A DNA stretch of 64,000 nt from Acidimicrobiia bacterium. GTDB lineage: Bacteria; Actinomycetota; Acidimicrobiia; Spongiisociales; ZC4RG35. How positions within the stretch are numbered: the first letter of the stretch is position 1; every line of letters starts with the position of its first letter. The notes under the pieces are model-generated. The model was not told the origin of the DNA, did not search any database, and worked only from the letters and a program-made list of their open reading frames with translations. A program made the translations under genes and the position numbers. The DNA lies in contig DATKEC010000117.1 of NCBI GenBank assembly GCA_035544575.1, forward strand, positions 11,865-75,864. The letters run 5' to 3'. Positions 1 to 64,000 of this stretch are shown here, in pieces.

Positions 1-537
1 GTCGACCTCGGGCGTTCGTCCACCAATCTTGAACTTCATCCCCACCATCCCGTGGCCCACGAAGGCCTCGATCTCCTGCTCGATCGAAGGAAATCCCGGC
101 TCTTCGTAATAGCCGCCGATCCCGATCATGGGGATCGCCGCCCGGAAGCCCCCCCACAATCTGAACAGCGGCTGCCCATGGAACTTTCCGAGCGCGTCCC
201 AAACGGCGGAGTCCACGCATGCGATCGCCTGCATCGCCAGTCTCCGGTCGCGCAGTTGGTCGCGCGTGATCACGCTCATCGCTTCCCAGATCTGCTCATA
301 GTCGAGAATGCTGATTCCGGTGACGAGCGGAATCAGTTCGCGAGAGATTATCTCTAGAACTTCGAGCTGTTCGTCACCGTCGGTATCCGCGTTATAGATC
401 TCGCCCACAACCCCATCGGTCGTACGCAACTTCGTGATGATGGTGCACCGATTCGGCATACTGTAGAAACTCCCCTTATACGTACGATCCAAGGGAACTC
501 GAATAGGTGTGGTCTCAATCGATTCGATCTCGAGCAT
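1..537 (-). CDS. Enolase superfamily (mandelate racemase/muconate lactonizing enzyme family) protein; partial, C-terminus lies beyond the window start.
   Basis: I translated the minus strand myself: ATG at 537..535 preceded by an AGGAGA Shine-Dalgarno. The N-terminus MLEIESIETTPIRVPLDRTY...GIGGYYEEPG...KFKIGG is typical of the MR/MLE N-terminal and barrel start. It is not in the ORF track because no stop falls in the window. Confidence 0.6.
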   Translation of the reverse strand, partial: MLEIESIETTPIRVPLDRTYKGSFYSMPNRCTIITKLRTTDGVVGEIYNADTDGDEQLEVLEIISRELIPLVTGISILDYEQIWEAMSVITRDQLRDRRLAMQAIACVDSAVWDALGKFHGQPLFRLWGGFRAAIPMIGIGGYYEEPGFPSIEQEIEAFVGHGMVGMKFKIGGRTPEVD

Positions 538-606
538 GCTGTCTCCTGGGTGCTTCGGTACTCGTTCACTGGACGGCTCAAGACCGACTCCGTCAGAACC
601 TCGGAT

Positions 607-2901
607 TCACGTTGGCCGGGGGGATTGGGGAAGAAGAAAGGGTTTCGGATCTGCGAATCGCTCGAGGACGTTTTGTGTGACTCGGGCGACATTGTTCTCA
701 TAGCGGTTGTGGGCCAGACTGCCCGACCAGGCGATCGATCCGACGGAGAAGACAGCCCCACCATCGTCGGTCTCGAAGAACACCATGTCCGCTCGGATGC
801 GATCAGGTGCGTCGTGAGCCACCGGCAGTCGGTCCGCTATCGACGTCAATGCGAGGTCGAAGATGTTCGAATGCCCCTCCGACGACGCCAGCACGACGGC
901 GTGTGACGGCGTTCCAAGCCCCGGATCGGCTCGGTCGATCTCATAGCCCGCGGCGCCATTCATCAAAAGGCCGAAGTCACCGATCACATCGTCGGGAACC
1001 CCTTCGAACACGAAGGCGGTACGTTCGTCGCTGTCGCGGCCGTCCCCCGTCCGACGCCGATAGCCGGCCGATTCGTCGAAACCCTGGGTGATGAACCCGA
1101 CGCCCGTGAGAAGATGCGGCGCTCGTCCCAGCCCGCTCCAAGTACCGGCCATCTCGCCCGTGAATGCGAGGTGACCCTGGGCGGCGTCAGCCGCCCAGAG
1201 CATGGGGGCGTCGGGACGCCGCACCTCGACCACGCCATGAATGCCAGGGTGGAATGCGATCCTGGCATAGAACCCGTTACCGCCGATGTACATCAGCCGC
1301 CCACCCGAACGGACGTGTTCGTCCACGGCGTCGAGCATCTTGGTGCTGACGTACTCGGGGTGTGAACCGGTCAGAACGACCCTGTATCCGGCGAGGGCCG
1401 AGATCCCTCCGCGATCGATGTCCTCGTCGGTGACCACGTCGTAGCTGACTCCAGTTTGTTCCAGCCACGCCACGATCAGCATGTCCTGGCAGAACTTGTA
1501 GATGCGACCTTCTGGTCTGAAGTTGGTGACCGGTTGGCGGAGCGTGGCGTGCACCACTGTGCTCCCGTCCGAATGAGTGTCGTACGTCGACAGCCCGAGC
1601 GGTTGGTCGAGCAACAAGAGGTCGGTGTCGTCGAGGACAGTCAGACGTCCCTGCATCAACTCGACGACCTGGGCTGTGACCCGCATCCTGAGGTTGGCGT
1701 AGGCGGCGTAGGTGGCAGTAGGGAGAACGAACACGACCTCGGATCGTGCCGCGGCGGCACGTACGACGAAGGGGACCCAGAACACCGCGTCGCCCGCTGT
1801 GAACCTGCCGGCGTAACAGCCGCTGGGCCAATCCTCGGGCACGACCAGTTCGATGGATGTGTCCCAGTCGGCGTCGAGGAGGTCATCGTCGTGAAAGTGA
1901 ATTGCGCCGTACTCCTCGGATCTGACAGTCCAGTCTGCCGACGCCCCCGACCAGTTGGACCCACCGACCGCGCGGGTCGGGAGATTGCACACTTCGCCGT
2001 GGAGTCCACTGGCAGACGCATCGAACACGGCTTCACCCGAGATACCGTTCGAGAAATCCCAGTCGCCGATCGCGGAGTCAGCATTCCGAGTTGGGCCGAG
2101 CTCGGCCACCGCCTCCACCTCTTCCCGATCGAGGGGCCGTCCGAAGAGACGGGGCCGTTCGATCCTCCCGTTGAAGCAGTCGCGGGGAACCTGGCGACCA
2201 CGCTCGTCGACGACGAGATCGGCAGCCACCACCACCGGGCCCTCACCGAAGCGCAAACCGGCTTGGGAAGGCTGCACCGACCACGCCCAACCGGCCGGCT
2301 CGTAACGCGCAGACGGCATAGTCCACACACCGAATTCGAGCTGGCGGTCGTCACAGCTCACGGACACGAACGACCACCTTCCGGCGGGGACGGCGAGGCC
2401 GCTGTCGACGAGAACGGGCTTTGAGCCGTCCGAGCTGTGGTTGAGCCACAACCGGCCTCCGACCAGCACGAGCCGGCAGTGCCCACCCCCAGCAGACGCA
2501 GTTCCGACGACGGTCTGGACGCTCGCGAGTTCGTGACTGGGATGGAGGGTGACGCCCCACGTGAACGCATCCACGTCGGCGAGAGCCGCCGATGGAGGGA
2601 CGCGGACATAGGAACCCCGGTCGATCGGCTGACGGACTGCGGGATATTCGCCTCCGACAGCCGAATCCAGCACCTCGAAGTCAAAGGCTGGGACGTCCGG
2701 ACCCGGGCCCACGTTTGGAGCTCGCAGGCGACCAACGGCAGCCTCGACCGTCGGAACTCCGTCACAACTGACTTTGAATCCGATGGTCTCGCCCGGGCGG
2801 ACACTCCTCCGATCGGCGTAGGCCATCACGATTGGACTCGTCACGGGTCCTCCAGTTCCACGCCGAAGATCTCTTTCCAGCGCGCCCGGAACACATGCCA
2901 T
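607..2901 (-). CDS. Large-subunit-like protein of an N,N-dimethylformamidase-type two-subunit amidase (DmfA2-like, ThuA/GATase1-like domain). The start may be the internal ATG at 2826 (MAYADRRS...).
   Basis: 764-aa ORF with segments such as VVLTGSHPEYVSTKMLDAVDEHVRSGGRLMYIGGNGFY that match the DMFase beta family as I remember it. It is preceded and translationally coupled by a roughly 110-aa small-subunit-like ORF. Confidence 0.5.
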   Translation of the reverse strand: MACVPGALERDLRRGTGGPVTSPIVMAYADRRSVRPGETIGFKVSCDGVPTVEAAVGRLRAPNVGPGPDVPAFDFEVLDSAVGGEYPAVRQPIDRGSYVRVPPSAALADVDAFTWGVTLHPSHELASVQTVVGTASAGGGHCRLVLVGGRLWLNHSSDGSKPVLVDSGLAVPAGRWSFVSVSCDDRQLEFGVWTMPSARYEPAGWAWSVQPSQAGLRFGEGPVVVAADLVVDERGRQVPRDCFNGRIERPRLFGRPLDREEVEAVAELGPTRNADSAIGDWDFSNGISGEAVFDASASGLHGEVCNLPTRAVGGSNWSGASADWTVRSEEYGAIHFHDDDLLDADWDTSIELVVPEDWPSGCYAGRFTAGDAVFWVPFVVRAAAARSEVVFVLPTATYAAYANLRMRVTAQVVELMQGRLTVLDDTDLLLLDQPLGLSTYDTHSDGSTVVHATLRQPVTNFRPEGRIYKFCQDMLIVAWLEQTGVSYDVVTDEDIDRGGISALAGYRVVLTGSHPEYVSTKMLDAVDEHVRSGGRLMYIGGNGFYARIAFHPGIHGVVEVRRPDAPMLWAADAAQGHLAFTGEMAGTWSGLGRAPHLLTGVGFITQGFDESAGYRRRTGDGRDSDERTAFVFEGVPDDVIGDFGLLMNGAAGYEIDRADPGLGTPSHAVVLASSEGHSNIFDLALTSIADRLPVAHDAPDRIRADMVFFETDDGGAVFSVGSIAWSGSLAHNRYENNVARVTQNVLERFADPKPFLLPQSPRPT

Positions 2902-3182
2902 TCGGCGGCGATGATGTCGTGGAACACGAACTCGTCGAGCCGTTCAGCCCGAAGCGGCTCGGATTCGGTGAATCGGGCAAGGACCCACTTCGTGTGTGGT
3001 TCGACCATCCAAAGGAAGTAGCTTCCGGGGATCGGACCTCCCCGCATGTAGTCGAGGAGTGCCTGCAAATCGGCAGAGTGCCGGCCAAACGGGTGGGACC
3101 GAAACTCCGCAACGAGGTCCTGGCGGCTGCCGTCGACCCCAGCCGGGATGACGCGTAGCGGTGGTCGGTTGTCCGTCGGCAT
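2841..3182 (-). CDS. Small-subunit-like protein (DmfA1-like) of the N,N-dimethylformamidase-type amidase.
   Basis: 113-aa ORF immediately upstream of the large subunit, on the same strand, abutting or overlapping it. Size and position fit the alpha/beta DMFase architecture. I cannot verify the family from sequence alone. Confidence 0.4.
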   Translation of the reverse strand: MPTDNRPPLRVIPAGVDGSRQDLVAEFRSHPFGRHSADLQALLDYMRGGPIPGSYFLWMVEPHTKWVLARFTESEPLRAERLDEFVFHDIIAAEWHVFRARWKEIFGVELEDP

Positions 3183-3284
3183 GCAACCGATTCTAGGCAG
3201 ACTGAGACCGTTCCTGGAAACGTTTTTCGGCTACTCTCACCAACTAGTTTCCAATCCGTCTTCGACGGCCATGGGAGGACTGGC

Positions 3285-4409
3285 ATGAAGATCAAAACGG
3301 TCACACCGATCTCGGTGGCCTACCCGGAGCCAAACGACAACGGAGCCACCCGCTACCTGACGCTGTGCCGGATCGAGGCAGAGGACGGAACCGTGGGGTG
3401 GGGCGAGTCTGTGACGATGTGGCCGGCCGTGTGCAAGGCAGTCGAGGCGCTGATCGACGGCTACGCGGAACTCATCATCGGCGCGGATCCGACCGACAAT
3501 GTCGCGCTGTGGCATGCGATGCGCGACCACGGTTGGTGGTACGGCCATGGAGGCGGATTCGTCTCATTCGCCATAAGCGCCATCGACATCGCACTCTGGG
3601 ATCTGCGGGGCCGAATCACCGGCCAGTCATTGATCTCGATGCTCGGTGGAGCCCGCCAGGAGCGCCTCCCGGTGGCGGCGAGCACTCACGCCTCACGCGG
3701 CGATCTGCACGAGGAGGTGGGTCTCTACGCGAGCTACATCGAGGCTGGATTCCACGGCGTGAAGGTCGGCTTCGGGAAACGAGGCGACGCCAAACTCGGA
3801 TACGAGATCGACCGTGACCTGGAGTTCGCTCGGCTGTACCGGGCAGCGGTCGGCCCGGAGCCATGGCTGATGATCGATCGAGGTCAATCGTTGCATTGGG
3901 ATCTCGACCACGCCGTACGCCTCACCCAGGGCATGGAGGAGTACGGCCTGCGTTGGATGGAGGAGCCCTTCGAACCGCATGAGACGTCGAACTACAGGAC
4001 CTACCGTGAACGCGTCTCGACCATGATCGGCGCGGGCGAGCGAGAGTGGGATGAGCGCGGGTATCGGCGGGTCATCGATTCGGGTCTGGTCGACGTGATT
4101 GGATTCGACCCGGGCAGGGCCCAAGGCGTCACCGGCGGGGTCAACGTGATACGACTCGTCGAGTCGGCAGGACTCTGGTTCAACGCCCACGCCTGGAGCA
4201 GCGCCATCGTCACGAGCGCCAGCGTCGCCCTCTCGGCCTCGACCAATCGGGCACTGCTGCTCGAACTGAAAGCCGAACAAAATCCGATGCAGCACGATCT
4301 CGTCACCAACCCTCTGTCGCACACCGATGGTTGGATCTCGCCATCCGGCGGCCGAGGACTGGGAATCGAGATCGAAGAGGCGATCGTCGAGAAGTACAGA
4401 TTCCGGTGA
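3285..4409 (+). CDS. Enolase superfamily (MR/MLE family) dehydratase/racemase, paralog 1.
   Basis: 374 aa with N-terminus MKIKTVTPISVAYPEPNDNGATRYLTLCRIEAEDGTVGWGES. Clearly paralogous to the gene at 42960..44093. GGAGGA RBS upstream. Confidence 0.8.
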   Translation: MKIKTVTPISVAYPEPNDNGATRYLTLCRIEAEDGTVGWGESVTMWPAVCKAVEALIDGYAELIIGADPTDNVALWHAMRDHGWWYGHGGGFVSFAISAIDIALWDLRGRITGQSLISMLGGARQERLPVAASTHASRGDLHEEVGLYASYIEAGFHGVKVGFGKRGDAKLGYEIDRDLEFARLYRAAVGPEPWLMIDRGQSLHWDLDHAVRLTQGMEEYGLRWMEEPFEPHETSNYRTYRERVSTMIGAGEREWDERGYRRVIDSGLVDVIGFDPGRAQGVTGGVNVIRLVESAGLWFNAHAWSSAIVTSASVALSASTNRALLLELKAEQNPMQHDLVTNPLSHTDGWISPSGGRGLGIEIEEAIVEKYRFR

Positions 4410-4433
4410 GCGCGCCCGTCTCGACGGGGCAGG

Positions 4434-5300
4434 TCACCGCTTGCGCCGATACGGGTTGAGAAGGTCGCTCAGGGTGTCACCGAGCAACGTGAAGATCAGG
4501 ACGGTCACGAATATCGCACTCCCTGCGCCGACCGCAATCCACGGGTTCATCGACAGCAGCGTCTTCCCGGTGCCAAGCATGCGTCCCCATGATGGGGTGG
4601 GCGGCTGAACGCCGAGCCCGAGGAAGCTGAGCGCTGCTTCCGTGAGGACGGCGGTGGCGAACGTCAGCGTGAACTGCACCGTCGTGATCGAGACCAGATT
4701 GGGCAGGAGCGAGCGGGCCATGATGTAAAGATGGCTACCCCCGAGCGCCCGCGCCGCGAGGACGAACTCACTGCTCCGCAAGGACAGGGTCACCCCGCGG
4801 ACGAGGCGGGCGAAGCGGGGAATCTGAACGACCCCGATCGCGATGATCGTGTTCCTCAGGTTCGGCCCGAGTACCGCGACCGTGGCCATCGCCAGGATGA
4901 TGGGGGGGAACGCGAGCAGACCGTCGGTGACACGCATCGTCACGGTATCGACCAGCTTGCCGAAGTAGCCGCTCGCGATCCCCAGCGGAACACCAAACGC
5001 CACCGCAATCGCCGTCGCTCCGAACCCGACGTAGAGCGAGATGCGCGATCCGAAGATCACACGCGAGAAGACATCACGGCCAATCTCGTCGGTACCCAGC
5101 CAAAATTCCGAAGACGGCAGGTCGACAGCGAACCCGACCACGTCGGTGGCACCGTAAGGGGCGAGAGCGTCGGCGAAGACGGCCAGGGCGAGCAGCCCGA
5201 GCGCTGCGACCATCGTGAACAGGTGGAGCTTGTTGCCTACAAGTGCACGCCAGCGCCGGGCGCGGGCGGGCGTTGCGGCGGCGGAGCTACTGAGGGTCAT
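4434..5300 (-). CDS. Dpp/Opp-type ABC transporter permease (DppC-like).
   Basis: The real start is the internal ATG at 5300, which forms an ATGA overlap with the upstream permease stop. The protein has multiple TM-like hydrophobic stretches and the binding-protein-dependent permease signature region. Confidence 0.8.
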   Translation of the reverse strand: MTLSSSAAATPARARRWRALVGNKLHLFTMVAALGLLALAVFADALAPYGATDVVGFAVDLPSSEFWLGTDEIGRDVFSRVIFGSRISLYVGFGATAIAVAFGVPLGIASGYFGKLVDTVTMRVTDGLLAFPPIILAMATVAVLGPNLRNTIIAIGVVQIPRFARLVRGVTLSLRSSEFVLAARALGGSHLYIMARSLLPNLVSITTVQFTLTFATAVLTEAALSFLGLGVQPPTPSWGRMLGTGKTLLSMNPWIAVGAGSAIFVTVLIFTLLGDTLSDLLNPYRRKR

Positions 5301-6244
5301 GAGCGCGCGATCCTTGGATCGAGCCATGAGTAGGCGAGGTCGACGACCAGGTTCACGATGACGAAGGCTGCGGCCGAGACCAGCACCGCGACCTGGACCA
5401 CGTCGAATGCCCGCGTGAGTATCGACTGGATCATCAACCAACCGAGTCCGGGCCAGGTGAAGATCTGTTCGATCACGACCATGCCCCCCACCATGAGGCC
5501 GAAACTCACGCCGACTTCGGTGATTAGGGGAATCGAGGCGTTGCGGAGTGCATGGCGGTAGTTGATCCGGCGCGACTCCAGCCCCTTGGCCCGGGCGGTC
5601 CTGACGTAGTCGGCGTGTAAGACCTCGAGCATGCCCGCCCGCATGAAGCGGGTCAGCCTGGCCGCAGTGACGGTCCCGATCGTGATCACGGGCAGGACGA
5701 GCTGGCTCAGGTGGCGAAACGGATCCTGGGAGAACGGAACGTAACCTCCCGGCGGGAGGATCGGTAGCAGCTCCGCAAAAACGAGCAGCAGCGCGATGCC
5801 CAACACATAGGTCGGCATACTGAAACCGAGGGTGGCCAGCACGCGCGCAACGTGGTCCATCCAGGTGCCTTCACGTATCGCAGAGACCATGCCCAACGGA
5901 ACGGCGATGACCACAGCGAGGACGATCGAGATCACCGCCAGCTCCAGCGTTCGTCCGAGCGCCGGAAATACGAGACCCGCCACTTCGGCTCCACCGTGCG
6001 TGATGGACGTACCCAGGTCCCCGCGCACCAGGTTGCCCATCCAGCGGAAGTATTGCTCGACGAGCGGATCATCCAGGCCAAGCTCCGCCCGCAACGCGGC
6101 GTACGCCTCAGGGGGCGCGTCGAACCCCAACGTCATCGCCGCCGGATCTCCGGGCACGATTCGGAAGATGACGAACACTGCTGTCGCGACTATCCACATC
6201 ACCAGGAGGCCCTGGAGCACCCGGCGGAGTAGGTAGCGGCGCAT
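5297..6244 (-). CDS. Dpp/Opp-type ABC transporter permease (DppB-like).
   Basis: 315 aa starting MRRYLLRRVLQGLLVMWIVATAVFVIFRIVPGDP, a typical DppB N-terminus. Confidence 0.85.
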   Translation of the reverse strand: MRRYLLRRVLQGLLVMWIVATAVFVIFRIVPGDPAAMTLGFDAPPEAYAALRAELGLDDPLVEQYFRWMGNLVRGDLGTSITHGGAEVAGLVFPALGRTLELAVISIVLAVVIAVPLGMVSAIREGTWMDHVARVLATLGFSMPTYVLGIALLLVFAELLPILPPGGYVPFSQDPFRHLSQLVLPVITIGTVTAARLTRFMRAGMLEVLHADYVRTARAKGLESRRINYRHALRNASIPLITEVGVSFGLMVGGMVVIEQIFTWPGLGWLMIQSILTRAFDVVQVAVLVSAAAFVIVNLVVDLAYSWLDPRIARS

Positions 6245-7278
6245 CAGGAGCCAGATCCTGCGTTGGGTGGGAGCGGGCCTCGACGGGTTCCGCGAGCCGC
6301 TTCAGGACCGGGGAAGTGGCAGGCGACTCGTTGGGTCATTCCCTGACCCTGTACAAGGACAGGATCCTCGTCGGCACAAAGATCGACCGCACGCCAGCAC
6401 CTCGTTCTGAAGCGGCAACCGCTGGGTGGTTGCAGCGGATTGGGGAGATCGCCCTCGAGGACTATGCGGGTGCGCTTGCCGCCATCCAACCGGTGCGAGG
6501 GCACTGCGGACAGGAGCGCGTTCGTGTACGGATGCTGCGGGGCCGTGAACACGTCATCCCTCGTGCCGATCTCCACGATCTTGCCGAGGTACATCACCGC
6601 AACCCGGTCGGACACCTGACCAACCACTGACAGGTCATGCGCGATGAACAGATACGCCAAACCGAGCTGGTCCTTGAGATCCGCCAACAGGTTGAGGATC
6701 TGGGCCTGGATCGAGACGTCGAGAGCCGAGACGGGCTCGTCCAGGACGATCAGGGCCGGCTGCAAGGCCAACGCGCGCGCGATCGCGATGCGCTGTCGCT
6801 GTCCGCCCGAGAACTCGTGTGGGTAACGATCCAACGCCGCGAGCGGCAGCTGCACCAAGTCGAGAAGTTCGGGTGCGCGCCGAGCCGCCTCAGCGCGCCC
6901 CAGGCCGTGGATGCGAAACGGCTCGGCGAGGATTGCCCGAACACGAAACCGTGGGTTGAGCGAGGCGTAGGGATCCTGGAACACGATCTGGAAGTCGCGA
7001 CGGACCGGGCGCATGTCCCCGTGATCCAGCTCGGTGATGTCTCGACCTCGAAAGAAGATGCGGCCCGCAGCCGGGTCGACGAGTCGCATGATCGTGCGGC
7101 CCAGCGTCGACTTCCCGCATCCGGACTCACCGACGAGTCCCACTGTCTCACCCTCGGCGATCGTGAGTGAGGCTGAATCGACAGCGGTCAAAACCGCTAC
7201 TCCGTCGCCCCCCTGCCTTCTGACTGTGTAGCGGGTCGTGACTGACTCCACCTCGAGCAGGGCTCGTGACCCGGTCAT
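6244..7278 (-). CDS. Dpp/Opp-type ABC transporter ATP-binding protein (DppF-like).
   Basis: Walker A GESGCGKST and the LSGGQRQR signature are present. A C-terminal oligopeptide-ABC extension is also present. Confidence 0.9.
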   Translation of the reverse strand: MTGSRALLEVESVTTRYTVRRQGGDGVAVLTAVDSASLTIAEGETVGLVGESGCGKSTLGRTIMRLVDPAAGRIFFRGRDITELDHGDMRPVRRDFQIVFQDPYASLNPRFRVRAILAEPFRIHGLGRAEAARRAPELLDLVQLPLAALDRYPHEFSGGQRQRIAIARALALQPALIVLDEPVSALDVSIQAQILNLLADLKDQLGLAYLFIAHDLSVVGQVSDRVAVMYLGKIVEIGTRDDVFTAPQHPYTNALLSAVPSHRLDGGKRTRIVLEGDLPNPLQPPSGCRFRTRCWRAVDLCADEDPVLVQGQGMTQRVACHFPGPEAARGTRRGPLPPNAGSGS

Positions 7279-8315
7279 CGCCCACCACCGGTGGCTGCAC
7301 CCGGGTCACGCAAGCGCTCCCCAGCCCATATGACAGCCTCGGCCACGTAGTGACACTCCGCACGATGTCCGTCCCCCACCGTGTGGAGGTTCGGCGCCTC
7401 TTCGGCGCACAGGGCGCGGTCCGATCCGATCGCACACCGCGGACGGAACGAACATCCCTCGAGCTCGGAGTCGAGCCGGGGCGGCTGTCCGGGAATGGAG
7501 TAGAGACGCCGCTGCCGCCCCTCGATAGATGGGAGCGAGGCGAGCAGACCAATCGTGTAGGGGTGGCTCGGTCGAAGGAAGATGTCCTCGATCGTCCCCT
7601 GTTCGACGATTCGTCCTGCGTACATGACCGCTATGCGATCCGCTACCTGCGCAACGAGGCCGAGATCGTGTGTGATGAGGACGGTGGCTGCTCCGGTCTC
7701 CGCCTTCGCCGCCATGAGCACGTCGAGTACCTGAGCCTGGATCGTCACATCGAGCGCAGTAGTCGGCTCGTCGGCGATGAGCAGCTTCGGTCGGTTGGCA
7801 ATGGCCATCGCGATCATCGCCCGCTGCCGCATTCCGCCCGAGAACTCGTGAGGGAACTGGTGGTAGCGGCGCTCGGGTTGGGGGATCCCGACGAGTGCGA
7901 GTAGCTCGATGGCGCGTGCCCGATGAAGGTCGTCGTCGATATGGCGTGCGTGGGTCCACATGGCCTCGCGCAGCTGCTCACCGACCTTGATCACGGGATT
8001 CAACGACGTCATCGGATCCTGGAACACGACCGCCACGTCGCTTCCGCGGATGGAACGGAGTTGGTCTGCATCGAGAGAGAGCAGGTCGCGGCCCTCGAAC
8101 AGAGCTCGTCCGGAGACGATCCGCGCCGGTGGAGAAGGGACGAGCCCGAGCAGGGAGAGCACGGTCACCGTCTTGCCCGAGCCCGACTCGCCCACGATCC
8201 CGACCATCTCCCCGGGAAAGACCGTGAAGGACACCCCGTTGACGGCGTTGACCGTCCGATTGTCGGACTCGAATCGGACGCGCAGGTCGTCCACTTCAAG
8301 TAGCGGTGTCGTCAT
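7275..8315 (-). CDS. Dpp/Opp-type ABC transporter ATP-binding protein (DppD-like).
   Basis: Walker A GESGSGKT and signature FSGGMRQR. It forms an ATGA overlap with the downstream ATPase. Confidence 0.9.
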
Positions 8316-8361
8316 CGGCTCACAGTCTCCGGCCGTGCTGCGGGTTGGTCATCCGTAGAGT

Positions 8362-8396
8362 CCGGGGTTTGGCACCGATTCGGCGCCAAACCCCGG
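8362..8396. promoter_or_regulatory. Strong GC-rich hairpin (about 16-bp stem, 1 mismatch, 3-nt loop) between the SBP gene and the first ATPase gene of operon 1.
   Basis: The sequence ccggggtttggcaccg att cggcgccaaaccccgg was read directly. No U-tract follows, so this is probably an intra-operon mRNA processing or stabilising element rather than an intrinsic terminator. Confidence 0.55.
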
Positions 8397-8408
8397 ACCC
8401 GGACCGGT

Positions 8409-9977
8409 TCAGCCGGACAACGATACGTTCGTCAGGAACAAATGACCCTGTGTGTGGGCGATGAGTCCCGCAACGGATGCGGCCGTCGTCACCGGCGAGA
8501 GTCGGCCGCCGAGCACGATCTCAGGCTGACCTTCCATCGCCATTGCTTGTAGCTCCAGAATGGCGTTCCGGTAATCCTCGTCGCTCGGCATGGAACGCGC
8601 CTCGGTGAGCAGGTCGTAGAACTCCGGCCGCTGATCGATCCACCCGAGCGCCTCGGTGAACAGTTTGTTGTACGGGTGCGAGAGCAGGTCGTACTCGTCG
8701 GGCTTCGGAACCATGGCGCACAGCGCGAGATCGAAGTTGCCGGCGTCGTCGCCCAACGTGCGTGCCACGTACGTCCCTACATCGAGAACGCTGATCGTGA
8801 TGTCGATCCCGACCTCGGCGAGTTGGCTCTGCACCGCTTGAGCCAGTGTCTCGAACTGGAACCCCAGGCCACACACGATCATCTCGCCGCCTTCGACTCC
8901 ATCGGAGAACCCGGCCTCTGCCACCAGCGCCTGCGCCGTCTCGAGGTCGCGCTCGTTGTAAGAAGCGGCATCGGCGTTGAAGAAGGCCGGGTTGGCCTCC
9001 ATCGGGTTCGACAACACCTGCATGAAGCCGAACAGGCTGCGCGAGAGCGCCTGCCGGTCGAGTGCGTTGCTGACTGCCTGTCGAAGCTCCTGATTGTCCC
9101 ACGGAGCACGACGCGTGTTGATGTGGAAGTGATACAGACCCGAGTTGAACCCCTCCGGAGGCGTCAGAATCTGAAGTCCGGCCTGCTGCAGGGTGGCGAT
9201 CTCTCCGAGCGGCGTGTCCGCCAGCACCTGAACCTCGTTCGTCCGGATCTGCAGGGACTGCACGGTTCCGTCGGGGACCGTGCGATAGATCACGCCGTCC
9301 AGGTATGGGAGGCCATCCTGCCAGTAGTCGGGATTCCGCTCGACTTCGACCTGTTGGTTCCGCTCCCAGGACACGAACTTGAACGGACCGGTGCCCACGG
9401 GTGTCTCGGCGAGGTCGATCGTCGTGTCTTGTGGTGAGATGTAGACGTCCACCATCGTGCTCAGCAGAACCCGATCAGGTTCTGAGAGACGGATCTCCAC
9501 GGTCCGATCGTCGACGGCGACAGTCTCCGTCACACGGGCCAGCAGCGGTGCGGTTCGACCCGCCTCCGGTTCTGTCGCCCGGCCCATCGAAGCCACAACG
9601 TCCTCGGCGTCGAACTCAGACCCATCGTGGAAGACGACGTCATCCCGCAGGTTGAACGTCCACACCAGACCGTCCGCGGATGCGGACCAGTCCGTGGCGA
9701 GGCTTCCCACGATTTCATAGCTCGTGAGATCGAACTCGACGAGGGTGTCGTAGATGTTCGTGATGATGTTCCGGTCGTTCGTCGAACCGAAACGGTTCGG
9801 GTGAAGACCCGTCGGGTCGGCCGACTGGGCGATGACCAGGACGCCACCCGCGGTCGGCTCGGACGGTCCCGATCCGGTCGTGGTGGTGGCATCGTCTTCG
9901 CCACCGACACTGCTGCAAGCAGTGACGATCATCGCCAACGCCAAGAGCAGGGCCATCGAAGCTCGTATCCGCTGCAC
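8409..9977 (-). CDS. ABC transporter substrate-binding lipoprotein, family 5 (DppA/OppA-like).
   Basis: 522 aa with an N-terminal signal peptide and lipobox (MIVTAC). It is the first gene of the operon. Confidence 0.85.
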   Translation of the reverse strand: MQRIRASMALLLALAMIVTACSSVGGEDDATTTTGSGPSEPTAGGVLVIAQSADPTGLHPNRFGSTNDRNIITNIYDTLVEFDLTSYEIVGSLATDWSASADGLVWTFNLRDDVVFHDGSEFDAEDVVASMGRATEPEAGRTAPLLARVTETVAVDDRTVEIRLSEPDRVLLSTMVDVYISPQDTTIDLAETPVGTGPFKFVSWERNQQVEVERNPDYWQDGLPYLDGVIYRTVPDGTVQSLQIRTNEVQVLADTPLGEIATLQQAGLQILTPPEGFNSGLYHFHINTRRAPWDNQELRQAVSNALDRQALSRSLFGFMQVLSNPMEANPAFFNADAASYNERDLETAQALVAEAGFSDGVEGGEMIVCGLGFQFETLAQAVQSQLAEVGIDITISVLDVGTYVARTLGDDAGNFDLALCAMVPKPDEYDLLSHPYNKLFTEALGWIDQRPEFYDLLTEARSMPSDEDYRNAILELQAMAMEGQPEIVLGGRLSPVTTAASVAGLIAHTQGHLFLTNVSLSG

Positions 9978-10066
9978 TAAGTACCTCCTCGGAGTGTCAA
10001 CCTCGGGTGTCGATGTCGGGCGACCGACGGTCAGTTGATGTCAGACCGATCACCCGCTGTGAAATC

Positions 10067-10087
10067 GGAATCGTGGGAAACGATTCC
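10067..10087. promoter_or_regulatory. Candidate operator: GGAATCG-n7-CGATTCC inverted repeat.
   Basis: The sequence ggaatcgtgggaaacgattcc lies in the 316-bp divergent region between the SBP gene and the CoA-transferase gene. Confidence 0.35.
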
Positions 10088-10186
10088 AACCGCGCCGACA
10101 ATAGCGACGCTCCGAGCTGGCCGTCAACACATCGGAGCGAGACACCGCAGACGGACGTCATCCAGCGCCCGTCTGCGCCACTCACT

Positions 10187-10202
10187 CCGGAATCGATTCT
10201 GG
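10187..10202. promoter_or_regulatory. Candidate operator: near-perfect 16-bp palindrome CCGGAATCGATTCTGG.
   Basis: Read directly from the sequence. Same motif family as the other boxes in this window. Confidence 0.4.
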
Positions 10203-10228
10203 CGTTGTCCGTTCGGCGATTGCTGGGA

Positions 10229-10270
10229 CTACGACCTCATCCTAGAAACGTTTCTAGGATGAGGTCGTAG
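10229..10270. promoter_or_regulatory. Perfect 42-bp palindrome (21 + 21) centred on AAACGTTT, ending 24 nt upstream of the CoA-transferase start codon. Probable operator.
   Basis: The sequence ctacgacctcatcctagaaac gtttctaggatgaggtcgtag was verified base by base with no mismatches. It creates two spurious mirror ORFs that both end in YDLILETFLG. Confidence 0.6.
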
Positions 10271-10293
10271 TTCGTACCAAACTGGATGGAGCG

Positions 10294-11556
10294 ATGAACC
10301 CCCCCACCGAGGACACTCGACCCCCTACGAGGCCAGCGCCCCTCTCCGACGTGCGTGTACTTGCAGTCGAACAGTACGGTGCGGGCCCTTTCGGCACTCT
10401 GCAACTCGCCGACCTCGGCGCCGAAGTCATCAAAATCGAGGATCCTCGTTCCGGCGGAGACGTCAGCCGCTACGTCCCGCCATTCCAGGACGGGGAGCAC
10501 AGTCTGTTCTTCGAGTCGTTCAACCGAAACAAGCGGAGCTTGGGCCTCGACATCTCCAACCCCGCCGGGCGCCGGGTGTTCGAAGATCTCGTCGCCGTCT
10601 CCGACGTCGTGTACTCCAACCTTCGCGGCGACGTCCCCGCCCGGCTCCGGCTTCGCTACGCCGACCTGGCGGACGTCAACCCGGCGATCGTCTGCGTCTC
10701 ATTGTCCGGATTCGGCATGACCGGACCCCGCGTGGCCGAACCAGGCTACGACCCGATTCTTCAGGCGCTGGCTGGGTGGATGAGTGTCACGGGCGACCCG
10801 GCCGGGCCGCCCACCAAATCGGGACTGTCGCTAGTTGATTATGCGGGCGGATACGTCGCCGCGATTTCACTACTCGCCGCGCTTCATGCCGCGCGGCGTG
10901 ACGGCATCGGCATGGACTGCGACGTCAGCCTCTACGACACCGCCATCAGCCTTCTCACCTACCCGGCGATCTGGTACCTCAACGGCGGACTCATACCCGA
11001 GCGCAAGGCGAACTCGGCTCATCCCTCCCTCATCCCTTTTCAGGCATTCGAGGCGGCAGACGGATGGCTCACCGTCGCTTGCGCCAAAGAGAAGTTCTGG
11101 CAGCGCCTCGTCGTCGTGCTCGGGCTACCGGAACTCACCACCGATCCCCGGTTTTCCGACTTCGACGCTCGGAGGGAACACGCAGCCAGCCTCGGACCGA
11201 TCCTCGAGGGAGCCTTTCGTACCGACACGGTCGCGGGGTGGGTTGATCGTCTGGCAGACGCCGGAGTACCCACCGCCCCTGTCCAGTCCCTCCCCGAGGC
11301 ACTGACGGACGCCCATACTCTCGCCCGCGACCTCATCGTCGAGACCGACCATCCACTGTTCGGGCCGATCCGCCAGGTCGCCAGTTCGGTCCGGGCAGGT
11401 AACTCGATCACGGATCACCGACCCGGACCCGCGCGCAACGAGGCGTCGGACTACGCCCTGTCCACGATCCTCGGCTATGACCAGCGGACCATCGCCGCGC
11501 TCACCGCGGAAGGAGCGTTCGGCGAGGTTTCCGCTGAGTCCAAAGACTGCCGATGA
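10294..11556 (+). CDS. Family III CoA-transferase (CaiB/BaiF family).
   Basis: 420 aa with N-terminus LSDVRVLAVEQYGAGPFGTLQLADLGAEVIKIE. GGATGGAG RBS upstream. Confidence 0.85.
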   Translation: MNPPTEDTRPPTRPAPLSDVRVLAVEQYGAGPFGTLQLADLGAEVIKIEDPRSGGDVSRYVPPFQDGEHSLFFESFNRNKRSLGLDISNPAGRRVFEDLVAVSDVVYSNLRGDVPARLRLRYADLADVNPAIVCVSLSGFGMTGPRVAEPGYDPILQALAGWMSVTGDPAGPPTKSGLSLVDYAGGYVAAISLLAALHAARRDGIGMDCDVSLYDTAISLLTYPAIWYLNGGLIPERKANSAHPSLIPFQAFEAADGWLTVACAKEKFWQRLVVVLGLPELTTDPRFSDFDARREHAASLGPILEGAFRTDTVAGWVDRLADAGVPTAPVQSLPEALTDAHTLARDLIVETDHPLFGPIRQVASSVRAGNSITDHRPGPARNEASDYALSTILGYDQRTIAALTAEGAFGEVSAESKDCR

Positions 11557-11590
11557 ACCGCCCACGATTACAGGCCCGGTCTGATGTCGG

Positions 11591-11636
11591 CCGTTACGAT
11601 TCCGGGCCACTCCGGAAACGTTGAAGCGTTTTCGGC
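11591..11636. promoter_or_regulatory. Two candidate operator boxes upstream of the LacI-family regulator gene (possible autoregulation).
   Basis: The boxes are ccgttacgattccggg and ccggaaacg ttgaag cgttttcgg. The second is an interrupted palindrome. Confidence 0.4.
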
Positions 11637-11684
11637 CATCCGAGCCCAGGGAGTTGCGTGCACAGCGGAGAAAACAACCCCACG

Positions 11685-12683
11685 ATGAAGGAAGTGGCGT
11701 CTCGCGCTGGCGTCGCGCTCTCCTCCGTCTCCCGAGTTCTCAACCACCATCCCGACGTGAGCGAACGCATGCGCCGGCGAGTTCTGAACGCGGTCGACGA
11801 CCTCGGCTATGAGCCGAACCTTGTCGCGTCGAGCCTGCGCCGCGGGTCGACCCATACGATCGGCTTCGTCGTCTCCGACATCTCCAACCCGCTGTTCGCA
11901 GACTTCACGAAGGGAGCGGGTGACCGGCTCCATGCCGCCGGCTATTCGATGGTGCTCACCAACGCCGGAAGCGACCCGGAACAAGATGAAGCGATGATCC
12001 GCCTCCTCCGCTGGAGGAGGGTGGACGGCCTGATCACGTCGCTCGCAGACGAGTCCCGCCCAGATACGATCGCCGAACTCCAGCGGATAGAAGTCCCCAT
12101 CGTTCTACTCGACCGGTTCGTCGACGAACTTCCGAATGCCTCTGTCATCAGTGCCGAACACGCCTCGGGGATGACAGAGGCGACGGCGCAGTTGCTCGCC
12201 CTCGGCCACCGCCGCATCGCCTTGATCTCCGGATCCCCCCGCATCCGGCCTCCGAACGAGCGGGTGGAGGGCTTCCGACGGGCATTCGACCGCTTCCGTA
12301 TCCCGTACCCATCCGACCTCGTGCGTCTGGGGAGCTTCTCGCCGGAGTTCGGGACACGTTCCACCACTGAATTGCTCGCCTTGCCCGAGCCGCCAACGGC
12401 GATCATCTCTGGTGGCAACTTGTTGCTGACGGGCGTGTTGCGAGCGTTGCGGAGCGCCGCGCTGCATCCGGGTCGGGACATCGCGATAATCTCCTGCGAC
12501 GACGTCGCGCTCGCGGAACTGCACACCCCGCCTATCACTGTGATCGCCCGCGACACGGTCCGAATGGGCGAGTTGGCAGCGGAGTTGATGCTGGAGCGCC
12601 TCGCATCCGAGGATGCTCCGCCCCGCGTCGAACGCGTGCCCACCACCGTCGTGATGCGCGAGTCGACTTTCCCGCTGAGGTAG
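11685..12683 (+). CDS. LacI-family transcriptional regulator. The ORF-track start at GTG 11658 is also possible.
   Basis: N-terminal HTH MKEVASRAGVALSSVSRVLNHHPDVSERMRRRVLNAVDDLGYEPNLVASSLR followed by a periplasmic-binding-fold sugar-binding domain. Confidence 0.85.
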   Translation: MKEVASRAGVALSSVSRVLNHHPDVSERMRRRVLNAVDDLGYEPNLVASSLRRGSTHTIGFVVSDISNPLFADFTKGAGDRLHAAGYSMVLTNAGSDPEQDEAMIRLLRWRRVDGLITSLADESRPDTIAELQRIEVPIVLLDRFVDELPNASVISAEHASGMTEATAQLLALGHRRIALISGSPRIRPPNERVEGFRRAFDRFRIPYPSDLVRLGSFSPEFGTRSTTELLALPEPPTAIISGGNLLLTGVLRALRSAALHPGRDIAIISCDDVALAELHTPPITVIARDTVRMGELAAELMLERLASEDAPPRVERVPTTVVMRESTFPLR

Positions 12684-12693
12684 TCGGCGTCGC

Positions 12694-12933
12694 CTAGGTC
12701 TCTATGACGCAGAGACCGGCCCCGGTGGCTACCTCGTCGCCCTCTGACACCAGCGTCTCGACCAACGTCCCCCCGATCGGCGTGGGCACCTCCATCTCGA
12801 CCTTGTCGGTCTCGACCCGCACGATGGGATCACCGGCCGCCACCGTTCCACCGATTGGAACCAACCAATCCAGCAGCAGGACCTCGTCGACGGTGTCGGC
12901 GACCTTGGGCAGCTTCACGATACTCCGTGGCAC
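12694..12933 (-). CDS. Free-standing lipoyl (biotin/lipoyl attachment) domain protein, 79 aa.
   Basis: Contains the VETDKVEMEV lipoyl-lysine motif. The protein is a single roughly 80-aa hybrid-barrel domain with no E2 catalytic domain. Confidence 0.7.
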   Translation of the reverse strand: MPRSIVKLPKVADTVDEVLLLDWLVPIGGTVAAGDPIVRVETDKVEMEVPTPIGGTLVETLVSEGDEVATGAGLCVIET

Positions 12934-12945
12934 AGCGGCGACCTC

Positions 12946-13929
12946 CTAGGCGTACACATTGCGGAACATCGCGGCGGGCTCGGGGAAGGGTGACTCCTTC
13001 ACCTGAGCTACCAACTCCTCGAGTGCTCCGCCGACCGCTTTCTCGAGTTGCTCTGCGGATTCCGCAGTGAGCACTCCCTCGTCGATCAGTCTGGCGCGGA
13101 ACGTGTTGATCGGATCCCGCTCGTACCACCTCTCGAACTCACCTGGGACCCGATAGGGAGCGGTGTCGGCCCGGGAATGGCCGGCATAGCGGTAGGTCTT
13201 TGCTTCGAGCAGGCTCGGCCCGTCGCCGGCACGCGCCCGGGCGAGGGCTGTGTTCATCGCCTGTTCGACCGCGTCGGGGTCCTGGCCATTCACGATCACA
13301 CCCGGGATGCCGTACGACACCGCTCGGTCGGCGAGATCCTCGATGGGTGTCGTGACATCGATCCGGCTGTATTCGCCGTACTGGTTGTTCTCGCAGACGA
13401 ACACCACAGGGAGCTTCCAGATGGCGGCCAGGTTGATTCCCTCGTGGAATGCACCGATGTTCGAGGCGCCGTCACCGAAGACCGCAATCGCGGCATCGTC
13501 GGTTCCGTTCACCTGAGCAGTCAGCGCGGCGCCCGCGGCCACGGGAATGCCTGCGCCGATGATCGCGAACGTCGGAAGAAGACCCACCTCGGGCTCGCAC
13601 AGATGCATGGAGCCGCCCACACCTCCCACCGATCCACCCACACGACCCATGATCTCGGCGAGGACGCTCTCTCCGGTCACACCCAATGCAAGCGCCACAC
13701 CGTGACCTCGATAGGTACAGGTCACCTGATCGGTGGGCCGAGCGGCCGCGGCGATGCCCACGGCAACCGCCTCCTGACCCTGGCAGGTATGAGTGGTACC
13801 GTGGACGATCCCCTCGGCGAACAGATCCTTGACACGATCCTCGAACGAGCGGATCTCCACCATCCGGCGGAACCGCTCTACGCGATCGGTCTGCAATGCC
13901 CTCCGGCGCTCGAGCGGAACTGAACTCAT
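12946..13929 (-). CDS. TPP-dependent 2-oxoacid/acetoin dehydrogenase E1 component, alpha subunit.
   Basis: TPP-binding motif GDGASNIGAFHEGINLAAIWKLPVVFVCENNQY. The start at 13929 forms an ATGA overlap with the E1-beta stop. Confidence 0.85.
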   Translation of the reverse strand: MSSVPLERRRALQTDRVERFRRMVEIRSFEDRVKDLFAEGIVHGTTHTCQGQEAVAVGIAAAARPTDQVTCTYRGHGVALALGVTGESVLAEIMGRVGGSVGGVGGSMHLCEPEVGLLPTFAIIGAGIPVAAGAALTAQVNGTDDAAIAVFGDGASNIGAFHEGINLAAIWKLPVVFVCENNQYGEYSRIDVTTPIEDLADRAVSYGIPGVIVNGQDPDAVEQAMNTALARARAGDGPSLLEAKTYRYAGHSRADTAPYRVPGEFERWYERDPINTFRARLIDEGVLTAESAEQLEKAVGGALEELVAQVKESPFPEPAAMFRNVYA

Positions 13930-14939
13930 CTCGACTCCTTCTTCTTCCACCACGGAGACGGGAGAGAACCCGTCGCCAGTAGCTCGTCGACCTGGCTCAC
14001 CACGTACTCGGCGGAGGGAAGAAAACGGGCCTCGAGTTCCTTGCCGAACGGGACAGGGACATCTGGACAGGTGATGCGGGTGATCGGCGCCGTGAGATGC
14101 CGGAAGCCCTCACCGGCCAACCGGGCAGCGACCTCGACCCCCCATCCGCCGGTGAAAGGAGACTCTTCCACGAGTACGAGACGGCCTGTGCGCTCCACCG
14201 AGAACAGGACCGCCTCGACGTCCCAGGGCAGGAGAGATCGCAGGTCGATGACGTCTGCCGACCACGACGCCATCGCCGTAGCTTCGAGGACGGTGCGAAC
14301 CATCGCCCCGAGCGTGACGATCGTGACATCGTCTCCTGACTCCGCGAGCTGGGCAGAACCGAGCTGCACGAGTTGGTCATCGCCGGTCTCGACGTCGCCC
14401 CTGGTGGCGTAGAGCACCCGGGGCTCGAGGACGACGACGGGATTGGGATCGCGGATCGCCGACCGGATCAGCCCATAGGCGTTCTGGGGGCTGGAGGCCA
14501 CGGCCAGCTTGAGGCCGGGCGTGGCGAACATCCACGTTTCGAGCGTCTGTGAGTGTTGTGCCCCAAAGCCGAGTCCTGCACCGACCGACGCTCGCACAAC
14601 CATCGGCACGGTCACCTTCCCGCCCGAGAGGTAATGGAACTTGGCCGCCTCGGTCGACACCTGATCGAGGGCGACTCCGAGAAACTCCACGAACATGATC
14701 TCGACCACGGGGCGCAGGCCGGTGCAGGCGGCGCCGACCGCCGCCCCGACGAATCCCATCTCGGAGATCGGAGTGTCGCGTACGCGCAGCGGCCCGAACT
14801 CGTCGAGCAGACCATCCGAGGTCTTGAATGGTCCTCCCGCTGCTGCGACGTCCTCGCCGAGCACGACGACGGACGCGTCGGCCCGCATCTCGTCGGCGAT
14901 ACCCGCCGCAATCGCCTGGTTCATTCGCATCTTGGGCAT
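13926..14939 (-). CDS. 2-oxoacid/acetoin dehydrogenase E1 component, beta subunit.
   Basis: Real start MPKMRMNQAIAAGIADEMRADASVVVLGEDV at 14939. The ORF-track N-terminal extension is Arg/Ser-rich junk. The protein has a transketolase-like fold. Confidence 0.85.
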   Translation of the reverse strand: MPKMRMNQAIAAGIADEMRADASVVVLGEDVAAAGGPFKTSDGLLDEFGPLRVRDTPISEMGFVGAAVGAACTGLRPVVEIMFVEFLGVALDQVSTEAAKFHYLSGGKVTVPMVVRASVGAGLGFGAQHSQTLETWMFATPGLKLAVASSPQNAYGLIRSAIRDPNPVVVLEPRVLYATRGDVETGDDQLVQLGSAQLAESGDDVTIVTLGAMVRTVLEATAMASWSADVIDLRSLLPWDVEAVLFSVERTGRLVLVEESPFTGGWGVEVAARLAGEGFRHLTAPITRITCPDVPVPFGKELEARFLPSAEYVVSQVDELLATGSLPSPWWKKKESR

Positions 14940-14975
14940 GGTTCTCCTCTCGGTGCGGCGACTATAGCGACGGGT

Positions 14976-14991
14976 CCGGAAACGTATCCAT
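14976..14991. promoter_or_regulatory. Candidate operator box tccggaaacgtatcca upstream of the E1-beta/alpha/lipoyl operon.
   Basis: Same GGAAACG-type core as the other boxes. Located in the 103-bp gap 14940-15042. Confidence 0.3.
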
Positions 14992-15042
14992 CCGCCCAAG
15001 AGGTGGGAAACGGAAGACCAAGCCAGCTCCGGGCGGTACCTT

Positions 15043-16341
15043 TCAGCTTGCCGGGACCCCTGCCTGATGGAGGATGAGCTCGGAAACGGGATCATCCTCC
15101 CACCCATCGAATGTACCCATCCGGAGGCGGATTTCGTCCACGTCGAGCGGCCTTCCCGCTCGCACGACGAGGCGGATGTCCCCGAGTGCGAGGATGTCGA
15201 CGAGCGGATCGGCCCGGACGACGACGACGTCGGCGCGGTACCCAGGCGCCAGCGCGCCAACCTGGTCGCCGACCCCAAGCGCGGCGGCGGCGTGCACCGT
15301 GGCAGCGGCGAGGGCTTCGTGCGGTCGCAGACCCGCATCCACCATCAGCGCCAGTTCGTCGTGCAGGCCGAATCCGGGGACGATATTCGGCCACGGTGCG
15401 TCTGAACCGGCGATGACCCGACAGCCTGCCGCATGGAGTGTCTGCAAGATCGACTTCATCGCCACGGCACTCCCTTGTCGGGCGAGGCGTTCTTCGGCAG
15501 ACCCTGTGCGATGGGGGAACCGGGACCAGGCATCGAGGATGCCCGGATGAACCCACTCTCGACGCCTGTCGTTTGCGAACACCATGTCGTTGACCGTCGC
15601 GAGACGGTCCCAGACCACGAGGGTCGGGCACAACGTCGTGCCTGCGGCGAGGAGGCGTTCTGCGATGTCGGCGGTCTCATCCGCCGGAACCGTCGGCCCG
15701 TCGACGTGATGCACACAACCCGACAGATGCTCGAGTTCTGCGACCCCGCCTGCCAGCGCCTCAGCGAGCGATGAGACGCCAAGGTGAGCGAGCACGTCCA
15801 GACCCACGCCGCGAGCGGTCTCGACGGCGGCCGCGATCTGGGCCGGCGTGACGTTCACGTAGAGTTTCACGGCGTCGACACCGGCAGCCGCGAGTTCACG
15901 CACCGACATGCGGATCGCCTCGACGTCGACGTGTGATCGGCCGATCGTGGGCCACCAGGCCTGCTCGCCGTCGAGCAGCGGTCCCGTGCAGAGTATGGTC
16001 GGGCCGGATGTCGGGTCCTCGGTGGTTCGGCGCCGCCGTTCCAGGATCCAGTCGAGGCGGTTGCCCGTGTCGCGTACGGTGGTGACACCTGCCGCCAGCA
16101 GTCCCGGAAGCATCCAATCCGCCAAATGCACGTGAGAGTCGATGAGCCCCGGAACGGCGGTCCCCTGCACCTCCACCCGGCGCACGCCGGACGGGGAACC
16201 CGGTTGAATCGACGTGATTCGGTCCCCGTCGATCATCAACGCATGCCGTTCGATGATCCGATGGCCGTCCCAAATCCTGTCCGGGATCAGGGCCCATCTG
16301 TCCGGGATCAGGGCCCATCGTTCAGGGATGTCGTCGCTCAT
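15043..16341 (-). CDS. Amidohydrolase-family metal-dependent hydrolase. The real start is at 16341 (MSDDIPERW...).
   Basis: Contains the HVH metal-binding motif (GLIDSHVHLADW) and an amidohydrolase-like C-terminus. Strong GGAGGAGGA RBS upstream of 16341. A 21-bp in-frame tandem duplication lies near the N-terminus. Confidence 0.75.
   Translation of the reverse strand: MSDDIPERWALIPDRWALIPDRIWDGHRIIERHALMIDGDRITSIQPGSPSGVRRVEVQGTAVPGLIDSHVHLADWMLPGLLAAGVTTVRDTGNRLDWILERRRRTTEDPTSGPTILCTGPLLDGEQAWWPTIGRSHVDVEAIRMSVRELAAAGVDAVKLYVNVTPAQIAAAVETARGVGLDVLAHLGVSSLAEALAGGVAELEHLSGCVHHVDGPTVPADETADIAERLLAAGTTLCPTLVVWDRLATVNDMVFANDRRREWVHPGILDAWSRFPHRTGSAEERLARQGSAVAMKSILQTLHAAGCRVIAGSDAPWPNIVPGFGLHDELALMVDAGLRPHEALAAATVHAAAALGVGDQVGALAPGYRADVVVVRADPLVDILALGDIRLVVRAGRPLDVDEIRLRMGTFDGWEDDPVSELILHQAGVPAS
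16277..16318. repeat. Perfect 21-bp tandem duplication (2 copies) inside the amidohydrolase coding sequence. It encodes WALIPDR twice.
   Basis: The unit ctgtccgggatcagggcccat is repeated exactly at 16277-16297 and 16298-16318. Confidence 0.9.
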
Positions 16342-16458
16342 CTGCTCCTCCTCCGGGGAACCACGCCTCTCTCGCCCCACAGTCGCTCCGGGCGACGTGG
16401 CAGCGTACGTGCTGGCCGATGCGCTTCGGTCTCGACGAGCGCCGACCACCAACGTGGA

Positions 16459-17817
16459 TCACACCGCGGCAGCCACCTCGGACAGCGTCTCCCGCAGCGC
16501 CCCGACCGCGGCTGCGAGGGTGTCTGCGTCGACGGTGAACGCGGGAACGAAGTTCGTGCAGTCGCCAACGAGGACCCCGGAATGCCGCAGCGTGCGTAGG
16601 AGGAAGCCCCGCCTCCACATCCCATCCCACAGCCGCCGCGGTATGTCGGCTTCGGCCGGAAAGGGCTCCCTGGAGTCCCTGGATCGAACGTATTCGATAC
16701 CGATCAGCAGTCCTTTCCCTCGTACCTCTCCCACTATCGGGGCATCGGCGAGTTCCTGGTCGAGCATCTCCCGAGCGACCTCTCCCATCTTCTTCGCTCG
16801 ATCGAACAGGTTCTCTTCCTCGATGATGTCGAGGACCACGGATCCGACCGCGCACGAGATCGGGTTCCCGGAATACGTGTGGACGGCCGACACGCCGCGC
16901 CCCGCCGCCTCGATCGTGTCCGCCACCGTGCCGCGTACGAGGGTGGCGGCCAGGGGTGCGTAACCCCCGGTGAGCCCCTTGCCGAGGTTGGAGAGGTCGG
17001 CGGTGACTCCGATCTGGTCGAAAGCGAGAAATGTGCCGCACCGCCCGGCACCGGATACGATCTCGTCCGCGATCAGCAGGATGCCGTAGTGATCACAGAT
17101 CCGCCGTACCTCGCGCCAATAGGATGGATCCGGCACGACCATCCCCGCCGACGGCGAGATCGGCTCTGCGATGAACGCTGCCACCGTCTCTGGACCTTCC
17201 GCCTCGATCGCGTCGATCAAGAGAGCCGCCGCACTCTCAGCGGCCTCCTTTGGCTCGAGGTCGCGGAACGGCCCGCGATATGTGACCGGGGGCGGGATGC
17301 TGCCAATCTCGAACAGATAAGGCGCGTAATCATCCGTGATGTCCTTCCGTCCGGTCACAGACAGCGCGCCCGCGGTGGCACCGTGGTAGCTCGGAGCAAG
17401 GGACAGCACTTTCGAGCGGTTTGGTTCGTCCCGAGCGAGGTGATACTGCCGGACGATGCGGAGGGAGAGTTCGTTCGCCTCCGATCCGCCCGAGCTGAAC
17501 ATCACCTTCTCGATGCCAGGGGGCGAGAGCGCCACGTATCGAGCAGCCAGTTCCTCCTGCCTGTCGTTTGTCACCCAGGAGTTGTGGATGAACGCGAGAC
17601 GCTCCGCCTGTTCGGCCATCGCCCGGGCGACACGCGTGCGTCCCTGTCCGATCGAGGCAGTCGTCGAGATACCGCTCGCCAGGTCGATGAGGCGGTGGCC
17701 GGTCTCATCCCAGAGTTCATAGCCTTCACCGCGCACGATGACAGGCAGGGAGTCCCCCGGACTCCGGTAGAAGATGGCAGATGATCGGGTGCTCGTACCG
17801 GACATCACCGGGACCAT
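16459..17817 (-). CDS. Class III PLP-dependent aminotransferase (omega-aminotransferase family).
   Basis: 452 aa with the typical class III fold pattern. Divergent from SBP gene 2. Confidence 0.8.
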   Translation of the reverse strand: MVPVMSGTSTRSSAIFYRSPGDSLPVIVRGEGYELWDETGHRLIDLASGISTTASIGQGRTRVARAMAEQAERLAFIHNSWVTNDRQEELAARYVALSPPGIEKVMFSSGGSEANELSLRIVRQYHLARDEPNRSKVLSLAPSYHGATAGALSVTGRKDITDDYAPYLFEIGSIPPPVTYRGPFRDLEPKEAAESAAALLIDAIEAEGPETVAAFIAEPISPSAGMVVPDPSYWREVRRICDHYGILLIADEIVSGAGRCGTFLAFDQIGVTADLSNLGKGLTGGYAPLAATLVRGTVADTIEAAGRGVSAVHTYSGNPISCAVGSVVLDIIEEENLFDRAKKMGEVAREMLDQELADAPIVGEVRGKGLLIGIEYVRSRDSREPFPAEADIPRRLWDGMWRRGFLLRTLRHSGVLVGDCTNFVPAFTVDADTLAAAVGALRETLSEVAAAV

Positions 17818-17912
17818 AGGACGGACGCCAGTGTCCGTAGCTGCCGAACGTCTGAGGATCTTTTTCCCGAGATCCCGATACAGGGCCCTTCGCGTCGTCT
17901 ACGATCCGAATT

Positions 17913-17928
17913 CGGGAATCGTTACCGG
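17913..17928. promoter_or_regulatory. Candidate operator box cgggaatcgttaccgg in the divergent region between the aminotransferase gene and SBP2.
   Basis: Fits the same motif family. Confidence 0.3.
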
Positions 17929-18011
17929 TGCCGATGGCCGGTCGGAGGTGGCGTTCCCGCGATCCGGCGCACCGCGCCGGGAGACAGGCAAACGATCCAG
18001 AGGAGATAACC

Positions 18012-19607
18012 GTGAGGAACAAGACCCTCGGCCTGCTCCTGGTGCTGGCATTGGTCGCAACTGCGTGCACTCCGGGTGCCGATACAACGACCACAGCGAG
18101 TACCGGGACGACTGCGCCCAGCGAAACCACTACGACAGCCGCGGGGGACACGACCACAACCGCGGCACCCAGTGACCCGACCGGTGGCGCCCTGATCGTC
18201 GCGGAGACCACCCCGCCCGTCACCCTCGATCCAACCCAGTCGGCGCTGATCAAGACATGGCTGCCATGGCAGCTCGTTTTCGACTCCTTGATCCTTCAGC
18301 AGCCCGACGGCTCGTTCGAGCCGCGGCTGGCGACCGATTGGACGATCAGCGACGACGGCCTCACCTACACGTTCAACCTGCGGGAGGGCGTCGTCTTCCA
18401 CAACGGTGAGCCCTTCGAGGCCGACGATGTGGTGTTCACCTTCGAGCGGGCCAAAGAAGTGGGAATCCCGTATGCACTGGCCCGCGTCGGCGTCATCGAG
18501 TCGATCACCGCATTGGACGAACTCACCGTCGAAATCGTGCTCTCTCAGTTCGACTCCGGATTCCTGAACAACCTCGCAAACACGTTCCCGGTGTCGACCG
18601 CCATCCTCAACCGGGAGGCGAGCGCGACGTCCGATCCGGCCCTCTTCATGGTCGGGACCGGGCCATTCAAGATGGTGGCGTATGCCCCGGAACGGGAACT
18701 CGTCCTCGAGAAGAACGCCGAGTATTGGGAGCCCGACCGGCCCAAGGTGGACTCCCTCATCATCCAGTACATCCCCGAACAGCAGGCCCAACTCGCCGCC
18801 CTCCAGGCCGGGGAGATCGACCTGATGTTCCCGACGCCCGAGTCGGCGCTCGTCCTCGCTTCCGACCCGAACATCACTCTGGCGGAGGTGACGTCAGCGA
18901 ACATCGTGCGACTCAACGTCAACAGCAGCCGACCACCGCTCGATGACGTCAACGTTCGCCGGGCGATTGCGCTGGCCATCGACCGCCAAGCGATCGTCGA
19001 CGGAGCACTGCTCGGACAGGGAAAACCCTCCTCCTACATTCCGGAGGCATACGCCTGGGCACCCAGCCTCGAGGAGCAACCGTATTCGTCCCAGGACGTC
19101 GAAGAGGCGCAGCGTCTCCTCGCTGAAGCGGGATATCCGGACGGCGTCGACATCGAACTGATGCACCTGGCAGGTTATGGGACGTATCTGGACCTGTTCG
19201 TCGAGATCCTGGCCGACCAGTTGGCCGACGTCGGTATCCGGGCGAACATCGTCCCCCAGGAGCAGGCGACATGGCTCGACCGGCTACTGAACGCGAACTA
19301 CGACGTCACCGACAACGAGTTCTCGTTCCAGGCCGATCCGTTCCAATACTTGCGCATCCGCCGCGAACGGCAGGGGCCCGCCGATCCCGTCATCGACGAG
19401 CTCGAGGCGGCCGCCCTGGCGGCAGGTCCCGACGACCTGGTGGGCATCCTGGAAGAGCTCGCCCGGACCCATGCCGACCTGGTCTACCCCGATATCCCGA
19501 TCATGGCGCGCACGGCCTTCACGGCCTACCGGAACAACGTGGTGGGGGTGAACCAGGACTTCACGAACAGCTATCGCTTCCTGGTGGACGTCGGCAAGGA
19601 GGGTTGA
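18012..19607 (+). CDS. ABC transporter substrate-binding lipoprotein, family 5 (DppA-like), paralog 2. GTG start.
   Basis: AGGAGA RBS 5 nt before GTG 18012. Signal peptide with lipobox (LVATAC). The mature region is Thr-rich. Confidence 0.85.
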   Translation: MRNKTLGLLLVLALVATACTPGADTTTTASTGTTAPSETTTTAAGDTTTTAAPSDPTGGALIVAETTPPVTLDPTQSALIKTWLPWQLVFDSLILQQPDGSFEPRLATDWTISDDGLTYTFNLREGVVFHNGEPFEADDVVFTFERAKEVGIPYALARVGVIESITALDELTVEIVLSQFDSGFLNNLANTFPVSTAILNREASATSDPALFMVGTGPFKMVAYAPERELVLEKNAEYWEPDRPKVDSLIIQYIPEQQAQLAALQAGEIDLMFPTPESALVLASDPNITLAEVTSANIVRLNVNSSRPPLDDVNVRRAIALAIDRQAIVDGALLGQGKPSSYIPEAYAWAPSLEEQPYSSQDVEEAQRLLAEAGYPDGVDIELMHLAGYGTYLDLFVEILADQLADVGIRANIVPQEQATWLDRLLNANYDVTDNEFSFQADPFQYLRIRRERQGPADPVIDELEAAALAAGPDDLVGILEELARTHADLVYPDIPIMARTAFTAYRNNVVGVNQDFTNSYRFLVDVGKEG

Positions 19608-19615
19608 TCTGGATC

Positions 19616-19648
19616 AGCCGGGCGGGGACTCCTCCTTCCCGCCCGGCT
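19616..19648. promoter_or_regulatory. GC-rich hairpin (11-bp stem) immediately downstream of SBP gene 2.
   Basis: The sequence agccgggcggg gactcctcctt cccgcccggct. No U-tract follows. This mirrors the hairpin after SBP gene 1. Confidence 0.5.
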
Positions 19649-19688
19649 GGCCACTGCCACTCGCAACGAATCGTCGATCGGTGAACAC

Positions 19689-20714
19689 GTGACCTCTCAG
19701 CCGCTACTCCGGGTCAGAGATCTCGAGACGCGCTTCTATGCCGACTTCGGCGTTGTGCGTGCGGTGGACGGCGTCTCCTTCGATGTCCATCCGGGAGAAA
19801 CGCTCGGCCTGGTGGGCGAATCCGGCTCAGGCAAGAGCGTCACCGCCATGTCCATCCTGCGCCTGGTTGGCTCTCCCGGAAGGATCGTGGCGGGCTCCAT
19901 CGAACTCGAAGGCGTCGATCTCCTCGGTCTCGATGCCGAGGAAATGAGGCGCGTGCGAGGCGGACAGATCAGCACGGTGTTCCAGAATCCGATGACTGCC
20001 CTCAATCCTGCGCTCCGCATCGGCTGGCAGCTCGACGAAGCACACCTCGCACACCATCGCGACGGGACGAAGTCCGCGGCCCGGGAAAAGGCGATCGAGA
20101 TGCTGCGATCTGTTGGTATCGCAGAGGCGGAGACGCGAGCCGAGTCCTATCCACACGAGTACTCGGGCGGGATGCGACAGCGGATCGTGATCGCAATGGG
20201 GATGATGAACAACCCGAAGCTGATCATCGCCGACGAACCGACCACTGCGTTAGACGTCACCATTCAGGCACAGGTCATCGACCTGTTGAAGCGGCTGATC
20301 GCCGACCACGACATGGCCCTGATCCTCATCACACACAACATGGGCGTCGTCGCGAACATGTGTGATCGGGTAGCGGTGATGTACGCGGGTCAGATCGTCG
20401 AGGAGGCGCCCGTCGACAAACTCTTCGACGATCCGCGCCACCCGTACACCTGGGCGCTGCTGCGGTCCCTACCAAGCATCGAGACCCGCGGGGAACGACT
20501 GCCGGCCATCCCCGGCTTTCCACCAGACATGACCAACCCGCCGGAAGGCTGTCGGTTCCGGCCCCGCTGTCCGTTTGCCGAGGACGTTTGCGAGGAGCCG
20601 CCTCCGCTCGTGATGCTCGATGACGGGACGAAGTCGCGCTGCTGGATCGCCCAGCGTGGGGAGACCTTCGCCGACCGCGACGACCGACTTCTCCATCGGG
20701 ACAAGCCGGCGTGA
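19689..20714 (+). CDS. Dpp/Opp-type ABC ATP-binding protein (DppD-like), paralog 2.
   Basis: Walker A GESGSGKS and signature YSGGMRQR. Confidence 0.9.
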   Translation: MTSQPLLRVRDLETRFYADFGVVRAVDGVSFDVHPGETLGLVGESGSGKSVTAMSILRLVGSPGRIVAGSIELEGVDLLGLDAEEMRRVRGGQISTVFQNPMTALNPALRIGWQLDEAHLAHHRDGTKSAAREKAIEMLRSVGIAEAETRAESYPHEYSGGMRQRIVIAMGMMNNPKLIIADEPTTALDVTIQAQVIDLLKRLIADHDMALILITHNMGVVANMCDRVAVMYAGQIVEEAPVDKLFDDPRHPYTWALLRSLPSIETRGERLPAIPGFPPDMTNPPEGCRFRPRCPFAEDVCEEPPPLVMLDDGTKSRCWIAQRGETFADRDDRLLHRDKPA

Positions 20715-21772
20715 GCATTTCGGACGCCGGGGCTCCCGTCGATACCGGCGATGGCACGTCCCGCGCGCTGCTGCAGCTGACCGATGTCGTGAAGTACTTC
20801 ACGGTGCGGCAGGGTCTCCTGGCCGCCACTCACACGGTCCACGCGGTCGACGGAATCACGCTCAACATCTTCGAGGGAGAGACACTCGGCGTGGTCGGCG
20901 AGTCGGGCTGCGGTAAGTCGACCCTCGCCCGAGTGGTCGTCGGACTGCTCCGCCCGGATTCGGGATCCGTCGAGTTGGGTGGGACAGACATCCACGCCGG
21001 CGACAGCGACGCAGCGAGTGCACGACGCAAGCTTCAGATGGTGTTCCAGGATCCGGCGGGCTCGCTCAACCCCAGACTCAGCGTTCTCGACAGCGTTGCC
21101 GAACCGCTGCATGCCCGCGGGATGCGCAGGACCGACGACCGCGTGTTCGAGGCACTCGACCTCGTCGGTCTGAAGGCCGAGTACGCGCACCGTCTCCCCC
21201 ATCAACTCTCGGGCGGACAGCAACAGCGTGCCTGTATCGCACGAGCGCTGATCAGTGAGGCGCGTGTGGTGGTGCACGACGAGGCGGTCAGCGCTCTCGA
21301 CATCTCCCTTCAGGCACAGGTGCTGAACCTGTTGCGCGACCTCCAAGACCGACTGGGCCTCACCTACGTCTTCATCTCCCACGACCTCGCCACCGTCCAG
21401 ACGATCAGCACGCGGATCGCGGTGATGTACCTGGGGAAGGTGGTGGAACTGTCCCCCGCCCGCAGATTCCACGAGCGGCCCCTTCATCCCTATTCCGTGG
21501 CCCTGCGTTCGGCGGTACCCGTGCCGCATCCGGCGGTCGAGCGGGCCAGGGCGCGCATCCTCCTGCGAGGCGACGTGCCGAGTCCGCTCGCACCGCCATC
21601 CGGTTGCCGGTTCAATACACGATGCCCGCTCGCCCAGGACATATGCCGCGAAGCGGAACCACCCTTGACTGAACATGCCCCGGGACAATGGGCGGCCTGT
21701 CACTTCGCTGGCAGATTCGACCGCACGCTCAGCGCAATTCGAGAACAGCCCCACGATGGGACTGCATCATGA
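20711..21772 (+). CDS. Dpp/Opp-type ABC ATP-binding protein (DppF-like), paralog 2.
   Basis: Walker A GESGCGKST and signature LSGGQQQR. GTGA overlap with the upstream gene. Confidence 0.9.
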   Translation: MSISDAGAPVDTGDGTSRALLQLTDVVKYFTVRQGLLAATHTVHAVDGITLNIFEGETLGVVGESGCGKSTLARVVVGLLRPDSGSVELGGTDIHAGDSDAASARRKLQMVFQDPAGSLNPRLSVLDSVAEPLHARGMRRTDDRVFEALDLVGLKAEYAHRLPHQLSGGQQQRACIARALISEARVVVHDEAVSALDISLQAQVLNLLRDLQDRLGLTYVFISHDLATVQTISTRIAVMYLGKVVELSPARRFHERPLHPYSVALRSAVPVPHPAVERARARILLRGDVPSPLAPPSGCRFNTRCPLAQDICREAEPPLTEHAPGQWAACHFAGRFDRTLSAIREQPHDGTAS

Positions 21773-22719
21773 TCCGGTTCGCCCTGGAACGGATCATCGG
21801 CCTGATCCTCGTACTGTTCGCCGTCTCCGCCATCGTGTTCGGGCTCGGGTCGCTGATACCCGGAGATCTCGCCACGGTGCTGGTGGGTTCGGAAGGCGCA
21901 ACCCCAGAGCAGTTCGAGAGGGTTCGTGAGGAACTCGGGCTGAACGACCCACTCGTCGTGCAGTACGGCCGCTGGATGGGTGGTGTCGTCCAGGGTGACT
22001 TCGGCGTCTCACCCATCACCGGCCGCTCCGTGAATGGGGAACTCGCCTCTCAGGTGCCCGTGTCCCTCGAACTCACGATCCTCGCACTCGCCGTCTCTAC
22101 GCTCATCGGAATTCCCATGGGAATCCTGGCAGCCGTCCACGCCAACAATGCCTGGGACTTCGTGATTCGTGCCGCTCTCTTGATAGGGTTCTCGGTGCCG
22201 ATCTTCGTCGCCGGGATCCTCCTGCTGTTGTTTGGATCCAAGTATCTGACTCCGCTGTATGCAGCCTCCTACACACCAATCTCGGAGGGCATCGTCGAGA
22301 ATCTGCGGAGCATGGTCTTCCCGGTCATGTCGATCGCTATCCCGGTGGCCGCCATGACGATGCAAATGACGCGGACGAGCATGCTGGAGACTCTCGGACA
22401 GCACTACATCACAATGGCGCGAGCCAAAGGGGCGCGGCGGCCGAACATCCTCTACATCCACGCTCTCAAGAACGCCATGTCACCCGTCCTGACGCTGCTC
22501 GGGTTCCAGTTCGGGATCCTCCTCGGCGGTCTGTTCGTGGTCGAGGCGATCTTCAGCCTCCCTGGCGTCGGACGGGGCCTGCTGGTGGCGATCGGGCAAC
22601 GGGACTACCCGCTCGTGATGGCGATCACCATGGTGATCGCCACCGCATTCGTCGTCGTCAATGTTCTCGTCGACCTGCTGTATCCGATACTCGACCCGCG
22701 ACAGAGAGCTGCACGATGA
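21769..22719 (+). CDS. Dpp/Opp-type ABC permease (DppB-like), paralog 2.
   Basis: Real start is the ATG at 21769 (MIRFALERIIGLILVLF), which forms an ATGA overlap. Confidence 0.85.
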   Translation: MIRFALERIIGLILVLFAVSAIVFGLGSLIPGDLATVLVGSEGATPEQFERVREELGLNDPLVVQYGRWMGGVVQGDFGVSPITGRSVNGELASQVPVSLELTILALAVSTLIGIPMGILAAVHANNAWDFVIRAALLIGFSVPIFVAGILLLLFGSKYLTPLYAASYTPISEGIVENLRSMVFPVMSIAIPVAAMTMQMTRTSMLETLGQHYITMARAKGARRPNILYIHALKNAMSPVLTLLGFQFGILLGGLFVVEAIFSLPGVGRGLLVAIGQRDYPLVMAITMVIATAFVVVNVLVDLLYPILDPRQRAAR

Positions 22720-23606
22720 CTGCCACTCCGTACACATACCGTCCCCGAAGACTCGCACGACTGGTCCGGAACCCGAGCGGGCTGATCGCGACGATCATCG
22801 TCACTCTATTTCTCGTGATGACAGTCGCCGGCCCGTGGATCGCTCCGTACGACCCAAACGAACTCGGCAGCGGGACCCCGCTGCAGGGACCGTCAGCAGA
22901 GCATTGGTTTGGAACAGACGAGCTCGGGCGCGATCAGCTGAGCCGGGTCGTCTCGGCAGCACGGGTGGCAGTGGGAGTGTCGGTCATCTCTGTCACAATC
23001 GCTCTCGTGGTTGGTGGCATCGGGGGCATCGCAGCCGGCTACGCACGAGGCCTGACCGACAAGATCCTCGTGCGGGTGATGGACGTGATGTTCTCTTTCC
23101 CCACGCTTCTCCTGGCGATCGTGATCGTGGCGGTCCTCGGGCCGGGTCTGCTGACCGCCTCGCTCGCGATCGCCATCGTCTACACGCCCCGGTTCGCACG
23201 GGTCGCCCGCGGGGCCGCCCTCGGCATACGCAACGAGTTGTACATCGAGGCTGCTCAACTCGCCGGCGTGCACCCGGTGCGGATCGCCCGCCGTCACGTT
23301 GTCCCGAACATCGCCGCCCCGATGACCGTGCTGGCCGCCCTCTCGATGTCGACGGCGCAGCTCGCATATGCCGCGCTCAGCTTCCTCGGCCTCGGGACAC
23401 TCCCCCCCCAAGCCGACTACGGGAGCATGCTGGCCAGAGCGCGGAACTTCATGACGATCGCACCCTCGATGGTGATCTTCCCTTCGATCGCCCTCGTGCT
23501 CCTGATCGTCGGCTTCAACCTCTTCGGCGATGCATTGCGCGACGTGCTCGACCCGCGAGCACAGCGCGGCAAGGCATCGATCCAGGGGGTCGAAGCGACG
23601 ATCTGA
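22716..23606 (+). CDS. Dpp/Opp-type ABC permease (DppC-like), paralog 2.
   Basis: 296 aa with TM segments. ATGA overlap with the upstream permease gene. Confidence 0.85.
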   Translation: MTATPYTYRPRRLARLVRNPSGLIATIIVTLFLVMTVAGPWIAPYDPNELGSGTPLQGPSAEHWFGTDELGRDQLSRVVSAARVAVGVSVISVTIALVVGGIGGIAAGYARGLTDKILVRVMDVMFSFPTLLLAIVIVAVLGPGLLTASLAIAIVYTPRFARVARGAALGIRNELYIEAAQLAGVHPVRIARRHVVPNIAAPMTVLAALSMSTAQLAYAALSFLGLGTLPPQADYGSMLARARNFMTIAPSMVIFPSIALVLLIVGFNLFGDALRDVLDPRAQRGKASIQGVEATI

Positions 23607-23620
23607 AAGGGGACGCTCCC

Positions 23621-25225
23621 ATGGCGATCGCCGAGTTCCGAATCGACGGCGGGACCATCATCGACGGAACCGGGGAGCCCGGCCGGATCGGACGGGTGGC
23701 GATCCAGGGCGGACGCCTCATCGTCACCGACGATGCCGTCCCCGCCCGTCGCATCATCGACGCCGACGGGGCCATCGTTTCGCCTGGTTTCATCGACCTG
23801 CACACGCACTCGGACTTCACGCTGCCGCTCCACCCTGCTGCACCGGCGATGGTCCACCAGGGTGTCACGACGCAAGTCACCGGAAACTGTGGGTTCTCCC
23901 CGTTCCCCGCGCCGCCGGTACGCGTGAATGAGCTGATGGCACTCACGAAGTTCATCGACAAGGGAATCGATTGGGACCGGTGTGCGACTGCCGACGACTA
24001 CATCCGATACCTCGAAGACACGTCTCCGGCGACGAACGTCGTCCTGCAGGTCGGTCTGGGGACCGTCCGCGTGGCAACGATGGGCTTCGACCGACGCCCT
24101 CCCACTTCCCCGGAGAGGGCCCAGATGGAAAGGGAGATCTCGGCCGCGTTCGACGCTGGCGCCCTCGGAATCTCCAGTGGCCTCGTGTATGCCCCCGGTA
24201 GTTACGCCAGCGCTGACGAGGTCCGCGCGCTCGTTTCCGTCGCGGCAGCCCGGGGCGGGTTCTACTCCACCCACATCAGGAACGAGGGTGCGGAGTTACA
24301 GGCTTCGATCGAAGAGGCACTCGACACCGCGCGATCGGCCGGCGCTCCTCTCCAGATCAGCCATCACAAGGCGATCGGCTCCCCGAACTGGGGCTCGGTG
24401 AACTCCAGCCTCGCCCAGATCGACCGTGCCATCGATCTCGGTCAAGATGTCCTCGCCGATGTGTACCCGTACCGTGCGGGTAGCACCACGCTCACCCAGA
24501 TCCTGCCGACCTGGGCCCTCGAAGGCGGCATCCCAGCCATGCGAAGGAACCTCCAGGATCCGGCCGTGCGCAAGCGGATCGCCCACGAGATGACACGCCC
24601 AGACGCCCTCCGCGACTTCGACCCGAACGCGATCGTGCTCGCCGAGATCCCCCCGGGACCCAACGCGGGACATGAGGGTCGCTCCCTTGCCGAACTCGCC
24701 GCAGATGCCGGCCAGGATCCGATCGACGTTGCGTTCCGGCTACTCGTCGAAGAAGGTGCGGGAATCGTCATGGTGGTGTTCGGCATGGCGGAGGAGGACG
24801 TGAAGCGGGTGATGAGTCACCACGCGGTTGCGATTGCGAGTGATGGCTGGACGCTCGATCCTTCCACAGGCGGTACCCCGCATCCCCGCAGCTATGGGAC
24901 GTTCCCGCGCGTCCTCGGCAAGTATGTGCGGGAGGAAGGAGTGCTGTCACTCGAAGCAGCCGTACACAAGATGACCGGCCTCCCGGCGCGTCGTCTGCGT
25001 GGACTGCAGCGCGGCCACATCGAGTCGGGATTCGTTGCAGACATCGTCGTGTTCGATCCCGCAGCGATTGCCGATGTCGCCACGTATTCAGACCCACATC
25101 GATTCAGTGTCGGGCTGGAACATGTCTTCGTCGGCGGCGTCCCCGTCATCGAGGACCGTCTCGAAACCGGCGCCCGCCCTGGCTCGGTGTTAACCAGAGA
25201 GCGCCGAGCCGATCCAGTCGAGTGA
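23621..25225 (+). CDS. D-aminoacylase (N-acyl-D-amino-acid deacylase) family amidohydrolase.
   Basis: Real start at 23621 (MAIAEFRIDGGTIIDGTG...FIDLHTHSDF) with an AAAGGGGA RBS. Last gene of Dpp operon 2. Confidence 0.75.
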   Translation: MAIAEFRIDGGTIIDGTGEPGRIGRVAIQGGRLIVTDDAVPARRIIDADGAIVSPGFIDLHTHSDFTLPLHPAAPAMVHQGVTTQVTGNCGFSPFPAPPVRVNELMALTKFIDKGIDWDRCATADDYIRYLEDTSPATNVVLQVGLGTVRVATMGFDRRPPTSPERAQMEREISAAFDAGALGISSGLVYAPGSYASADEVRALVSVAAARGGFYSTHIRNEGAELQASIEEALDTARSAGAPLQISHHKAIGSPNWGSVNSSLAQIDRAIDLGQDVLADVYPYRAGSTTLTQILPTWALEGGIPAMRRNLQDPAVRKRIAHEMTRPDALRDFDPNAIVLAEIPPGPNAGHEGRSLAELAADAGQDPIDVAFRLLVEEGAGIVMVVFGMAEEDVKRVMSHHAVAIASDGWTLDPSTGGTPHPRSYGTFPRVLGKYVREEGVLSLEAAVHKMTGLPARRLRGLQRGHIESGFVADIVVFDPAAIADVATYSDPHRFSVGLEHVFVGGVPVIEDRLETGARPGSVLTRERRADPVE

Positions 25226-26428
25226 TCGAGACGGCATCAGTCCGTAGTGGTAGAAGTCAACCCGGGAAGCGCCTGCAGCTCGGGCAACCCGAACCTTGTC
25301 CATCAGGCTGGCCGCGCTGACAGTGTCCGGCCACATCGGGCGCAAGCCCACGCCGAACTCGACATCATCGATCTCGTCGAGATATCCCGCGATGAGGTGC
25401 CGGAGGTCTTCGGCCTCGGCGACATACCCGAGGATCTCGAAATCGTCGACGAGCGATGCAACCCGGGAGAGGTCGACGCCGAGCACCCACGCCTCCATCG
25501 GTGAGTCGCTGCTCCGCGTCGATCCACCCTTGGCCGACCCGCCGTGGGCGCTGTAGGTGAAACGAACACCAGCCGCCCTGGCAGTGTCTGCGACCTCGTC
25601 GACCAGAGTCGACACCGTTTCGAGGCGAGCCGCGACGAAACCGACGAGCTCTTCGCCGATCACGTCGACGAGCGCCTCCTGCGTCAGTGGGTCGTGCCCG
25701 CCGGTTCCCACCTCGAAGACCCCGTCGAGGTACCGGGCCACGTTTGCCTGCAACTGGTCGCCGTCCACGCCGTGGCGCCCGGCCGCTTGGCGGCACGACT
25801 CGCAGAAGCAGAGGCCGAGCAGGAAACGGGCGACAGGCCCCATGTCGACGAATGTGCGCTCGTGGTGATATCCGTGGTCGATGGTCCTGAAGTGAAGGGC
25901 TTCGGCGAAAATCGAGCTGACGGGATAGCGGCATATGTCTCCCGTGAGCGCCACCGCGTAGCGGCGGACCTCTTGGTTCGCCGGACAGAGATCTGTGAGG
26001 TATCGGTCACCGTACGCGTTCCGCGGAGCACACTCGGGGTGCGCTGTCGCGAGCCGCGAATTGTGCAGGTAGACGGTCCAGGCTCGCGTTGTCATGCCCC
26101 GAACGTCAGCAGCCCCGCACAGCATCGCCAGCACGTCCTGTTCGCGCTGCAGCGAGTCCTCCACCGGTACGAGTTTGCCGTACCGAGCAGGCTCCGGCCG
26201 GAAGAGGACCGTCCCGCCGTCGTGGAAATACACCTTGCGCACCGGGTTGTGGGGGAGGACGTCTCTGGCGTTGTGGTAGGCCGTGGCGAGAGACACCCCC
26301 CTCGCCCCTGACCTGTCACGGATCTCGTCCAGCGCACCGGCAAAACCGGTGTCGACCAGGTCGACCGCGAAGACGAACAAGGATGCGTCCACCCGTACCT
26401 CCCATCCTGCGAACCGGGCTTGGCGCAC
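25190..26428 (-). CDS. Hypothetical protein (412 aa, Cys cluster CFCESC). Possibly a TIM-barrel enzyme. Function unknown.
   Basis: Long ORF with coding-like composition and no convincing family match from memory. It overlaps the D-aminoacylase 3' end convergently by 36 nt. Confidence 0.45.
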   Translation of the reverse strand: MRQARFAGWEVRVDASLFVFAVDLVDTGFAGALDEIRDRSGARGVSLATAYHNARDVLPHNPVRKVYFHDGGTVLFRPEPARYGKLVPVEDSLQREQDVLAMLCGAADVRGMTTRAWTVYLHNSRLATAHPECAPRNAYGDRYLTDLCPANQEVRRYAVALTGDICRYPVSSIFAEALHFRTIDHGYHHERTFVDMGPVARFLLGLCFCESCRQAAGRHGVDGDQLQANVARYLDGVFEVGTGGHDPLTQEALVDVIGEELVGFVAARLETVSTLVDEVADTARAAGVRFTYSAHGGSAKGGSTRSSDSPMEAWVLGVDLSRVASLVDDFEILGYVAEAEDLRHLIAGYLDEIDDVEFGVGLRPMWPDTVSAASLMDKVRVARAAGASRVDFYHYGLMPSRSLDWIGSALSG

Positions 26429-26439
26429 GCTAACGCCCG

Positions 26440-26460
26440 CCGGATCGGATACGATTCCGG
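26440..26460. promoter_or_regulatory. Candidate operator ccggatcggatacgattccgg in the divergent region.
   Basis: It shares the GGATACGATTCC core with the direct repeats at 36489-36518. Confidence 0.35.
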
Positions 26461-26493
26461 CGTGCCGAGTCCTCCCTCACCGTCGACCGGTCG

Positions 26494-27765
26494 ATGACGC
26501 GGCTGACCCACCGCGCCGAGATCGCAGGACGTCCGCTCACTGTCCTCGACAAGGGAATACCCGCGGCTCCGCCCGGCGCCACCATCGGATCGATCGGCGA
26601 ACTCGGTTGGAGCGTGCCCGATCTCCTTCCACCTGTGGCGGTGCTCCGGGAGTCTGCACTCGAGCACAACATCGAGATGATGGCCGGGTATTGCCAGGAG
26701 CACGGGTTCCACCTGGCTCCGCACGCCAAGACGACGATGGCGCCCGCTCTCGTCGACCGGCAGCTCGCACATGGCGCTTGGGGGATGACCGTGGGAACGG
26801 CTTTCCAGGCACGCGTTCTGGCCGGGCTGGGAGTCCACAGGATCATCATTGCTCACCAGGTCCATGACCGCGTCGGGATCGCGGAACTCGCGCGGTTGCT
26901 CGTGGAACACCCCGACCTCGAGATCCACGTGCTGGCCGACTCGTTGCAGGGTGTTGCGCTGATGGACGCCGCTCTCGCCGCCCTCGAACCTCACAGGCCG
27001 TTACACGTCCTCGTCGAATTGGGGATGACCGGTGGTCGAACCGGCGCGCGAACGGTCGAAGGGGCTCTCGATGTCGCCCGCGCGGTCAGCCGTGCCCCCA
27101 CGCTCCGGTTCGCGGGCGTCGAGGGCTACGAGGGCCTGGCCGAGCGCGGCGAGCTCGACAGCACGCTGCGGGCCGTCGACCGCTTCCTCGACGAGATGGT
27201 CGGGCTCACCGAAGCCGTCGAACGCGAGCGACTGGCCGACGGAGCGATCATCCTCTCGGCCGGTGGAAGCGCGTACTTCGACCGCGTGGTCGACCGGTTC
27301 GGGACGATCGGTCCGGGCGTGGTCAAGATCCTCCGGTCCGGCTGTTACGTCACCCACGACCACAGCAAGTATCGGCGCTTGTCACCGCTCGACGGACGAT
27401 CGACATCTTCACCCAGGTTGCGGCCGGCGCTCGAGGTGTGGTGCGCCGTCGTCTCGCGGCCCGAACGCGATCTCATCGTCGTGAACGGAGGACGGCGGGA
27501 CATGTCCTTCGATGCCGGGTTGCCGTTGGCATTCGCACTGTGGCACGGCGATGCAGGTGCGGTGGACCTCGAAGAGTGGTGGCCGGTGGAGCGAATGATG
27601 GATCAACACGCGATGCTTCGGATCCCGGCACACGCCGAAGTTGGGCCGGGCGATCTGATCGCGCTCGGCATCTCCCATCCATGCACCACCTTCGACAAGT
27701 GGCGGGTGATGCCGGTAGTCGACGACCGGCATCAGGTCGTCGACGCCGTCGTCACCCACTTCTGA
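26494..27765 (+). CDS. Alanine-racemase-fold PLP enzyme (D-serine dehydratase-like, D-threonine aldolase-like or amino-acid racemase family).
   Basis: 423 aa. The N-terminal TIM-barrel region with the HAKTTMAP-type lysine context and the C-terminal beta domain fit the alanine racemase N-domain family. Confidence 0.55.
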   Translation: MTRLTHRAEIAGRPLTVLDKGIPAAPPGATIGSIGELGWSVPDLLPPVAVLRESALEHNIEMMAGYCQEHGFHLAPHAKTTMAPALVDRQLAHGAWGMTVGTAFQARVLAGLGVHRIIIAHQVHDRVGIAELARLLVEHPDLEIHVLADSLQGVALMDAALAALEPHRPLHVLVELGMTGGRTGARTVEGALDVARAVSRAPTLRFAGVEGYEGLAERGELDSTLRAVDRFLDEMVGLTEAVERERLADGAIILSAGGSAYFDRVVDRFGTIGPGVVKILRSGCYVTHDHSKYRRLSPLDGRSTSSPRLRPALEVWCAVVSRPERDLIVVNGGRRDMSFDAGLPLAFALWHGDAGAVDLEEWWPVERMMDQHAMLRIPAHAEVGPGDLIALGISHPCTTFDKWRVMPVVDDRHQVVDAVVTHF

Positions 27766-27778
27766 GAGGACGCAGATC

Positions 27779-28709
27779 CATGAGCGAACGATCCACCCGC
27801 CCCAGGACGAAGGTGCTCGTCACCGGGGCGGGCGGCTATATGGCGGCCCGACTGCTCCCGGAACTCGCCCGTGACTACGACCTCCGCCTCGTCGACGTGC
27901 GCGACGTGACCGCGGAGTACGACATCGCCGACGTCCACACCGCCGACCTCGCCTCACCGAACCGCGACGGGTACGGCCACCTCTTTGCAGATGTCGAAGT
28001 CGTCGTGCATCTCGGATACATCCGATCCAGCCCCAGAGGCGTCTACGACCAGACCATCCCCCATATCGATCGGTTCGAGGCCGAGATGGCGAACGTGCAG
28101 ATGGCATACAACGTCTACCGGGTCGCGCTCGACGCAGGTGTGCGGAGGGTCGTCGTGGCGAGTTCGAACCATGCCGCCGATTGGTATGAGCATGCACTCG
28201 TCCACTCAGGCCGCCGTGAGAATGTCACACCCTCCGATTTGCCGCTCTCAGACAACTTCTACGGGTGGTCGAAGGCTGCCTACGAACTCATGGCATTCCC
28301 GTTCGCTTGTGGCACCTTCGGCCGTTCACTGGAAGTGGTGCTCCTCCGCATCGGTGCCCCGAGGGACGTGGACGCAGCGGATCACATCGGCCGGGAGACG
28401 GGTACGCAACCGAGCATCCCGGGCGGCGTGGCGGGATTGAAACGCGACCTGGGCGCCTACCTGAGCCGAGCAGACGGAGTGCAGCTGTTCACGCGGGCGA
28501 TCGAGACCGAGGACATCCGCGACGAGCATGGCGTGCCATGGCTCATCGCGTACGGGATCAGCGACAACACACGCGCCTTTTGGTCCTTGGAGACAGCGAA
28601 ACGAGTGCTGGGCTACGAGCCACAGGACGACGGGGACATCAGGTTCGCGGATCAGGTAGGGCGATGGATCACCAACCCCGGCGATCCACGGCCGGGAAAG
28701 CTCGGATGA
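27779..28709 (+). CDS. NAD-dependent epimerase/dehydratase family protein (extended SDR).
   Basis: Real start at 27779 (MSERSTRPRTKVLVTGAGGYMAARL) with a GAGAGGA RBS. The ORF-track N-terminal extension is Arg-rich junk. Confidence 0.75.
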
Positions 28710-28722
28710 CCAAGGAGCATCG

Positions 28723-29469
28723 ATGACCGACACCACAGCCTCGATCGGAATGATCCTCCCGTTCGACTCCGCGCTCGATCGGGAGTTCTGGCAATACGTT
28801 CCCGACGGCGTCGACCTGTTCATGACACGGACGCCCCACGTCGCCGGGCCGCTCGGCGTCCCTCTGATAGCCGCAGTTTCCGAACCTGCAGCGATCCTTT
28901 CCGCCGCCGCCGACATGGCCGTAGCCCTCGATCCCGACGTGGTCGTCTACGCGTGCACGTCGGGGAGCTTCATCCGAGGACTCGACGCGTGCCGCCAACT
29001 CCGCGCAGACATCGAAGCGGCCGGGTGTCGCCGGGGTGGATCCACCAGCGAGTTCTTGCTCGACGCGCTCGAGGTGTTGGGGGCGGGCAGGGTGGCGGTC
29101 GCAGCCCCATATGACGACGAGATGACCGGCCTCCTCCTCGACTTCCTCAAGGAAGCGGGGCACGACCCGGTCTCGTGTGCGAACCTGGGGATGACCGGCG
29201 ACCCCAAGTCAGTCGATTCCCAGGGGGTTCTCGAACTGGCACGGGCGGCGGACTCCCCGTCCGCGGAGGCTCTGATCCTCAGCTGCACCAATCTCCGCAC
29301 GTTCGAACTCGTACCCATGCTCGAGTCGGAATTGGGTAAGCCCGTTGTGACGTCCAACCAGGTTTCGATTTGGGGTGCCCTCGTCCATGTCGGTGCTCCG
29401 ATGCCCGCGATCGATCATGCCCTGTTCAAGCGAGTCTTGGCACAACGTTCGCCGTCACCTACCCGGTAG
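28723..29469 (+). CDS. Asp/Glu/hydantoin racemase superfamily protein (maleate isomerase/arylmalonate decarboxylase-like).
   Basis: 248 aa with the conserved Cys contexts YACTSGS and LSCTNL typical of this superfamily. Confidence 0.65.
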   Translation: MTDTTASIGMILPFDSALDREFWQYVPDGVDLFMTRTPHVAGPLGVPLIAAVSEPAAILSAAADMAVALDPDVVVYACTSGSFIRGLDACRQLRADIEAAGCRRGGSTSEFLLDALEVLGAGRVAVAAPYDDEMTGLLLDFLKEAGHDPVSCANLGMTGDPKSVDSQGVLELARAADSPSAEALILSCTNLRTFELVPMLESELGKPVVTSNQVSIWGALVHVGAPMPAIDHALFKRVLAQRSPSPTR

Positions 29470-29475
29470 GCGTGA

Positions 29476-31122
29476 TCACCAGGCCGCGACGAGTCCATCC
29501 CGACGGGAGTCACTGCCGCCGGTGACAACGCCAGACGCGGCGACCGTCAAGAGCTGCCCGCCGCCGAAAAGGCGTGCCTCGTCGGACGATGCCAGCTCGA
29601 CGGTGTGACCCATGCGCTCGAGGGCAACGGCCGTCTCGGCCGCACCGGCCTCCAACCGGACTCGGTCCCCTTCGACATCGACACTGAACCGCGGAGCGTC
29701 GAGCGCCGCCTGCGGGGCCAACTCCTCGTCGACCAGACGCGAGAGCACCTGGATGTGCGCCTGGGCCTGTTGGAAGCCGCCCACGACGCCGAACACGGCC
29801 CACAGTCGGCCATCACTCAGCGCCATTGCGGGAATGATGGTGTGGAACGGCCGCGCACGCCCACGGAGAGCGGAAGGATGATGAGGATTCATCGAAAACA
29901 AGGATCCGCGGTTGTGCAGGATCACGCCGGTCCCCGGTACGACTAGCCCGGAACCGAAACCATGGAACAGACTGCTGATCATCGAGGCGCCGTTGCCGTG
30001 TTCGTCGACAACGGCAACGTAGGCAGTGTCCCGGGGCGCTCCGAAGGGCACGGTCGGCACCGGAACGACGGCCCGAGCGGGATCGATGCCCGACCGGACA
30101 TCCCGAATCCGATCAGGGTCGAGGCATGCGAGGGCTGCCTCGCGACCGTCGTCCGCCCCCAAGAAGGCGAACGCATCGCTGAGTCCGAGCTTCGTCGCTT
30201 CGACGACGAGGTGCGTCCACTCGGGACTGCCGACAACTCCGAACGGATCGAATCCGTCCAGAATCGCGGCAGCGACAAGTGCGGCTATCCCCTGGCCGTT
30301 CGGTGGGCATTCCATCAACTCGATATGCCGGTAGCTGGTTGAGATCGGGTCTGTCCACTCGCCCCTGTGTTCGCGCAGATCATCGTGGGTCAACCAACCC
30401 CCGAGGCTCGACGAGTACTCGATGATCCGGTCGGCAAGGTCGCCCATGTACACAACGTCGGGCCCACCGGATGCGATGGCCTCGAGCGTGGAGGCCAGTT
30501 GCGGCAATCGAGCGATCTCACCCGCACGGGGTGCCCGCCCCCCTATGAGAAGCCCGGACGCCGGCTCAGGAGAGACCAGCGTCGCTGCGCCCCGCTCCCA
30601 ACTCGCCGCCACTTCCGTTGGGACCGGAAAGCCCCGCGTGGCCAGGTCGATCGCCGGCGCCAGTGCGGCGTCGAGGGTGATCGTCCCGCGAGCGGCCAGG
30701 ATCTCGGCCCACGCGTTCACCGCCCCGGGAACCGTCACCGACAGCACTCCGTCTCGGCCGCTGACCGGCACGGACTGATGGCCCCGCGCGTGGAGGGCAT
30801 CCAGCGAGGCCGCGCGCGCCGAGCGCCCGCTCCCGTCGAAGACATGGGCTTGTCGATCCGAGGCCGACCACAGCATGGCGAACAGGTCCCCGCCGATTCC
30901 CGACATCATCGGTTCGACGACACCCAGCGCGGCCGTGGCAGCGACGGCTGCATCCACGGCGTTGCCGCCCGACTGGAGAATCCGCAATCCCACCTGCGCC
31001 GCCTGCGGGCTGCTGGTGGCGACTGCGCCCCGCGCCGACGACACAGACGAACGCCCCCTCATCCCACCCGCCGGCAACCCGCTCCACCGCCGCCAAGCGC
31101 ATCCAGACGATGCGACAGCCAT
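29476..31122 (-). CDS. Gamma-glutamyltransferase family protein. The start is probably the internal ATG near 31062.
   Basis: N-terminus VATSSPQAAQVGLRILQSGGNAVDAAVAATAALGVVEPMMSGIGGD is typical of GGT. Confidence 0.85.
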   Translation of the reverse strand: MAVASSGCAWRRWSGLPAGGMRGRSSVSSARGAVATSSPQAAQVGLRILQSGGNAVDAAVAATAALGVVEPMMSGIGGDLFAMLWSASDRQAHVFDGSGRSARAASLDALHARGHQSVPVSGRDGVLSVTVPGAVNAWAEILAARGTITLDAALAPAIDLATRGFPVPTEVAASWERGAATLVSPEPASGLLIGGRAPRAGEIARLPQLASTLEAIASGGPDVVYMGDLADRIIEYSSSLGGWLTHDDLREHRGEWTDPISTSYRHIELMECPPNGQGIAALVAAAILDGFDPFGVVGSPEWTHLVVEATKLGLSDAFAFLGADDGREAALACLDPDRIRDVRSGIDPARAVVPVPTVPFGAPRDTAYVAVVDEHGNGASMISSLFHGFGSGLVVPGTGVILHNRGSLFSMNPHHPSALRGRARPFHTIIPAMALSDGRLWAVFGVVGGFQQAQAHIQVLSRLVDEELAPQAALDAPRFSVDVEGDRVRLEAGAAETAVALERMGHTVELASSDEARLFGGGQLLTVAASGVVTGGSDSRRDGLVAAW

Positions 31123-31149
31123 CCCCGAGTAGCGAGCCGGTTCACGCGA

Positions 31150-32121
31150 CTAGAACCAGGCGGCCTTGTCGACCACGTTGAGGAGCGGTTCTCCCGCACC
31201 GAACCGTGAGGCGTTGTCGGCGAGCACGGCGAACCGTCGCTCGTCGACGTACGGCCCAGCAACGGCGACGTGCGGCGTGAGGAGCACATTGGACATGGCC
31301 CACAACGGATGTTCCGTCGGCAGGGGTTCCTCCTCGAATACGTCGAGCCCGGCACCGGCGATCTCTCCCCGCTCGAGCGCCGAGACCAGATCGTCCAGTC
31401 GCACTGTCATGCCTCTACCGATGTTCACGAGATGGGCTGTCGACTTCATCATCGAGAGCCGGCGAGCATTGAACATGCCTTCCGTCTCCGGGGTGTGGGG
31501 CACGGTCAGTACGACAAAGTCTGCCTCGGGGATCAGACGATCGAGCTCGGCCGGCGGCGCCACCTCGTCAACCACGGGTGATCCATCTGTCACTCGGGCG
31601 TCGGTGGCGATCACTCTCGATCCGAACGTCTTCATCATTCTGGCGATCTCCGACCCGATGCCGCCGAGGCCCACCACCAGCACCGTCGCCTCGGGCAAAT
31701 GCACGACACCCTCGGCAGTCCGAATGGGATCCCATCTCCCTCGAGCCTGTTCGAGGACGTAGCGTGGGAACCCTCGTGCCAGCGCCAGCACCATCGCCAC
31801 CGCATGAGTGGCGACATGGTCGTTGTAGATCCCGCGGAAGTTCGTGACGACCACGGGGTGGGCCACCAGCGCATCGAAGAAGAAGCCGGCAGGCGGTGCG
31901 GCGGCCGGAGCCTGCAGCCAGCTCAGCCGCCTCGCCGCTTCGAGCTGAGCCCTCGACAAGGTGCCATAGGCAGCTTCGGCGTCGGCCAGCGCGGCGATCG
32001 CCTCCGCGTCGGACTCGGCTACCACGACCGACACTTCGGGCAGCCCTTCGCTGATCTGTTCCGCCCACCGACGGGTCAGCTCGTCCTGCGGCGGAAGCAT
32101 GACCAGCCGGTAGCCGCTCAC
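31150..32121 (-). CDS. D-isomer-specific 2-hydroxyacid dehydrogenase family protein.
   Basis: NAD-binding and catalytic domains are present. ATGA overlap with the upstream PTE-family gene. Confidence 0.8.
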   Translation of the reverse strand: MSGYRLVMLPPQDELTRRWAEQISEGLPEVSVVVAESDAEAIAALADAEAAYGTLSRAQLEAARRLSWLQAPAAAPPAGFFFDALVAHPVVVTNFRGIYNDHVATHAVAMVLALARGFPRYVLEQARGRWDPIRTAEGVVHLPEATVLVVGLGGIGSEIARMMKTFGSRVIATDARVTDGSPVVDEVAPPAELDRLIPEADFVVLTVPHTPETEGMFNARRLSMMKSTAHLVNIGRGMTVRLDDLVSALERGEIAGAGLDVFEEEPLPTEHPLWAMSNVLLTPHVAVAGPYVDERRFAVLADNASRFGAGEPLLNVVDKAAWF

Positions 32122-33035
32122 GACGGAAAGCTGAACAGCTGTCGCGGATTTTCGATGGTCATCGCGTCGATGTCCTCTCCGCTCAGCCCGCGGTCGCGTA
32201 GCAGTGGAAGGAAGCCGGTGATCACGTGGTCGTATCCCTGTCCTCCGTAGGCACGCAGGGCTCCGCGTTTGCCGACGTCGGTCGACAGGAGGATGCGGTC
32301 ACGGTGGCCTCGTCCGATGAGTTCAACGATCGCATCGGCTCTCTGCTCGTCGGATTGTTTGTCCAGTTGACCGATGGCGTCATACGCGATCCACACACCG
32401 AAACGGACGAGCTCCTCGTGGTAGTCCACATCGGGCGTCGTGTCGACGTGACCGATGACGAGCTTGTCGAGGTCTGCGCCAGCGTCGGCGAACGCCCGCG
32501 CCTGCTCCATGCCGATGCGCGTGAACAGGGCGTGAGTGGAGATCGGGACTTGGGTCTCCCGCTGGGCCGCGGCGCACGCTCGGATGACGCGTGCCTCCGC
32601 CGGCGAGATCGCCCGATGGTGGGTTCCGATCTCCCCGATGATCCCGGCGACCACATCCGTACCTGCGAAGCCCTCGGTGAGGTCGCTCACAAGCAGGCGG
32701 ACGATCTCCGTCTCACTCATGTCCGCTAGCCAAGGCGGATGAAACCGCTCCCAATAGAACCCGGTACCGGCAACGATGTTCACCCCGGCATCTGCCGCCA
32801 CCTCCCGAAGAAGCTCGGGGTCGCCGTTCAGCCCGTGAACGGTCTGATCCACGATCGTCCGCCCGCCCTTCTCTCGGTAGACGGCGAGTTCGTCACGCGC
32901 CACCTGGGCATCGCTCAGGATCATGTGCGAGTTGAGCGTGATGTCGTAGAGGTCGTGGAACACGTGCTCGTGCGGCAGCGTGAAGCCCAATTCAGCGGGA
33001 GCGATCTCCCCCAACACCGTTTGTACGTTTCTCAC
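32118..33035 (-). CDS. Phosphotriesterase-family (PTE-homology) metal-dependent hydrolase, paralog 1.
   Basis: N-terminal LPHEHV motif and a TIM barrel. GAGGAGGGG RBS upstream. Confidence 0.8.
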   Translation of the reverse strand: MRNVQTVLGEIAPAELGFTLPHEHVFHDLYDITLNSHMILSDAQVARDELAVYREKGGRTIVDQTVHGLNGDPELLREVAADAGVNIVAGTGFYWERFHPPWLADMSETEIVRLLVSDLTEGFAGTDVVAGIIGEIGTHHRAISPAEARVIRACAAAQRETQVPISTHALFTRIGMEQARAFADAGADLDKLVIGHVDTTPDVDYHEELVRFGVWIAYDAIGQLDKQSDEQRADAIVELIGRGHRDRILLSTDVGKRGALRAYGGQGYDHVITGFLPLLRDRGLSGEDIDAMTIENPRQLFSFPS

Positions 33036-33068
33036 CAGCTAGCCCCTCCTCTGGGGTCGAGTCCTCGG

Positions 33069-33845
33069 TCAGTACATGACCGACGCACCACTCACATTGA
33101 TCGTCGCTCCGCTGATGAAACTGGCGTGACGGGAGGCGAGAAACACCACGACAGCAGCCACCTCCTCGGGCTGACCGATCCGCCCCAGCGGACAGGCCTG
33201 GATCCCCGCCTCCACCATCTCGGCGGGGTTGTCGACGTGCTGCATCGGCGTGTCGATCTGTCCGGGCGACACGGTGTTCACGAGGATGCCGTGCGGGCCG
33301 AAATGCTTGGCGAATCCCCTCGCCATCGAGACCACGCCTCCTTTGGAAGCAACGTAGGCGTGACTACCGGAGGCGGGTCCGGTCAGCCACGCGCCGGACG
33401 TGAAGTTGATGATTCGTCCGCCGTCGCCGGCCTCCACCATCGCGTTCCCGACCGCCCGGTTCAGGAAGAAGCCCGACTTGAGGTTGACATCGAGTTGCAG
33501 GTCCCAATCATCCTCCGTCACGTCGTCCACGGGCTGGCGGCGTAGGACGGCTGCGACATGGGCGAGCGTCCACAACGACCCAACCGCGTCTTTCGCCTGC
33601 TCGACGAGATGCGGTATCGCCCCGATGTCGCGCAGGTCGAATCCGATGGCTACATGCCGATCGGGCGTGCCGATCTCGGCAATCGTCTGACGGACGCCTT
33701 GCTCGTCGCGATCGACCGCCACCACCCGCGCTCCGGCGCCAGCCATCGCCTTCGCCGTCGCTCGGCCGATCCCGCTGGCCGCTCCCGTGACGATCACCCC
33801 ACGGTCATCGAGACCCGCGCCGAGATTCCATCCACTGTCCGTCAT
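33069..33845 (-). CDS. SDR-family oxidoreductase.
   Basis: Glycine-rich NAD(P)-binding motif TGAASGIGRA. Confidence 0.85.
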   Translation of the reverse strand: MTDSGWNLGAGLDDRGVIVTGAASGIGRATAKAMAGAGARVVAVDRDEQGVRQTIAEIGTPDRHVAIGFDLRDIGAIPHLVEQAKDAVGSLWTLAHVAAVLRRQPVDDVTEDDWDLQLDVNLKSGFFLNRAVGNAMVEAGDGGRIINFTSGAWLTGPASGSHAYVASKGGVVSMARGFAKHFGPHGILVNTVSPGQIDTPMQHVDNPAEMVEAGIQACPLGRIGQPEEVAAVVVFLASRHASFISGATINVSGASVMY

Positions 33846-33869
33846 GCATTTCCCTCCTGAGCCCGGCGA

Positions 33870-34829
33870 TCAGCCGCGACTCACGTATTCGTCCAGTCGC
33901 CTGCCGTCGACCACCCGGTTCACCCAAGGAGTCTCCTCCCCCTGGAACGCGCGCAGGTTCTGTCGAAAGATGCGGGCGAGCCGCTCGCCGTATCGCGGAG
34001 TGTCGCCCGCCGAGTGGGGGGTGATCACGACATTGTTCATGTCCCACAGCGGCGAGTCCGACGGGAGCGGCTCGGTTTCGAAGACGTCGAGTCCCGCACC
34101 TCGCAGCCTTCCTCCCGCCAGAGCGTCGATGAGGGCAGCCTCATCGACAACGCTCCCGCGGCCGACGTTGATCACATAACCGTGACCAAGCGCCTCCAAC
34201 TCCTCCGCGCCGATCAGGTGACGGGTCTCCGACGACCCAGGGATCGTGATCACGAGAATGTCCGACAGCCTGCACATCTCGAGCAGTTCACCGGGCCCGA
34301 ACACCCGGGGAACCACACCGTTGTAATCGTTTGGGTGCCGCTTGAACCCGAGCAGGTCGACATCCCAGCCCTGTGCGCGTCTGGCGAACGCCTCGCCTAT
34401 TGTCCCCAGGCCCACGATCCCGATCGTGCTTCCCGCCAACTCGGGTCCTTCGCGCATGATCCACTCGTGCCGCATCCCGTCCCGGACGGCGTCGGCGATC
34501 CTCCTGGTGAGTGCGAGCAGCAGCCCGAACGCACCCTCCGCCACGCTCACGTGAACACCCGTGGCGGTCGTGAGCGCGACATCTTCTTGCTCGAACAACT
34601 CGAGCGGGTACTGCTCGAATCCGGCGCCCACGCCCTGAATCCAGGCCAGGGAGGGTTTGAGAAAGCGGTCGCGCCAGGTGTAGGTGAGGAGGATCTGGGC
34701 ACCGTCGGCGAGGGCGGCTTCGACTTCATCGTCACTCGACGCCTCGATGAGCTCCACGTCTGGTGTCGCCCTGACTTCTTCAACGAGCCCGGTGACACTC
34801 GCTGGATGTAGCACTGCCCGAATCGTCAT
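33870..34829 (-). CDS. D-isomer-specific 2-hydroxyacid dehydrogenase, second paralog. Real start at 34829 (MTIRAVL...).
   Basis: Motifs GIVGLGTIGEAFARR and VINVGRGSVVDEAALIDAL. GAGGAG RBS before 34829. Confidence 0.8.
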   Translation of the reverse strand: MTIRAVLHPASVTGLVEEVRATPDVELIEASSDDEVEAALADGAQILLTYTWRDRFLKPSLAWIQGVGAGFEQYPLELFEQEDVALTTATGVHVSVAEGAFGLLLALTRRIADAVRDGMRHEWIMREGPELAGSTIGIVGLGTIGEAFARRAQGWDVDLLGFKRHPNDYNGVVPRVFGPGELLEMCRLSDILVITIPGSSETRHLIGAEELEALGHGYVINVGRGSVVDEAALIDALAGGRLRGAGLDVFETEPLPSDSPLWDMNNVVITPHSAGDTPRYGERLARIFRQNLRAFQGEETPWVNRVVDGRRLDEYVSRG

Positions 34830-34884
34830 GCACACTCCTCTGACGCCTATCAGCTCGACGCCGCGGCTGGATCGACCATCGCAG

Positions 34885-34900
34885 CCTAGAATCGATTCCA
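34885..34900. promoter_or_regulatory. Candidate operator cctagaatcgattcca (palindromic GAATCGATTC core) in the divergent region.
   Basis: Read directly from the sequence. It sits between the start of the 2-HADH operon and the cupin gene. Confidence 0.4.
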
Positions 34901-34951
34901 ATATCTCGCCACATGGTTGAATCGCACCACCGAACAACCGAGGAGCAGCTC

Positions 34952-35410
34952 ATGACCACGTCATCGCCCGATGGAGATTCCCTCGCAGGAACCCAAAGTC
35001 GCGGGGAGTATCCGGCCACCAAGATGCACTTCTCGGAACTGACTGCCGAGGTTCTCCATGCGTTGAAACATGGAGACAGCGGCGACGCCCGGGGCCACGA
35101 CGGCCGCGTGATCGCGGTCAAGACCACCCCCGCCCGCGGCACCGCCTCCTCCATCGTCGTGGGGGCGGCGGCGCTCCCTCCCGGTTACAGCACACCCGCG
35201 CACCATCATCTCGCGGAAGAAGTCGCCGTCGTCATGTCGGGCAGCGGACACGTCGAGATCGACGGCGACGTTCACACGGTGACCGAGGGGACCGTTCTGG
35301 TGACTCCCTCAAACTCGACCCACATCACGACTGCGGATGAGTCCGGTCCACTCGTGATCCTGTGGTTCTACTCCCCGCCTGGGAGCGAGACACGCTGGCT
35401 GCGGGACTGA
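34952..35410 (+). CDS. Cupin-domain protein.
   Basis: Real start at 34952 with a GAGGAG RBS. A His-rich cupin motif (PAHHHLAEE ... H) is present. Confidence 0.6.
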   Translation: MTTSSPDGDSLAGTQSRGEYPATKMHFSELTAEVLHALKHGDSGDARGHDGRVIAVKTTPARGTASSIVVGAAALPPGYSTPAHHHLAEEVAVVMSGSGHVEIDGDVHTVTEGTVLVTPSNSTHITTADESGPLVILWFYSPPGSETRWLRD

Positions 35411-35414
35411 GGTC

Positions 35415-36473
35415 TCAGCTCGGTCGGATGAGGTCGGGTGTGATCTCCTCGACCGTCCGTGCGCCACACAGCGCCATGGTCAACTCCAACTCCTCGGCGA
35501 GGTGTCGCAGAACCTGTTCGACACCGGACGCGCCGCCGACAGCCAGTCCCCACATCACCGGCCGACCAACGAGCACGACGTCGGCACCCAGGGCCAGCGC
35601 CTTGAACACGTCCCCACCGCGTCGAACCCCTCCATCCACCATCACCGTTGTGGCGCCTCCGACCGCGTCCCTCACCTCGGGAAGAGCCTCCATCGACGGG
35701 ATCACGGAATCGAGTTGACGCCCACCGTGGTTCGATACGATCACCGCCTCTGCCCCCTCGGCGGCCGCCCGGGCAGCGTCGTCAGCGCGCACGATCCCCT
35801 TCAGCATGAGCGGAAGATCGGTCAGCCCCCGCAGCCAACCAACGTCGTCCCACGTCAGGGACGGGTCCCACAGTTCGGTGGCGCCGGCGCCGGCTGCCGC
35901 CGGCGGTGTGAGGCCGTAGAACGGCTCGTGGCCCGCAGCGAACCACTCCGGACGGACTTCGAATCCGTGACGGCGCTCGGCGATCCGTCCACCCACGACG
36001 GGCGCGTCGACGGTCACCACCAATCCGCTACAGCCCGCCGCCTGAGCTCGGTGGAGCACCTCGGCCGTGCGAACCCGATCCTTCCCTACGTACGCCTGGA
36101 ACCACACCGGACCCGACGCGGCGGCCATCACCTCCTCGACCGGTAGCGACGATCCGAGGCTGAGCACCAGGATCGTGCCCGCCGCCGCGGCTGCGCGGGC
36201 TGTGGCCCGTTCACCGTCGGCGTGCGAGATCCGGTGCATCGCGGTGGGGGCCAGGATCACGGGGAGGTCGATCTCGTGGCCGAGCACCGAGGTCTTCGTC
36301 GACCGGTGAGAAACGTCGACCAGTACCTTCGGGAGCAGCCGAATCGCATCGAACGCGGCGGCATTGGCATCCCGCGTCCTCCCCTCACCGGCGGCGCCTG
36401 AAACGAACGCGGCCCCCGATGGACCAAGGATGTCAACTGCCGCCGCTTCGAAGTCAGCGAGCGTCAGCAGCAT
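35415..36473 (-). CDS. FMN-dependent alpha-hydroxy acid dehydrogenase/oxidase (lactate/glycolate oxidase family).
   Basis: Real start at 36473 (MLLTLADFEAAA...). The ORF-track upstream extension is junk. Family motifs are present. Confidence 0.8.
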   Translation of the reverse strand: MLLTLADFEAAAVDILGPSGAAFVSGAAGEGRTRDANAAAFDAIRLLPKVLVDVSHRSTKTSVLGHEIDLPVILAPTAMHRISHADGERATARAAAAAGTILVLSLGSSLPVEEVMAAASGPVWFQAYVGKDRVRTAEVLHRAQAAGCSGLVVTVDAPVVGGRIAERRHGFEVRPEWFAAGHEPFYGLTPPAAAGAGATELWDPSLTWDDVGWLRGLTDLPLMLKGIVRADDAARAAAEGAEAVIVSNHGGRQLDSVIPSMEALPEVRDAVGGATTVMVDGGVRRGGDVFKALALGADVVLVGRPVMWGLAVGGASGVEQVLRHLAEELELTMALCGARTVEEITPDLIRPS

Positions 36474-36488
36474 TCGCCGATCGTACCT

Positions 36489-36518
36489 GGATACGATTCT
36501 TGGATACGATTCCAATCG
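36489..36518. promoter_or_regulatory. Direct repeat of GGATACGATTC (2 copies) followed by CAATCG. Candidate operator in the divergent region.
   Basis: The sequence ggatacgattc tt ggatacgattc caatcg was read directly. Confidence 0.4.
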
Positions 36519-36678
36519 TCCATGATTGCGCGACCTGACTGTCCAAACGATGTGGTTGGCCCTCGGACCGGGCCAGCCACCTCCGACGCTGTGAGCGAGG
36601 AGCCCCAATGGCACCACCAGAACCACCGACTCCGCCCCTGCGGACGAGAGATCGGGTGGATCTAGGGAGACGACACAG

Positions 36679-37575
36679 GTGAATCGGGGATCCTGGGCGG
36701 CGCTCTGGGCGCTGAGCGTCGGTTGGGGAACTGTCGGCGTGGCAACGCGTGCGGCGCTCGAGAACGGGGTCGGCAGCCTCACCATCGTCGCCGGGCGCCT
36801 CGTCATCGCCACCGCTCTCGTCGCCGCCGCCCAGTTGTTCCTGCGGCGCCGGATGTCGTGGGATCCGACCCTCGTTCGGACGGGGACGGTCATGGCCATC
36901 GTCGGTGTGGCGATGCCGTACGTGCTCTTCAACTACGCCTACAAGTACGCCTCGGCTGGATTCGTTGGACTGATGGCGGCGCTGGCACCGCTGGGCACCG
37001 CCATCTTCGCCCACTTTCTGCTACCCGGTGAGAGGATCGGCCGCCGCCGGCTGTTCGGATTGAGTTTGGCCATCGCCGGCGTTGCCGTGCTGCTCTTGGC
37101 AGGAGACAGTGGGCTGGCGGTCGGCGGTCGGCCATCGCTGGCGATCGCTTGGTCGATACCGGGCGTGGCGGCGTTCTCCTTCTCCACGGTGTACGCCAAG
37201 CGCCAGACCGCGTCACTCGCCGGATTCGACGTGTTGGTCGTCCAGTTCGCGGTGGCGACGGCCCTGATGCTTGCCCCGACCTTCCTGATGGAGGGAGTGC
37301 CTCGCCTCGACGCCGAATCGTGGTGGCTCCTCGTTTACCTGGCGATCGGCTCCACCGTCGTCCCGCTGATGCTGTTCTACTGGGTGCTCCAGCGAAACAC
37401 CGCTGCCCAGACGGCGTTGGTCGGCTTCATCGTTCCACTCGTCGCGGTCATCGCCGGCGTCGTGCTCATGAGCGAGAAGGTCGGAACGGGTCTCATCCTC
37501 GGAGGCGCCGCCATCATCACGGGGGTGATCGTCGCGGACAGAAGCGGGCGTGATGCCACCACCGTCCCAGCTTGA
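36679..37575 (+). CDS. DMT-superfamily (EamA-like) transporter.
   Basis: GTG start with a GGGAGA RBS. About 10 predicted TM helices in two EamA-like halves. Confidence 0.75.
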   Translation: MNRGSWAALWALSVGWGTVGVATRAALENGVGSLTIVAGRLVIATALVAAAQLFLRRRMSWDPTLVRTGTVMAIVGVAMPYVLFNYAYKYASAGFVGLMAALAPLGTAIFAHFLLPGERIGRRRLFGLSLAIAGVAVLLLAGDSGLAVGGRPSLAIAWSIPGVAAFSFSTVYAKRQTASLAGFDVLVVQFAVATALMLAPTFLMEGVPRLDAESWWLLVYLAIGSTVVPLMLFYWVLQRNTAAQTALVGFIVPLVAVIAGVVLMSEKVGTGLILGGAAIITGVIVADRSGRDATTVPA

Positions 37576-37576
37576 T

Positions 37577-38341
37577 TTAGCGGGTGGCGGTCCATCCTCC
37601 GTCGACGTACCACGTCTGACCGGTCACATACCGTGCCCGGTCGGACAGGAGGAAGGTGACGACCTCCGCGATCTCATCAGGTGACGCGAACCGCCCCAGC
37701 GGTGTACGCGCATTGTCGGCATCGACGTCGAGGAGGCCTGCGGCAAGCCACTGGTCGTAAAACTCCGTTCGGGTCTGGCCCGGTCCGACCGCATTCACGC
37801 GCACACCGTGTGGAGCGAGTTCCACCGCCAGCACACGAGTGAGGGCGTTGATTCCTGCCTTGGCGGCCGCATATGCCGGACGGCGAGGAAACACTGTCTC
37901 GGCGGCCATCGACGATATGGACACGATGTCGCCACCGTCGGACGTGGCCATGTGCGCTCCGAACACGGAACTGCACAGGTACGCCGAGAACAGATTGATA
38001 CGGATGGTCCGGTCCCATTCGTCGTCCGTGGACTCGAGCGCCGGCTTGTTCAGCCGCAGACCGGCGTTGTTGACGAGGACGTCGACCCGTCCGAACCGAT
38101 CCAAGGTGGCGTCCAGACAGGCACGGACGCTGTCTTCGTCCCCCACGTCGAGCGGGAATCCCAGCGCAGCGATCCCCGACTCGTCCAAGGAACGAACGGC
38201 CTCGGCGGCCGCGGCATCGTCGATGTCGCCGATGACGACCGCGCCCCCGCGCCCTCCGAACATCCGGGCACAGGCCCGGCCGATTCCTCGACCCCCTCCG
38301 GTGACGAGGGCGACTTTCCCCGTGAACTCCAGGTCGGACAT
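37577..38341 (-). CDS. SDR-family oxidoreductase. Real start at 38341 (MSDLEFTGKVALVTGGGRGIG).
   Basis: TGxxxGIG motif. The upstream ORF-track extension is Arg-rich junk. Confidence 0.85.
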   Translation of the reverse strand: MSDLEFTGKVALVTGGGRGIGRACARMFGGRGGAVVIGDIDDAAAAEAVRSLDESGIAALGFPLDVGDEDSVRACLDATLDRFGRVDVLVNNAGLRLNKPALESTDDEWDRTIRINLFSAYLCSSVFGAHMATSDGGDIVSISSMAAETVFPRRPAYAAAKAGINALTRVLAVELAPHGVRVNAVGPGQTRTEFYDQWLAAGLLDVDADNARTPLGRFASPDEIAEVVTFLLSDRARYVTGQTWYVDGGWTATR

Positions 38342-39027
38342 CACTCGCGTCGCCACCCATGGGCCAGCCAGCCGGCATCCACCGCGAAGACATGACCGGT
38401 GACGGCTCCCAGGTCCGGAGCTGACAGGCTGGCCACGGCGGCGGCTACATCGTCGTCGTCGACCAATCGACCGAGTGGCAACACACCCGGGACTCCGTCG
38501 AGCGACCCACCAGCGGGTTGCCAGGATTCGGTAGGCCCCACCATCACCACGTTCACCCTGACGCCCGCTGCACCCCATTCAGCGGCCAATGCCTTGCTGG
38601 CCGCGACGAGCCCGGCGGAGACACAGGCCTCCATCGCGCGTCCAGGCAACCCGACGCCGGCGGTGGCGGAGACGACGTTGAGGATGTGAAGAGAGCTTCC
38701 GCTTTCGATGGAGACGCGCGCCGCTTCGCGGCATGCAGAGAACGTACTGTTCAGTCCTTCGTCGAGTGCGGCCGCGAAACCGCGCACCCCGGCGACCACC
38801 GGAACCCGTTCGAACTCGCAGAGGTTGTTGACCAGCAACGTCGCGCCGGCGGTGAACGCATCAGTCACGACATCCGAGACGGTGCCGCGTCCGAAGTCTG
38901 TCTGGGCGATCCGACGCACGTCGAATCCGTCGCGTTCGAGCCGGCGACAAATGGCGGGACCCGCGCCCACGTCGGCACGGAGAACTACCGCGCGTTGTCT
39001 GTGCTGAAACCCTCGGTCGTCAGCCAT
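38341..39027 (-). CDS. Atypical SDR-like protein (divergent or absent glycine motif).
   Basis: 228 aa with the SDR C-terminal pattern. Its stop overlaps the downstream SDR start. Confidence 0.5.
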   Translation of the reverse strand: MADDRGFQHRQRAVVLRADVGAGPAICRRLERDGFDVRRIAQTDFGRGTVSDVVTDAFTAGATLLVNNLCEFERVPVVAGVRGFAAALDEGLNSTFSACREAARVSIESGSSLHILNVVSATAGVGLPGRAMEACVSAGLVAASKALAAEWGAAGVRVNVVMVGPTESWQPAGGSLDGVPGVLPLGRLVDDDDVAAAVASLSAPDLGAVTGHVFAVDAGWLAHGWRRE

Positions 39028-39063
39028 TTGCGATCTTCCCCATTGCTACTGGGATTCCGGGTC

Positions 39064-39077
39064 TGGGAACGTTACCA
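39064..39077. promoter_or_regulatory. Candidate operator tgggaacgttacca (near-palindrome) upstream of the SDR/SDR/class IV aminotransferase operon.
   Basis: Its reverse complement tggtaacgttccca matches the box at 46836-46849. Confidence 0.45.
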
Positions 39078-39116
39078 CTGCTAGGGTCAACGGAGCCCGA
39101 ACGCGGGAGGAAATCG

Positions 39117-39860
39117 GTGGGCACACTCGACGATCGCAGGATCCTGGTCATTGGCGGCTCGGCTGGAATGGGTTATGCCATCGCCGAAGCGGCGATCGAT
39201 GAGGGAGCGATTGTCGCAATCGCCGCCCGGAACCCTGACCGTCTCGAGGAGGCTGCTCGGCGACTCGAAGAACGGGGCGATCGACCCGTTCGGCGTGCGT
39301 CGCTCCGAGTCGAGGATCGCGACGCCGTCATGAGATTGATGGAGTCGTTCGCACCATTCGATCACCTCGCGCTGCCGGGTTCGACGGTTGAACCGCGTAC
39401 GTACGACTCGATTGACGACGAGACGGCACGGGCATCCTTCGACAGCAAGTTCTGGGGGCCGTTCTGGACCGTATACGACGCCCGAGTCTTGATGCGGCGC
39501 GGGGGCAGCATCGTGCTCTTCTCTGGTGTCGCCGCCCGCCGGCCGGTGCCCGGCTACGTGATCGGAGCCTGCATCAACGGAGCGCTCGAGGCCGCCACCC
39601 GTTCGCTCGCGCTCGAGCTCGGCAGCCACGGCCTACGGATCAACACGATCGCTCCCGGATTCGTCATGACGCCGCTCTTCGACACGCTCCACGAGGCCGA
39701 AGACGTCGCCCGGCGGGTGGCCGAGGCCGAGTCCAGACTTCCCGTGGGCCGGGTGGGCCGACCCGACGAGGCGGCGTCGGCTGCGCTGTTGTTCATGACG
39801 AATGGGTTCCTCACCGGCCAGGTGCTGGTGCTCGACGGCGGCCTACTGGCGACGAGTTGA
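39117..39860 (+). CDS. SDR-family oxidoreductase. GTG start.
   Basis: GGGAGGA RBS 5 nt before GTG 39117. IGGSAGMG motif. Confidence 0.8.
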   Translation: MGTLDDRRILVIGGSAGMGYAIAEAAIDEGAIVAIAARNPDRLEEAARRLEERGDRPVRRASLRVEDRDAVMRLMESFAPFDHLALPGSTVEPRTYDSIDDETARASFDSKFWGPFWTVYDARVLMRRGGSIVLFSGVAARRPVPGYVIGACINGALEAATRSLALELGSHGLRINTIAPGFVMTPLFDTLHEAEDVARRVAEAESRLPVGRVGRPDEAASAALLFMTNGFLTGQVLVLDGGLLATS

Positions 39861-39871
39861 CGAACCCGGGC

Positions 39872-40600
39872 ATGCCGCTCGAAGGCACGGTGGCAATCGT
39901 GACCGGTGCGGGCTCCGGCATCGGGCGGGCGGTGGCACGCAACTTGGCAGACGCCGGCGCCGCAGTCGCCCTTGCGGCGCGGTCACTGGATCGGCTGGAG
40001 ACCGCCGCGGAAGACATCCGCACCCGCGGGGGCCAGGCGATTGCTGTTCGATGCGACGTCACCTCCGAGTCCCAGGTGCTGGCCATGTTCGACGAAGTCG
40101 AGGCAGAAATGGGACCGGTCGATGTTCTCGTGAACAACGCTGCCACGCTCTCGTCGGCCGCCATCGAAGACACCACGCTGGCGGATTGGCAGCACGTGCT
40201 CGACGTCAACCTGACCGGGGCATTTCTGTGCATGCGGGAGGCGATTCGTCGGATGAAGCCGCGCAGCCGGGGTCGGATTCTCAACATCGGCAGCATCTCG
40301 GCCTCAGTGCCGCGCCCGATGACTGCTTCGTACGCGGCATCGAAGGCGGGTCTGGTCGGGCTCAGCCGGACGGCCGCGATCGAGGCGCGACGCCACGGAA
40401 TCGCGGTCGGGTGCCTGCATCCTGGCAATGTTCGGACGGAGACACGACAAGATATGAGCGATCCGATCAACCGGGAGAACATGATGTCGGTCGACGAGGT
40501 GGCTGAACTCGCCAGAGCCATGCTGTTGGTATCTCAGACCACGGTCGTGTGGGAACTGACGGCGCTGCCGATCGAGCAGGCGTTCCTCGGCCGTGGATGA
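39872..40600 (+). CDS. SDR-family oxidoreductase. A TTG start at 39857 is also possible.
   Basis: MPLEGTVAIVTGAGSGIGRAVA motif. Confidence 0.85.
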   Translation: MPLEGTVAIVTGAGSGIGRAVARNLADAGAAVALAARSLDRLETAAEDIRTRGGQAIAVRCDVTSESQVLAMFDEVEAEMGPVDVLVNNAATLSSAAIEDTTLADWQHVLDVNLTGAFLCMREAIRRMKPRSRGRILNIGSISASVPRPMTASYAASKAGLVGLSRTAAIEARRHGIAVGCLHPGNVRTETRQDMSDPINRENMMSVDEVAELARAMLLVSQTTVVWELTALPIEQAFLGRG

Positions 40601-40638
40601 GTACCGTTTCCAAGGAGTCGAGAGGAGACCCCGACCTG

Positions 40639-41538
40639 ATGGACGAATCGACCGCCTACTTCAACGGTGAGTGGGTACCGCTCTCGCAGGTACGAATCGA
40701 TCCTGCCGATCGGGGGTTCGTCACCGGTGATGCCGTCTTCGATGCAGCTCGCACGTTCGGCGGCGTCGAGTTCCTGCTCGAAGAACACGTCGATCGGCTG
40801 TATCGGTCCCTACACGTCGCCCGGATCGATCCCGGTCTCCCACGCGCTCACATGCTGGGGATCTCACGTGAGGTGATCGACAGGAACCAGCAGCTCATCC
40901 CCGATGTCGGCGATTTCCAGGTCTGGCAGGGTGTGACCCGCGGACCCGGACGATGGGCACATGAGGCCGGTCCACCCACCGTGTACGTGAAGGTGTCGGG
41001 GATCGACTTCGCCAAGTACGCCCACCTGTACGCCACCGGCGCACACGCCATCGTCACCCGGGCATCGTCGCTGCCCTACGGCGCAGCAGATCCCAAGTTG
41101 AAGACACACAGTCGTATGCACTTCAACCTCGCCGAACTCGAGGCCGCGCGATCGGATCGGGCTGGCTGGCCGGTTCTGTGCGACGCCATGGGGAACCTGG
41201 GCGAAGGCAGCGGCTACAACCTCTTCGTCGTGCGAGACGGAGGCGTCTCGACTCCGCCGGCGGGCTCAGTATTGGCAGGGATTTCCCGCGCCTACACGCT
41301 TGAACTCGCTGCCTCGTTGGGAATCAGTACGACCGAAACACTCCTACAGCCGTTCGACCTCTACACCGCCGACGAGGCCTTCTTCACCGGCACGAGCCCG
41401 TGCATCCTGCCTGTCACCCGGGCGGACGGTCTCACCATCGGAAGCGGCCAGCCAGGACCCATCACGTCGATGCTGTTGCACGCGTGGGGAGACAGGGTCG
41501 GCCTCGACATCGCGGCTCAAGCGATCAAGTACGCCTGA
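40639..41538 (+). CDS. Class IV PLP aminotransferase (branched-chain or D-amino-acid aminotransferase family). An alternative start at 40597 forms an ATGA overlap.
   Basis: GAGGAG RBS before 40639. N-terminus MDESTAYFNGEWVPLSQVRIDPADRGFVTGD is typical of fold type IV. Confidence 0.75.
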   Translation: MDESTAYFNGEWVPLSQVRIDPADRGFVTGDAVFDAARTFGGVEFLLEEHVDRLYRSLHVARIDPGLPRAHMLGISREVIDRNQQLIPDVGDFQVWQGVTRGPGRWAHEAGPPTVYVKVSGIDFAKYAHLYATGAHAIVTRASSLPYGAADPKLKTHSRMHFNLAELEAARSDRAGWPVLCDAMGNLGEGSGYNLFVVRDGGVSTPPAGSVLAGISRAYTLELAASLGISTTETLLQPFDLYTADEAFFTGTSPCILPVTRADGLTIGSGQPGPITSMLLHAWGDRVGLDIAAQAIKYA

Positions 41539-41544
41539 GGGCTC

Positions 41545-42810
41545 TCAGCCGAACCGGGCCGCCCGAAACGGCGTCAGGTCGACCCGGGGCGTGCGACGAG
41601 CGAGAAGATCCGCCACCAGGTCCCCGGTGAGCGGGCCCAGCGTGAACCCAATATGGCTGTGCCCATACGCGTGACAGACGTTCCCGAAGTGCGGGTCCCA
41701 TCCGATGGTCGGCAACGAATCGGGCAGGATGGGCCGGTCACCCGCCCACTGCTTGTGTTCGCCCACGACGAGGTCCGGCAGCGCCCGACGGGCGACTGTG
41801 ACCAACGCGTCGGCCCGACGGAAATCTGGCAGAGAATCGACGCCACCGAATTCCGCCGTTCCCGAGAGCCGGACGCCACCACGAAGCGGCGTGACGACGA
41901 CCTTGTACGGTGCGAGCGAGAGAATGCGACGCAACCTGACGCCCGGATCGGGAATGTCGACGTGATATCCGCGCTCGCTCTCGAGGGGCAGGGTGTGACC
42001 CAGGTGAGCCGCCACTCGATGCGACCAGGCTCCTGCTGCGATGACCACCGCGCTCGAAGGCAACACCCCTTGCGTCGTCCGGACGCCTCGCACTGTCGAC
42101 GACTCCTCATCGAATCCGACCACTTCGGTTCGCACGATGAGACCGCCCCCGGACACGAAGGAGGCAGCCATCGAGTCGACCACTGCCATTGGATCCTCGC
42201 ACCACTTGGCCTGACGCTCGAGAACGCCCACGGTGAAATCTGCCGAGAGTGCAGGCTCGTGAGTCCGAAGGGCATCTTCGTCTACCGTCTCGACCTGGAA
42301 ACCCCGTACCCGGCGCATGTCCCACACGAGCCGATCGTGGTCGAGCTGTCGCCTTCCGTGATACACGGTGAGTGAGCCCTCGTGCTTGACCAGCCGAGCG
42401 CTTTCCCCGCCCAGCCTCGCCAACAGGGACTCCCACGATGGCCATGCCTGACTCATGAGAGAAGCGAGAGCGTCACCCAAGCGGCGTACCTCGGTGGGAG
42501 AACTGTGGCGACGGAGCTCGAGGAACCACGGCAACAGCCGTGGCAGATACGGCCAGCGCACAGCCACCGGACCCAACGGATCGAGCAACCAGCGCGGCAG
42601 ACGCCGCACCAGGTCAGGCAATCCCTGTGGACTCACCCAGGTCACTGCGATTCCCCCCGCATGCCCGAACGACGCCCCATGTCCAGGCTGTCCCCTGTCG
42701 ACCAGAAGAACGGAAAGTCCCTCCCGCTGAATTGCGAGCGCCGAACTCAACCCCACGATCCCGGCGCCGATGACAACCACGGGATCGGGCCCGGGAAAGT
42801 CAGCCATCAC
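41545..42810 (-). CDS. FAD-dependent oxidoreductase of the DAO family (D-amino-acid or glycine/sarcosine oxidase-like).
   Basis: N-terminal dinucleotide motif VVVIGAGIVGLSSAL and 421 aa length. Confidence 0.75.
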   Translation of the reverse strand: MMADFPGPDPVVVIGAGIVGLSSALAIQREGLSVLLVDRGQPGHGASFGHAGGIAVTWVSPQGLPDLVRRLPRWLLDPLGPVAVRWPYLPRLLPWFLELRRHSSPTEVRRLGDALASLMSQAWPSWESLLARLGGESARLVKHEGSLTVYHGRRQLDHDRLVWDMRRVRGFQVETVDEDALRTHEPALSADFTVGVLERQAKWCEDPMAVVDSMAASFVSGGGLIVRTEVVGFDEESSTVRGVRTTQGVLPSSAVVIAAGAWSHRVAAHLGHTLPLESERGYHVDIPDPGVRLRRILSLAPYKVVVTPLRGGVRLSGTAEFGGVDSLPDFRRADALVTVARRALPDLVVGEHKQWAGDRPILPDSLPTIGWDPHFGNVCHAYGHSHIGFTLGPLTGDLVADLLARRTPRVDLTPFRAARFG

Positions 42811-42905
42811 GTAAGTCGTTTGTGTCCTCCGCGATCAGTGCCACCACACCTCCTTCGTTTACAAACTGGGCATCGCCGGCCCGGACGCCTACCCGACCCT
42901 CGGGC

Positions 42906-42917
42906 TGGAAACGTTAC
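42906..42917. promoter_or_regulatory. Candidate operator box ggaaacgttact in the divergent region between the DAO gene and enolase-2.
   Basis: Same GGAAACGTT core as the other boxes. Confidence 0.3.
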
Positions 42918-42959
42918 TATCCTCGGTTCAGAACGAGCTTTCCGGTCAGGAGTCCGAGC

Positions 42960-44093
42960 ATGAGCGCAGTGGCGAGCGTCACACCGATTTCCGTCGCATA
43001 TCCCGAGAGCAACGATGCAGGGTTCACGCGATATCTCACGTTGTGTCGAATCGAATCCACGGACGGCGTCGTTGGTTGGGGCGAGTGCATCCCGATGTCG
43101 GGTTCGGGCTTTCCTGAGGCATGCCGCGCCACCGAGGTTCTCATCCAGGGCCTCGCCGACCTCATCATCGGCAGCGATCCCGTCGCCAACCTCGCAACGG
43201 TGGACAAGATCAAGAAACGCACATGGTGGTACGGGCCGGAGGGCATCGCCGCGTTCGCTCTCAGCGCAATCGACATGGCACTCTGGGATCTGAAGGGGAA
43301 GGTGCTCGGCCGCCCTCTCGTCGACCTCCTCGGGGGCGCGGTCCGCAAGGACTTTCCCGCTATTGCAGCCACCCACGCCACCCTTTCGGACATCGAAGCC
43401 GAGGCAGCGAGGCACGGCGACATGATCCGCGCCGGGTTCGCCGGTGTGAAAGTCGGCTTCAGCGAGCGCAGCGGCGGTCTCGGATTCAACGTCGAACGCG
43501 ACATCAACTTCATGCGGCTGCTGAGAGAAGCGTGCGGTCCCGACGCGCAGCTGATGATCGATCGGGGCCAGTCACTTCGCTGGGACGTCTCGTCGGCCAT
43601 CCGGCGCATCAGGGGCTTCGAGGAGTACGGCCTCCTTTGGATCGAGGAGCCCTTGGAGCCGTCTGACATCGAGGGCTTTCGTCGCATCAGACAGACCACG
43701 ACCACGCTCATCGCCACCGGGGAACGGGAGTGGCACATGCGGGGGTACCACCGGTTGCTCGGGGAAGGCGTCGTCGATGTCGTCGGATGCGACCCAGGTC
43801 GGAGTGAGGGCGTCACCGGGTTCCAACAGCTCGTCAAGTTGGTCGAACAGCACAATCTCTGGTTCAACGCGCACTCGTGGAGTAGCGCCATCAACACCGC
43901 GGCGAGTCTCGCCGTCTCAGCGACGTCTCATCGTGCCCTCACCTTCGAGCTGAAGCCGGAGGAGAACCCCATGCAGCACGAGTTGGTGGACACACCCTTC
44001 GAGGCACGCGACGGGGTCGTCCACGCCACCCTCACGAAGCCGGGCCTCGGCATCGAAGTCAACGAGGCCGTGGTCCGGAAGTACGAGTTGTGA
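42960..44093 (+). CDS. Enolase superfamily (MR/MLE family) protein, paralog 2. Real start at 42960.
   Basis: MSAVASVTPISVAYPESNDAGFTRYLTLCRIESTDGVVGWGE closely parallels the N-terminus of the gene at 3285. The ORF-track upstream extension is not protein-like. Confidence 0.8.
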   Translation: MSAVASVTPISVAYPESNDAGFTRYLTLCRIESTDGVVGWGECIPMSGSGFPEACRATEVLIQGLADLIIGSDPVANLATVDKIKKRTWWYGPEGIAAFALSAIDMALWDLKGKVLGRPLVDLLGGAVRKDFPAIAATHATLSDIEAEAARHGDMIRAGFAGVKVGFSERSGGLGFNVERDINFMRLLREACGPDAQLMIDRGQSLRWDVSSAIRRIRGFEEYGLLWIEEPLEPSDIEGFRRIRQTTTTLIATGEREWHMRGYHRLLGEGVVDVVGCDPGRSEGVTGFQQLVKLVEQHNLWFNAHSWSSAINTAASLAVSATSHRALTFELKPEENPMQHELVDTPFEARDGVVHATLTKPGLGIEVNEAVVRKYEL

Positions 44094-44863
44094 CCACCGG
44101 CTCGGGGATCGCAACGTTCGACCTGACCGGGCGGCGGGCGATCGTCACCGGGGGTGGCGGCGGAATCGGAACCGGGCTCGCTGAAGGCCTCCTGGAAGCG
44201 GGAGCGTCGGTGGCGATGATTGCCCGGTCGGATGCCGTGGACGACGCGGCGCGACACCTAGGCGGTCAGCCTGCCGGCGTACACGCCGTGCGGGCGGATC
44301 TCTCAGATCGCGACCAACTCGCAGCAGGATTCGGTCGCGCCAGCGAACTTCTGGGAGGCATCGACATCCTGGTCAACTGCCACGGCACGGTGACCGTCTC
44401 ACCTGCCGAGGACATGCCGATCACCGACTGGGATCGAGTGATCGAGGTGAACCTGACCGCCACGTTCGAACTCTGCCGCCTGGCAGGCATCAGGATGCTC
44501 GCTCAGGGCAGCGGAAAGATCGTGAACATCGCCTCGATGTATGCGTTCTTCGGTGGCCTCAAGGTGGTCGCTTACACCGCGTCGAAGGCGGGGGTCGCAC
44601 AGATGACGAAGGCACTTGCCAACGAGTGGGCGGGAAGGGGCGTGAATGTCAATGCCATCGCGCCCGGGTACGTGAAGACCCAGATGAACCGGCACGTGTG
44701 GGGTGACCCGGTGCGCAACTCCGAGATCGTCGGCCGTCTGCCCGCCGGACGGTGGGGCGAGCCCAGCGACCTCAAGGGTCCGGTCGTCTTCCTGTCGTCG
44801 GCTGCGTCGGACTACCTCCATGGCGTGGTACTTCCCGTCGATGGCGGGTACCTGGGACGGTGA
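44090..44863 (+). CDS. SDR-family oxidoreductase (KduD/gluconate-dehydrogenase-like).
   Basis: GTG start overlapping the upstream stop. IVTGGGGGIG motif. Confidence 0.8.
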   Translation: MTTGSGIATFDLTGRRAIVTGGGGGIGTGLAEGLLEAGASVAMIARSDAVDDAARHLGGQPAGVHAVRADLSDRDQLAAGFGRASELLGGIDILVNCHGTVTVSPAEDMPITDWDRVIEVNLTATFELCRLAGIRMLAQGSGKIVNIASMYAFFGGLKVVAYTASKAGVAQMTKALANEWAGRGVNVNAIAPGYVKTQMNRHVWGDPVRNSEIVGRLPAGRWGEPSDLKGPVVFLSSAASDYLHGVVLPVDGGYLGR

Positions 44864-45741
44864 CGGCGCCCCGCCCGCTCATCGGTATCGACAGCTTCGC
44901 CTACCACCGCTGGTTCGGCGAGCACTCGGAGTGGGAGGATCCCCGTCCCGAGCGATGGGACGTCTTCGACTTCCTGCGGCGCGCCAACGAACACGGCGCA
45001 GACGGCGTGAGTGTGCAGACGGTGTATCTCACACCGGCGCTAGTCGACGCTGTGGCCGCCGACGCCTCGGCGAGACGCCTCGACCTCGTGCTGGCGTGGG
45101 GTCACCGAACTGGATTGGAGGGAGGCAAGAACCCCACCCGACTCGTCGAGGCGCTGCAGTGGCTCGAGTTGGCGGCCGCCACCGGATGTCGACTATTGCG
45201 AGTCGTCTGCGGCGACCAGACGTGGTGGCCTGAGCCTGTCGACGAGAGACTCGATCGGCTCGTCCCGCAAGTAGCCGCTATCGCTACCCGTGCCGCCAGC
45301 CTGGGCGTTGACATCGCCATCGAGAACCATGCCGACCTCACCATCGCCGATTTGATCGAATTGATAGAGCGGGTGGGGTGCGACAACGTCGGCATCTGCT
45401 ACGACCTGGGTAACGCCGTGAGGGTCGGCGACGACGTCGTCGAGGCGGCCCGACGAGCGGCGGCGCTTGTTCGAATGGTTCATGTCAAGGACGTCCGCGT
45501 ACAACCCGACTCGATCGGGGACCCGGCTGCGTGGTGGCCGACCACTCCGTTGGGCCACGGTGATCTGCCGGTCGCGGAGGCACTCCGGGCGACATTGGCG
45601 TCCCCCCATCGACCGCGTTGGTACGTGGAGATGGCGGCCATGCACCCCGACCACCCGGACGAGGATATGGCCGTCGAAGGGAGTCTCGGTGTCCTACGTT
45701 CCCTCCCAGAAGCCCAGAGACACTCTGACCTCAGTCGGTGA
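44860..45741 (+). CDS. Sugar-phosphate isomerase/epimerase (xylose-isomerase-like TIM barrel) family protein.
   Basis: GTGA-overlap start at 44860. Motifs IAIENH and VHVKD are typical of the family. Confidence 0.65.
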   Translation: MTAPRPLIGIDSFAYHRWFGEHSEWEDPRPERWDVFDFLRRANEHGADGVSVQTVYLTPALVDAVAADASARRLDLVLAWGHRTGLEGGKNPTRLVEALQWLELAAATGCRLLRVVCGDQTWWPEPVDERLDRLVPQVAAIATRAASLGVDIAIENHADLTIADLIELIERVGCDNVGICYDLGNAVRVGDDVVEAARRAAALVRMVHVKDVRVQPDSIGDPAAWWPTTPLGHGDLPVAEALRATLASPHRPRWYVEMAAMHPDHPDEDMAVEGSLGVLRSLPEAQRHSDLSR

Positions 45742-46780
45742 GACCTTCGATCGTCAGGAGCCTGGCGGGATTCCCCACCATCAGCTGCTCGCACTCGGCG
45801 TCGCCCCACCCGTTGTCCCGGAACAGCGGGATCACGTGACGCAAAGTGTGGGCATAACCCCAACCACCGTATGCGAGGAGGCGGGTCTTCACACCGCCCA
45901 TGTCCTGGGAGACGAACAACTGTGACAGGTGGCCGCGGCCGGCGAGACGGATCAACCCGAGCACGATGTCGAGATCGCTGGGCGGATATCGTCCGAGGCC
46001 GATCAGGGAGTGGTCGAAACCCATCAGGTCGTATCCGAGGTTGGCGCCGCGCTCGAGCAAGCCCAACTGGTAGTCCTCATTGCCGATGGCTGTGTTCATG
46101 TGCCCGAGGATCACGCGCTCGGACGACACGCCCTCGGACTCCAGCACGTCGAGCACCTTGGCCCCTTCAAAACCCCACGGGTGCAGGTGAACACTGATCG
46201 GAAGATCGGTCTCGAGGTGAGCCAGGGCGACCGCGCGCATCACGCGCTCCTCCTCGGAGTGGAACGGATCTCCTGTGCCCACTTCACCGATGATCCCCGG
46301 TCGGACCGCGGTGTCTCCGACGCCGTGCCGGAACTCGGTGATGAGTTCCTCCGCGATGCTTTCCACCGATCGCTCACTCGTGCCCGCGGGGTGTGCTGAT
46401 GCGAGGTAGTACCCGCCGCCCATCACCACATTGACGCCGGCCCGGTTCGAGATCGATTGGAGAATCTCCGGTGATCGCGACATGTGACTGGGTGTGACCT
46501 CGACGATGGTGCGCCCACCTGCCTCTACGAAAGGCCCGAGTTCGTCGATCACCTGCTGGACATCGGTCTGGTGGTAGTTGTCGGGAAAGCCACCCGGATT
46601 CCAACGAGCTTCGGCGGCCGTCTCGATCGTGAGCGGGGCATCGGAGACCACCGGGTAACCGTGAAGGTCGAGGATCGGTCGGCAGTCCACGTAGAGGTGC
46701 TCATGAACGTGCGTCGGGCCCAACTCCTTCACCGGGAGCGGACCGTTCACAGTCAGCGCCCGCCCATCTCCCACGTCCAT
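45731..46780 (-). CDS. Phosphotriesterase-family (PTE-homology) hydrolase, paralog 2. Real start at 46780.
   Basis: MDVGDGRALTVNGPLPVKELGPTHVHEHLYVDC. GAGGAGGA RBS. The 234-aa ORF-track N-terminal extension is antisense to the MaoC gene and is junk. Confidence 0.8.
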   Translation of the reverse strand: MDVGDGRALTVNGPLPVKELGPTHVHEHLYVDCRPILDLHGYPVVSDAPLTIETAAEARWNPGGFPDNYHQTDVQQVIDELGPFVEAGGRTIVEVTPSHMSRSPEILQSISNRAGVNVVMGGGYYLASAHPAGTSERSVESIAEELITEFRHGVGDTAVRPGIIGEVGTGDPFHSEEERVMRAVALAHLETDLPISVHLHPWGFEGAKVLDVLESEGVSSERVILGHMNTAIGNEDYQLGLLERGANLGYDLMGFDHSLIGLGRYPPSDLDIVLGLIRLAGRGHLSQLFVSQDMGGVKTRLLAYGGWGYAHTLRHVIPLFRDNGWGDAECEQLMVGNPARLLTIEGLTD

Positions 46781-46835
46781 CGTTCGTCGTCCTCCTCGTC
46801 CGTGGAGGGCAGGGTAGCGACCGAAGAACGACCTC

Positions 46836-46849
46836 TGGTAACGTTGCCA
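46836..46849. promoter_or_regulatory. Candidate operator tggtaacgttgcca (14-bp palindrome with 1 mismatch) in the divergent PTE/MaoC region.
   Basis: Read directly from the sequence. Confidence 0.45.
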
Positions 46850-46852
46850 GGG

Positions 46853-47732
46853 ATGACCGGCATCGCCGACGAGGGGATGGATCCACGCCAGCACGAGAGG
46901 TCCGGAACGCGGGCGCTCGACGACTGGACGAAAACCATCGTCGAGGCCCAGGATGTCGTCGCCCCTGATCGAATCGAAAGGCTCGCCCTCGCACTTGGCG
47001 TCGAGCCGCCCGTTCACGAGGAGCCGCTGAGCCCGTTGTGGCACTGGCTGCTGTTCCTGCCAGCCACTGCCCGGACCGAGACCGGTGACGACGGGCATCC
47101 GCGACGCGGTGGGTTCCTCCCGCCACTCCCCCACCGCCGGAGGATGTATGCCGGGGGGCGGCTCGAGTTCCACGCGCCTATCCCCATTGGGGCGAACGTC
47201 ACCCGCCGTGGCGAAATCGTCGACATCACAGAGAAGGCCGGCCGAAGCGGTGACATCGTGCTCGTGTCCGTTCGCTACGAGATCACCTGTGACGGCCGAC
47301 CGGCGATCACAGAACACCAGGAACTGGTCTATACCGACTCTCCGCCGAAACCGGTGGCGGCTGAAGCCGACAAATTGCTCCCCCCGGCCCGATGGGTCGA
47401 CACGGTGGTCACCGACGAGGTCCTGCTCTTCCGCTTTTCCGCACTCACACACAACTCTCACCGGATCCACTACGAACCGCAACTATGCGACCGGGACTGA
47501 GGGTTACCCCGATCTGGTCGTCCACGGTCCACTCACCGCCATCCTGTTGGCCGACCTCGTTCGCCGCAACGACCCCATGACGATCGTGGCATTCAACTTC
47601 TCGTCGCGTGCTCCCCTCTATGTCGGTGAGACGATCCTTCTCCGCGCCGACGGCAACGAAGACAGCGTCACCGCCAGCGCGAATCGGCCGGAAGGCACTG
47701 TGTCGATGGCGGCCGAAATGAGGCTGGCGTGA
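46853..47732 (+). pseudogene. MaoC-like (R)-specific enoyl-CoA hydratase/dehydratase with an apparent +/-1 frameshift near 47474-47486.
   Basis: The N-terminal part (…LSPLWHWLLF…SHRIHYEP) is in frame 2 and ends at 47500. The C-terminal hotdog part (NYATGTEGYPDLVVHGPLTAIL…) is in frame 0. The two parts are contiguous in sequence, consistent with a single-nucleotide indel or sequencing error. Confidence 0.6.
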
Positions 47733-48616
47733 GCGACACGATCGCCTTCGCCGACACGCACATCCATTTCTGGGAGCAACCCCACCCCACCCTGCGCTGG
47801 GATTGGCTGGAGCCGGGGACCACCCATCCGGTGTTCGGCGACATGAGTCCGCTGATCGAATTGAGGACGTACTCGGCCAGAGAGTTCGTCGCGGATATCG
47901 CCGGGTGCGACGTCACGAAGGCGGTCCACGTTCAAGCGGCACTCGGTACTCCCGACCCTGTCGAGGAGAGCCGGTGGCTCGAGGCGATGGCCGAGGACAC
48001 CGGATGGCCCACCGCGATCGTCGCACATGTCTCCCTCCAGGACGCCGACGCAGCAACGACGATCGAGCGTCATCTCCAATACTCGCGAGTGAGAGGCGTG
48101 CGTGATCTCGGCCGAGGCGACTACCTCGTGGACCCCGCATTCGAACACGGGTACGCCATCCTCGAACAGTACGGCCTGGTCTATGACCTCGACGTCAAGT
48201 GGGAAGGCATGGCCGACGCGGCCTCCCTCGCGCGTCGACATCCGGGAACCACGATGGTCGTCGAGCACGCCGGATTTCCCACGACGCGAACCGCCGAGTA
48301 CTTCCATGCATGGCGATCAGCGATGAACGCGTTCGGGCCACTCGAAAACGTGTTCATCAAGATTTCCGGTCTCGGCATGGGCGACCGCGCATTTGGGCGG
48401 GACTGGACGATCGAGACACTGCGGCCGTGGGTCGAGGAGAGCATCGAAATCTTCGGCGTCGAGCGCTCCTTCTTCGGGACGAACTTCCCTGTGGACCGGA
48501 TGTTCTCGACCTATCACGACCTCCTGACCGCGTATCGGGCGCTCGTGGCGGAATTCAGCGAGGACGACCGCCACGCCCTGTTCCATCGCAACGCCGAGCG
48601 CGTGTATCGCATCTGA
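47729..48616 (+). CDS. Amidohydrolase-2 family (PF04909-like) metal-dependent hydrolase.
   Basis: GTGA-overlap start. N-terminus FADTHIHFWE plus TIM-barrel hydrolase pattern. Confidence 0.7.
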   Translation: MSDTIAFADTHIHFWEQPHPTLRWDWLEPGTTHPVFGDMSPLIELRTYSAREFVADIAGCDVTKAVHVQAALGTPDPVEESRWLEAMAEDTGWPTAIVAHVSLQDADAATTIERHLQYSRVRGVRDLGRGDYLVDPAFEHGYAILEQYGLVYDLDVKWEGMADAASLARRHPGTTMVVEHAGFPTTRTAEYFHAWRSAMNAFGPLENVFIKISGLGMGDRAFGRDWTIETLRPWVEESIEIFGVERSFFGTNFPVDRMFSTYHDLLTAYRALVAEFSEDDRHALFHRNAERVYRI

Positions 48617-48620
48617 TCGA

Positions 48621-49826
48621 TCAACCCGAGTCGACCACGAGGCTGGGCACCGTCCGCTCGAACCAGTTGACCACGGGAACCTGCCGCTCCCGCAACCTCG
48701 GTCCGTTCAAGCTCAACAGGAACCGTTCGGTGGCAACCACCGCCTCGACCCGGGCAAGTTGATACCCCATGCAAAAGTGGCTTCCGAGGCCGAAAGCGAG
48801 ATGCCCGGCCACCCCGCCCGCGTGATACCCGGGCTTGCGTTCCGTCCCCATGAGGAGATCCTGGCGGTCCGGGTCGAAGCGCTCGGGTTCGGCAAAAATC
48901 GAGTCGTCATTGTTCGCCGAACCAAGACACACGAGCACGTTGGTGTCCGTCGGCAGTTCTCGCCCGTACCACTCGACAGGGCTGTTGGTTCGTCGGTCCT
49001 CGTAGACGATCGGGCCGTCCCTCCGCAGGGACTCCGAGAATCCGCGCTGGATGCGATCCGGATCTTCCCGGCACCGTTCCAGTTCCTCTGGATGATCCAA
49101 CAATGCCCACCAGAAGTTACGCAGGGCCATGTCCGTCGTTGGACCACCGGCCACGAGCAAGAAGCTGACGAACGAGAAGATCTCCTCATCGGTCAGTCGC
49201 TCGCCGTCGGCTTCACCGTGAACGATTCGAGAGATCAGGTCGTCGGTCGGAGCGACCCGCCGGGCGGCGACGAGCGGCGCGAGATGCCCGGCGAGGCGTC
49301 GATGCGCTCCCCGGCCGCGAGCTCGCAGCTCGGGATCGTCTTCGAGTGCCTCCAGGATCGTGTTCCCCACTTCGAAGACGAGATCGTTGTCGGCCGGGGC
49401 GAATCCGAGCAGCGCGGAGATGACTGTCAACGGAAGGCGGTTCGTCATCACGTCGACCAGGTCGCCTCCTGAAATGTACTCGGCTCCCAACAGATCGACC
49501 GAGGACTCGATGAACGGGCGGTAGGCCTCGAGACTCCGGCCAACGAAGGCTGGTGCGACGATGGTGCGTTCGCGGATGTGGCGTGGTCCGTCCAACTCTG
49601 CCAGCGTGCGTCCGAAGACCGGTCGGAATCGCTCCTGATACGTGCGAGTCGAATAGGTCCCGTGGTCACCCAGCACCGTCACCACGTCCTCGAAGCGCGA
49701 CAGTATCCATCGGTCGGCCGCTTCGTCGTAGAAGAGGGGGTGTTCTTCACGGAGACGACGCCAGGTGGGGAAGGGATTCCGAAGATACTCGTCACTCCGC
49801 AGGGCGTCACCGACTGAGACGGTCAC
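48621..49826 (-). CDS. Cytochrome P450.
   Basis: Heme-binding motif FGLGSHFCMGYQLA. A probable GTG start at 49826 forms a GTGA overlap with the upstream RhaM-like gene. ATG 49853 is the alternative. Confidence 0.85.
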   Translation of the reverse strand: MTVSVGDALRSDEYLRNPFPTWRRLREEHPLFYDEAADRWILSRFEDVVTVLGDHGTYSTRTYQERFRPVFGRTLAELDGPRHIRERTIVAPAFVGRSLEAYRPFIESSVDLLGAEYISGGDLVDVMTNRLPLTVISALLGFAPADNDLVFEVGNTILEALEDDPELRARGRGAHRRLAGHLAPLVAARRVAPTDDLISRIVHGEADGERLTDEEIFSFVSFLLVAGGPTTDMALRNFWWALLDHPEELERCREDPDRIQRGFSESLRRDGPIVYEDRRTNSPVEWYGRELPTDTNVLVCLGSANNDDSIFAEPERFDPDRQDLLMGTERKPGYHAGGVAGHLAFGLGSHFCMGYQLARVEAVVATERFLLSLNGPRLRERQVPVVNWFERTVPSLVVDSG

Positions 49827-50161
49827 GGCTCCACCTCGTCCAGGTGCCAGCATTCGGCATACTCGAAGAGGTTTCCCGATTCGTCGGTCATCCGGGCGAT
49901 GTACGGCTCCATCACGCGGTTCCATCGATCGGTGACCCCCGTATATCTGTCGGCCATTCTCCGACGCACCGTGGCGACGTCCGGGTCACACACGCAGGTG
50001 CAGATCACGTGCGGCCCTCTCCGAAAGAGGGTGTAGTCGCGATATCCCGCGTCGAGGATCGCCGCCGCGAGCTCCGGCCAGATCTCCCGGTGCATCCGGT
50101 CGTACTCCTCCTCGGTCCCGGGGACCAAATCGAAGGTGAAACAGAGCCGCTCCACTGTCAA
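49823..50161 (-). CDS. L-rhamnose mutarotase (RhaM/YiiL) family protein.
   Basis: 112 aa. The segment EEYDRMHREIWPELAAAILDAGYRDYTLF parallels the RhaM segment [30 protein letters not shown]. Confidence 0.65.
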   Translation of the reverse strand: MTVERLCFTFDLVPGTEEEYDRMHREIWPELAAAILDAGYRDYTLFRRGPHVICTCVCDPDVATVRRRMADRYTGVTDRWNRVMEPYIARMTDESGNLFEYAECWHLDEVEP

Positions 50162-51222
50162 ACCACCTCCTCGAACGCGCCGGACGACATGCTCCGGTAG
50201 GCGGCTTCGAGCAGCTCGACGGTTCGGGCGCCGAGTTCAACCGGCGACCGGTTCACCGCCTCAGGGCGGCCCTGGACAAGATCGAGCAGGGTGTCGACCG
50301 GCCCTTTGCAGTGGTACGCACCTGCGTCCGGCGGGAGCTCGATCTCCACGGGTCCGCGGTCGACTGTCCACATCCACAGCCGGTCGCGCTCGAGATCGGC
50401 GTGCATCTGGCCCTCGGAACCGAACACCCGGATCTCGTATTGGTGCCGATCGTTCTGTACGCCGCTGTGGTAGGACGCCCCGCTCACTGCACCTGTCGCA
50501 CCTCCGCGGAAGCGGACGGCGAATGCATCGTGTAACTCGACCGGGGCTCCAGGCGGGGACGAACCAAGCCCGAACACGCCTTCCGCCTTCAGGCCCGTCA
50601 CTCCCAGAGCCCACCCGAGAATGTGGCTCAACTGCGCCTGGGCATAACCTCCCCCGGACATCGTCGGATCGGTCCAGGTCCGCGTGTCGACGACTTCCTC
50701 GGTCGGACCGGCGGAGTGCAGCGAGGAACCCTCGAGCAGCTGACGGGTGCCCGATGCCATGTGCACCTGGAGGTGTTCGATCGTTCCAACGCCTCCGTCC
50801 TCCCAGAGCCGCTGCGCTTCCACGAACGTCGGCAAGTAGTTCCAGCCGAATGACACCACGACATGTCGGCCCACCTCTTCCGCGCGCTGGGCGATGTCCC
50901 ATGCCTCTTCGGGCTTGATCGTGACTGGCTTCTCCAACAACACGTGTGCCCCTGCCTCCAGGGCGGCCATCGCATGCTCATGGTGGAAAGCAGCAGGACT
51001 CGACACCACACAGAGGTCGACACCCGCATCCAACACGTCCGCGTAATCCTCGCTCGCCACTGCGAAACCGAACCGATCGGCGACATGTTGCGCCTCCTCG
51101 AGCCCAAGCCGGCAAACACCCACCAGCTCGATCTCGTCGCTCCTCTCCAGCAATGTGGGAATGTGAGACACCTGCGCCCACACGCCTGCTCCAACCACAC
51201 CGACGCGGACTCTGGAAGTCAT
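50158..51222 (-). CDS. Gfo/Idh/MocA-family NAD(P)-dependent oxidoreductase.
   Basis: N-terminal motifs VRVGVVGAGVWAQVSHIPTL and EKPV. Confidence 0.85.
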   Translation of the reverse strand: MTSRVRVGVVGAGVWAQVSHIPTLLERSDEIELVGVCRLGLEEAQHVADRFGFAVASEDYADVLDAGVDLCVVSSPAAFHHEHAMAALEAGAHVLLEKPVTIKPEEAWDIAQRAEEVGRHVVVSFGWNYLPTFVEAQRLWEDGGVGTIEHLQVHMASGTRQLLEGSSLHSAGPTEEVVDTRTWTDPTMSGGGYAQAQLSHILGWALGVTGLKAEGVFGLGSSPPGAPVELHDAFAVRFRGGATGAVSGASYHSGVQNDRHQYEIRVFGSEGQMHADLERDRLWMWTVDRGPVEIELPPDAGAYHCKGPVDTLLDLVQGRPEAVNRSPVELGARTVELLEAAYRSMSSGAFEEVV

Positions 51223-52070
51223 CGGTCCACCTCACTCAGAATCTCCCGTAGCAACTGGCCGAGCCGGCCACTCTCCGCCACGTTGTCCGTCATGTCGCAT
51301 CCCCACTTCTCCATCCACACGAACTCGCTGGCGAGGTAGCCGGAGTAACCGGACTCGACAAGACCGGTCACGAGGCTGCGAAAATCGATGCGATTCTCCG
51401 GGAGCCTGGTCTGCATCACCCCATGGCCACCCGGCCGCAGCTGCACGTGACGAACGCGGTCAGCGAGTGTCAGCATCGACGCGACGTCTGTGCCCAGAAA
51501 TGCGAAGTGTCCGGGATCAAGCGTGACGGTCAGACCCGGACAGAGGTCCAGCAAATCGCGGGTGGCCTCGGGCGTCTCGATACACGACCCGACGTGCGGT
51601 TCGACCGACACTGCCAGCCCTCGTTCGGCTCCCAGCCCGACCAGGGGTGCGAGGCCCGCAGCCGCGAGGGCGATCGCCATGTGCTGCGACTGGTTGTCGG
51701 AGACCACCCCGGGAAGGAGTGTGATTCCAGGTGCGTTCGTCGCGGAGGCGAACTCGACTGTCGCCGCGAATATCTCTTGTAACTCGGCCTGGTCGCCAGC
51801 GTTGCGGCTGGTCGGCGTCAGTCGTGTCAAATCCAGGCTCGCCGTGAGAAAAACGTCTGCCACCACCAGCCCGTGCTGTTCCACGGACCGACAGAGACTC
51901 TCCGCTCGCCGTTGGGGATTCTCCCGTACCGAAGCGAGGGTGACATGCGTGGCATCGGCGAACAGCCCCACGTCGATGGCGCCGAACCCCAGGTCGGCGA
52001 TGATCGCCATCACCACCGTATGGCTCAACGTCGGCCAGGCATAGTCGTTACAGCTCAGTTGGATCGACAT
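51219..52070 (-). CDS. Sugar-phosphate isomerase/epimerase (xylose-isomerase-like TIM barrel) family protein.
   Basis: 283 aa with the family pattern. ATGA overlap with the downstream gene. Confidence 0.7.
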   Translation of the reverse strand: MSIQLSCNDYAWPTLSHTVVMAIIADLGFGAIDVGLFADATHVTLASVRENPQRRAESLCRSVEQHGLVVADVFLTASLDLTRLTPTSRNAGDQAELQEIFAATVEFASATNAPGITLLPGVVSDNQSQHMAIALAAAGLAPLVGLGAERGLAVSVEPHVGSCIETPEATRDLLDLCPGLTVTLDPGHFAFLGTDVASMLTLADRVRHVQLRPGGHGVMQTRLPENRIDFRSLVTGLVESGYSGYLASEFVWMEKWGCDMTDNVAESGRLGQLLREILSEVDR

Positions 52071-52130
52071 AGGTCCTTCCCTTCGTGCGGATCAGTGGAC
52101 CAGAGGAGGATCGATCGAAACTGCGCGGCG

Positions 52131-54200
52131 TCATCGGTCGCTCACGCCCGTCGCGGCTGCATACAAGCGCGCGGCGTCGTCGGCGAAGTGGCAAGCGACG
52201 GCATGCTTGGCGCCCGGGTCGAGCTCCGGCCGTTCGGTCTCGCAACGGGATTCGGCCAGCGGACAGCGGAGGCGGAACGCGCAGCCGGTCGTCAGCGTCG
52301 AGTGATCCACGTACTCGTCTCGTATGGTCATTCGCCGCCGGCTCCTCTCCAACAGAGGATCCGGGACGGGTACTGCCGCGATGAGCGCCTGGGTGTACGG
52401 ATGGCGCGGCCGGTAGAAGAGGTCGTCCGCCGACGCAGACTCCACGACTCGACCGCCGTACATCACGACGACCCGGTCGCACACGTGCCTCACCATCGAC
52501 AGGTCGTGCGAGATGTAGAGGTACGCGAAGCCGTGCTCCCTCTGTAACGCGCTCAGAAGGTTGAGAATCTGACCACGGGCAGACATGTCGAGCGACGCGA
52601 CCGCCTCGTCGGCGATGATGAGCCTGGGGCGGGTCGCAAGCGCCCGGGCGATCGCCACCCGCTGACGCTGGCCACCCGACAACTCGGCCGGACGCCTCCC
52701 AGACATGTCGGGCTGCAAGCCGACGTCCTCGAGAAGCGCCGCCACCTGCTGACGGTATCGCGACGGTCTCCCGCCGTCACGAAGCACCAGCGGCTCGCTG
52801 ATGATCTCCTCGATGTCCATCAGCGGATTGAGACTGTCACCCGGGTCCTGGAACACGAACTGAGCAAACCCGACCGGCAATGCGTCGACTTCGACCAGAC
52901 CCTCCGGTGAATCGATCGTCGTCCGGCCCTCGGTCGCCTCCTCCAACCCGATGAGTATCCGGGCGAGCGTCGTCTTTCCCGACCCCGACTCACCCACCAC
53001 GCCGACCGACTCGCCTTCACCGATCGTGAGATCGACTCCGCCGACCGCCACTACGTGACCGTGAGCCCAACCGGCCCCGCGGCGTCGGAACTTCTTGACG
53101 ACTCCCTCTATCCGAACGATTGGGTCTCCTGCGCGGCGTACGGCTGACGAGATGTTCACCGACACTGCCCCACGGGCGCTGCCGTCTATGTGTCCTTCGA
53201 GCGGGAAGTGACAGGCAACCAGCCCACCGTCGAAGCTGGCATGCAGCACCGGTGTCTCTCGCCGGCAGATCTCACGTCCCGCCCCGACCGGACAGCGAGG
53301 CTCGAACACGCACCCCTGGCGAGGCTTCGTGAGGTCGGGGAGGGTTCCAGGGATGCTCCCCAATAGTTCCGACCGGTCGTCCCACAGGCTGGGGATCGAT
53401 CCCAACAGTGCCCGGGTGTACGGATGGCGGGCTCTCGAGTACACCTCTTCGACCGGTCCGACCTCCACCACTTCGCCCGCATACAGCACGGTGACGCCGT
53501 CGGCGAAGCGCGCGACGAGGCCGAGGTCGTGGGTGATCAGAAGGGTGCTCATCTCGCCCGTTTCGCCCAGCCGGCCGATCAAGTCGATAACGGTCGCCTG
53601 AGTGGTGACGTCGAGGGCGCTGGTCGGCTCGTCAGCCACCAGCACGGCGGGGTGCCCGGCGAGGGCAGACGCGATCATCGCTCGCTGCCGCATCCCGCCT
53701 GAGAGTTCGTGGGGGTACTGGCGGACGACCAGCTCCGGACGCGGGATCTCGACGTCCCGAAGCAATGCCACGACGTCGTTGCGAATCCGGTCACGGGGGG
53801 ATATCCCGTGTACGCGAAGCACCTCGGCGATTTGGCTTCCCACCGTACGAACCGGATCGAAAGCCGCCTTGGCGTCCTGGAAGACCATCGCCAGTGTCTT
53901 GCCCCTCACCTTCCGCATGCCGGCGCGGTCTTCGAGATTCACCGCCCGTCCGTCGACGGCGACGCGGCGATAGTCGAAGCGACTGTTGCGGGGCAGCAGA
54001 CCGAGAAGCGCCAGCCCTAACGTGCTCTTGCCCGATCCCGACTCGCCCACGATCGCCATGCGGTGGCCTGCGGGAACCGACACCGACACGTCGTCCAGTG
54101 CCCGCAACCATCTTCCGCCGATGTTGTAGGAGACCGAGAGTCCCTCGATCTCCAGGCTGCCGCGCTTCAGCGTGACATCGATCGGAACAGGAAAGGTCAC
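52131..54200 (-). CDS. Fused tandem ABC ATP-binding protein (two NBDs, DppD-DppF fusion type).
   Basis: Two Walker A sites (GESGSGKSTL and [10 protein letters not shown]) and two signature motifs (LSGGMRQR and LSGGQRQR) in 689 aa. Confidence 0.9.
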   Translation of the reverse strand: MTFPVPIDVTLKRGSLEIEGLSVSYNIGGRWLRALDDVSVSVPAGHRMAIVGESGSGKSTLGLALLGLLPRNSRFDYRRVAVDGRAVNLEDRAGMRKVRGKTLAMVFQDAKAAFDPVRTVGSQIAEVLRVHGISPRDRIRNDVVALLRDVEIPRPELVVRQYPHELSGGMRQRAMIASALAGHPAVLVADEPTSALDVTTQATVIDLIGRLGETGEMSTLLITHDLGLVARFADGVTVLYAGEVVEVGPVEEVYSRARHPYTRALLGSIPSLWDDRSELLGSIPGTLPDLTKPRQGCVFEPRCPVGAGREICRRETPVLHASFDGGLVACHFPLEGHIDGSARGAVSVNISSAVRRAGDPIVRIEGVVKKFRRRGAGWAHGHVVAVGGVDLTIGEGESVGVVGESGSGKTTLARILIGLEEATEGRTTIDSPEGLVEVDALPVGFAQFVFQDPGDSLNPLMDIEEIISEPLVLRDGGRPSRYRQQVAALLEDVGLQPDMSGRRPAELSGGQRQRVAIARALATRPRLIIADEAVASLDMSARGQILNLLSALQREHGFAYLYISHDLSMVRHVCDRVVVMYGGRVVESASADDLFYRPRHPYTQALIAAVPVPDPLLERSRRRMTIRDEYVDHSTLTTGCAFRLRCPLAESRCETERPELDPGAKHAVACHFADDAARLYAAATGVSDR

Positions 54201-55060
54201 ATCCCACCCACCGAGCTGTCCAGCCTGCGATCCGTCCCGTAGAGGCGACGCAGACCCTCACCGATCAGGATGTAGCCACCGGCGACGATCGTGATGCAGA
54301 TCCCTGGACCGACCCCGTACAGCGGCGCTTGGTACACCACGCCGTACGCCGACCGCAGCATGTTCCCCCAACTGGGATATGGCGGCTGGGCGCCAAGGCC
54401 GAGGAAGCTGAGCGACGCGGAGATCAGCACGGCCGCCGACGCCAGCACGCTGGCTGCCACGAACAGCGTCGGCAGCGAGTTCGGAAGGATGTGCCGGCGC
54501 AGAATGTGCAGGCGCGACCCGCCCGAGATCCGACTCGCCTCGACGTTGCCACGATTCCGCAGGACGAGCCCCGTACCGCGACTGAAACGGGCCATGGAGG
54601 GCGTCATCACGAGGGCGATAGCCAGGATCTGGACCGCCTGTCCGCGTCCCAGGATCACGATCAAGAAGAGCGCGAGGACGATGGTCGGGAAGGAAAGGAG
54701 CACGTCGACCACACGCATCATCACAGTGTCAGTCCTGCCCCCGGTGTATCCGGCGAACAGTCCGAACGCGGTGCCGACGGTGAATGCCAGGAACGCCGAA
54801 GCGACGCTCACGACGATATCGGTCCTCGCCGCGTACAACGTTCGGCTCAGCAGATCTCGGCCCACCTCGTCGGTCCCGAGCAGGTGCGTCGCTGAAGGAC
54901 CGAGCAGCGGGATCGCCTCGATCGCGAACGGGTCGTAAGGAGCCACGAGACCCGGCACCACCGCCACGACCAGAAACGGCATCAAGAGCAAGGCTCCGAT
55001 GAGCAGCGGCCGGGGGGCCCGACGCAGTAGGCCAAGCAGACGACCGAGACGGGTCGTCAC
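54197..55060 (-). CDS. Dpp/Opp-type ABC permease (DppC-like), operon 3.
   Basis: 287 aa with TM segments. ATGA overlaps on both sides. Confidence 0.85.
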   Translation of the reverse strand: MTTRLGRLLGLLRRAPRPLLIGALLLMPFLVVAVVPGLVAPYDPFAIEAIPLLGPSATHLLGTDEVGRDLLSRTLYAARTDIVVSVASAFLAFTVGTAFGLFAGYTGGRTDTVMMRVVDVLLSFPTIVLALFLIVILGRGQAVQILAIALVMTPSMARFSRGTGLVLRNRGNVEASRISGGSRLHILRRHILPNSLPTLFVAASVLASAAVLISASLSFLGLGAQPPYPSWGNMLRSAYGVVYQAPLYGVGPGICITIVAGGYILIGEGLRRLYGTDRRLDSSVGGM

Positions 55061-56109
55061 GTCGGCCGCCTCGTCCGCGGGTCGAGCAGCTGATAGAGCA
55101 AGTCGACGACGAAAGCCACAACGACGTAGGTGACGGCGGTGAGCAGCACAATGGCGGCGACCGTGTTGTAGTCCTTGACGCGGACGCTGTCCACGAGGAG
55201 CAGTCCGAGCCCAGGCCAGCTGAACACCGATTCGACGATCACCAGACCGCTGATCATCGATCCGACCACCAGACCCACCACTGTGATCGTCGGTAGCACG
55301 GCATTCGGAAGGACGTGACCGTAGACGACGGCGCGTTCGCTCAAACCTCGCGCGTGCGCGGCCGTCACGAACGCCATCGAGGTGGCGTCCTCCAGACCCG
55401 CGTGGAGGTACCGGAAGAACAGCGCCATCTGCGGCAGCGCCAGTGTCACTGCCGGCAGGATGAGGAATCTGAGGTTCCGCGCCGGGTCAAGCTGGGCGGG
55501 CACGTACCCGGCCGACGGAAGCCAGTTGAGCAGGGCGGCCAGCGGTATGACCAGGAGCAGACCGAGCCAGAACGGCGGGATCACCAGGAGCACCGTGGTC
55601 GAGAACTGGATCGCGGCCCGCAGAGGGCGCCAACGGGTCCGATACGCGAGGATCGAAGCCGCCAGCGCGAGAACCACGCCAAGGACGATCGCCACCACCG
55701 AGAGTTGGAGCGTGGCCGGAAGCCGATCTGCGATGACCTGCCCGGTCTCGAGGCCCTGATATGTCAATCCGAAATCGCCGGTGGCGGCGTTCTTGACCCA
55801 CACCGCGTACTGGTACCACAGCGGCTTGTCCAAGCCGAGTTGCCGACTCAGCGTCTCGGTCAGCTCTGCCCGCTGCTCGGGCGAGAAGTTCGGAAGGGGG
55901 CCGATTCGAGCGTCGACGACGCTGCCGGGTAGCGCGTTTAGGAGGAGAAAAGTGAGTACCGAAACCGCCACGAGCACAGCCAGGAGTTGGCCGAGTTGCG
56001 CGGCGACCGCCACGAGTCGCGCCCTCACTCTGGAGGGCGCGACGTCGTTGGCGTCTAGAGGTGGACTCGGTGAGGTGTCAGCGGTCACGCAAAGGCAGCT
56101 CGATGCCAC
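55057..56109 (-). CDS. Dpp/Opp-type ABC permease (DppB-like), operon 3. Start uncertain (GTG 56109 or GTG 56028).
   Basis: Permease core with TM helices. The annotated start overlaps the SBP 3' end by 25 nt. Confidence 0.75.
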   Translation of the reverse strand: MASSCLCVTADTSPSPPLDANDVAPSRVRARLVAVAAQLGQLLAVLVAVSVLTFLLLNALPGSVVDARIGPLPNFSPEQRAELTETLSRQLGLDKPLWYQYAVWVKNAATGDFGLTYQGLETGQVIADRLPATLQLSVVAIVLGVVLALAASILAYRTRWRPLRAAIQFSTTVLLVIPPFWLGLLLVIPLAALLNWLPSAGYVPAQLDPARNLRFLILPAVTLALPQMALFFRYLHAGLEDATSMAFVTAAHARGLSERAVVYGHVLPNAVLPTITVVGLVVGSMISGLVIVESVFSWPGLGLLLVDSVRVKDYNTVAAIVLLTAVTYVVVAFVVDLLYQLLDPRTRRPT

Positions 56110-57713
56110 TCGACGTCACCGAAGCCATTGGCGATGACTCCGCTCAGGTCCTCGGGCAGGACAAGCGACACCGGCGCACCGAAACCGAAGTAGGCGATCA
56201 CGTCTTCGACGATGGTACGTTCCGCTTCGGCCAGCAGACCGTCGATCTCGGGCGCATCGAACGGCGTGGCGTTGATCTCTCGGTAGAGCTCCGCCACGTG
56301 GGGGACGACGTCGCCCTCCGTATACGCGCTGAGGATCGACGACGGGTTCACCAGGTAGTCGAAGAAGTTCTTGCTCGGGAACGGCAGGTTGCCCGCGTTG
56401 AACGTGATTCCCTCCCAGGTCCCGTTGGTGTACGTCCTTTCGAGCCAGTCACCCGCTTCGGCGACCTCGACCTCGCACGTGATCCCCGCCTCCTGGAATC
56501 CCTGCTGCAGCACCTGGGCGGCTGAGATGCCGTCGTCATAGCCGGCGATGCAGAGGATGGGAACCGAAATGTCTGTCCTGCCCAACTCCTCGAGCAGTTC
56601 TCGTGTGCGCGCAGGGTTGTACTCCACGTCGGCGTCGATCCCGGAGTTCTGCGGGTACAGCTTGAACGGGTTCCAGCTGTGGGTTCCCTTCCCGCGGAAC
56701 GAGGCGTTGTTGAGCGCCTCGAGATCGAAACTGTGGCGCAGTGCGGCACGCACGGCCGGATCATCGAGGGGCTCCTTGCCCATCTGAATGATCCACCAAT
56801 AGGCGTAGGTGGCGGCCGTCTCGAGCGTTTTGCCCGGCACGTCGGAGACCGCATCCACGTTCCCCGGCGCGACGTCGTACAGCGCATCGACTTGTCCGCT
56901 GCGCAGACCCGTGCTGGCCGTCGACGGATCCGCGAAGAATGCGAAGCTCAACGTCTCGATTGGTGGTTTGCCGTCCCAGTAGTCGGGGTTGGCGACGGCC
57001 TCGAGCCCGGTACCGCTTGTGAACCTGCCCAGTTTGAATGGTCCGGTGCCCAACACCTCGTTGGCGAAATTGACCCGACCGAACGACTCGTTCGGCACGA
57101 TGAGGACCGGCTGGGGGTTGACGAGGAACTCGACACGCTCGGTCGTGTTCACCTCCACCGTGTACTCATCGACGGCGACCGCCGACACCCACTGGGAAGG
57201 CGTCATGATCGGACGTCCCGCCGTGGAAGCCATCAGGGTCTCGTCGGCGCGGGCTGCGATCGAATACGCCACGTCCTGTGCGGTCAGCGGAGACCCGTCG
57301 TGGAACGTCACACCCTCACGGATCTTCAGGATGGTCTTGGTCGGATCGGACGTGTCCCACTCGGTCGCGATGCAGGGCTGCAAAGTCCCGCTGATGTCCT
57401 TCTTGATGAGCGGGTCGTAAAACACGAAGCCCATCATCTGGGACCACACGTAGCCCTGGATGGCGAACGGTGTGAGCCCGTCGATCACCGAGTTCATCCC
57501 CACAGACAGAGAAGTCTTCGCAGTGCCAGACCCGGAGGTGGTCGAAGTCGTCGTCTCGGCCGACCCTCCGGCAGCGGTGGTCGTCGTCGTCGTCGCTTCG
57601 CCGGTGTCGCCGTCGACTCCGCAGCTCGCTAGGACCAGGCCGCCCATCGACGCGGCCGACAGTCGCAGGAATCCCCTCCGACTCAGGTCGCCCCTCGTAT
57701 CACTCGATTCCAT
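56085..57713 (-). CDS. ABC substrate-binding protein, family 5, with a Tat signal and lipobox.
   Basis: Real start at 57713 with a GGAGG RBS. The signal MESSDTRGDLSRRGFLRLSAASMGGLVLASCG contains a twin-arginine motif SRRGFLRL and a LASC lipobox. Confidence 0.8.
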   Translation of the reverse strand: MESSDTRGDLSRRGFLRLSAASMGGLVLASCGVDGDTGEATTTTTTAAGGSAETTTSTTSGSGTAKTSLSVGMNSVIDGLTPFAIQGYVWSQMMGFVFYDPLIKKDISGTLQPCIATEWDTSDPTKTILKIREGVTFHDGSPLTAQDVAYSIAARADETLMASTAGRPIMTPSQWVSAVAVDEYTVEVNTTERVEFLVNPQPVLIVPNESFGRVNFANEVLGTGPFKLGRFTSGTGLEAVANPDYWDGKPPIETLSFAFFADPSTASTGLRSGQVDALYDVAPGNVDAVSDVPGKTLETAATYAYWWIIQMGKEPLDDPAVRAALRHSFDLEALNNASFRGKGTHSWNPFKLYPQNSGIDADVEYNPARTRELLEELGRTDISVPILCIAGYDDGISAAQVLQQGFQEAGITCEVEVAEAGDWLERTYTNGTWEGITFNAGNLPFPSKNFFDYLVNPSSILSAYTEGDVVPHVAELYREINATPFDAPEIDGLLAEAERTIVEDVIAYFGFGAPVSLVLPEDLSGVIANGFGDVEWHRAAFA

Positions 57714-57750
57714 GTGCCGTAACCTCCAATGCTCCGCTCCGCGACATGAC

Positions 57751-57777
57751 AACGATTCTAGGAACGTTTTCGGAACC
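57751..57777. promoter_or_regulatory. Candidate operator aacgattctaggaacgttttcggaacc upstream of operon 3.
   Basis: It contains both the CGATTCTAGG and GGAACGTTTTCGG elements seen at 3188-3230. Confidence 0.4.
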
Positions 57778-57818
57778 CCGCACCGACCGTCCAGGAATTC
57801 CTGCAGGACTCGCCGCAG

Positions 57819-58775
57819 CTATGACCTAGGCGTGAGAGGACTGGGAAAGGCGGGCGCCAACTCGGCGAGTGTCACCCATCCTGGCCGAGCGGCGAGCACC
57901 CGCTCGACGGAGTTCGCAGTCATGTTCTGCGAACCTGCCTGCGCTTTGACTCCCGGCCGTAGCTTGAGGGACTGGTACGGGCGCCGCTTGTGGGTGAGGT
58001 CGATGTCGTCGGTGGGCTCCCTGCCGATCCGATCGAGCGCGACGTGGCCGTAGAAGTGGGAGATGAACCAGGGCCGGCCCGACACGATGGCGGTGTACGT
58101 CTGGTCGACACCAGCGCTCTCCCCGGCATGCACCGTGAACCGGCCCGGGAGATCGATGTCAGAGTCCGCGTAGACCGCGCCGAGCGACTTGTTGATCGCA
58201 TCGACCTCCAGCCCCAATGCGGCCGCGACGATGGCCATCGACTGGGGAAAGCCGGCGTGGCCGAGAATTCGCCCCTCCGCCACGGCACGGTCGAACTCCT
58301 CGGGTTGGCTGCCCACTCCGATCCGGCGCAACACCGTTGGACCGAACCCGGAGATGTCGACGACGCGGCGCACATGGATGGTGCAGTCACGCGGGGCAGC
58401 TCCCAAGAGCGTGAGTACCAGGCCGTCGAACAGCAGGCCCGGGTTGACACCGGTGCCTGCGATGGAAACGCCGCGCCCGCGAGCCAGGTCGTCGAGTCGA
58501 TCAGCCAGGGCCGTGTCCACCACCCACGGGTAAGCCGCCTCTTCGGCGGAGACCAAAACGTTCGAGCCCGACGAGACCGCCGCCTCGATGTCCGTCGCCA
58601 CATCCGAGAGCCGCGTTGTCGTCGCGATGATCACCGCATCGGCACCACTCTCCAGTGCGATCTCGCGTTCGGAACGGGTGAAGGGTCCGGCCACCTCGTA
58701 CCGGGGATTGACCCGGAGCAGCTCTGCCACTGCGCTTCCGAGCTGACCAGCTCCGTAGATCGATATCGCGACCAT
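57819..58775 (-). CDS. Dihydrodipicolinate-reductase-like NAD(P)-binding protein (amine dehydrogenase/2,4-diaminopentanoate dehydrogenase-like family).
   Basis: Real start at 58775 (MVAISIYGAGQLGSAVAELL, Rossmann motif). The ORF-track upstream extension is junk. Confidence 0.5.
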   Translation of the reverse strand: MVAISIYGAGQLGSAVAELLRVNPRYEVAGPFTRSEREIALESGADAVIIATTTRLSDVATDIEAAVSSGSNVLVSAEEAAYPWVVDTALADRLDDLARGRGVSIAGTGVNPGLLFDGLVLTLLGAAPRDCTIHVRRVVDISGFGPTVLRRIGVGSQPEEFDRAVAEGRILGHAGFPQSMAIVAAALGLEVDAINKSLGAVYADSDIDLPGRFTVHAGESAGVDQTYTAIVSGRPWFISHFYGHVALDRIGREPTDDIDLTHKRRPYQSLKLRPGVKAQAGSQNMTANSVERVLAARPGWVTLAELAPAFPSPLTPRS

Positions 58776-58831
58776 GCTCGGCCGGATCCTAGGGGTTTGG
58801 TGCCACTCGGATGTTCGTGCGTTCTCGAGGT

Positions 58832-59722
58832 TCAGAGTCGCCTCTGCAAGAAGTCGGCCTGCACTCCGCTTGCTTCGTCGAAGAGGACACTCGGGTGATA
58901 TAGAAGACCGAAGTGTCCTCCGTCGATCTCGTGCCACTCGCGCTCGCCGCCCAGGAGGTCGAAGGCCCGGCGGCTCACATCCGGATTGGCGTGAACCATC
59001 TCGTCGCCGGGAGCGACAAGCATCAGAGATGGCACGGACACATGGGGAGCACACAGAAACGGGCTGTAGGGAGCGGTGTGGGAAGGGATCACCCGTGTCA
59101 CGGTGTTCAGCCATCCGCTCGCGGGCCGGCCGCCGTAGTCGATGAACCATCGGAATGCCTGGACGGGTGCGAGCAGCGAGGGAGTCCCCACCTGGTCGTG
59201 TGACACCACGGGTAGGGGTCCCGTCGTGTCGTCGGGGCCACCAGCCACGTCACCACACTCAAACGTCTCACGGATCGCGGTGAAGAGTCGAGGCGATGGA
59301 TACTCCGCCGGCATCACCGCACCGAAGACGGGGCATTGGGCCACGATTGTTTTCACCCGCGGGTCGCAGGCGGCAACCAGATACACCTGGCCGCCGGAAT
59401 ACGAATCGCCCCACAGTCCGATCCGGTTCGAGTCGACGCGGTGGAGCGACGAGGCAAACGTGATCGCGTCGCGGTATCCCCGGGACTGCACCCAAGGGTT
59501 TATCTCCTGGCGCGGTTCGCCCTCACTGATTCCGAAGTTCCGGTGGTCGTAGATGAGCGCAGACACGCCCGCTCGCGCAAACACCTCCGCATAGCGATCC
59601 GCGACCATCGGGATGGTTGCTGTGGTGCCGTGCGCCATGATCACGACAGGAAAGGGCGGCTCTCCCGTCGAGGCTTCGTACAGGAACCCGCGAAGAACGG
59701 CGCCCTCAGACGGGAATTCCAC
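58832..59722 (-). CDS. Alpha/beta-hydrolase fold protein (dienelactone-hydrolase/acyl-CoA thioesterase-like).
   Basis: Nucleophile elbow GDSYSGG. 296 aa. Confidence 0.75.
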   Translation of the reverse strand: MEFPSEGAVLRGFLYEASTGEPPFPVVIMAHGTTATIPMVADRYAEVFARAGVSALIYDHRNFGISEGEPRQEINPWVQSRGYRDAITFASSLHRVDSNRIGLWGDSYSGGQVYLVAACDPRVKTIVAQCPVFGAVMPAEYPSPRLFTAIRETFECGDVAGGPDDTTGPLPVVSHDQVGTPSLLAPVQAFRWFIDYGGRPASGWLNTVTRVIPSHTAPYSPFLCAPHVSVPSLMLVAPGDEMVHANPDVSRRAFDLLGGEREWHEIDGGHFGLLYHPSVLFDEASGVQADFLQRRL

Positions 59723-59782
59723 GGTGATCCGGCGGGTGCGGTCGATGATTCACCCTACCGCCGGCGGGCAGGCTGGACGCCG

Positions 59783-60880
59783 TCAATCCATCGCCGAGGT
59801 GGACTCTTGCTCAGCACCCTCAACCGTCAGAAGCTCGGCGAGTCGGCCGACGTTCGCGTTCAAATCCTTGAAGATGGTCCGGCGCATGAGGCCAAAGAGG
59901 AAGCGCTGGAATCCCTCCAGCCTCTGGACGCGAACCCTTAGTTCGGTGACGTTCGGTCCGACGGGTCTGAACTCGTAGGTCTGAGTCCAACTGCCCATCA
60001 TCGGAATGTCCATCCGTTGGGTGAAGTACTGGAACGGATGCCAGTCGAGGATCTCCTCGGTGATCGCTCCCCGCCCGTGAACGCAGTGATTGGTGGTACC
60101 GGCCCCTCGGCGACCGCTCGGGTTCTTCTCATCGATCCGCGTCAAGTCGGTGAGCCAGAGCAAACGCTTCTGGGGGCTGGTGGTGAACTCCCACACCACG
60201 TCGGCTGTGGCGTGGAACTCGGCTACGAACTCGAACTGGGCGTCGGCTGGAACGACGAACACACGCCGGCGTTCCTGAGCGTGTTGCCAGGCGGCATCGA
60301 GGTCCTGGACATACGCCACGATTTCGCCCACATCGTCATAGCTCTCCCGATGCTCGACCATCCCGAGGATCACCGGGTCCAGCCCGAGCTCGCTGACACA
60401 CGCCGCGGTGAACAGTGAGTAGCCATTCACCCCGAGTTGTTCCCTCACGGTGTTCTTCAGTAGCCGGTGGGCGATGACAACATCGGTGCCGGTGAGCTCC
60501 TCGCTCCCCGCAACCTGGTGGCGGACGAAGCGACCGCTGTGGGAGACGAACTTGAGATCGAGACTGGGAATGAGCCGGCACGCGTTGCATTCGCAGGTCG
60601 TTGCTTGGGTGATGTCGCGCAGCCGCGCCTTGAAGGCAAAGTAGGTCTGTTCGATCGTGTCCAGCAGCATGGACGGTTCGACCTCGGATTGGAGGGTGTA
60701 GGCGAAGGCGGCGTCGCCCTCCAACCGGTTGATCCTCAGGGTGGGTCGGAGTTGAGCGACGACCGTCTCCATCAGGTCGGCGAGTACGTCCTGGGAGTGC
60801 TCGAGTTCGGTGTCGAGGAGATATCGGGTGTACCCGGAGACATCGGCGATGACCATGCACCCGCTCTCGGCGGGGGTCAC
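59783..60880 (-). CDS. Two-domain hypothetical protein. The N-terminus is DUF2652/nucleotidyl-cyclase-like (MVIADVSGYT) and the C-terminus is SRPBCC (Bet v1/polyketide-cyclase-like).
   Basis: 365 aa. Domain calls are from remembered motifs only. Confidence 0.4.
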   Translation of the reverse strand: MTPAESGCMVIADVSGYTRYLLDTELEHSQDVLADLMETVVAQLRPTLRINRLEGDAAFAYTLQSEVEPSMLLDTIEQTYFAFKARLRDITQATTCECNACRLIPSLDLKFVSHSGRFVRHQVAGSEELTGTDVVIAHRLLKNTVREQLGVNGYSLFTAACVSELGLDPVILGMVEHRESYDDVGEIVAYVQDLDAAWQHAQERRRVFVVPADAQFEFVAEFHATADVVWEFTTSPQKRLLWLTDLTRIDEKNPSGRRGAGTTNHCVHGRGAITEEILDWHPFQYFTQRMDIPMMGSWTQTYEFRPVGPNVTELRVRVQRLEGFQRFLFGLMRRTIFKDLNANVGRLAELLTVEGAEQESTSAMD

Positions 60881-61026
60881 GGGATATGCTGTGTCTCGAA
60901 CGGAAAACTCCTCGGCGTGGTCCCGGGAAGGGTACGCGGCCTTCCGTGGCGGTGTAGGCCGCCTCGCGGGGAGAGTGTTCTTCGAGATCCTTGAAAACTG
61001 TCAGTGGCGTCAGGTACAATCGAACG

Positions 61027-62341
61027 TATGTTCGGACTCACGGTTGAAGAATGGGACGCTCAAGAGCGGCTGATCGACGACCTGCTCGCCTCGGGCGCTC
61101 TCGAACCGGATGATGATTCTCCCCTGGTCCTTCCCCCGAACCTCGACGACTGGGAACCGGACCTGCGTCTGGCTGCGGTGTTGTCGTGTGTCGATGTCGA
61201 CACATTGTCCGAAGAGGATCGTGTTCGATACTTGAAGGCGTCGGAACGCCTGAATTCGGCTGGTCAGGCACGAACGTTTCGGGCGATGGCTTCGATCTCT
61301 GACGCGTACACCGACCTGGGTCTGGACATGGCCGAAGCCGAGCGGGGTGCCGCCCTCGAGATCCGGGCGGCCTTGAGGATGACGCCTCGGTCCGCCGAGA
61401 ACGAACTGGCACTGGCCCACGAAGTGCGCTCCAGGATCCCTGCCGTCATGCGGGAGATGATGCTGGGTCGTGTTGACCGTCGCCGCGCCCAGGCCCTCGC
61501 CCGACACACCTCCCATTTGTCCACCGCCTACGCCCGCCTCGTGTGTGAGGACGTCCTGAATGAGGCTCCCATGCTGACGACCGGGCAGCTCACCGAACTC
61601 GTCAGGGCCAAGTGCCTCGCCCTAGCGCCGGAACAGGCGGACCGTCAGCGGAAGATGGCTCACGAAGCCCGTCGAGTTGTGTCCTACCCCAACCCAGACG
61701 GCACCGCCACCCTCGTCATCTACGGACTGGACCCGACCCACTGCCAGGAGATCCTCGACCGTCTGAACCGCCTTGCACGCCGGCACGACCGAGGGTCACG
61801 GACGATGGACCAAACGCGCGCCGACCTCGCCATCGGCGACCTGCGTGGCCACAGCGGGCCGGTTTCGAAGGGATCCGTTCACATCACCGTCGACCTCGCG
61901 ATGCTGGCGCGCCTCGTGGACGAACCGGGTGATCTCGCCGGTTACGGGCCGGTTGTGGCAGACATCGCCCGCCAGGTCACCGCCCAGCTCGGCACCGAGC
62001 CGTGGGAGTGGACCGTCACCGGATCCGGATCGGGCATGCCGATCGCCGACGGCACCACCCGGCGACGGCCCACGGCTTCCCAAGCGCGCCGGGTGAGAGC
62101 CGGCACCCGAACCTGTGCCGCCCCCGGATGCAGACAACCTGCAATCCGCTGTGATCTCGACCACATCCGGCCTTGGGCTGAAACGGGCGCCACGGCCAGC
62201 GATGAACTCGCACCCGGCTGTGAACGCGACCACTGCACACGCCACATGACCGGCTGGACCTACCGGCGCCTCGAAGACGGGGACTATCTGTGGAGAAGCC
62301 CGCTCGGCACGACCTACACCACCAGCGGACGCGACCCGTGA
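61027..62341 (+). CDS. DUF222 domain protein with a C-terminal HNH endonuclease motif (REP13E12-like family, associated with mobile elements). GTG 61004 is an alternative start.
   Basis: C-terminus CAAPGCRQPAIRCDLDHIRPWAETGATASDELAPGCERDHCTRH carries the Cys/His HNH pattern. The N-terminal DUF222-like region is Ala/Arg-rich. Confidence 0.7.
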
Positions 62342-62410
62342 CCGGGGCTTGGTTCCCCGCTCGATTCGTCCGCCCTCTCGTACTGCCGGGCAGATCGTGC
62401 CCGTGGGGTC

Positions 62411-63433
62411 CTAGCCGTCGCCGCGCACCAGCGCCGCCCCGACACCCAGGGCCCGCATCTTGGCTCTCGCCACGTCGCGGCTGAGTGGGACCATCCCACA
62501 GTTGGTGCACGGGAAAACGCGATCGGCCCCGACATGGTCGAGGACCGACGCGATGGTCGATGCCACCTCGTCGGCGGACTCGATCCGGTTGGAGGCCACA
62601 TCGATCACTCCCGCAAGGACAGCTTTGTCCCCGAGCATTTCCAGCAGTTCGAGAGGGACGCGCGAGCCGGCGATCTCGATCGACACCTGATCGATCGTGG
62701 AGGCGGCAAGCACCGGAAAGGTCTGTTCGTACTGGCGCCACTCCTCTCCCAGCGTGGCCTTCCAGTCGATGTTGGCCTTGACACCGTACCCGTAGCAGAT
62801 GTGTACAGCGGTGGTGGCCGACAACCCGGCGGTTGCCACCTCCAGCGCCTCGACTCCCCACCCGCCCACTTGATCCATGAACACGTTGAAGGCGGGCTCA
62901 TCGAACTGGATGACGTCGACGCCCACCGCTTCCAGTTCCCGGGCCTCGGCATTCAGGATCTCCGCGAATACCAGCGCCAGCTCTTGACGATCCCGATAGT
63001 GGTCGTCCTCGAGGGTGTCGACCATCGTCATCGGCCCCGGGAGCTGCCACTTGATCGGGCGGTCGGTGAGCGATCGCAGGAACCGGGCATCCTCGACGTA
63101 GACGGGACGGGTCCGTTCGACCGGGCCGACAACCCGGGGAACCGATGCCTCATATCGCTGACGGATGCGCACGGTGGCCCGGTGCTCGGCATCGACGCCG
63201 TCGAGACCCTCGATGAAGGTCGTCACGAAGTGCTGCCGAGTCTGCTCGCCATCACAGATGATGTCGAGGCCCGCCTCGACCTGATCTGCCACCGCGAGAC
63301 GCACCGCGTCGTGCTTCGCCTCCTCCAGGGTTTCGCCCTCGTGGAGCCAACCCGCCCAGAGCTGGTCTGCGGTTGTGAGCCAGGGAGGCTTCGGAAGGCT
63401 CCCGGCGATCGTGGCGGACAAACGGGAATTCAC
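62411..63433 (-). CDS. Cobalamin-independent methionine synthase (MetE) C-terminal-domain-like / UROD-fold protein.
   Basis: N-terminus MNSRLSATIAGSLPKPPWL and C-terminal VFPCTNCGMVPL are typical of the MetE-like family. Confidence 0.7.
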   Translation of the reverse strand: MNSRLSATIAGSLPKPPWLTTADQLWAGWLHEGETLEEAKHDAVRLAVADQVEAGLDIICDGEQTRQHFVTTFIEGLDGVDAEHRATVRIRQRYEASVPRVVGPVERTRPVYVEDARFLRSLTDRPIKWQLPGPMTMVDTLEDDHYRDRQELALVFAEILNAEARELEAVGVDVIQFDEPAFNVFMDQVGGWGVEALEVATAGLSATTAVHICYGYGVKANIDWKATLGEEWRQYEQTFPVLAASTIDQVSIEIAGSRVPLELLEMLGDKAVLAGVIDVASNRIESADEVASTIASVLDHVGADRVFPCTNCGMVPLSRDVARAKMRALGVGAALVRGDG

Positions 63434-63496
63434 CCAGGGGACACTACGTCGGCGGGCGGCGCCGCGCCCCGGCGAGGACAGGCCCCATGGACGGGG

Positions 63497-63661
63497 CTAC
63501 GAACGTAGCGGGAGTTGTGCCGCGGCCTTTCCAATGTCGATCCCGGCGGCCAATCCGTTCTCGTTGCCGGAGTCGCCGAACATGGCGGTCATGACCTCCG
63601 CCCATGCTCCCGACTGGGTGGAGTGGCCAGAGCTGTATTCGGGGAACGGCGGTGTCGTCAC
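63497..63661 (-). pseudogene. Short fragment resembling the PAP2/vanadium-haloperoxidase motif region (PFPEYSSGHS…). Probably a remnant or a small ORF.
   Basis: A minus-frame ORF is listed up to 63913, but only the 63497-63700 part has coding-like base composition. A plus-strand gene takes over from about 63710. Confidence 0.2.
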
Positions 63662-63709
63662 CAACGAATTCCACGCCTGCGCCCGGGGGGTCTCTACACC
63701 TTCTGGTGG

Positions 63710-64000
63710 GTGATCATCCCCGACGGCGGCACCTTCCCCGAGAACGTCTTCGTCGCCGGCGATGGAGCCCGACTCATCGGACCGGGTGGCCACGCGACCG
63801 CGGTGCTGAAGGCGAAATCGGATGACCCCAGCATTGCCGGCTTCCATGTGCCCTTCAATCCACTGGACTTCGACTTGAGCGCTGCCGAGATTCACGTCGA
63901 GATCGCCTATCACGGGCAGTCCGAGGATGCAGGCTCGAACCCCTCCACGTGGCGGACTGACTTCTGGACGGGCACGGCGTGTCCCGAGTCCTTCGGATTG
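63710..64000 (+). CDS. Hypothetical protein, 3'-partial (continues beyond the window). GTG start overlaps the stop of a possible upstream small ORF at 63534..63713.
   Basis: I translated the frame myself: VIIPDGGTFPENVFVAGDGARLIGPGGHATAVLKAKSDDPSIAGFHVPFNPLDF…. Third-position GC is about 80%, against about 47% for the antisense ORF. It is not in the ORF track because it has no stop. Confidence 0.45.
   Translation, partial: MIIPDGGTFPENVFVAGDGARLIGPGGHATAVLKAKSDDPSIAGFHVPFNPLDFDLSAAEIHVEIAYHGQSEDAGSNPSTWRTDFWTGTACPESFGL

What the first reader, a model, noticed from the sequence alone, without database searches (positions are those of the whole stretch)
1..4409. Two-subunit N,N-dimethylformamidase-like amidase flanked by enolase-superfamily paralogs
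A roughly 760-aa protein plus a translationally coupled roughly 110-aa upstream ORF reproduces the alpha/beta gene architecture of N,N-dimethylformamidase. That enzyme has only been characterised in a handful of methylotrophs and alphaproteobacteria, and its homologs of unknown substrate are widespread. Here it sits between two MR/MLE enolase-superfamily genes: a partial one at 1-537 and the gene at 3285. A third paralog lies at 42960. The divergent promoter also carries a regulon box at 3211-3230. The substrate of this amidase in a peptide or D-amino-acid catabolic island is unknown. It could be an N-formyl or N-acyl amide.
Basis: partly seen in the sequence, partly recalled or inferred. Interest (0 to 1): 0.6.

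Follow-up and report, generated by a model that had tools for sequence, protein, structure and literature searches.

The report
Two-subunit DMFase-family iron amidase operon
This is a real two-gene (small plus large subunit) member of the N,N-dimethylformamidase family of iron amidases in an uncultured Acidimicrobiia bacterium; it almost certainly cleaves a natural, still unknown amide rather than the solvent DMF, and databases already recognise it at family level.

Summary
On the minus strand a 113-aa ORF (3182..2841) overlaps by 4 nt (GTGA) a 745-aa ORF (2844..607). A partial MR/MLE gene follows (537..1), and a second MR/MLE gene (3285-4409) is transcribed divergently.

- **Large protein:** it matches Pfam DMFA2_C (E 7e-86). 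It is about equally distant from the two solved relatives, Paracoccus DMFase and a Burkholderia N-acetyl-beta-Phe acylase. It keeps all six residues shown by mutagenesis to be essential in DMFase.
- **Small protein:** it is a distant but genuine homolog of the DMFase small subunit. The evidence is a profile E of 2.5e-8, a structure model whose only credible PDB match is that subunit, Pfam DMF_alpha on all listed homologs, and natural alpha-beta fusions.

The pairing is not special to this locus. About three quarters of family loci have it, both subunits have Pfam families, and NCBI already names this exact protein a DMFase-beta-family protein.

The more useful result is the conserved, apparently LacI-controlled neighbourhood. 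It holds a Dpp-type ABC importer, two MR-type enolases, a 2,4-diaminopentanoate-dehydrogenase-like enzyme and RidA, and in relatives also a PTE lactonase and an SDR. There are no C1 or methylamine genes, and the DMFase gate Phe693 is Asp here. The substrate is unknown. This is a new member of a known kind, of moderate-to-low interest.

The parts
2841..3182 (-). Small (alpha) subunit gene, 113 aa, of the DMF_alpha family
   Evidence: ORF. Homologs are 56-96% identical and all carry PF26354 DMF_alpha. The profile hits only 6lvb_B, at E 2.5e-8. The AF2 model (pLDDT 89) has top fold hits 6lvv_B and 6lvb_B, TM 0.63, rmsd 2.1-2.4 A.
607..2844 (-). Large (beta) subunit gene, 745 aa from GTG 2844. The longest ORF starts at ATG 2901; an alternative start is ATG 2826.
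   Evidence: PF20254 DMFA2_C, E 6.8e-86. PDB 8huy E 2e-105 and 6lvb_A E 5e-104. Y399, Y440, H519, E521, N547 and E657 equivalents are all present. An identical 745-aa protein is annotated by NCBI.
2841..2844 (-). GTGA start/stop overlap between the small and large genes (translational coupling), preceded by GGAGGA
   Evidence: Sequence. The same NTGA overlap is possible in 21 family loci, including every member of the ortholog clade. Gene calls overlap by 4 nt in L002, L003, L085-L088.
1..537 (-). 5' part (179 aa) of the third operon gene, an MR-subgroup enolase-superfamily enzyme ('ENO_down', 371 aa in full)
   Evidence: MR_MLE_N, E 3.8e-12. It is 93% identical to L004:3301-4416. The full gene, followed by a DAP_DH_C gene and a convergent RidA, is seen in L088, which is 99.985% identical to the window. 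The closest PDB entries are 3msy, 4h83 and 3no1 at E 4e-114; their entry names give only the family and no function.
3183..3284 (.). Divergent intergenic control region
   Evidence: Sequence. A conserved block lies upstream of the small ORF in the window, L002 and L004.
3215..3228 (.).
   Evidence: Related sites at 10075-10088, 10243-10256 (perfect palindrome TAGAAACGTTTCTA) and 42906-42919. 9 matches against 1.67 expected.
3190..3195 (-). -10-like hexamer TAGAAT, 7 nt upstream of the small-ORF ATG with no Shine-Dalgarno: possible leaderless transcript (inference)
   Evidence: TATGAT in L002, TAGAAT in L004 at the same place. The strict sigma-70 scan finds no full promoter.
3285..4409 (+). Divergent MR-subgroup enolase-superfamily gene ('ENO_up', 374 aa)
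   Evidence: MR_MLE_N and MR_MLE_C. The best named matches are acid-sugar dehydratases, all far below curated cutoffs. Orthologs sit next to the amidase genes in L002, L004, L005, L006, L085, L087, L090 and L091 despite rearrangements.
4434..9977 (-). Dpp/Opp-type ABC importer operon: SBP_bac_5 at 8409-9977, two ATPases, two permeases
   Evidence: Co-located with the amidase genes in L002, L003, L005, L086, L087, L089, L090 and L091.
10294..11556 (+). Family III CoA-transferase, preceded by operator-like sites at 10075 and 10243
   Evidence: Same position in L002.
11658..12683 (+). LacI-family regulator, candidate binder of the boxes
   Evidence: Same position in L002. That it binds the boxes is inference.
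42960..44093 (+). Third MR/MLE gene, a true paralog of ENO_up (52% identity), with an operator-like box at 42906-42919
32118..33845 (-). PTE-family hydrolase (32118-33035) and SDR (33069-33845): orthologs of the genes that directly follow the amidase genes in other genomes
   Evidence: 75% and 68% identity to the L085 PTE and SDR. Pfam. Context.

Best explanation
The two overlapping genes encode the alpha (113 aa) and beta (745 aa) subunits of a heteromeric metallo-amidohydrolase of the N,N-dimethylformamidase family.

**Mechanism, by analogy with the Paracoccus enzyme.** The beta subunit carries a mononuclear Fe(III) held by two tyrosinates and one glutamate. Fe-bound water is activated by a nearby Glu, helped by a His and an Asn oxyanion contact, and attacks the carbonyl of a C-N amide bond. 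The alpha subunit packs on the catalytic domain, stabilises it and lines the substrate entrance. Coupled translation delivers the two chains together.

**Physiological role (inferred).** The enzyme cleaves a natural, polar amide, not DMF. The substrate is taken up by the adjacent Dpp-type ABC importer. It is cleaved in a LacI-controlled catabolic operon whose other enzymes work on the two halves. The amine-bearing product would go to the 2,4-diaminopentanoate-dehydrogenase-like enzyme and RidA. The alpha-hydroxy-acid or lactone-like acyl part would go to the MR-type enolases and, in relatives, to a PTE lactonase and an SDR.

**Shown versus inferred.** Shown: family membership of both subunits, conservation of all catalytic residues, gene overlap, and conserved synteny. 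Inferred: iron content, oligomeric state, regulation by LacI, the pathway logic and the substrate class.
For: - **Large subunit:** PF20254, 289 bits. PDB 8huy gives E 2e-105 and 6lvb_A gives E 5e-104.
- **Catalytic residues:** the equivalents of Y399, Y440, E521 (Fe ligands) and H519, N547, E657 are present in the window protein. They are invariant in 84 of 84 aligned family members. PMC7686228 describes them; mutants of all but Y399 were inactive.
- **Small subunit:** profile-sequence E 2.5e-8 to 6lvb_B, the only hit. Fold match TM 0.63, probability 1.00, with the next hits at probability 0.12 or less. PF26354 DMF_alpha on all 120 listed homologs.
- **Physical association:** PMC7686228 reports that the large subunit alone is inactive. 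Natural alpha-beta fusions occur in L008, L042 and L089, and in many 864-911-aa proteins that are 52-56% identical.
- **Coupling:** a GTGA overlap that is conserved across the ortholog clade.
- **Context:** the operon continues with MR/MLE and DAP_DH_C genes, with RidA convergent. ENO_up and the Dpp-type ABC operon remain next to the amidase genes through rearrangements. PTE and SDR genes follow the amidase in L085-L087 and L089, and their orthologs are in the window.
- **Shared control:** operator-like boxes lie upstream of four transcription units, and the block is conserved in L002 and L004.
Against: - No biochemical data exist for this clade.
- Identity to either characterised relative is only about 35-39%, so substrate cannot be transferred.
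- The small subunit lacks a counterpart of the first ~36 residues of the Paracoccus small subunit, whose N-terminal helix wedges between the large subunits. The quaternary arrangement may therefore differ.
- The solved N-acetyl-beta-Phe acylase entries list only one chain type, so some family members may work without a small subunit. About a quarter of loci show no adjacent small ORF.
- None of the neighbouring enzymes reaches a curated equivalog cutoff, so the pathway logic is guesswork.
- ENO_up may belong to a neighbouring sugar operon, as its position in L085 suggests.
Confidence: 0.8

Rival explanations
1. It is a genuine N,N-dimethylformamidase (EC 3.5.1.56) that hydrolyses DMF or N-methylformamide to formate plus dimethylamine or methylamine for C1 growth.
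For: Both subunits belong to the DMFase families and every catalytic residue is conserved. JGI and NCBI pipelines name homologs 'N,N-dimethylformamidase'.
Against: - It is no closer to Paracoccus DMFase than to an N-acetyl-beta-Phe acylase.
- Phe693, the residue said to restrict DMFase to small formamides, is Asp here and in the whole ortholog clade.
- No dimethylamine, methylamine or formate-oxidation genes were found among about 55 ORFs scanned in the 64-kb window.
- The conserved partners are an oligopeptide-type importer, enolases, an amine dehydrogenase and a lactonase.
- DMF is synthetic, whereas the family has at least 568 confirmed matches in one scan of 185,579 species genomes.
Confidence: 0.04
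2. It is an N-acyl (beta-)amino-acid acylase like the Burkholderia N-acetyl-(R)-beta-phenylalanine acylase. It would deacylate an N-acylated amino acid, whose free amino acid is then deaminated.
For: - The best PDB hit is 8huy, aligned end to end: residues 25-751 against 10-748.
- The downstream DAP_DH_C-like dehydrogenase and RidA fit removal of an amino group from a released amino acid.
- The B. vietnamiensis homolog sits with an amino-acid ABC system, a D-amino-acid dehydrogenase and an alanine racemase.
- M19 dipeptidases neighbour several homologs.
Against: - The E-value is essentially tied with DMFase.
- No locus retrieved is more than 42% identical to the acylase, so this is a separate lineage.
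- The acylase entries contain no small subunit.
- The MR-subgroup enolases, PTE and SDR partners are not explained by simple amino-acid deacylation.

This rival is a special case of the best explanation rather than a contradiction of it.
Confidence: 0.2
3. The 113-aa ORF is not a subunit. It would be an unrelated small protein or a spurious ORF, and the large protein would act alone.
For: There was no hit in the local Pfam or NCBIfam copies and no direct phmmer hit to 6lvb_B. About a quarter of family loci lack an adjacent small ORF.
Against: - The protein is conserved to 56% identity.
- It has a profile hit and a fold hit specific to the DMFase small subunit.
- Its homologs carry PF26354.
- It is fused in frame to the large subunit in several lineages.
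- Its position and overlap are conserved.
Confidence: 0.03

Closest known systems
Paracoccus sp. DMF N,N-dimethylformamidase, alpha2beta2 (PDB 6LVB and related entries; PMC7686228)
   Same: - Two genes, with the small one upstream of the large one.
- The large subunit is homologous over its catalytic domain (E 5e-104).
- The Fe ligands Tyr/Tyr/Glu and the catalytic His, Asn and Glu are identical.
- The small subunit is homologous in sequence profile and predicted fold.
   Different: - Identity is about 35%.
- The gate residue Phe693 is Asp.
- The small subunit is 19 aa shorter and lacks an alignable counterpart of the N-terminal wedge helix.
- The host is an Acidimicrobiia MAG, not a methylotrophic proteobacterium.
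- The genomic context has no C1 genes. It has instead a Dpp-type importer, enolases, an amine dehydrogenase and RidA.
Burkholderia N-acetyl-(R)-beta-phenylalanine acylase (PDB 8HUY, 8I59, 8I5A)
   Same: It is the best full-length PDB match (E 2e-105, residues 25-751 against 10-748). It keeps the same six metal and catalytic residues. It shows that the family accepts N-acyl amino acids, not only formamides.
   Different: Identity is about 36%, so it is a separate lineage. The PDB entries contain a single chain type, with no small subunit deposited. Position 693 is Ser rather than Asp, and position 656 is Phe rather than Tyr.
Uncharacterised 'N,N-dimethylformamidase beta subunit family domain-containing protein' plus DMF_alpha pairs, widespread in Actinomycetota and Pseudomonadota
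   Same: This locus is one of them. NCBI gives the identical protein that name. The alpha gene lies immediately upstream in about 70 of 91 copies examined.
   Different: The ortholog clade (at least 50% identity: L002-L006, L085-L091) is distinguished by its conserved partners (ENO_up, Dpp-type ABC, DAP_DH_C, RidA, PTE and SDR or ENO_down) and by Asp at the 693 position.

Membership tests
DMFase family (Pfam DMFA2_C + DMF_alpha; Paracoccus DMFase as type) | Large subunit matches the DMFA2_C catalytic-domain model above the curated threshold | tested here: met
   PF20254: 289.4 bits against a cutoff of 27, residues 309-735 covering model positions 1-373 of 374.
DMFase family (Pfam DMFA2_C + DMF_alpha; Paracoccus DMFase as type) | 2-Tyr-1-carboxylate mononuclear Fe site (Y399, Y440, E521) | tested here: met
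   All three ligands align identically (tYaaYan, lstYd, shpEy). The positions were fixed using the Y440A and E521A mutant chains 6lvd and 6lve. They are invariant in 84 of 84 sequences. Metal content itself is not testable here.
DMFase family (Pfam DMFA2_C + DMF_alpha; Paracoccus DMFase as type) | Catalytic His519, Asn547 and Glu657 (mutants inactive, PMC7686228) | tested here: met
   All three are conserved in the window protein and in 84 of 84 family members.
DMFase family (Pfam DMFA2_C + DMF_alpha; Paracoccus DMFase as type) | Separate small subunit homologous to DmfA1 / 6LVB chain B | tested here: met
   A single-sequence search finds nothing. Profiles give E 3.2e-6 and 2.5e-8 with 6lvb_B as the only significant hit. 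The AF2 model matches 6lvv_B and 6lvb_B at probability 1.00 and TM 0.63. Homologs carry PF26354.
DMFase family (Pfam DMFA2_C + DMF_alpha; Paracoccus DMFase as type) | Small gene immediately upstream of the large gene, co-transcribed | tested here: met
   4-nt GTGA overlap. The same arrangement is found in most family loci. Co-transcription itself was not measured.
DMFase family (Pfam DMFA2_C + DMF_alpha; Paracoccus DMFase as type) | N-terminal helix of the small subunit wedging between the two large subunits | tested here: inconclusive
   Alignments start at residue 37-38 of 6lvb_B. Residues 1-20 of the window protein have no predicted secondary structure, and the first ten have a mean pLDDT of 56.
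Bona fide N,N-dimethylformamidase (EC 3.5.1.56) | Constricted aromatic pocket with Phe693 from the partner large subunit | tested here: not met
   The aligned residue is Asp in the window protein and its ortholog clade. Phe occurs in only 9 of 84 sequences. The other pocket residues could not be checked without coordinates.
Bona fide N,N-dimethylformamidase (EC 3.5.1.56) | Genomic link to dimethylamine, methylamine or formate utilisation | tested here: not met
   No such Pfam families were found among about 55 ORFs across the window, nor in related loci.
Bona fide N,N-dimethylformamidase (EC 3.5.1.56) | Hydrolysis of DMF or N-methylformamide | not testable with these tools
   Needs an enzyme assay.
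N-acetyl-(R)-beta-phenylalanine acylase type | Close sequence relationship to the characterised acylase | tested here: not met
   Identity is only about 36%. No retrieved locus exceeds 42%. Homologous, but not the same lineage.
N-acetyl-(R)-beta-phenylalanine acylase type | Activity on N-acyl beta-amino acids | not testable with these tools
   Needs an enzyme assay.
Enolase superfamily, MR subgroup (the flanking genes) | MR_MLE N- and C-terminal domains; metal ligands; Lys on strand 2 and Asp/His dyad | tested here: met
   Pfam domains are present. By inspection of the sequences, ENO_down has KFK, D, E, E, and D...H, and ENO_up has VKV, D, E, E, and FDPG...AHAW. Motif assignment rests on my knowledge of mandelate racemase, not on a structural alignment. 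No equivalog cutoff was reached.
LacI-family operator | About 14-bp palindrome with central CG near a promoter, and a cognate LacI gene nearby | tested here: inconclusive
   The site at 3215-3228 is an imperfect palindrome. The site at 10243 is a perfect one. Sites are enriched over shuffles and conserved in L002 and L004. A LacI gene lies at 11658-12683. Binding was not tested.

The most novel reading that the evidence does not exclude
This Acidimicrobiia clade may represent a third, natural substrate specificity of the Fe(III) Tyr2-Glu amidase family. It would be the entry enzyme of an undescribed catabolic pathway for an imported polar amide, such as an N-acyl amino acid or diamino acid, or an amide of an alpha-hydroxy acid or lactone. 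One speculative example of that substrate class is pantothenate (N-pantoyl-beta-alanine). The pathway would be completed by two MR-type enolases, a PTE lactonase with an SDR, a 2,4-diaminopentanoate-dehydrogenase-like amine dehydrogenase and RidA, all under a LacI repressor. Identifying the substrate would show what the DMFase family did before industrial DMF existed.
Probability: 0.45. Interest if true: 0.5.

Novelty: new member of a known kind. Interest (0 to 1): 0.3.

Why it matters
DMF is a man-made solvent, yet the DMFase fold and its unusual Tyr-Tyr-Glu iron site are widespread, and only two activities have been characterised. A clade with an intact active site and a conserved natural catabolic neighbourhood is a practical starting point. 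That neighbourhood (importer, enolases, amine dehydrogenase, RidA, lactonase) can guide the search for a native substrate of this enzyme family. It may also assign function to structural-genomics enolases such as the 3MSY/4H83 group.

The survey made here has one general result. The small subunit, reported in only 41 genomes by a KOfam-based survey (bioRxiv 10.1101/2021.03.18.435917), accompanies most large subunits and is sometimes fused to them. As a single locus, however, this is an already-annotated family member of unknown substrate.

Tried and rejected
- **Small ORF, direct searches.** The local Pfam-A, NCBIfam and PDB-sequence searches found nothing. Profiles, precomputed Pfam labels and a structure model were needed.
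- **pAMI2 DmfA1.** Fetching pAMI2 (GQ410978) to obtain an annotated DmfA1 failed because the record is not in the collection.
- **Acylase literature.** Searches for the acylase ('beta-phenylalanine acylase', 'AJ110349') and for the PDB codes 3MSY, 4H83, 3NO1 and 3SJN returned nothing relevant.
- **Neighbour functions.** NCBIfam equivalog models could not name the enolases, DAP_DH_C, PTE, SDR, CoA-transferase, LacI or SBP. No cutoff was reached.
- **SBP ligand.** The PDB search with the SBP gave only generic Dpp, HbpA, GsiB and AgaA-type matches.
- **Promoter.** The strict sigma-70 and terminator scan of the divergent region found nothing, and no inverted repeat was detected there at the tool's thresholds.
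- **Rejected readings.** I rejected a spurious small ORF, a true DMFase, and a close ortholog of the Burkholderia acylase.
- **Weakened reading.** I considered that the enolase association is a general family trait. It is not: only the closest clade and a few other loci have it.
- **Pocket comparison.** The tools return no model coordinates, so I did not compare pocket residues beyond position 693. I ran no further search on the large subunit.

Full report
**1. What is in the sequence**

The minus strand of window 1-3182 carries three consecutive genes.

- A 113-aa ORF runs 3182..2841.
- A long ORF has its longest form starting at ATG 2901 (764 aa).
- The 5' 179 codons of a third gene run off the window at base 1.

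The small ORF ends ...GAC CCG TGA. The large frame reads ...CCC GTG ACG... at the same place. A GTG at 2844 therefore overlaps the stop by four bases (GTGA) and lies just after a GGAGGA. NCBI annotates a 100% identical protein of exactly 745 aa from an Acidimicrobiia MAG. That corresponds to this GTG start (P0268). An ATG at 2826 is an alternative start. Either way the two genes are packed tightly enough for coupled translation.

A public contig, L088, is 99.985% identical to window 1-6595. It shows that the operon continues past the window edge. The MR/MLE gene is 371 aa, followed by a 300-aa DAP_DH_C-family dehydrogenase, with a RidA gene convergent to it.

Divergently from the 102-bp intergenic region lies a complete 374-aa MR/MLE gene at 3285-4409.

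**2. The large protein**

It matches Pfam DMFA2_C at 289 bits, against a gathering score of 27. Its only PDB relatives are these two:

| PDB relative | E-value | Aligned region |
|---|---|---|
| N-acetyl-(R)-beta-phenylalanine acylase (8huy) | 2e-105 | nearly end to end |
| Paracoccus DMFase large subunit (6lvb_A) | 5e-104 | best stretch 240-754; catalytic domain re-searched |

The PDB also holds the Y440A and E521A mutant chains. I used these to fix residue numbering directly on the printed alignments.

The window protein has the equivalents of the Fe ligands Tyr399, Tyr440 and Glu521. It also has His519, Asn547 and Glu657. PMC7686228 describes all six, and mutants of all but Tyr399 were inactive. 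I aligned 84 sequences: the window protein, the two PDB sequences and 81 family members taken from fetched loci. All six positions are invariant.

The one described specificity element does vary. Phe693 comes from the partner subunit and is said to restrict DMFase to small formamides. It is Asp in the window protein and throughout its ortholog clade.

**3. The small protein**

Direct searches found nothing: Pfam-A local copy, NCBIfam, and phmmer against the PDB. It is nevertheless a real, conserved gene. Homologs of 56-96% identity exist. Four independent lines tie it to the DMFase small subunit.

1. Its homologs carry the precomputed Pfam family PF26354, named DMF_alpha.
2. A 9-sequence profile hits 6lvb_B at E 3.2e-6, and a 48-sequence profile hits it at E 2.5e-8. 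It is the only chain reported at E ≤ 1 in the second search.
3. An AlphaFold2 model (pLDDT 89) has the DMFase small-subunit chains as its only credible Foldseek matches. These show probability 1.00, TM 0.63 and rmsd 2.1-2.4 A over 88 columns. All other hits have probability 0.20 or less.
4. Several lineages encode the small and large parts as one polypeptide with a ~20-residue linker. Examples are L008, L042, L089, and many 864-911-aa proteins that are 52-56% identical to the window protein.

There is one difference. The alignments begin at residue 37-38 of the 132-aa Paracoccus chain. The first 20 residues of the window protein have no predicted secondary structure. The N-terminal helix that wedges between the large subunits in Paracoccus therefore has no clear counterpart.

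**4. How common is the architecture?**

One scan of 185,579 species genomes gave at least 568 confirmed relatives of the large subunit. In the loci fetched, a DMF_alpha-like ORF lies on the same strand directly upstream of about 70 of 91 large-subunit copies. An NTGA overlap is possible in 21 of them, including every member of the ortholog clade.

A profile search of 1.84 billion cluster representatives finds 697 DMF_alpha clusters at E ≤ 0.001.

A KOfam-based survey found the large subunit in 4.5% of complete genomes but the small one in only 41 genomes (bioRxiv 10.1101/2021.03.18.435917). The present data indicate that this was a sensitivity problem. The alpha/beta pairing at this locus is therefore typical of the family, not exceptional.

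**5. Context and likely role**

The window protein's orthologs are at least 50% identical. They come mostly from Acidimicrobiia or Actinomycetia MAGs, with one from an Azospirillaceae MAG. They keep a recurring set of neighbours even though gene order and orientation change.

- The ENO_up-type MR/MLE gene.
- A Dpp/Opp-type ABC importer with an SBP_bac_5 protein.
- A DAP_DH_C (2,4-diaminopentanoate-dehydrogenase-like) gene.
- RidA.
- Either ENO_down or a PTE-family hydrolase plus an SDR.

These are seen. The window itself contains orthologs of those PTE and SDR genes 30 kb away, at 75% and 68% identity. It also contains an ortholog of a second PTE type that neighbours the amidase in L003, at 76% identity.

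More distant family members do not share these neighbours. The association is therefore specific to this clade.

The enolases are MR-subgroup by their motifs and nearest relatives, which are acid-sugar dehydratases and cycloisomerases. None reaches a curated cutoff. ENO_down is about E-114 to the structural-genomics entries 3msy, 4h83 and 3no1, whose entry names give no function. ENO_up and ENO_down are only 26% identical. The copy at 42960 is a true paralog of ENO_up, at 52% identity.

About 55 ORFs across the window were scanned. They show three Dpp-type transporters, amidohydrolases, aminotransferases, a D-amino-acid-dehydrogenase-like flavoprotein, GGT and related genes. They show no dimethylamine, methylamine or formate-oxidation genes.

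**6. Regulation**

It resembles a LacI-family operator with a central CG. Related sites lie in three other places.

- Upstream of the ABC operon, at 10075.
- Upstream of the CoA-transferase gene, at 10243. This one is a perfect palindrome, TAGAAACGTTTCTA.
- Upstream of the third enolase, at 42906.

There are 9 matches against 1.7 expected by shuffling. A looser pattern gives 14 against 2.8. A LacI-family gene lies at 11658-12683.

The block AAAAACGTTTCCAG(G/A)AACGGTCTCAGTCTG...TA(G/T)(A/G)AT is conserved immediately upstream of the small ORF in the window, L002 and L004. It ends in a -10-like hexamer 6-7 nt before the ATG, with no Shine-Dalgarno. That suggests a leaderless transcript. This is an inference, because the strict sigma-70 scan finds no promoter.

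**7. Interpretation**

The safest mechanistic statement is as follows. This is an alpha/beta Fe(III) amidohydrolase that works like Paracoccus DMFase at the level of chemistry. It acts on a natural imported amide. That it is a true DMFase is unlikely, at about 4%. The reasons are the equal distance to an acylase, the Asp at the gate position, the absence of C1 genes, and a conserved non-C1 context.

The substrate class is not determined. The partners suggest two products. One would carry an amine, removed by the DAP_DH_C enzyme and RidA. The other would be an alpha-hydroxy-acid or lactone-like moiety, handled by the MR enolases, the PTE and the SDR. An N-acyl amino or diamino acid, or an amide of a hydroxy acid, would fit. 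Any specific compound is speculation.

**8. Verdict**

The novelty is modest. The large protein is already named at family level by NCBI, and newer Pfam releases cover both subunits. The architecture is the family norm. What remains open, and is worth an experiment, is the native substrate of this well-defined clade.

Noticed in passing
L008:~7645-10256; L042:13180-15762; L089:10001-12736; proteins P0281-P0305 and others: Natural in-frame fusions of the DMF_alpha domain to the large subunit through a ~20-residue linker, 844-911 aa in total (a partial one is 1039 aa). They are common in a sister clade that is 52-56% identical to the window protein. This is Rosetta-stone evidence that the two chains form one enzyme.
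   Followed up: partly
window 3183-3195 (minus strand), and L002:9983-10000, L004:650-663: A -10-like TAGAAT or TATGAT lies 6-7 nt upstream of the small-subunit ATG with no Shine-Dalgarno. This suggests a leaderless mRNA for the first gene, while the second gene has GGAGGA plus a GTGA overlap.
   Followed up: partly
window 32118-33845 (-) and 45740-46756 (-): A PTE plus SDR pair, and a second PTE, are 68-76% identical to genes that sit directly beside the DMFase-family genes in other genomes (L085, L003). In this genome the presumed pathway is split over more than 30 kb. The first pair is in an operon with a 2-hydroxyacid dehydrogenase (31150-32121) and a gamma-glutamyltranspeptidase (29476-31122).
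   Followed up: partly
window 10075-10088, 10243-10256, 34887, 36488/36501 (tandem), 39064, 42906, 46836 and others: LacI-operator-like 14-mers with a central CG are enriched across the window (14 against 2.8 expected). This suggests one or more LacI-type regulons spanning this catabolic region.
   Followed up: partly
window 4434-9977; 17928-~23600; 52131-57752: There are three separate Dpp/Opp-type ABC importers (SBP_bac_5) within 64 kb. With them are several amidohydrolases, a class III and a class IV aminotransferase, a D-amino-acid-dehydrogenase-like flavoprotein (41545-42810), a D-Ser-dehydratase-like protein (26494-27765), an arylmalonate-decarboxylase or Asp/Glu-racemase-like protein (28723-29469) and a P450 (48621-49925).
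   Followed up: no
window 57819-59150 (-): A second DAP_DH_C-family gene, 33% identical to the one linked to the amidase in L085, sits next to the third ABC system.
   Followed up: no
window 45731-47482, 22661-25225, 13926-15338, 607-2901: Longest-ORF artefacts typical of high-GC DNA. The Pfam domains occupy only the C-terminal part (for example PTE at residues 252-577 of 583, and Amidohydro_3 at 364-829 of 854). The true starts are well downstream of the listed ORF starts.
   Followed up: no
L088:6059-7174 (equals window 537..1 extended); PDB 3msy, 4h83, 3no1: The operon's enolase is a close relative (E 4e-114) of structural-genomics structures whose entry names give only the family and no function. 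This operon context could help assign one.
   Followed up: no
L001 (B. vietnamiensis G4 plasmid pBVIE01) 4585-7226: An annotated 'hypothetical protein' of 132 aa upstream of the 'large subunit of N,N-dimethylformamidase' is a DMF_alpha homolog, 43% identical to the window's. Its neighbours are an amino-acid ABC system, a D-amino-acid dehydrogenase and an alanine racemase.
   Followed up: partly

Follow-up and report, generated by a model that had tools for sequence, protein, structure and literature searches.

Recurring CG-centred palindromes as probable operators of a LacI-family repressor along a catabolic island of about 58 kb in Acidimicrobiia

The locus and its regulator gene

The window, that is the whole stretch of 64,000 nucleotides analysed here, carries an island with three ABC systems of the SBP_bac_5 (peptide/opine) type, a DMFase-like amidase, phosphotriesterase-family lactonases and a GGT, together with aminotransferases of classes III and IV, a DAO-type oxidase and a P450. 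One gene in it encodes a regulator.

11682..12683, + strand: LacI-family regulator gene, 333 aa from ATG 11682, with an alternative GTG start at 11658

The product contains the LacI helix-turn-helix domain PF00356 (residues 9-54 of the GTG-start form), PF00532 (Peripla_BP_1) and PF13377 (Peripla_BP_3). No other transcription factor gene was found by Pfam among the ~60 genes of the window, leaving this gene as the sole regulator there. The candidate named at 11685 in an earlier note on this DNA is essentially its ATG. Structural comparison yields a full-length alignment to the RbsR, CcpA, PurR and LacI structures, of which RbsR, CcpA and PurR are the nearest, with residues 1-328 covered. The DNA-reading helix AGVALSSVSRVLN and the hinge NLVASSLR are invariant across 27 orthologues. 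The hinge sequence, NLVASSLRRG in full, contains Leu52, which by our own alignment we take to be the equivalent of PurR Leu54. None of the NCBIfam equivalog cut-offs was passed, all 18 matching models scoring below theirs; the best score was 189.6 bits for RbsR against a cut-off of 531. Orthology to the named regulators (RbsR, PurR, CcpA, Cra, CytR, GalR and others) was ruled out on these scores.

The palindromic boxes and their positions

The recurring CG-centred palindromic boxes described in the earlier note are real: the described sequences are present in 14 of 14 coordinate ranges, and the motif is enriched over shuffles. The pattern GGAAWCGWTTCC with at most one mismatch has 7 matches in the window against 0.63 expected from dinucleotide shuffles (0 of 100 shuffles reached 7), and all 7 are non-coding. 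With at most two mismatches, 19 matches were observed against 9.1 expected; 13 of the 19 are non-coding, and the six coding ones look like chance matches. A 16-bp matrix with the consensus CTGGAAWCGWTTCCAG, trained on the window's own sites (a dependence that the pattern search, the word counts and independent loci make less serious), gives 15 matches of at least 12 bits. All 15 are non-coding under the gene starts chosen here, within a non-coding share of the window of 2812 bases (4.4%), so that the claimed near-exclusive intergenic or divergent placement holds given these starts. Six boxes sit within the longest possible ORFs and are non-coding only under the chosen starts. We set these starts by the limits of Pfam domains, by Shine-Dalgarno sequences and by the lengths of orthologues (E1 beta, 337 aa; binding protein, 531 aa; FMN dehydrogenase, 352 aa). 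Euler-shuffled intergenic DNA gave 0.08 matrix matches on average and never more than 2. The same motif was recovered by location-blind word statistics on the intergenic DNA of the window, where CGATTC, AACGTT, AAACGTT and ACGATTCC took the top ranks.

The motif is an even palindrome of 16 bp, with the central CG in 100% of the window sites and in 96% of 146 non-redundant sites from the orthologue loci. Conservation ends at 16 bp, as the columns beyond position 8 on both sides are near 25% per base in the 146 sites. The boxes, listed without strand, are as follows.

3214..3229: box CTGGAAACGTTTTTCG, 19.3 bits, in the divergent region between orf113/DMFase-like/enolase-0 leftwards and enolase-1 rightwards
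10074..10089: box TGGGAAACGATTCCAA, 21.3 bits, ~104 bp 5' of the ABC system 1 binding-protein gene
10187..10202: box CCGGAATCGATTCTGG, 19.8 bits, ~99 bp 5' of the CoA-transferase gene
10242..10257: box CTAGAAACGTTTCTAG, 25.6 bits, 44 bp 5' of the CoA-transferase-lacI operon
11590..11605: weak box GCCGTTACGATTCCGG, 5.7 bits, between the CoA-transferase gene and lacI
14976..14991: box CCGGAAACGTATCCAT, 19.8 bits, 45 bp 5' of E1 beta (ATG 14939)
17913..17928: box CGGGAATCGTTACCGG, 18.0 bits, divergent region between aminotransferase-III/amidohydrolase genes and ABC system 2 with Amidohydro_3
26445..26460: box TCGGATACGATTCCGG, 18.2 bits, divergent region between a 400-aa gene and a D-Ser-dehydratase-like/epimerase/racemase operon
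34886..34901: box CTAGAATCGATTCCAA, 23.7 bits, divergent region between a 2-HADH/SDR/PTE/2-HADH/GGT operon and a cupin gene
36487..36515: overlapping pair CTGGATACGATTCTTG (18.9 bits) and TTGGATACGATTCCAA (22.1 bits), offset 13 bp
39063..39078: box CTGGGAACGTTACCAC, 15.5 bits, divergent region of two SDR operons
40598..40613: weak box TGAGTACCGTTTCCAA, 11.8 bits, between an SDR gene and the class-IV aminotransferase gene
42905..42920: box CTGGAAACGTTACTAT, 21.7 bits, divergent region between the DAO-type oxidase gene and an enolase-2/SDR/TIM-barrel operon
46835..46850: box CTGGTAACGTTGCCAG, 19.4 bits, divergent region between PTE-2 and MaoC-like/Amidohydro_2 genes
57746..57773: overlapping pair ATGACAACGATTCTAG (14.4 bits) and CTAGGAACGTTTTCGG (15.2 bits), offset 12 bp

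Box centres lie 34-104 bp 5' of the chosen start codons. Box 10074 has an extra half-site, GGAATCG, beside it at 10067, and box 10242 forms the centre of a perfect 42-bp palindrome (10229-10270) that folds strongly. Box 14976 heads the operon E1 beta/E1 alpha/lipoyl-protein. The pair at 36487 stands just 5' of an FMN-dependent dehydrogenase gene (ATG 36473) and 170-185 bp 5' of an EamA gene. The rightward SDR operon at box 39063 extends to the class-IV aminotransferase gene; box 40598, which lies before that gene, was absent from the earlier list. The MaoC-like gene extends to 47732 and is coupled to Amidohydro_2. The pair at 57746 is 40-52 bp 5' of the ABC system 3 binding-protein gene (ATG 57713), whose operon continues through TIM-barrel, GFO, rhaM (49823-50161) and P450 genes. 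After two gene-map corrections, every transcription unit between 1 and 57.8 kb has a box, and the matrix scan of the window found none across the 6 kb to the right of 57.8 kb.

The claim of boxes 5' of lacI itself (11591-11636) stands in part. The first, box 11590, is conserved in position, while all are weak in the window, the two further half-boxes up to 11636 scoring -0.9 and 2.4 bits. The weakness of the boxes directly 5' of lacI (at most 5.7 bits) was counted against the proposed control. More probably, lacI and the CoA-transferase gene share one transcript that starts at the promoter with boxes 10187 and 10242. A tetrameric, loop-forming repressor like LacI proper was also considered and rejected. 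The C-terminal heptad tetramerisation helix of E. coli LacI comprises residues about 340-360, and the 333-aa protein aligns to LacI residues 5-330 only. Since the alignment stops short of this helix, boxes 10074, 10187 and 10242 are unlikely to be a looping set.

Conservation of the boxes in relatives

Comparison with syntenic metagenomic loci revealed the boxes as invariant islands in diverged intergenic DNA, at the same positions in every claimed region. In the left part, the counterpart of box 3214 is kept in locus L055. The segment GGAAACGATTCCAAC at box 10074 shows no change among the window, L045 and L048, and GAAACGTTTCTAG at box 10242 is invariant in L045, L048 and L055. Box 10187 is found in L055, its segment being missing from L045 and L048. 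At box 11590 the position of ACGATTCC(A/G)G is kept in L045 and L048, with an orthologue of 14.9 bits in L048. The stretch GGAAACGTATCCA at box 14976 does not vary among the window, L045, L048 and L051, and all 16 bp of box 17913 are unchanged in L045 and L048, where the flanks differ. Orthologues of box 26445 are located at 18555 in L135, 17652 in L136 and 17641 in L137.

The right part gives a similar picture. The sequence TGGAATCGATTCTAGGCTGC at box 34886 is invariant in L135 and L136, the box being present in L137 too, and GGAATCGTATCCA at the pair 36487 is invariant in L135, L136 and L137, with the tandem pair retained in L137. Box 39063 has orthologues at L135 7548, L136 7554 and L137 5030, box 42905 at L135 4467, L136 386 and L137 1198, and box 46835 at L135 597 and L138 20762. 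The weak box 40598 is also conserved in position (L135 6701, 19.1 bits; L137 3488, 13.1 bits). A 25-bp core of the pair 57746 is identical in L138 with differing flanks, and the pair is degenerate in L139. In L138, 8.8 kb of housekeeping genes flanking the island have no box.

The association with the regulator extends much further. Eighty metagenomic loci with orthologues of the regulator (41-95% identity, 42-74% GC) contain 132 boxes scoring 15 bits or more, where 4.3 were expected, and at loci with independent gene calls the matches are intergenic in 25 of 27 cases in one set and 20 of 21 in another. A box of at least 12 bits lies within 250 bp 5' of the regulator orthologue in 32 of 70 loci. 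The enolase-superfamily gene orthologous to enolase-0, usually beside the regulator gene, has a box 5' of it in 41 of 43 loci, and blind word counts on the regions 5' of this neighbouring gene recovered the half-sites again. Of the 44 long loci with an orthologue, 6 lack any box of at least 15 bits, and in L052 no box reaches even 11 bits. In Firmicutes, distant homologues (about 30% identity) with the near-identical helix TVSRVLNHHPDVSE have a box of the same class beside their own genes. The motif is thus real, strongly enriched, confined to non-coding DNA, conserved in position and found together with orthologues of the regulator.

Proposed mechanism and alternative explanations

LacI-family operators follow the rule of an even palindrome, 16-22 bp long and centred on CG; a central CG is reported for 1173 of 1303 regulators of the family (Ravcheev et al. 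2014, PMC4052901). The 16-bp palindrome with its invariant central CG bears out the fit to the generic LacI-family operator core proposed earlier. We propose, with a probability of about 0.8 judged from sequence, that the boxes are the operators of the LacI-family repressor whose gene lies at 11682-12683; that this protein binds them, that it acts by repression and what kind of effector it answers to are all inferred. The helix-turn-helix domains of the dimer would read both GGAAW half-sites, and the hinge leucines would insert at the central CG step. The bound dimer would then block RNA polymerase, given that the boxes, 34-104 bp 5' of start codons, extend over probable -35/-10 or start regions. 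A small-molecule effector in the periplasmic-binding-protein-like domain would free the repressor from DNA. By this mechanism one repressor would co-ordinate all boxed transcription units of the island. Its probable regulon comprises ~20 transcription units (~54 genes), served by 12 promoter regions within the interval 1-57.8 kb. Every operon for which co-regulation had been predicted has a box, as have several more, and the co-occurrence of regulator and box at the 80 orthologue loci supports the idea of a single LacI-type regulon. More speculatively, the recurrent box pairs with a 12-bp offset could represent two dimers on one 28-bp composite operator, a mode not known to have been described for the LacI family.

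The boxes might instead be genuine LacI-type operators bound mainly by a different LacI-family paralogue, perhaps a more global one encoded outside the window, with the local regulator having another target or only sharing the sites. The same box class beside the distant Firmicutes homologues indicates that this orthologous group is not alone in its specificity, so a paralogue elsewhere in the genome could share or own the sites; the weakness of the boxes just 5' of lacI and a view confined to 64 kb of the genome point in the same direction. However, the box tracks this orthologous group through very different gene neighbourhoods and base compositions, often stands directly 5' of the orthologue or of the neighbouring enolase-superfamily gene, and no second regulator gene is found in the window. 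We consider such a paralogue unlikely. That a regulator of another family (TetR, IclR, GntR or similar) binds the boxes, their likeness to LacI operators being coincidental, is highly improbable. Short CG-centred palindromes also occur with proteins outside the LacI family, but the window has no gene of any other regulator family, the boxes co-occur with LacI orthologues at 80 independent loci, and the LacI family has as its signature a conserved hinge Leu combined with an even palindrome of 16 bp whose central CG does not vary.

That the boxes are non-regulatory, being REP- or MITE-like dispersed repeats, elements of the core promoter or simply a result of the AT-rich composition between genes, is strongly disfavoured and has hardly any probability left. 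The copy at 10242 within its strongly folding perfect palindrome would suit a repeat, and a TACGAT hexamer resembling a -10 element in some boxes would suit a promoter. The dispersed repeat was rejected, as the conserved unit is no longer than 16 bp, near-random beyond that, and persists as invariant islands while the flanks diverge. The variable distance to start codons is a poor fit to a fixed promoter element, and composition-preserving shuffles of the intergenic DNA gave 0.08 matches against the 15 observed.

Comparison with known LacI-family systems

Operators of the repressor proposed here can be compared with those of E. coli RbsR and PurR, its nearest characterised relatives by sequence, which share its domain architecture and length. 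RbsR and PurR operators are 16-bp palindromes with the core AAACGTTT, whose central CG is contacted by the hinge leucine; PurR requires a corepressor. The relation to RbsR is distant (190 bits against the cut-off of 531), and the regulator is therefore not an RbsR orthologue. The outer half-site bases are GG/CC here (TGGAAACGTTTCCA), whereas they are CG or GC in RbsR and PurR operators, and neither ribose nor purine genes are among the targets.

In having one LacI-type protein, many operators and tens of targets, the system resembles Cra/FruR, CcpA, PurR and PckR/GapR/GluR of Alphaproteobacteria (PMC4052901), to none of which the regulator is orthologous. Those regulons are scattered round the chromosome and serve central carbon or purine metabolism, whereas the known targets here all lie in one contiguous island of ~58 kb and are peripheral catabolic genes. 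Local LacI-family sugar repressors of the RegPrecise type are similar in the even palindrome with central CG and in sites 30-140 bp 5' of start codons, and perhaps also in a regulator gene beside its targets and in frequent autoregulation, which the boxes 5' of orthologues suggest here. The core also resembles an oxidative sugar-acid pathway, with an acid-sugar dehydratase-like protein, an L-fucono-lactonase-like protein, SDRs and rhaM. In contrast, the island adds peptide/opine-type ABC systems, an amidase, lactonases, GGT, aminotransferases, an oxidase and a P450, and its ~54 genes in ~20 transcription units compare with at most 20 genes in 93% of reconstructed LacI regulons (PMC4052901).

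Core and additions of the proposed regulon

In the ancestral core, lacI usually has an enolase-superfamily dehydratase gene as its neighbour, and in L049 and L051 the two adjoin and are divergently oriented. A lactonase-like amidohydrolase, SDRs, a GFO/TIM pair and E1 alpha/beta plus a lipoyl protein complete this core. As conserved in relatives, it looks like a sugar or sugar-acid pathway, to which this lineage has added the three peptide-type ABC systems and the enzymes of amide, lactone and amino-acid type. Large LacI-family regulons arise from local ones through gradual expansion (PMC4052901), a model which fits this core-plus-additions pattern. Tentatively, a repressor that ancestrally served a small set of sugar-acid operons could have come to control an island-scale regulon of ~54 genes in a soil or sediment lineage of Acidimicrobiia, with a substrate of the amide, peptide or amino-sugar-acid type instead of a plain carbohydrate, and possibly with two-dimer binding on the 28-bp composite operator. 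If so, the added genes would include the three peptide/opine-type importers, the DMFase-like amidase, the phosphotriesterase-family lactonases and GGT, and also D-amino-acid-type enzymes, the P450 and the E1 alpha/beta pair with a free lipoyl carrier. The kind of switch would be ordinary, and the gene set under its control (~54) unusually large.

Gene content of the window and its regulator

The window has a G+C content of 65%, and Pfam scans of about 60 ORFs revealed a dense catabolic gene block with exactly one regulator gene, which belongs to the LacI family (lacI, 11682-12683, + strand, 333 aa). Its start is most likely ATG 11682, giving a protein beginning MKEVASRAGVALSSVSRVLN. According to Pfam, the block encodes three SBP_bac_5-type ABC systems, three enolase-superfamily proteins, one DMFase-like amidase, a family-III CoA-transferase, E1 alpha and E1 beta with a 79-aa lipoyl protein, several amidohydrolases, aminotransferases of classes III and IV, two phosphotriesterase-family (PTE) proteins, GGT, 2-hydroxyacid dehydrogenases, an FMN-dependent dehydrogenase, many SDRs, a DAO-type oxidase, GFO/TIM pairs and a P450. 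A plasmid near-identity search with the window's first 25 kb returned short ABC-transporter matches only; therefore, no annotated relative was found. Exact matching of the CoA-transferase protein hit a single contig of 1.6 kb. The following genes are referred to below.

607-3182, - strand: DMFase-like large subunit of 764 aa, preceded by a 113-aa ORF
12694-14939, - strand: E1 alpha and E1 beta, then a free-standing 79-aa lipoyl-domain protein
46877-47732: MaoC/Htd2-like hydratase in two reading frames, with a break near 47475 relative to the 277-aa protein of the metagenomic locus L138
49823-50161, - strand: rhaM-family mutarotase, flanked by genes for a GFO-type oxidoreductase and a P450; 82% identity to its L138 counterpart
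57825-58775, - strand: 2,4-diaminopentanoate-dehydrogenase-like gene

The 113-aa ORF, which has no Pfam match, is possibly the DMFase small subunit. In place of the split genes, the related locus L139 (1424-4870) carries one 1148-aa protein that fuses esterase, DMF_alpha and DMFA2_C domains. No E2 catalytic domain was found anywhere in the window, and the E1 alpha/E1 beta/lipoyl trio also adjoins LacI orthologues elsewhere. The tail of the MaoC/Htd2-like gene reaches 47732 and overlaps the start of an Amidohydro_2 gene; its frame break is due either to an error in the sequence or to a frameshift that made it a pseudogene. The rhaM gene was overlooked by a simple ORF map, and the P450 within this sugar-type operon is unusual.

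A palindromic box in non-coding DNA

The earlier note had reported CG-centred palindromic boxes in about twelve promoter regions, and the claimed sequences are present in all 14 coordinate ranges. With at most one mismatch, GGAAWCGWTTCC occurs 7 times against 0.63 expected, always in non-coding DNA (7/7); with at most two, it occurs 19 times against 9.1 expected (13/19 non-coding). A symmetrised 16-bp matrix with the consensus CTGGAAACGTTTCCAG gave 15 matches of at least 12 bits, all 15 within the 2812 non-coding bases that make up 4.4% of the window. Euler shuffles restricted to the intergenic DNA gave a mean of 0.08 such matches. When no prior motif was supplied, the top over-represented intergenic words were CGATTC, AACGTT, AAACGTT and ACGATTCC. 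Six of the boxes fall within the longest possible ORFs, and their non-coding status depends on the chosen gene starts, which are backed by the lengths of orthologues (337 aa for E1 beta, 531 aa for the binding protein and 352-364 aa for the FMN dehydrogenase), Shine-Dalgarno sequences and Pfam domain limits.

Syntenic metagenomic loci were obtained by exact-protein look-ups of homologues of the regulator (L045, L048, L049, L051 and L053), the FMN dehydrogenase (L135-L137) and the ABC system 3 binding protein (L138 and L139). The boxes occupy the same intergenic positions across these loci, and their alignments revealed the boxes as invariant blocks amid diverged DNA. By independent gene calls, 25/27 and 20/21 box matches are intergenic. 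No box was found in the 8.8 kb of housekeeping genes adjoining the island in L138. Only the window and L055, its 95% relative, have box 10187 and long palindrome arms at box 10242.

10229-10270: perfect 42-bp palindrome CTACGACCTCATCCTAGAAACGTTTCTAGGATGAGGTCGTAG, centred on box 10242 and ending 24 nt before the CoA-transferase ATG

As RNA, this palindrome has a folding energy of -42.8 kcal/mol (z-score -7.4). Its arms are absent from L045 and L048, and at this site L055 has arms that differ and are imperfect, plus a second, partial copy of the box. The palindrome may be a 5'-UTR hairpin, or merely the outcome of recent palindromisation.

Association of the box with orthologues of the regulator

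When metagenomes were scanned with an orthologue alignment, 80 LacI loci were recovered (41-95% identity, 42-74% G+C); together they contain 132 boxes scoring 15 bits or more, with 4.3 expected. Of 70 loci, 32 have a box scoring 12 bits or more in the 250 bp upstream of the regulator gene. Neither the helix AGVALSSVSRVLN nor the hinge NLxASSLR with its leucine varies among orthologues, down to 52% identity. Among the neighbours, the best conserved is a gene orthologous to the partial enolase-superfamily gene at window 1-537; in L049 and L051 it is adjacent and divergent to the regulator gene. A box is present in the 400 bp upstream of this orthologue in 41 of 43 loci, and blind word counts over 37 of its non-redundant upstream regions yielded the half-sites once more, along with a TTGACA -35 element.

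Boxes of 15 bits or more are missing from 6 of 44 long orthologue loci, and L052, whose orthologue is 57% identical, has none reaching 11 bits. In L052, a Wadjet-like cassette (11169-19390; DUF2397, DUF2398, SbcC-like, DUF3323/DUF2399) adjoins the LacI orthologue, AT-rich inserted DNA lies upstream, and the locus is broken by defence and toxin-antitoxin-like insertions. The boxes of this locus are lost; only TTGGAAACCATTCGGC is left, upstream of Amidohydro_2.

When one genome per species was scanned with the single LacI protein, no close relative emerged; the homologues found are about 30% identical and mostly from Firmicutes. Firmicutes homologues of this kind with the helix TVSRVLNHHPDVSE carry CTGGAAACGTTTCCAG beside their own genes. 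In L002-L043, from Oscillospiraceae and Erysipelotrichaceae, the box lies about 50-70 bp upstream of these genes (for example, L033 9929-9956 and L036 9949-9976). Since they carry the same box, these homologues are not a clean control; they were dropped as the negative control, and shuffles and coding DNA were used instead.

Three other readings of the boxes were rejected, namely a REP/MITE element, a core promoter element and an artefact of composition. The main rival is that the boxes belong to a paralogue of the same specificity, and it has to be weighed against the enrichment of boxes around orthologues of this one gene. The observation of the earlier note holds and its single-regulon interpretation is supported, and we consider the boxes to be predicted operators of this LacI-family protein, with a probability of roughly 80%.

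Coverage of the island

Every divergent promoter region from 3183 to 46899 has a strong box, and strong boxes also lie upstream of the E1 operon (14976) and ABC system 3 (57746/57758). Two apparent box-free promoter gaps were rejected because they are coding: 47501-47728 is the frameshifted MaoC-like tail and 49926-50157 is rhaM. Therefore, with transcription units assigned by strand and spacing, all of about 20 units from 1 to 57.8 kb, comprising about 54 genes, appear to lie behind a box. The boxes claimed directly upstream of lacI are present as sequences, but they are weak (5.7, -0.9 and 2.4 bits). No box was found right of 57773 in the window. In the window, where its upstream neighbour is a hydrolase gene, the 2,4-diaminopentanoate-dehydrogenase-like gene lacks a box; in L138 (8819), with a LysR gene upstream, it has a 19.5-bit box of its own. 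Therefore, the right edge of the regulon differs between relatives.

Box geometry and proposed mechanism

LacI-family operators are even palindromes of 16-22 nt, with a central CG for 1173 of 1303 regulators; of the sites, more than 75% fall between -140 and -30 and under 1% in coding DNA, and autoregulation is found in 72% of the regulators (Ravcheev et al. 2014, PMC4052901). The box centres in the window lie 34-104 bp upstream of start codons, and the box geometry is the LacI-family norm. Several boxes overlap likely promoter elements, and the following hexamers lie close to boxes.

TATAGT: 9-11 nt from box 14976, on the E1 beta strand
TACGAT: immediately before box 17913
TACGAT: 7 nt before ATG 36473 (36473-36486, - strand), with boxes 36487-36515 just upstream

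The last of these, before the FMN-dehydrogenase ATG, is kept as TACGCT in L135. No Shine-Dalgarno sequence is present at the FMN-dehydrogenase, aminotransferase-III (17817) and DAO (42810) starts. The arrangement at the FMN-dehydrogenase start suggests that its mRNA is leaderless.

From the box geometry and the overlap with promoter elements, we infer repression by promoter occlusion, in which the repressor bound to the box would occlude the promoter and an effector would relieve the repression. The regulator stops short of the LacI tetramerisation helix, and is thus most likely a non-looping dimer, judging from its sequence. Looping between boxes 10074, 10187 and 10242 was rejected, as the protein has no tetramerisation tail. 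Some boxes form overlapping pairs shifted by exactly 12 bp, which gives 28-bp composites (CTGGAAACGTTTCCGGTATCGTTTCCGG is one example). Overlapping pairs are found at window 57746-57773 and 36487-36515, in L083, L084, L089 and L095, and in L006-L041. The 12-bp offset was counted in 17 non-redundant Firmicutes and 5 actinobacterial cases, plus one 13-bp variant in the window.

Regulon content and comparison with known systems

Near the LacI orthologues, enolase-superfamily genes were found in 43 of 85 loci, E1 alpha in 26, E1 beta in 25, SDR in 23, GFO-type oxidoreductase in 22 and Amidohydro_2 in 21, and rhaM is present in several. The nearest NCBIfam models of the conserved neighbours, at scores below the cut-offs, are acid-sugar dehydratases and L-fucono-1,5-lactonase. 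The ancestral regulon core would thus be an oxidative sugar or sugar-acid pathway. Peptide/opine-type ABC systems, GGT, PTE-family genes, FMN dehydrogenase, DAO-type oxidase and aminotransferases are common to the closest relatives only, which indicates that the regulon is enlarged in this lineage.

The nearest relatives of the regulator are RbsR, PurR and CcpA, and structure and NCBIfam comparison revealed no orthology to any named regulator. A literal literature search with the box sequence returned nothing relevant; a rhamnose-regulon paper (PMC3870299) deals with other LacI regulators and has no matching sequence in its text. The helix-turn-helix and effector domains, the hinge leucine, the even palindrome with a central CG and the position of the boxes in promoter regions all agree with a LacI repressor/operator system, and the predicted regulon is a new, uncharacterised system of this type with an ordinary, textbook mechanism. 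Its scale is unusual, with about 54 genes here, whereas 93% of reconstructed LacI regulons have at most 20 (PMC4052901). All of these genes sit in a single contiguous island, and many of them do not resemble carbohydrate-metabolism genes.

Should a single repressor and a single effector turn on the entire island, its roughly 54 poorly annotated catabolic genes would form one unit open to testing, which would take in the DMFase-like amidase, two PTE-family and three enolase-superfamily enzymes, and the E1/lipoyl set without an E2 core. The ligand of the regulator would then point to the pathway substrate, and the regulator-box pair could serve to mark out equivalent regulons in many uncultured Actinomycetota from soil, freshwater and marine samples. 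The island would be a clear example of a local LacI regulon grown to a size usual only for global regulators.

Follow-up and report, generated by a model that had tools for sequence, protein, structure and literature searches.

Gene layout of the locus

The window, as we call the whole 64,000-nucleotide stretch of DNA analysed here, carries two operons (1 and 2) that each encode a five-gene ABC importer of the Opp/Dpp/Nik family in the order substrate-binding protein (SBP), OppD-like ATPase, OppF-like ATPase, permease B and permease C, that is, A-D-F-B-C (Table 1). The coordinates and gene order of both operons, as given in an earlier note on this DNA, were confirmed by a Pfam or NCBIfam call for every component, and gene prediction run independently on an identical contig in the public databases (L001) returned the same genes, including the start at 18012. 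In both operons neighbouring genes overlap by 1-4 bp, a gap of 81-93 bp follows the SBP gene, and the genes of each importer are predicted to be translationally coupled. For the operon 1 permease C, a longer TTG ORF (to 5441) is probably unused; in relatives the product is called as 285-289 aa.

Table 1. Features of the locus, numbered from the first position of the window
Feature	Coordinates	Strand	Basis and remarks
N,N-dimethylformamidase-like large subunit	607-2901	-	DMFA2_C, E 7e-86; conserved operon 1 partner
Small dimethylformamidase alpha-like ORF	2841-3182	-	ORF list; conserved operon 1 partner
Enolase-superfamily (MR/MLE) gene, acid-sugar-dehydratase-like	3285-4409	+	Pfam; convergent with operon 1, conserved partner
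Operon 1 permease C	4434-5300	-	OppC_N + BPD_transp_1; ATG at 5300 overlaps B by 4 bp
Operon 1 permease B	5297-6244	-	BPD_transp_1_N + BPD_transp_1
Operon 1 OppF/DppF-like ATPase	6244-7278	-	Pfam + NCBIfam; 4 bp overlap with D gene
Operon 1 OppD/DppD-like ATPase	7275-8315	-	ABC_tran + oligo_HPY; best NCBIfam models OppD/DppD
Operon 1 substrate-binding lipoprotein	8409-9977	-	SBP_bac_5 PF00496, E 1e-80; signal peptide ends in lipobox VTAC
CoA-transferase III	10294-11556	+	Pfam; between operons 1 and 2
LacI-family regulator	11658-12683	+	Pfam; between operons 1 and 2
Free lipoyl protein, 79 aa	12933-12694	-	Divergent from operon 2
E1 alpha	13953-12946	-	Pfam; divergent from operon 2
E1 beta-like	about 14942-13926	-	ORF/gene calls; divergent from operon 2
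Amidohydro_1	16452-15043	-	Pfam; 432 aa as called on L001
Class-III aminotransferase	17817-16459	-	Pfam; divergent from operon 2
Operon 2 substrate-binding lipoprotein	18012-19607	+	SBP_bac_5 (Pfam), E 1e-90; GTG start; signal peptide MRNKTLGLLLVLALVATAC
Operon 2 OppD-like ATPase	19689-20714	+	Pfam + NCBIfam
Operon 2 OppF-like ATPase	20711-21772	+	Pfam, NCBIfam, L001 gene call; 4-bp overlap
Operon 2 permease B	21769-22719	+	Pfam, L001 gene call; 4-bp overlap
Operon 2 permease C	22716-23606	+	Pfam, L001 gene call; 4-bp overlap
Long-form N-acyl-D-amino-acid-deacylase homologue (Dam), 534 aa	23621-25225	+	Amidohydro_3; sixth operon 2 gene
unk412, unnamed family of ~400 aa	25190-26428	-	Convergent with Dam, with a 36-bp overlap at the Dam 3' end
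Fold-type-III PLP D-amino-acid deaminase/aldolase-like gene	26494-27765	+	Pfam; PDB 3gwq "D-serine deaminase", E 6.5e-79
NAD epimerase-like gene	27780-28709	+	Pfam
Amdase/Asp-Glu-racemase-superfamily gene	28723-29469	+	Pfam
D-2-hydroxyacid dehydrogenase	31150-32121	-	Pfam
PTE-family gene	32118-33035	-	Pfam
SDR	33069-33845	-	Pfam
D-2-hydroxyacid dehydrogenase, second	33870-34937	-	Pfam
Third SBP_bac_5 ABC operon	52131-57752	-	Canonical A-B-C-(fused DF); comparator

The operon 1 SBP has orthologues of 51-96% identity in Acidimicrobiia/Ilumatobacteraceae MAGs, and its closest solved structures are SBPs of the DppA/GsiB/HbpA type (E 1e-48 or weaker). Operon 1 orthologues with 60-91% SBP identity keep the A-D-F-B-C order together with the MR_MLE and DMF_alpha/DMFA2_C genes: a 374-aa MR_MLE gene lies convergently behind permease C in L011 and L012 and nearby in L005, and the DMF_alpha and DMFA2_C genes adjoin the operon in all three contigs. 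Galactonate dehydratase models match the window's MR/MLE gene weakly. Operon 1 would provide transport for a conserved catabolic module of its own, in which it is accompanied by the two-subunit dimethylformamidase-like amidase, the acid-sugar-dehydratase-like member of the enolase superfamily, an SDR and a PTE-family hydrolase; its cargo may not be peptides at all.

The operon 2 SBP, a 531-aa gene call identical on L001, has orthologues of 66-94%. Between the operons, the arrangement of the CoA-transferase III and LacI-family genes is repeated in the syntenic contig L003/L005, and the minus-strand gene set at 12694-17817 is based on Pfam, ORFs and gene calls on L001-L004, L008 and L095. The window also holds a third SBP_bac_5 operon, which the earlier note overlooked.

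Gene order and origin of the two importers

We surveyed 80 GTDB loci, each chosen around an OppD-type gene: the permeases came first in 64 and the ATPases in three, and 12 were without an adjacent permease. Placing the ATPases before the permeases, described earlier as unusual, is indeed rare (3 of the 67 informative reference operons), and A-D-F-B-C itself occurred in this sample in L056 only. The sample also yielded a DFABC example from Pontibacillus (L015); in B. subtilis appDFABC, the ATPase genes D-F are likewise located ahead of the permease genes B-C. Since oppDFBCA has been documented in Lactobacillus delbrueckii (PMC5561223), the ATPase-first order is not unprecedented.

The earlier note held that the shared order implies a block duplication. 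The comparison of the five protein pairs clearly speaks against this, because the paired proteins are not each other's nearest relatives. Their identities are 31% for A, 54% for D, 50% for F, 40% for B and 37% for C. All 120 homologues of the operon 1 SBP among the matches listed score above the operon 2 SBP, and an SBP encoded in a relative's genome shares 48% identity with that of operon 2; SBP homologues at ~45% identity are found in plain A-B-C clusters. Among 66 sampled operons, the partner operon ranked 15th/26th by BLAST for D, 47th/43rd for F, 15th/5th for B and 20th/13th for C. The operon 1 D protein is 58% identical to those of canonical-order actinobacterial operons vs. 53.5% to operon 2 D, and the operon 1 F protein is 64.5% identical to that of a Gaiellaceae BCDF operon vs. 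49.7% to operon 2 F.

Neighbour-joining trees were built from operons sampled, among the matches listed, by similarity to operon 2 D. In the D+F tree, operon 1 grouped with the canonical-order actinobacterial operons L044/L077/L081 at 100% bootstrap and was sister to operon 2 in 0%, and in the B+C tree both operons fell with canonical ABCDF operons and with the window's third operon. The differing histories of the operon 1 ATPase and permease pairs point to cassette shuffling rather than to duplication of a whole block. Synteny in relatives likewise speaks against a block duplication: each operon has its own orthologues (51-96%) in the same order and with its own partner enzymes.

Duplication of the five genes as a block within the lineage, with the shared order as a trace left after the copies diverged, would account for a rare order found in two operons 8 kb apart, and the best non-orthologous matches of the operon 2 permease B are indeed operon 1-type B proteins, by merely 211-214 vs. 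202 bits. Nevertheless, we regard it as very improbable given the D+F bootstraps, the higher identity of operon 1 F to the Gaiellaceae protein, the SBPs, which at 31% identity are far from nearest relatives, and the fact that relatives with SBP identities as low as 53-60% already carry the two operons as distinct syntenic modules. That two adjacent operons should share an order of 1-5% frequency by pure chance is, in turn, hard to credit. An old A-D-F-B-C operon may have been ancestral to both modules. In that case either the operon 1 ATPase cassette would later have been replaced through recombination with an actinobacterial operon of canonical order, or the operons of the latter kind would have been re-arranged. 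With only 3 of 67 anchors showing the ATPases first and one A-D-F-B-C operon in the sample, two independent origins side by side are unlikely; the B+C tree places both operons in one clade of <=15 operons with 91% bootstraps, and its incongruence with the D+F tree suggests cassette exchange. We nonetheless consider this ancestry a tentative possibility, rather unlikely on balance: the same B+C clade holds the canonical ABCDF operons and the third window operon, direct sister grouping of operons 1 and 2 reaches only 5%, and other DF-before-BC operons (L033b, L056a, L084b, L091b) fail to join them. Taken together, the data make it likely that operons 1 and 2, in a genome that probably belongs to the Acidimicrobiia (Actinomycetota), are separate, anciently diverged importers of the PepT family (TC 3.A.1.5), each serving its own module, and not a duplicated block, with operon 2 working along the route proposed below.

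The deacylase homologue Dam and the proposed operon 2 route

The claim that operon 2 is extended by a gene of the N-acyl-D-amino-acid deacylase family proved correct, both physically and consistently across related contigs. The gene begins 14 bp past permease C on the same strand and is preceded by a ribosome-binding site, AAAGGGGA. Dam lies directly behind permease C in L001-L004, L008, L009 and L094-L097, and operon 2 orthologues with SBP identity of 53-91% keep A-D-F-B-C plus Dam. The position of Dam is the same in contigs with SBPs of 53-94% identity, Dam itself being only 48-61% identical. In metagenomes the linkage takes the forms DFBC-Dam (L094-L097), DFBC-(two 2-Hacid_dh)-deaminase-Dam-unk412 (L117, L120) and ABCDF-Dam (L159, L166). 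It is clade-specific and not general, because in more than 50 of the 80 metagenomic Dam homologues the flanking sequence, often short, showed no gene of the Opp/Dpp type. This majority, together with uninformative promoter and terminator scans, would suit a Dam that merely adjoins operon 2 with no functional tie to the transporter. Such a coincidence is scarcely credible in view of the close same-strand spacing with its ribosome-binding site, the position conserved at these identities, and the independent ABCDF-deacylase fusions in L038, L159 and L166.

By phmmer against the PDB, Dam matched the A. faecalis D-aminoacylase 1m7j (AfDam, E 1.4e-91), the N-acyl-D-Glu deacylase 3gip (BbDam, 1.7e-87) and PpOngB (3e-65), vs. 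only 1e-6 for dihydroorotases; it therefore clusters with true D-aminoacylases, as the earlier note had assumed, rather than with L-specific or dihydroorotase-type enzymes. Profile scores were 395 bits for AfDam, 392 for BbDam and 314 for PpOngB, and the NCBIfam model NF006560 gave 220 bits, below its cut-off of 340. All metal and carboxylate-anchor residues of the Alcaligenes D-aminoacylase are present, the conserved positions being HxH, Cys90, His218, His248, Asp408, Lys250, Tyr282/284, Ser288 and Arg423. In the acyl pocket, Trp410 (Trp in 57 of 80 homologues) takes the place of a Leu reported to be strictly conserved among characterised enzymes (PMC12017989), and Val, Ile and Gly are found at AfDam Phe191, Met254 and Met346. 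Dam is ~50 aa longer than AfDam and BbDam; since its insertion domain between YPY and the "FGM" segment is ~45 aa longer, the specificity loop (AfDam Leu298, BbDam Arg295) cannot be aligned. Judged by its sequence, Dam falls into a long, as yet uncharacterised form of the family whose acyl pocket contains Trp.

The convergent unk412 found no match in Pfam, NCBIfam or PDB sequence searches, and its homologues comprise 1,661 cluster representatives at E <= 1e-3. Its AF2 model (pLDDT 90.5; Foldseek matches Cwp19, PgaB-C, GH20 and GH42) predicts a glycoside-hydrolase-like TIM barrel in which no catalytic residues could be assigned. The unk412 gene occurs alongside Dam at nine of the 80 Dam loci from metagenomes, and the same pairing is seen in L003 and L008. 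The solved relatives of the deaminase-like gene all act on D-amino acids; the gene is absent beside Dam in L003, the closest syntenic relative. The gene set at 26494-29469 recurs with Dam in metagenome loci as an "s Z u e" module. The genes at 31150-34937 are probably downstream members of the operon 2 catabolic set, and a pair of 2-Hacid_dh genes stands ahead of the deaminase-Dam-unk412 set in each of L105, L117 and L120.

From these families we infer the following route. The membrane-anchored lipoprotein would capture the substrate outside the cell, the B/C permease heterodimer would pass it through, and the D/F ATPase heterodimer would power transport. Dam, a member of the D-aminoacylase family, would act as a metal-dependent amidohydrolase in the cytoplasm and be co-transcribed with the importer. 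The imported compound would be N-acylated, with a free alpha-carboxylate and the D configuration at its alpha-carbon; Dam would strip the acyl group and leave a D-amino acid-type product, which the neighbouring fold-type-III PLP enzyme would deaminate. The resulting 2-oxo acid would be processed further by the D-2-hydroxyacid dehydrogenases together with the aminotransferase and the E1/lipoyl proteins. Candidate substrates are N-acyl-D-amino acids, D-peptides and N-acetylated amino-sugar acids; the N-acyl-D-amino acids and D-Ala peptides named earlier are possible, though they are not the sole candidates.

In the OngB/OngC pathway, a fold-type-III deaminase acts after a deacetylase (PMC9537276). 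Instead of N-acyl-D-amino acids or D-peptides, the operon 2 set might break down an amino-sugar acid carrying an N-acetyl group, or a glycoside of it, e.g. C1-oxidised chitooligosaccharides ending in GlcNAc1A. In that case the ABC importer would take up the oligomer and unk412 would cleave it; an OngB-like deacetylation and an OngC-like deamination would then yield a 2-keto-3-deoxy acid, to be followed by aldolase or dehydrogenase reactions. The confident TIM-barrel model of unk412, a recurring partner of the Dam clade, fits such a scheme, as do the chitin-oligosaccharide binding protein 1zty among the SBP relatives, Dam Gly388, which matches OngB Gly348 (Met346 in AfDam), and the recurrence of the module with DHDPS-family, FAA-hydrolase, SDR, two 2-hydroxyacid-dehydrogenase and GntR/FCD regulator genes, typical of sugar-acid routes. 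We nevertheless find it unlikely. The profile scores of Dam favour AfDam and BbDam over PpOngB. Thr289 of Dam occupies the position at which OngB requires Ser292, its Val189 and Ile252 are hydrophobic, and a conserved hydrophobic loop, L295-P-x-W298, stands in place of the OngB Gln (PMC12017989); unk412 offers no assignable catalytic residues, no KDG kinase (KdgK), GH20 or LPMO was seen within the window, and the window holds the D-amino-acid-type genes Aminotran_4, DAO, GGT and a racemase-superfamily gene.

Comparison with known systems

Like E. coli DppABCDF and GsiABCD (PepT), operons 1 and 2 combine an SBP_bac_5 protein, two BPD_transp_1 permeases and two oligo_HPY ATPases, in the order A-D-F-B-C rather than A-B-C-D-F, and their partner enzymes are not peptidases. 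The window SBPs are lipoproteins at E ~1e-40 from DppA, and their nearest solved SBPs are DppA, GsiB (YliB) and HbpA. The earlier label "Dpp-type" holds at the family level and fails at the level of equivalogs, the scores being below the NCBIfam cut-offs (146 vs. 1005 bits for DppA, 159 vs. 594 for GsiB). In oppDFBCA and appDFABC the binding-protein gene is last or in the middle, whereas it is first in the window operons, and the sampled DF-before-BC operons do not group with these in trees. The oppDFBCA operons of Lactobacillus delbrueckii and Lactococcus lactis nonetheless share with them D-F before B-C in one operon (PMC5561223).

Dam belongs to the family of 1m7j and of Bordetella Bb3285 (3gip), with which it shares the HxH, the bridging Cys, two His, the catalytic Asp, the Lys/Tyr/Ser/Arg set holding the alpha-carboxylate, and the Thr after the conserved Ser; without the OngB Ser292 and Gln298 signature, it stands nearer to D-aminoacylases. 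The known OngB/OngC pathway is confined to Gamma- and one Betaproteobacterium and relies for uptake in Pseudoalteromonas prydzensis on TonB receptors and a sodium-solute symporter instead of an ABC importer; neither KdgK nor GH20 is present in the window. An upstream glycoside-hydrolase step is carried out by OngA in P. prydzensis and possibly by unk412 here. In both, a D-aminoacylase-fold deacetylase adjoins a fold-type-III PLP deaminase (PMC9537276, PMC12017989), and the window pair can be likened to the OngB/OngC pair that feeds 2-oxo/2-keto-3-deoxy acid metabolism.

Composition of the operons and their surroundings

In the window, whose G+C content is 62-68%, the ORF listing and the Pfam and NCBIfam scans bore out two five-gene operons of identical order, in which a gene for the SBP (A) is followed by those for two ATPases (D and F) and two permeases (B and C). 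An independent gene call on the identical public contig (Logan SRR8556377) gave the same six operon 2 genes, the start at 18012 included. The N-terminus of both SBPs, as read from the translations, bears a signal peptide with a terminal lipobox Cys, which fits a monoderm actinobacterium. Promoter and terminator scans of both operons gave counts equal to the shuffle expectation and were not taken as evidence; the sole promoter-like site found lies at 10127-10098 on the minus strand.

Positions of the features in the window (operon 1 and operon 2 genes from the ORF listing with Pfam/NCBIfam)
Feature	Position	Strand	Remark
Dimethylformamidase-like pair	607-3182	minus	DMFA2_C large subunit and 113-aa alpha-like ORF
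Operon 1 permease C	5300-4434	minus	
Operon 1 permease B	6244-5297	minus	
Operon 1 OppF-like ATPase	7278-6244	minus	
Operon 1 OppD-like ATPase	8315-7275	minus	
Operon 1 SBP_bac_5 protein	9977-8409	minus	
E1 alpha and E1 beta of a 2-oxoacid dehydrogenase, free-standing lipoyl protein	12694-15338	minus	lipoyl protein of 79 aa
Operon 2 SBP	18012-19607	plus	
Operon 2 D	19689-20714	plus	
Operon 2 F	20711-21772	plus	
Operon 2 B	21769-22719	plus	
Operon 2 C	22716-23606	plus	
Deacylase, Amidohydro_3, 534 aa	23621-25225	plus	14 bp 3' of permease C, preceded by the AAAGGGGA motif
unk412, ~400 aa	25190-26428	minus	convergent with the deacylase, 36-bp overlap
Fold-type-III PLP protein	26494-27765		3gwq "D-serine deaminase", E 6.5e-79
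PTE	32118-33035		
Class-IV aminotransferase (D-amino-acid/BCAT family), DAO-family FAD oxidoreductase, second MR/MLE gene	40549-44093		
583-aa ORF	45731-47482	minus	C-terminal 330 aa: phosphotriesterase-family domain with 32% identity to the PTE at 32118-33035
Third SBP_bac_5 ABC operon	57752-52131	minus	canonical A-B-C plus fused D-F ATPase

The designation of both operons as Dpp-type, proposed in the earlier note, holds at the level of the PepT (Opp/Dpp/Nik) family and is not supported for Dpp proper. The SBPs match PF00496 (SBP_bac_5) with E-values of 1e-80 (operon 1) and 1e-90 (operon 2), as Cluster-C SBPs of the PepT family (TC 3.A.1.5) do. All four ATPases likewise show the family's combination of ABC_tran with PF08352 (the oligo_HPY C-terminal extension), the best NCBIfam models dividing them into OppD/DppD and DppF/OppF types, and the permeases of both operons are of its OppB (BPD_transp_1_N) and OppC (OppC_N) types. 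In contrast, the scores for orthology with E. coli Dpp remained below the NCBIfam equivalog cut-offs for DppA (107 and 146 bits vs. 1005), DppF (336 and 303 vs. 660), DppB (202 and 207 vs. 590) and DppC.

According to Pfam, there are no peptidases among the partner genes of either operon. Operon 1 is accompanied by dehydratase-like, dimethylformamidase-like and lactonase-like genes, with a LacI regulator nearby, and its cargo is probably not a plain peptide. Its enolase-superfamily neighbour was considered as a dipeptide epimerase, which would suit a peptide importer, and this reading was rejected because the models and structures that the gene matches are those of acid-sugar dehydratases. The dimethylformamidase-like pair is conserved beside operon 1 orthologues, as are SDR and PTE genes, and hints at an amide substrate. 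In close relatives (syntenic locus L005, 9365-12745), operon 1 and the MR/MLE gene are set apart by a glyoxalase gene, an orphan SBP gene whose product is 48% identical to the SBP of operon 2, and a PTE gene; no such insert is present in the window at 4410-4434, where only 24 bp separate the end of operon 1 from the MR/MLE stop.

The third SBP_bac_5 operon, not mentioned in the earlier note, is followed by genes for a xylose-isomerase-like TIM barrel and a GFO/IDH/MocA oxidoreductase. The genes at 40549-44093 add to those of D-amino-acid type, and the window as a whole looks like a single large catabolic island. The N-terminal ~250 residues of the 583-aa ORF had no Pfam match, and this ORF may be over-extended in the high-GC DNA.

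Origin of the shared gene order

The background for gene order was provided by 80 GTDB loci among the matches listed, each with a gene of the OppD type as its anchor and with the neighbours typed by BLAST. These loci came from a scan with an ATPase alignment, which yielded no close orthologues among the matches listed (best 57%), so that they are usable only as gene-order background and as outgroups. Among the matches listed, permeases precede ATPases at the anchor in 64 of the 80 loci and ATPases precede permeases in 3, while 12 have no permease adjoining the anchor; five further operons with D-F before B-C are second operons within the same loci, and the complete A-D-F-B-C order occurs in one operon only, at L056. 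The arrangement is thus a minority one, amounting to roughly 1-5% in this biased sample of the matches listed. The order is indeed unusual, as had been claimed, though precedented: D-F precede B-C in oppDFBCA of Lactobacillus delbrueckii (PMC5561223).

That the shared order reflects a block duplication, as the earlier note supposed, is not supported, since identities, BLAST ranks, synteny and trees agree that the five protein pairs are not mutual nearest relatives. The operons share 31% identity in A, 54% in D, 50% in F, 40% in B and 37% in C, and permease C of operon 2 is nearer to that of the third operon (43%) than to that of operon 1. Homologues of the operon 2 SBP form their own orthologue set at 66-94% identity, followed by a next tier at 42-53%, and those of the operon 1 SBP (51-96% identity; named best matches from Ilumatobacteraceae and Acidimicrobiia MAGs) outscore the operon 2 SBP in 120 of 120 cases among the matches listed. 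When 66 sampled operons were ranked by bit score among the matches listed, the partner operon came 15th/26th for D, 47th/43rd for F, 15th/5th for B and 20th/13th for C; F of operon 1 is 64.5% identical to F of a Gaiellaceae BCDF operon vs. 49.7% to F of operon 2.

Synteny separates the two operons in the same way. Operon 1-type orthologues keep A-D-F-B-C with convergent MR_MLE, DMF_alpha/DMFA2_C, SDR and PTE genes, and operon 2-type orthologues keep it with the deacylase as a neighbour; SBP homologues at ~45% identity sit in plain A-B-C clusters. In a close relative, a 613-kb contig has the two operons arranged alike, together with an additional SBP that shares 48% identity with that of operon 2.

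Neighbour-joining trees with bootstrap were built for D+F and for B+C. In the former, operon 1 grouped with the canonical-order actinobacterial operons L044, L077 and L081 in 100% of replicates and was sister to operon 2 in 0%. In the latter, both operons joined canonical ABCDF operons and the third operon of the window in one loosely defined clade, direct sisterhood of the two reaching 5%; within operon 1 (4434-8315 compared), the permeases, unlike the ATPases, never grouped with L044, L077 and L081. The histories of the ATPase cassette and the permease cassette are therefore incongruent, which points to cassette exchange within such operons. An old common origin of the A-D-F-B-C arrangement followed by cassette exchange is a less probable reading, though one that would best account for two neighbouring operons having one rare order. 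Even a rare common gene order was no sign of recent duplication here, and the evidence for cassette shuffling is a side product worth pursuing.

The deacylase and its linkage to operon 2

The assignment of the additional gene of operon 2 to the D-aminoacylase family was confirmed. Its closest solved relatives are Alcaligenes faecalis D-aminoacylase (AfDam, 1m7j; E 1.4e-91), Bordetella N-acyl-D-glutamate deacylase (BbDam, 3gip; E 1.7e-87) and the GlcNAc1A deacetylase of Pseudoalteromonas prydzensis (PpOngB; E 3e-65), vs. dihydroorotases at E ~1e-6; a four-orthologue profile gave 395, 392 and 314 bits for AfDam, BbDam and PpOngB, respectively. The metal ligands and the catalytic Asp of a Cys-bridged amidohydrolase (HxH, bridging Cys, two His and Asp: H61, H63, C90, H218, H248, D408) align with the ligands of 1m7j and are conserved in 79-80 of 80 metagenomic homologues. 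The anchors of the alpha-carboxylate and amide (Y190, K250, Y282/Y284, S288, R423) are also present, and all these residues together are conserved in 72-80 of the 80; the roles of the active-site residues are taken from PMC12017989.

The acetyl-methyl pocket differs. Where the AfDam, BbDam and OngB groups are reported to have a strictly conserved Leu behind the catalytic Asp (SDGL; PMC12017989), the window enzyme has Trp (SDGW, W410), as do 57 of 80 homologues. The OngB-type signature, Ser292, Gln298 and a small polar pocket of Ala193, Ala256 and Gly348 (PMC12017989), is absent: the window enzyme has Thr289, Val189 and Ile252, and its L295-P-x-W298 loop, conserved among the homologues, lacks a conserved Gln; Gly348 alone has a counterpart, Gly388. 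The insertion domain is ~45 aa longer than in AfDam, BbDam and OngB, so that the specificity position (AfDam L298, BbDam R295, OngB Q298) has no alignment; in both single-protein and profile searches of the PDB, the alignment broke at this domain and the equivalent residue was not placed. The deacylase also scores below the NCBIfam cut-off of its own best model. It is a D-aminoacylase family member whose specificity is probably distinct.

The position of the deacylase after permease C is conserved across related contigs, in agreement with its proposed tie to operon 2: it is found there in contigs whose SBP is 53-94% identical and whose deacylase is only 48-61% identical. A scan with the deacylase alignment gave 80 metagenomic homologue loci, including DFBC-deacylase (L094-L097), canonical ABCDF-deacylase (L159, L166), and DFBC followed by two 2-hydroxyacid dehydrogenases, (FAA hydrolase), deaminase, deacylase and unk412, an unnamed family (L117, L120); most of the remaining homologues had no such transporter within their flanks, which were often short. 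For this clade, the link of the deacylase to transport is real and is supported by conserved synteny; literature searches gave no paper tying a D-aminoacylase to a Dpp-type transporter. The ABCDF-amidohydrolase arrangement of Bacilliculturomica (L038) was rejected as an orthologous case: with 28% identity and no SHHK motif, it is a loose parallel only.

A further A-D-F-B-C operon with a deacylase (L009; JGI 3300076801, contig Ga0645780_10418; SBP 53% and deacylase 48% identical to those of the window) has a frameshifted permease B, and PALP, FAA-hydrolase, deaminase-like and epimerase-like genes lie behind it. The syntenic relative stems from this sample too, so that a single community or genome may harbour more than one module of this kind. 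When L003 of this relative (15576-21596) is compared with the window (23621-31122), the transporter genes are 80-91% identical and the deacylase, unk412 and GGT only 58-61%, a level equal to that of the more distant L008, which suggests that the deacylase-unk412 pair was replaced or is evolving much faster.

A probable catabolic module and its possible substrate

The unk412 protein had no Pfam, NCBIfam or PDB sequence match, the PDB search being empty even at E 1; its family numbers 1,661 cluster representatives at E <= 1e-3, of which 1,104 remain at E <= 1e-10, with all named members labelled "hypothetical". In Foldseek, its confident AlphaFold (AF2) model (pLDDT 90.5) matched Cwp19 (E 1.7e-12), the PgaB C-terminal domain, GH20 and GH42 (TM 0.55-0.60, probability 1.00). 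The predicted fold is a glycoside-hydrolase-like TIM barrel, the (beta/alpha)8-barrel of GH42/GH20/GHL10/GH153-like families, with an invariant Cys cluster (C148...C207-x-C209-xx-C212). Present with the deacylase clade in 9 of 80 metagenome loci, as well as in L003 and L008, unk412 is a fixed partner of the long-form deacylases.

Further downstream, the solved relatives of the PLP protein all act on D-amino acids, and Pfam identified epimerase-like, Amdase/racemase-superfamily, GGT, two D-2-hydroxyacid dehydrogenase, PTE-family and SDR genes. This set recurs with the deacylase elsewhere, alongside DHDPS-family, FAA-hydrolase and GntR/FCD genes. Divergent from operon 2 lie genes for a class-III aminotransferase, an Amidohydro_1 enzyme, E1 alpha/beta and the free lipoyl protein. 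The E1 alpha/E1 beta/lipoyl trio is conserved beside the operon 2 module in L003, L008 and L095, and no E2 catalytic domain was found near it in the window.

Beside the observed family assignments and conserved linkage, we infer a route in which the lipoprotein SBP would hand an N-acylated compound with a D-configured alpha-carbon and a free alpha-carboxylate to the B/C-D/F importer. The deacylase would take off the acyl group, the PLP enzyme would deaminate the product to a 2-oxo acid, and the dehydrogenases, aminotransferase and E1 proteins would process it further. The same deacylation-deamination logic operates in OngB/OngC of oxidative chitin use, a route "akin to D-amino acid catabolism" (PMC9537276).

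As to the substrate, an N-acetylated amino-sugar acid or its glycoside is a possibility, favoured by the glycoside-hydrolase-like partner unk412 and by the sugar-acid-type genes in the module. The hydrophobic pocket residues of the deacylase, its Thr in place of Ser292 of OngB and its greater similarity to AfDam and BbDam favour, as the other candidates, an N-acyl-D-amino acid of the classical kind or a peptide with D residues. We give only a small chance to the reading that operon 2, the long-form deacylase, unk412, the fold-type-III deaminase and the dehydrogenases constitute an undescribed ABC-fed actinobacterial pathway for a glycosylated or conjugated N-acyl D-amino(sugar) acid, e.g., oxidised chitin or peptidoglycan-derived fragments, with unk412 as the founder of a new family of glycoside hydrolases and a new specificity class of D-aminoacylases made up of the long-form enzymes with Trp410.

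Acidimicrobiia, abundant in the sea and in fresh water, are poorly cultured, and D-configured amino compounds make up a large, slowly degraded part of dissolved organic nitrogen. The conserved module of an ABC importer, a D-aminoacylase-type enzyme and a D-amino-acid deaminase is a candidate route to this pool and offers a defined gene set for expression and testing. The TIM-barrel family tied to the long-form deacylase clade, uncharacterised so far, is another side product worth pursuing; it has ~1,100 cluster representatives (E <= 1e-10), and a search for its function would cost little. The importer of the PepT family and, in its catabolic cluster, the amidohydrolase of the D-aminoacylase family add new members to well-known kinds of system.
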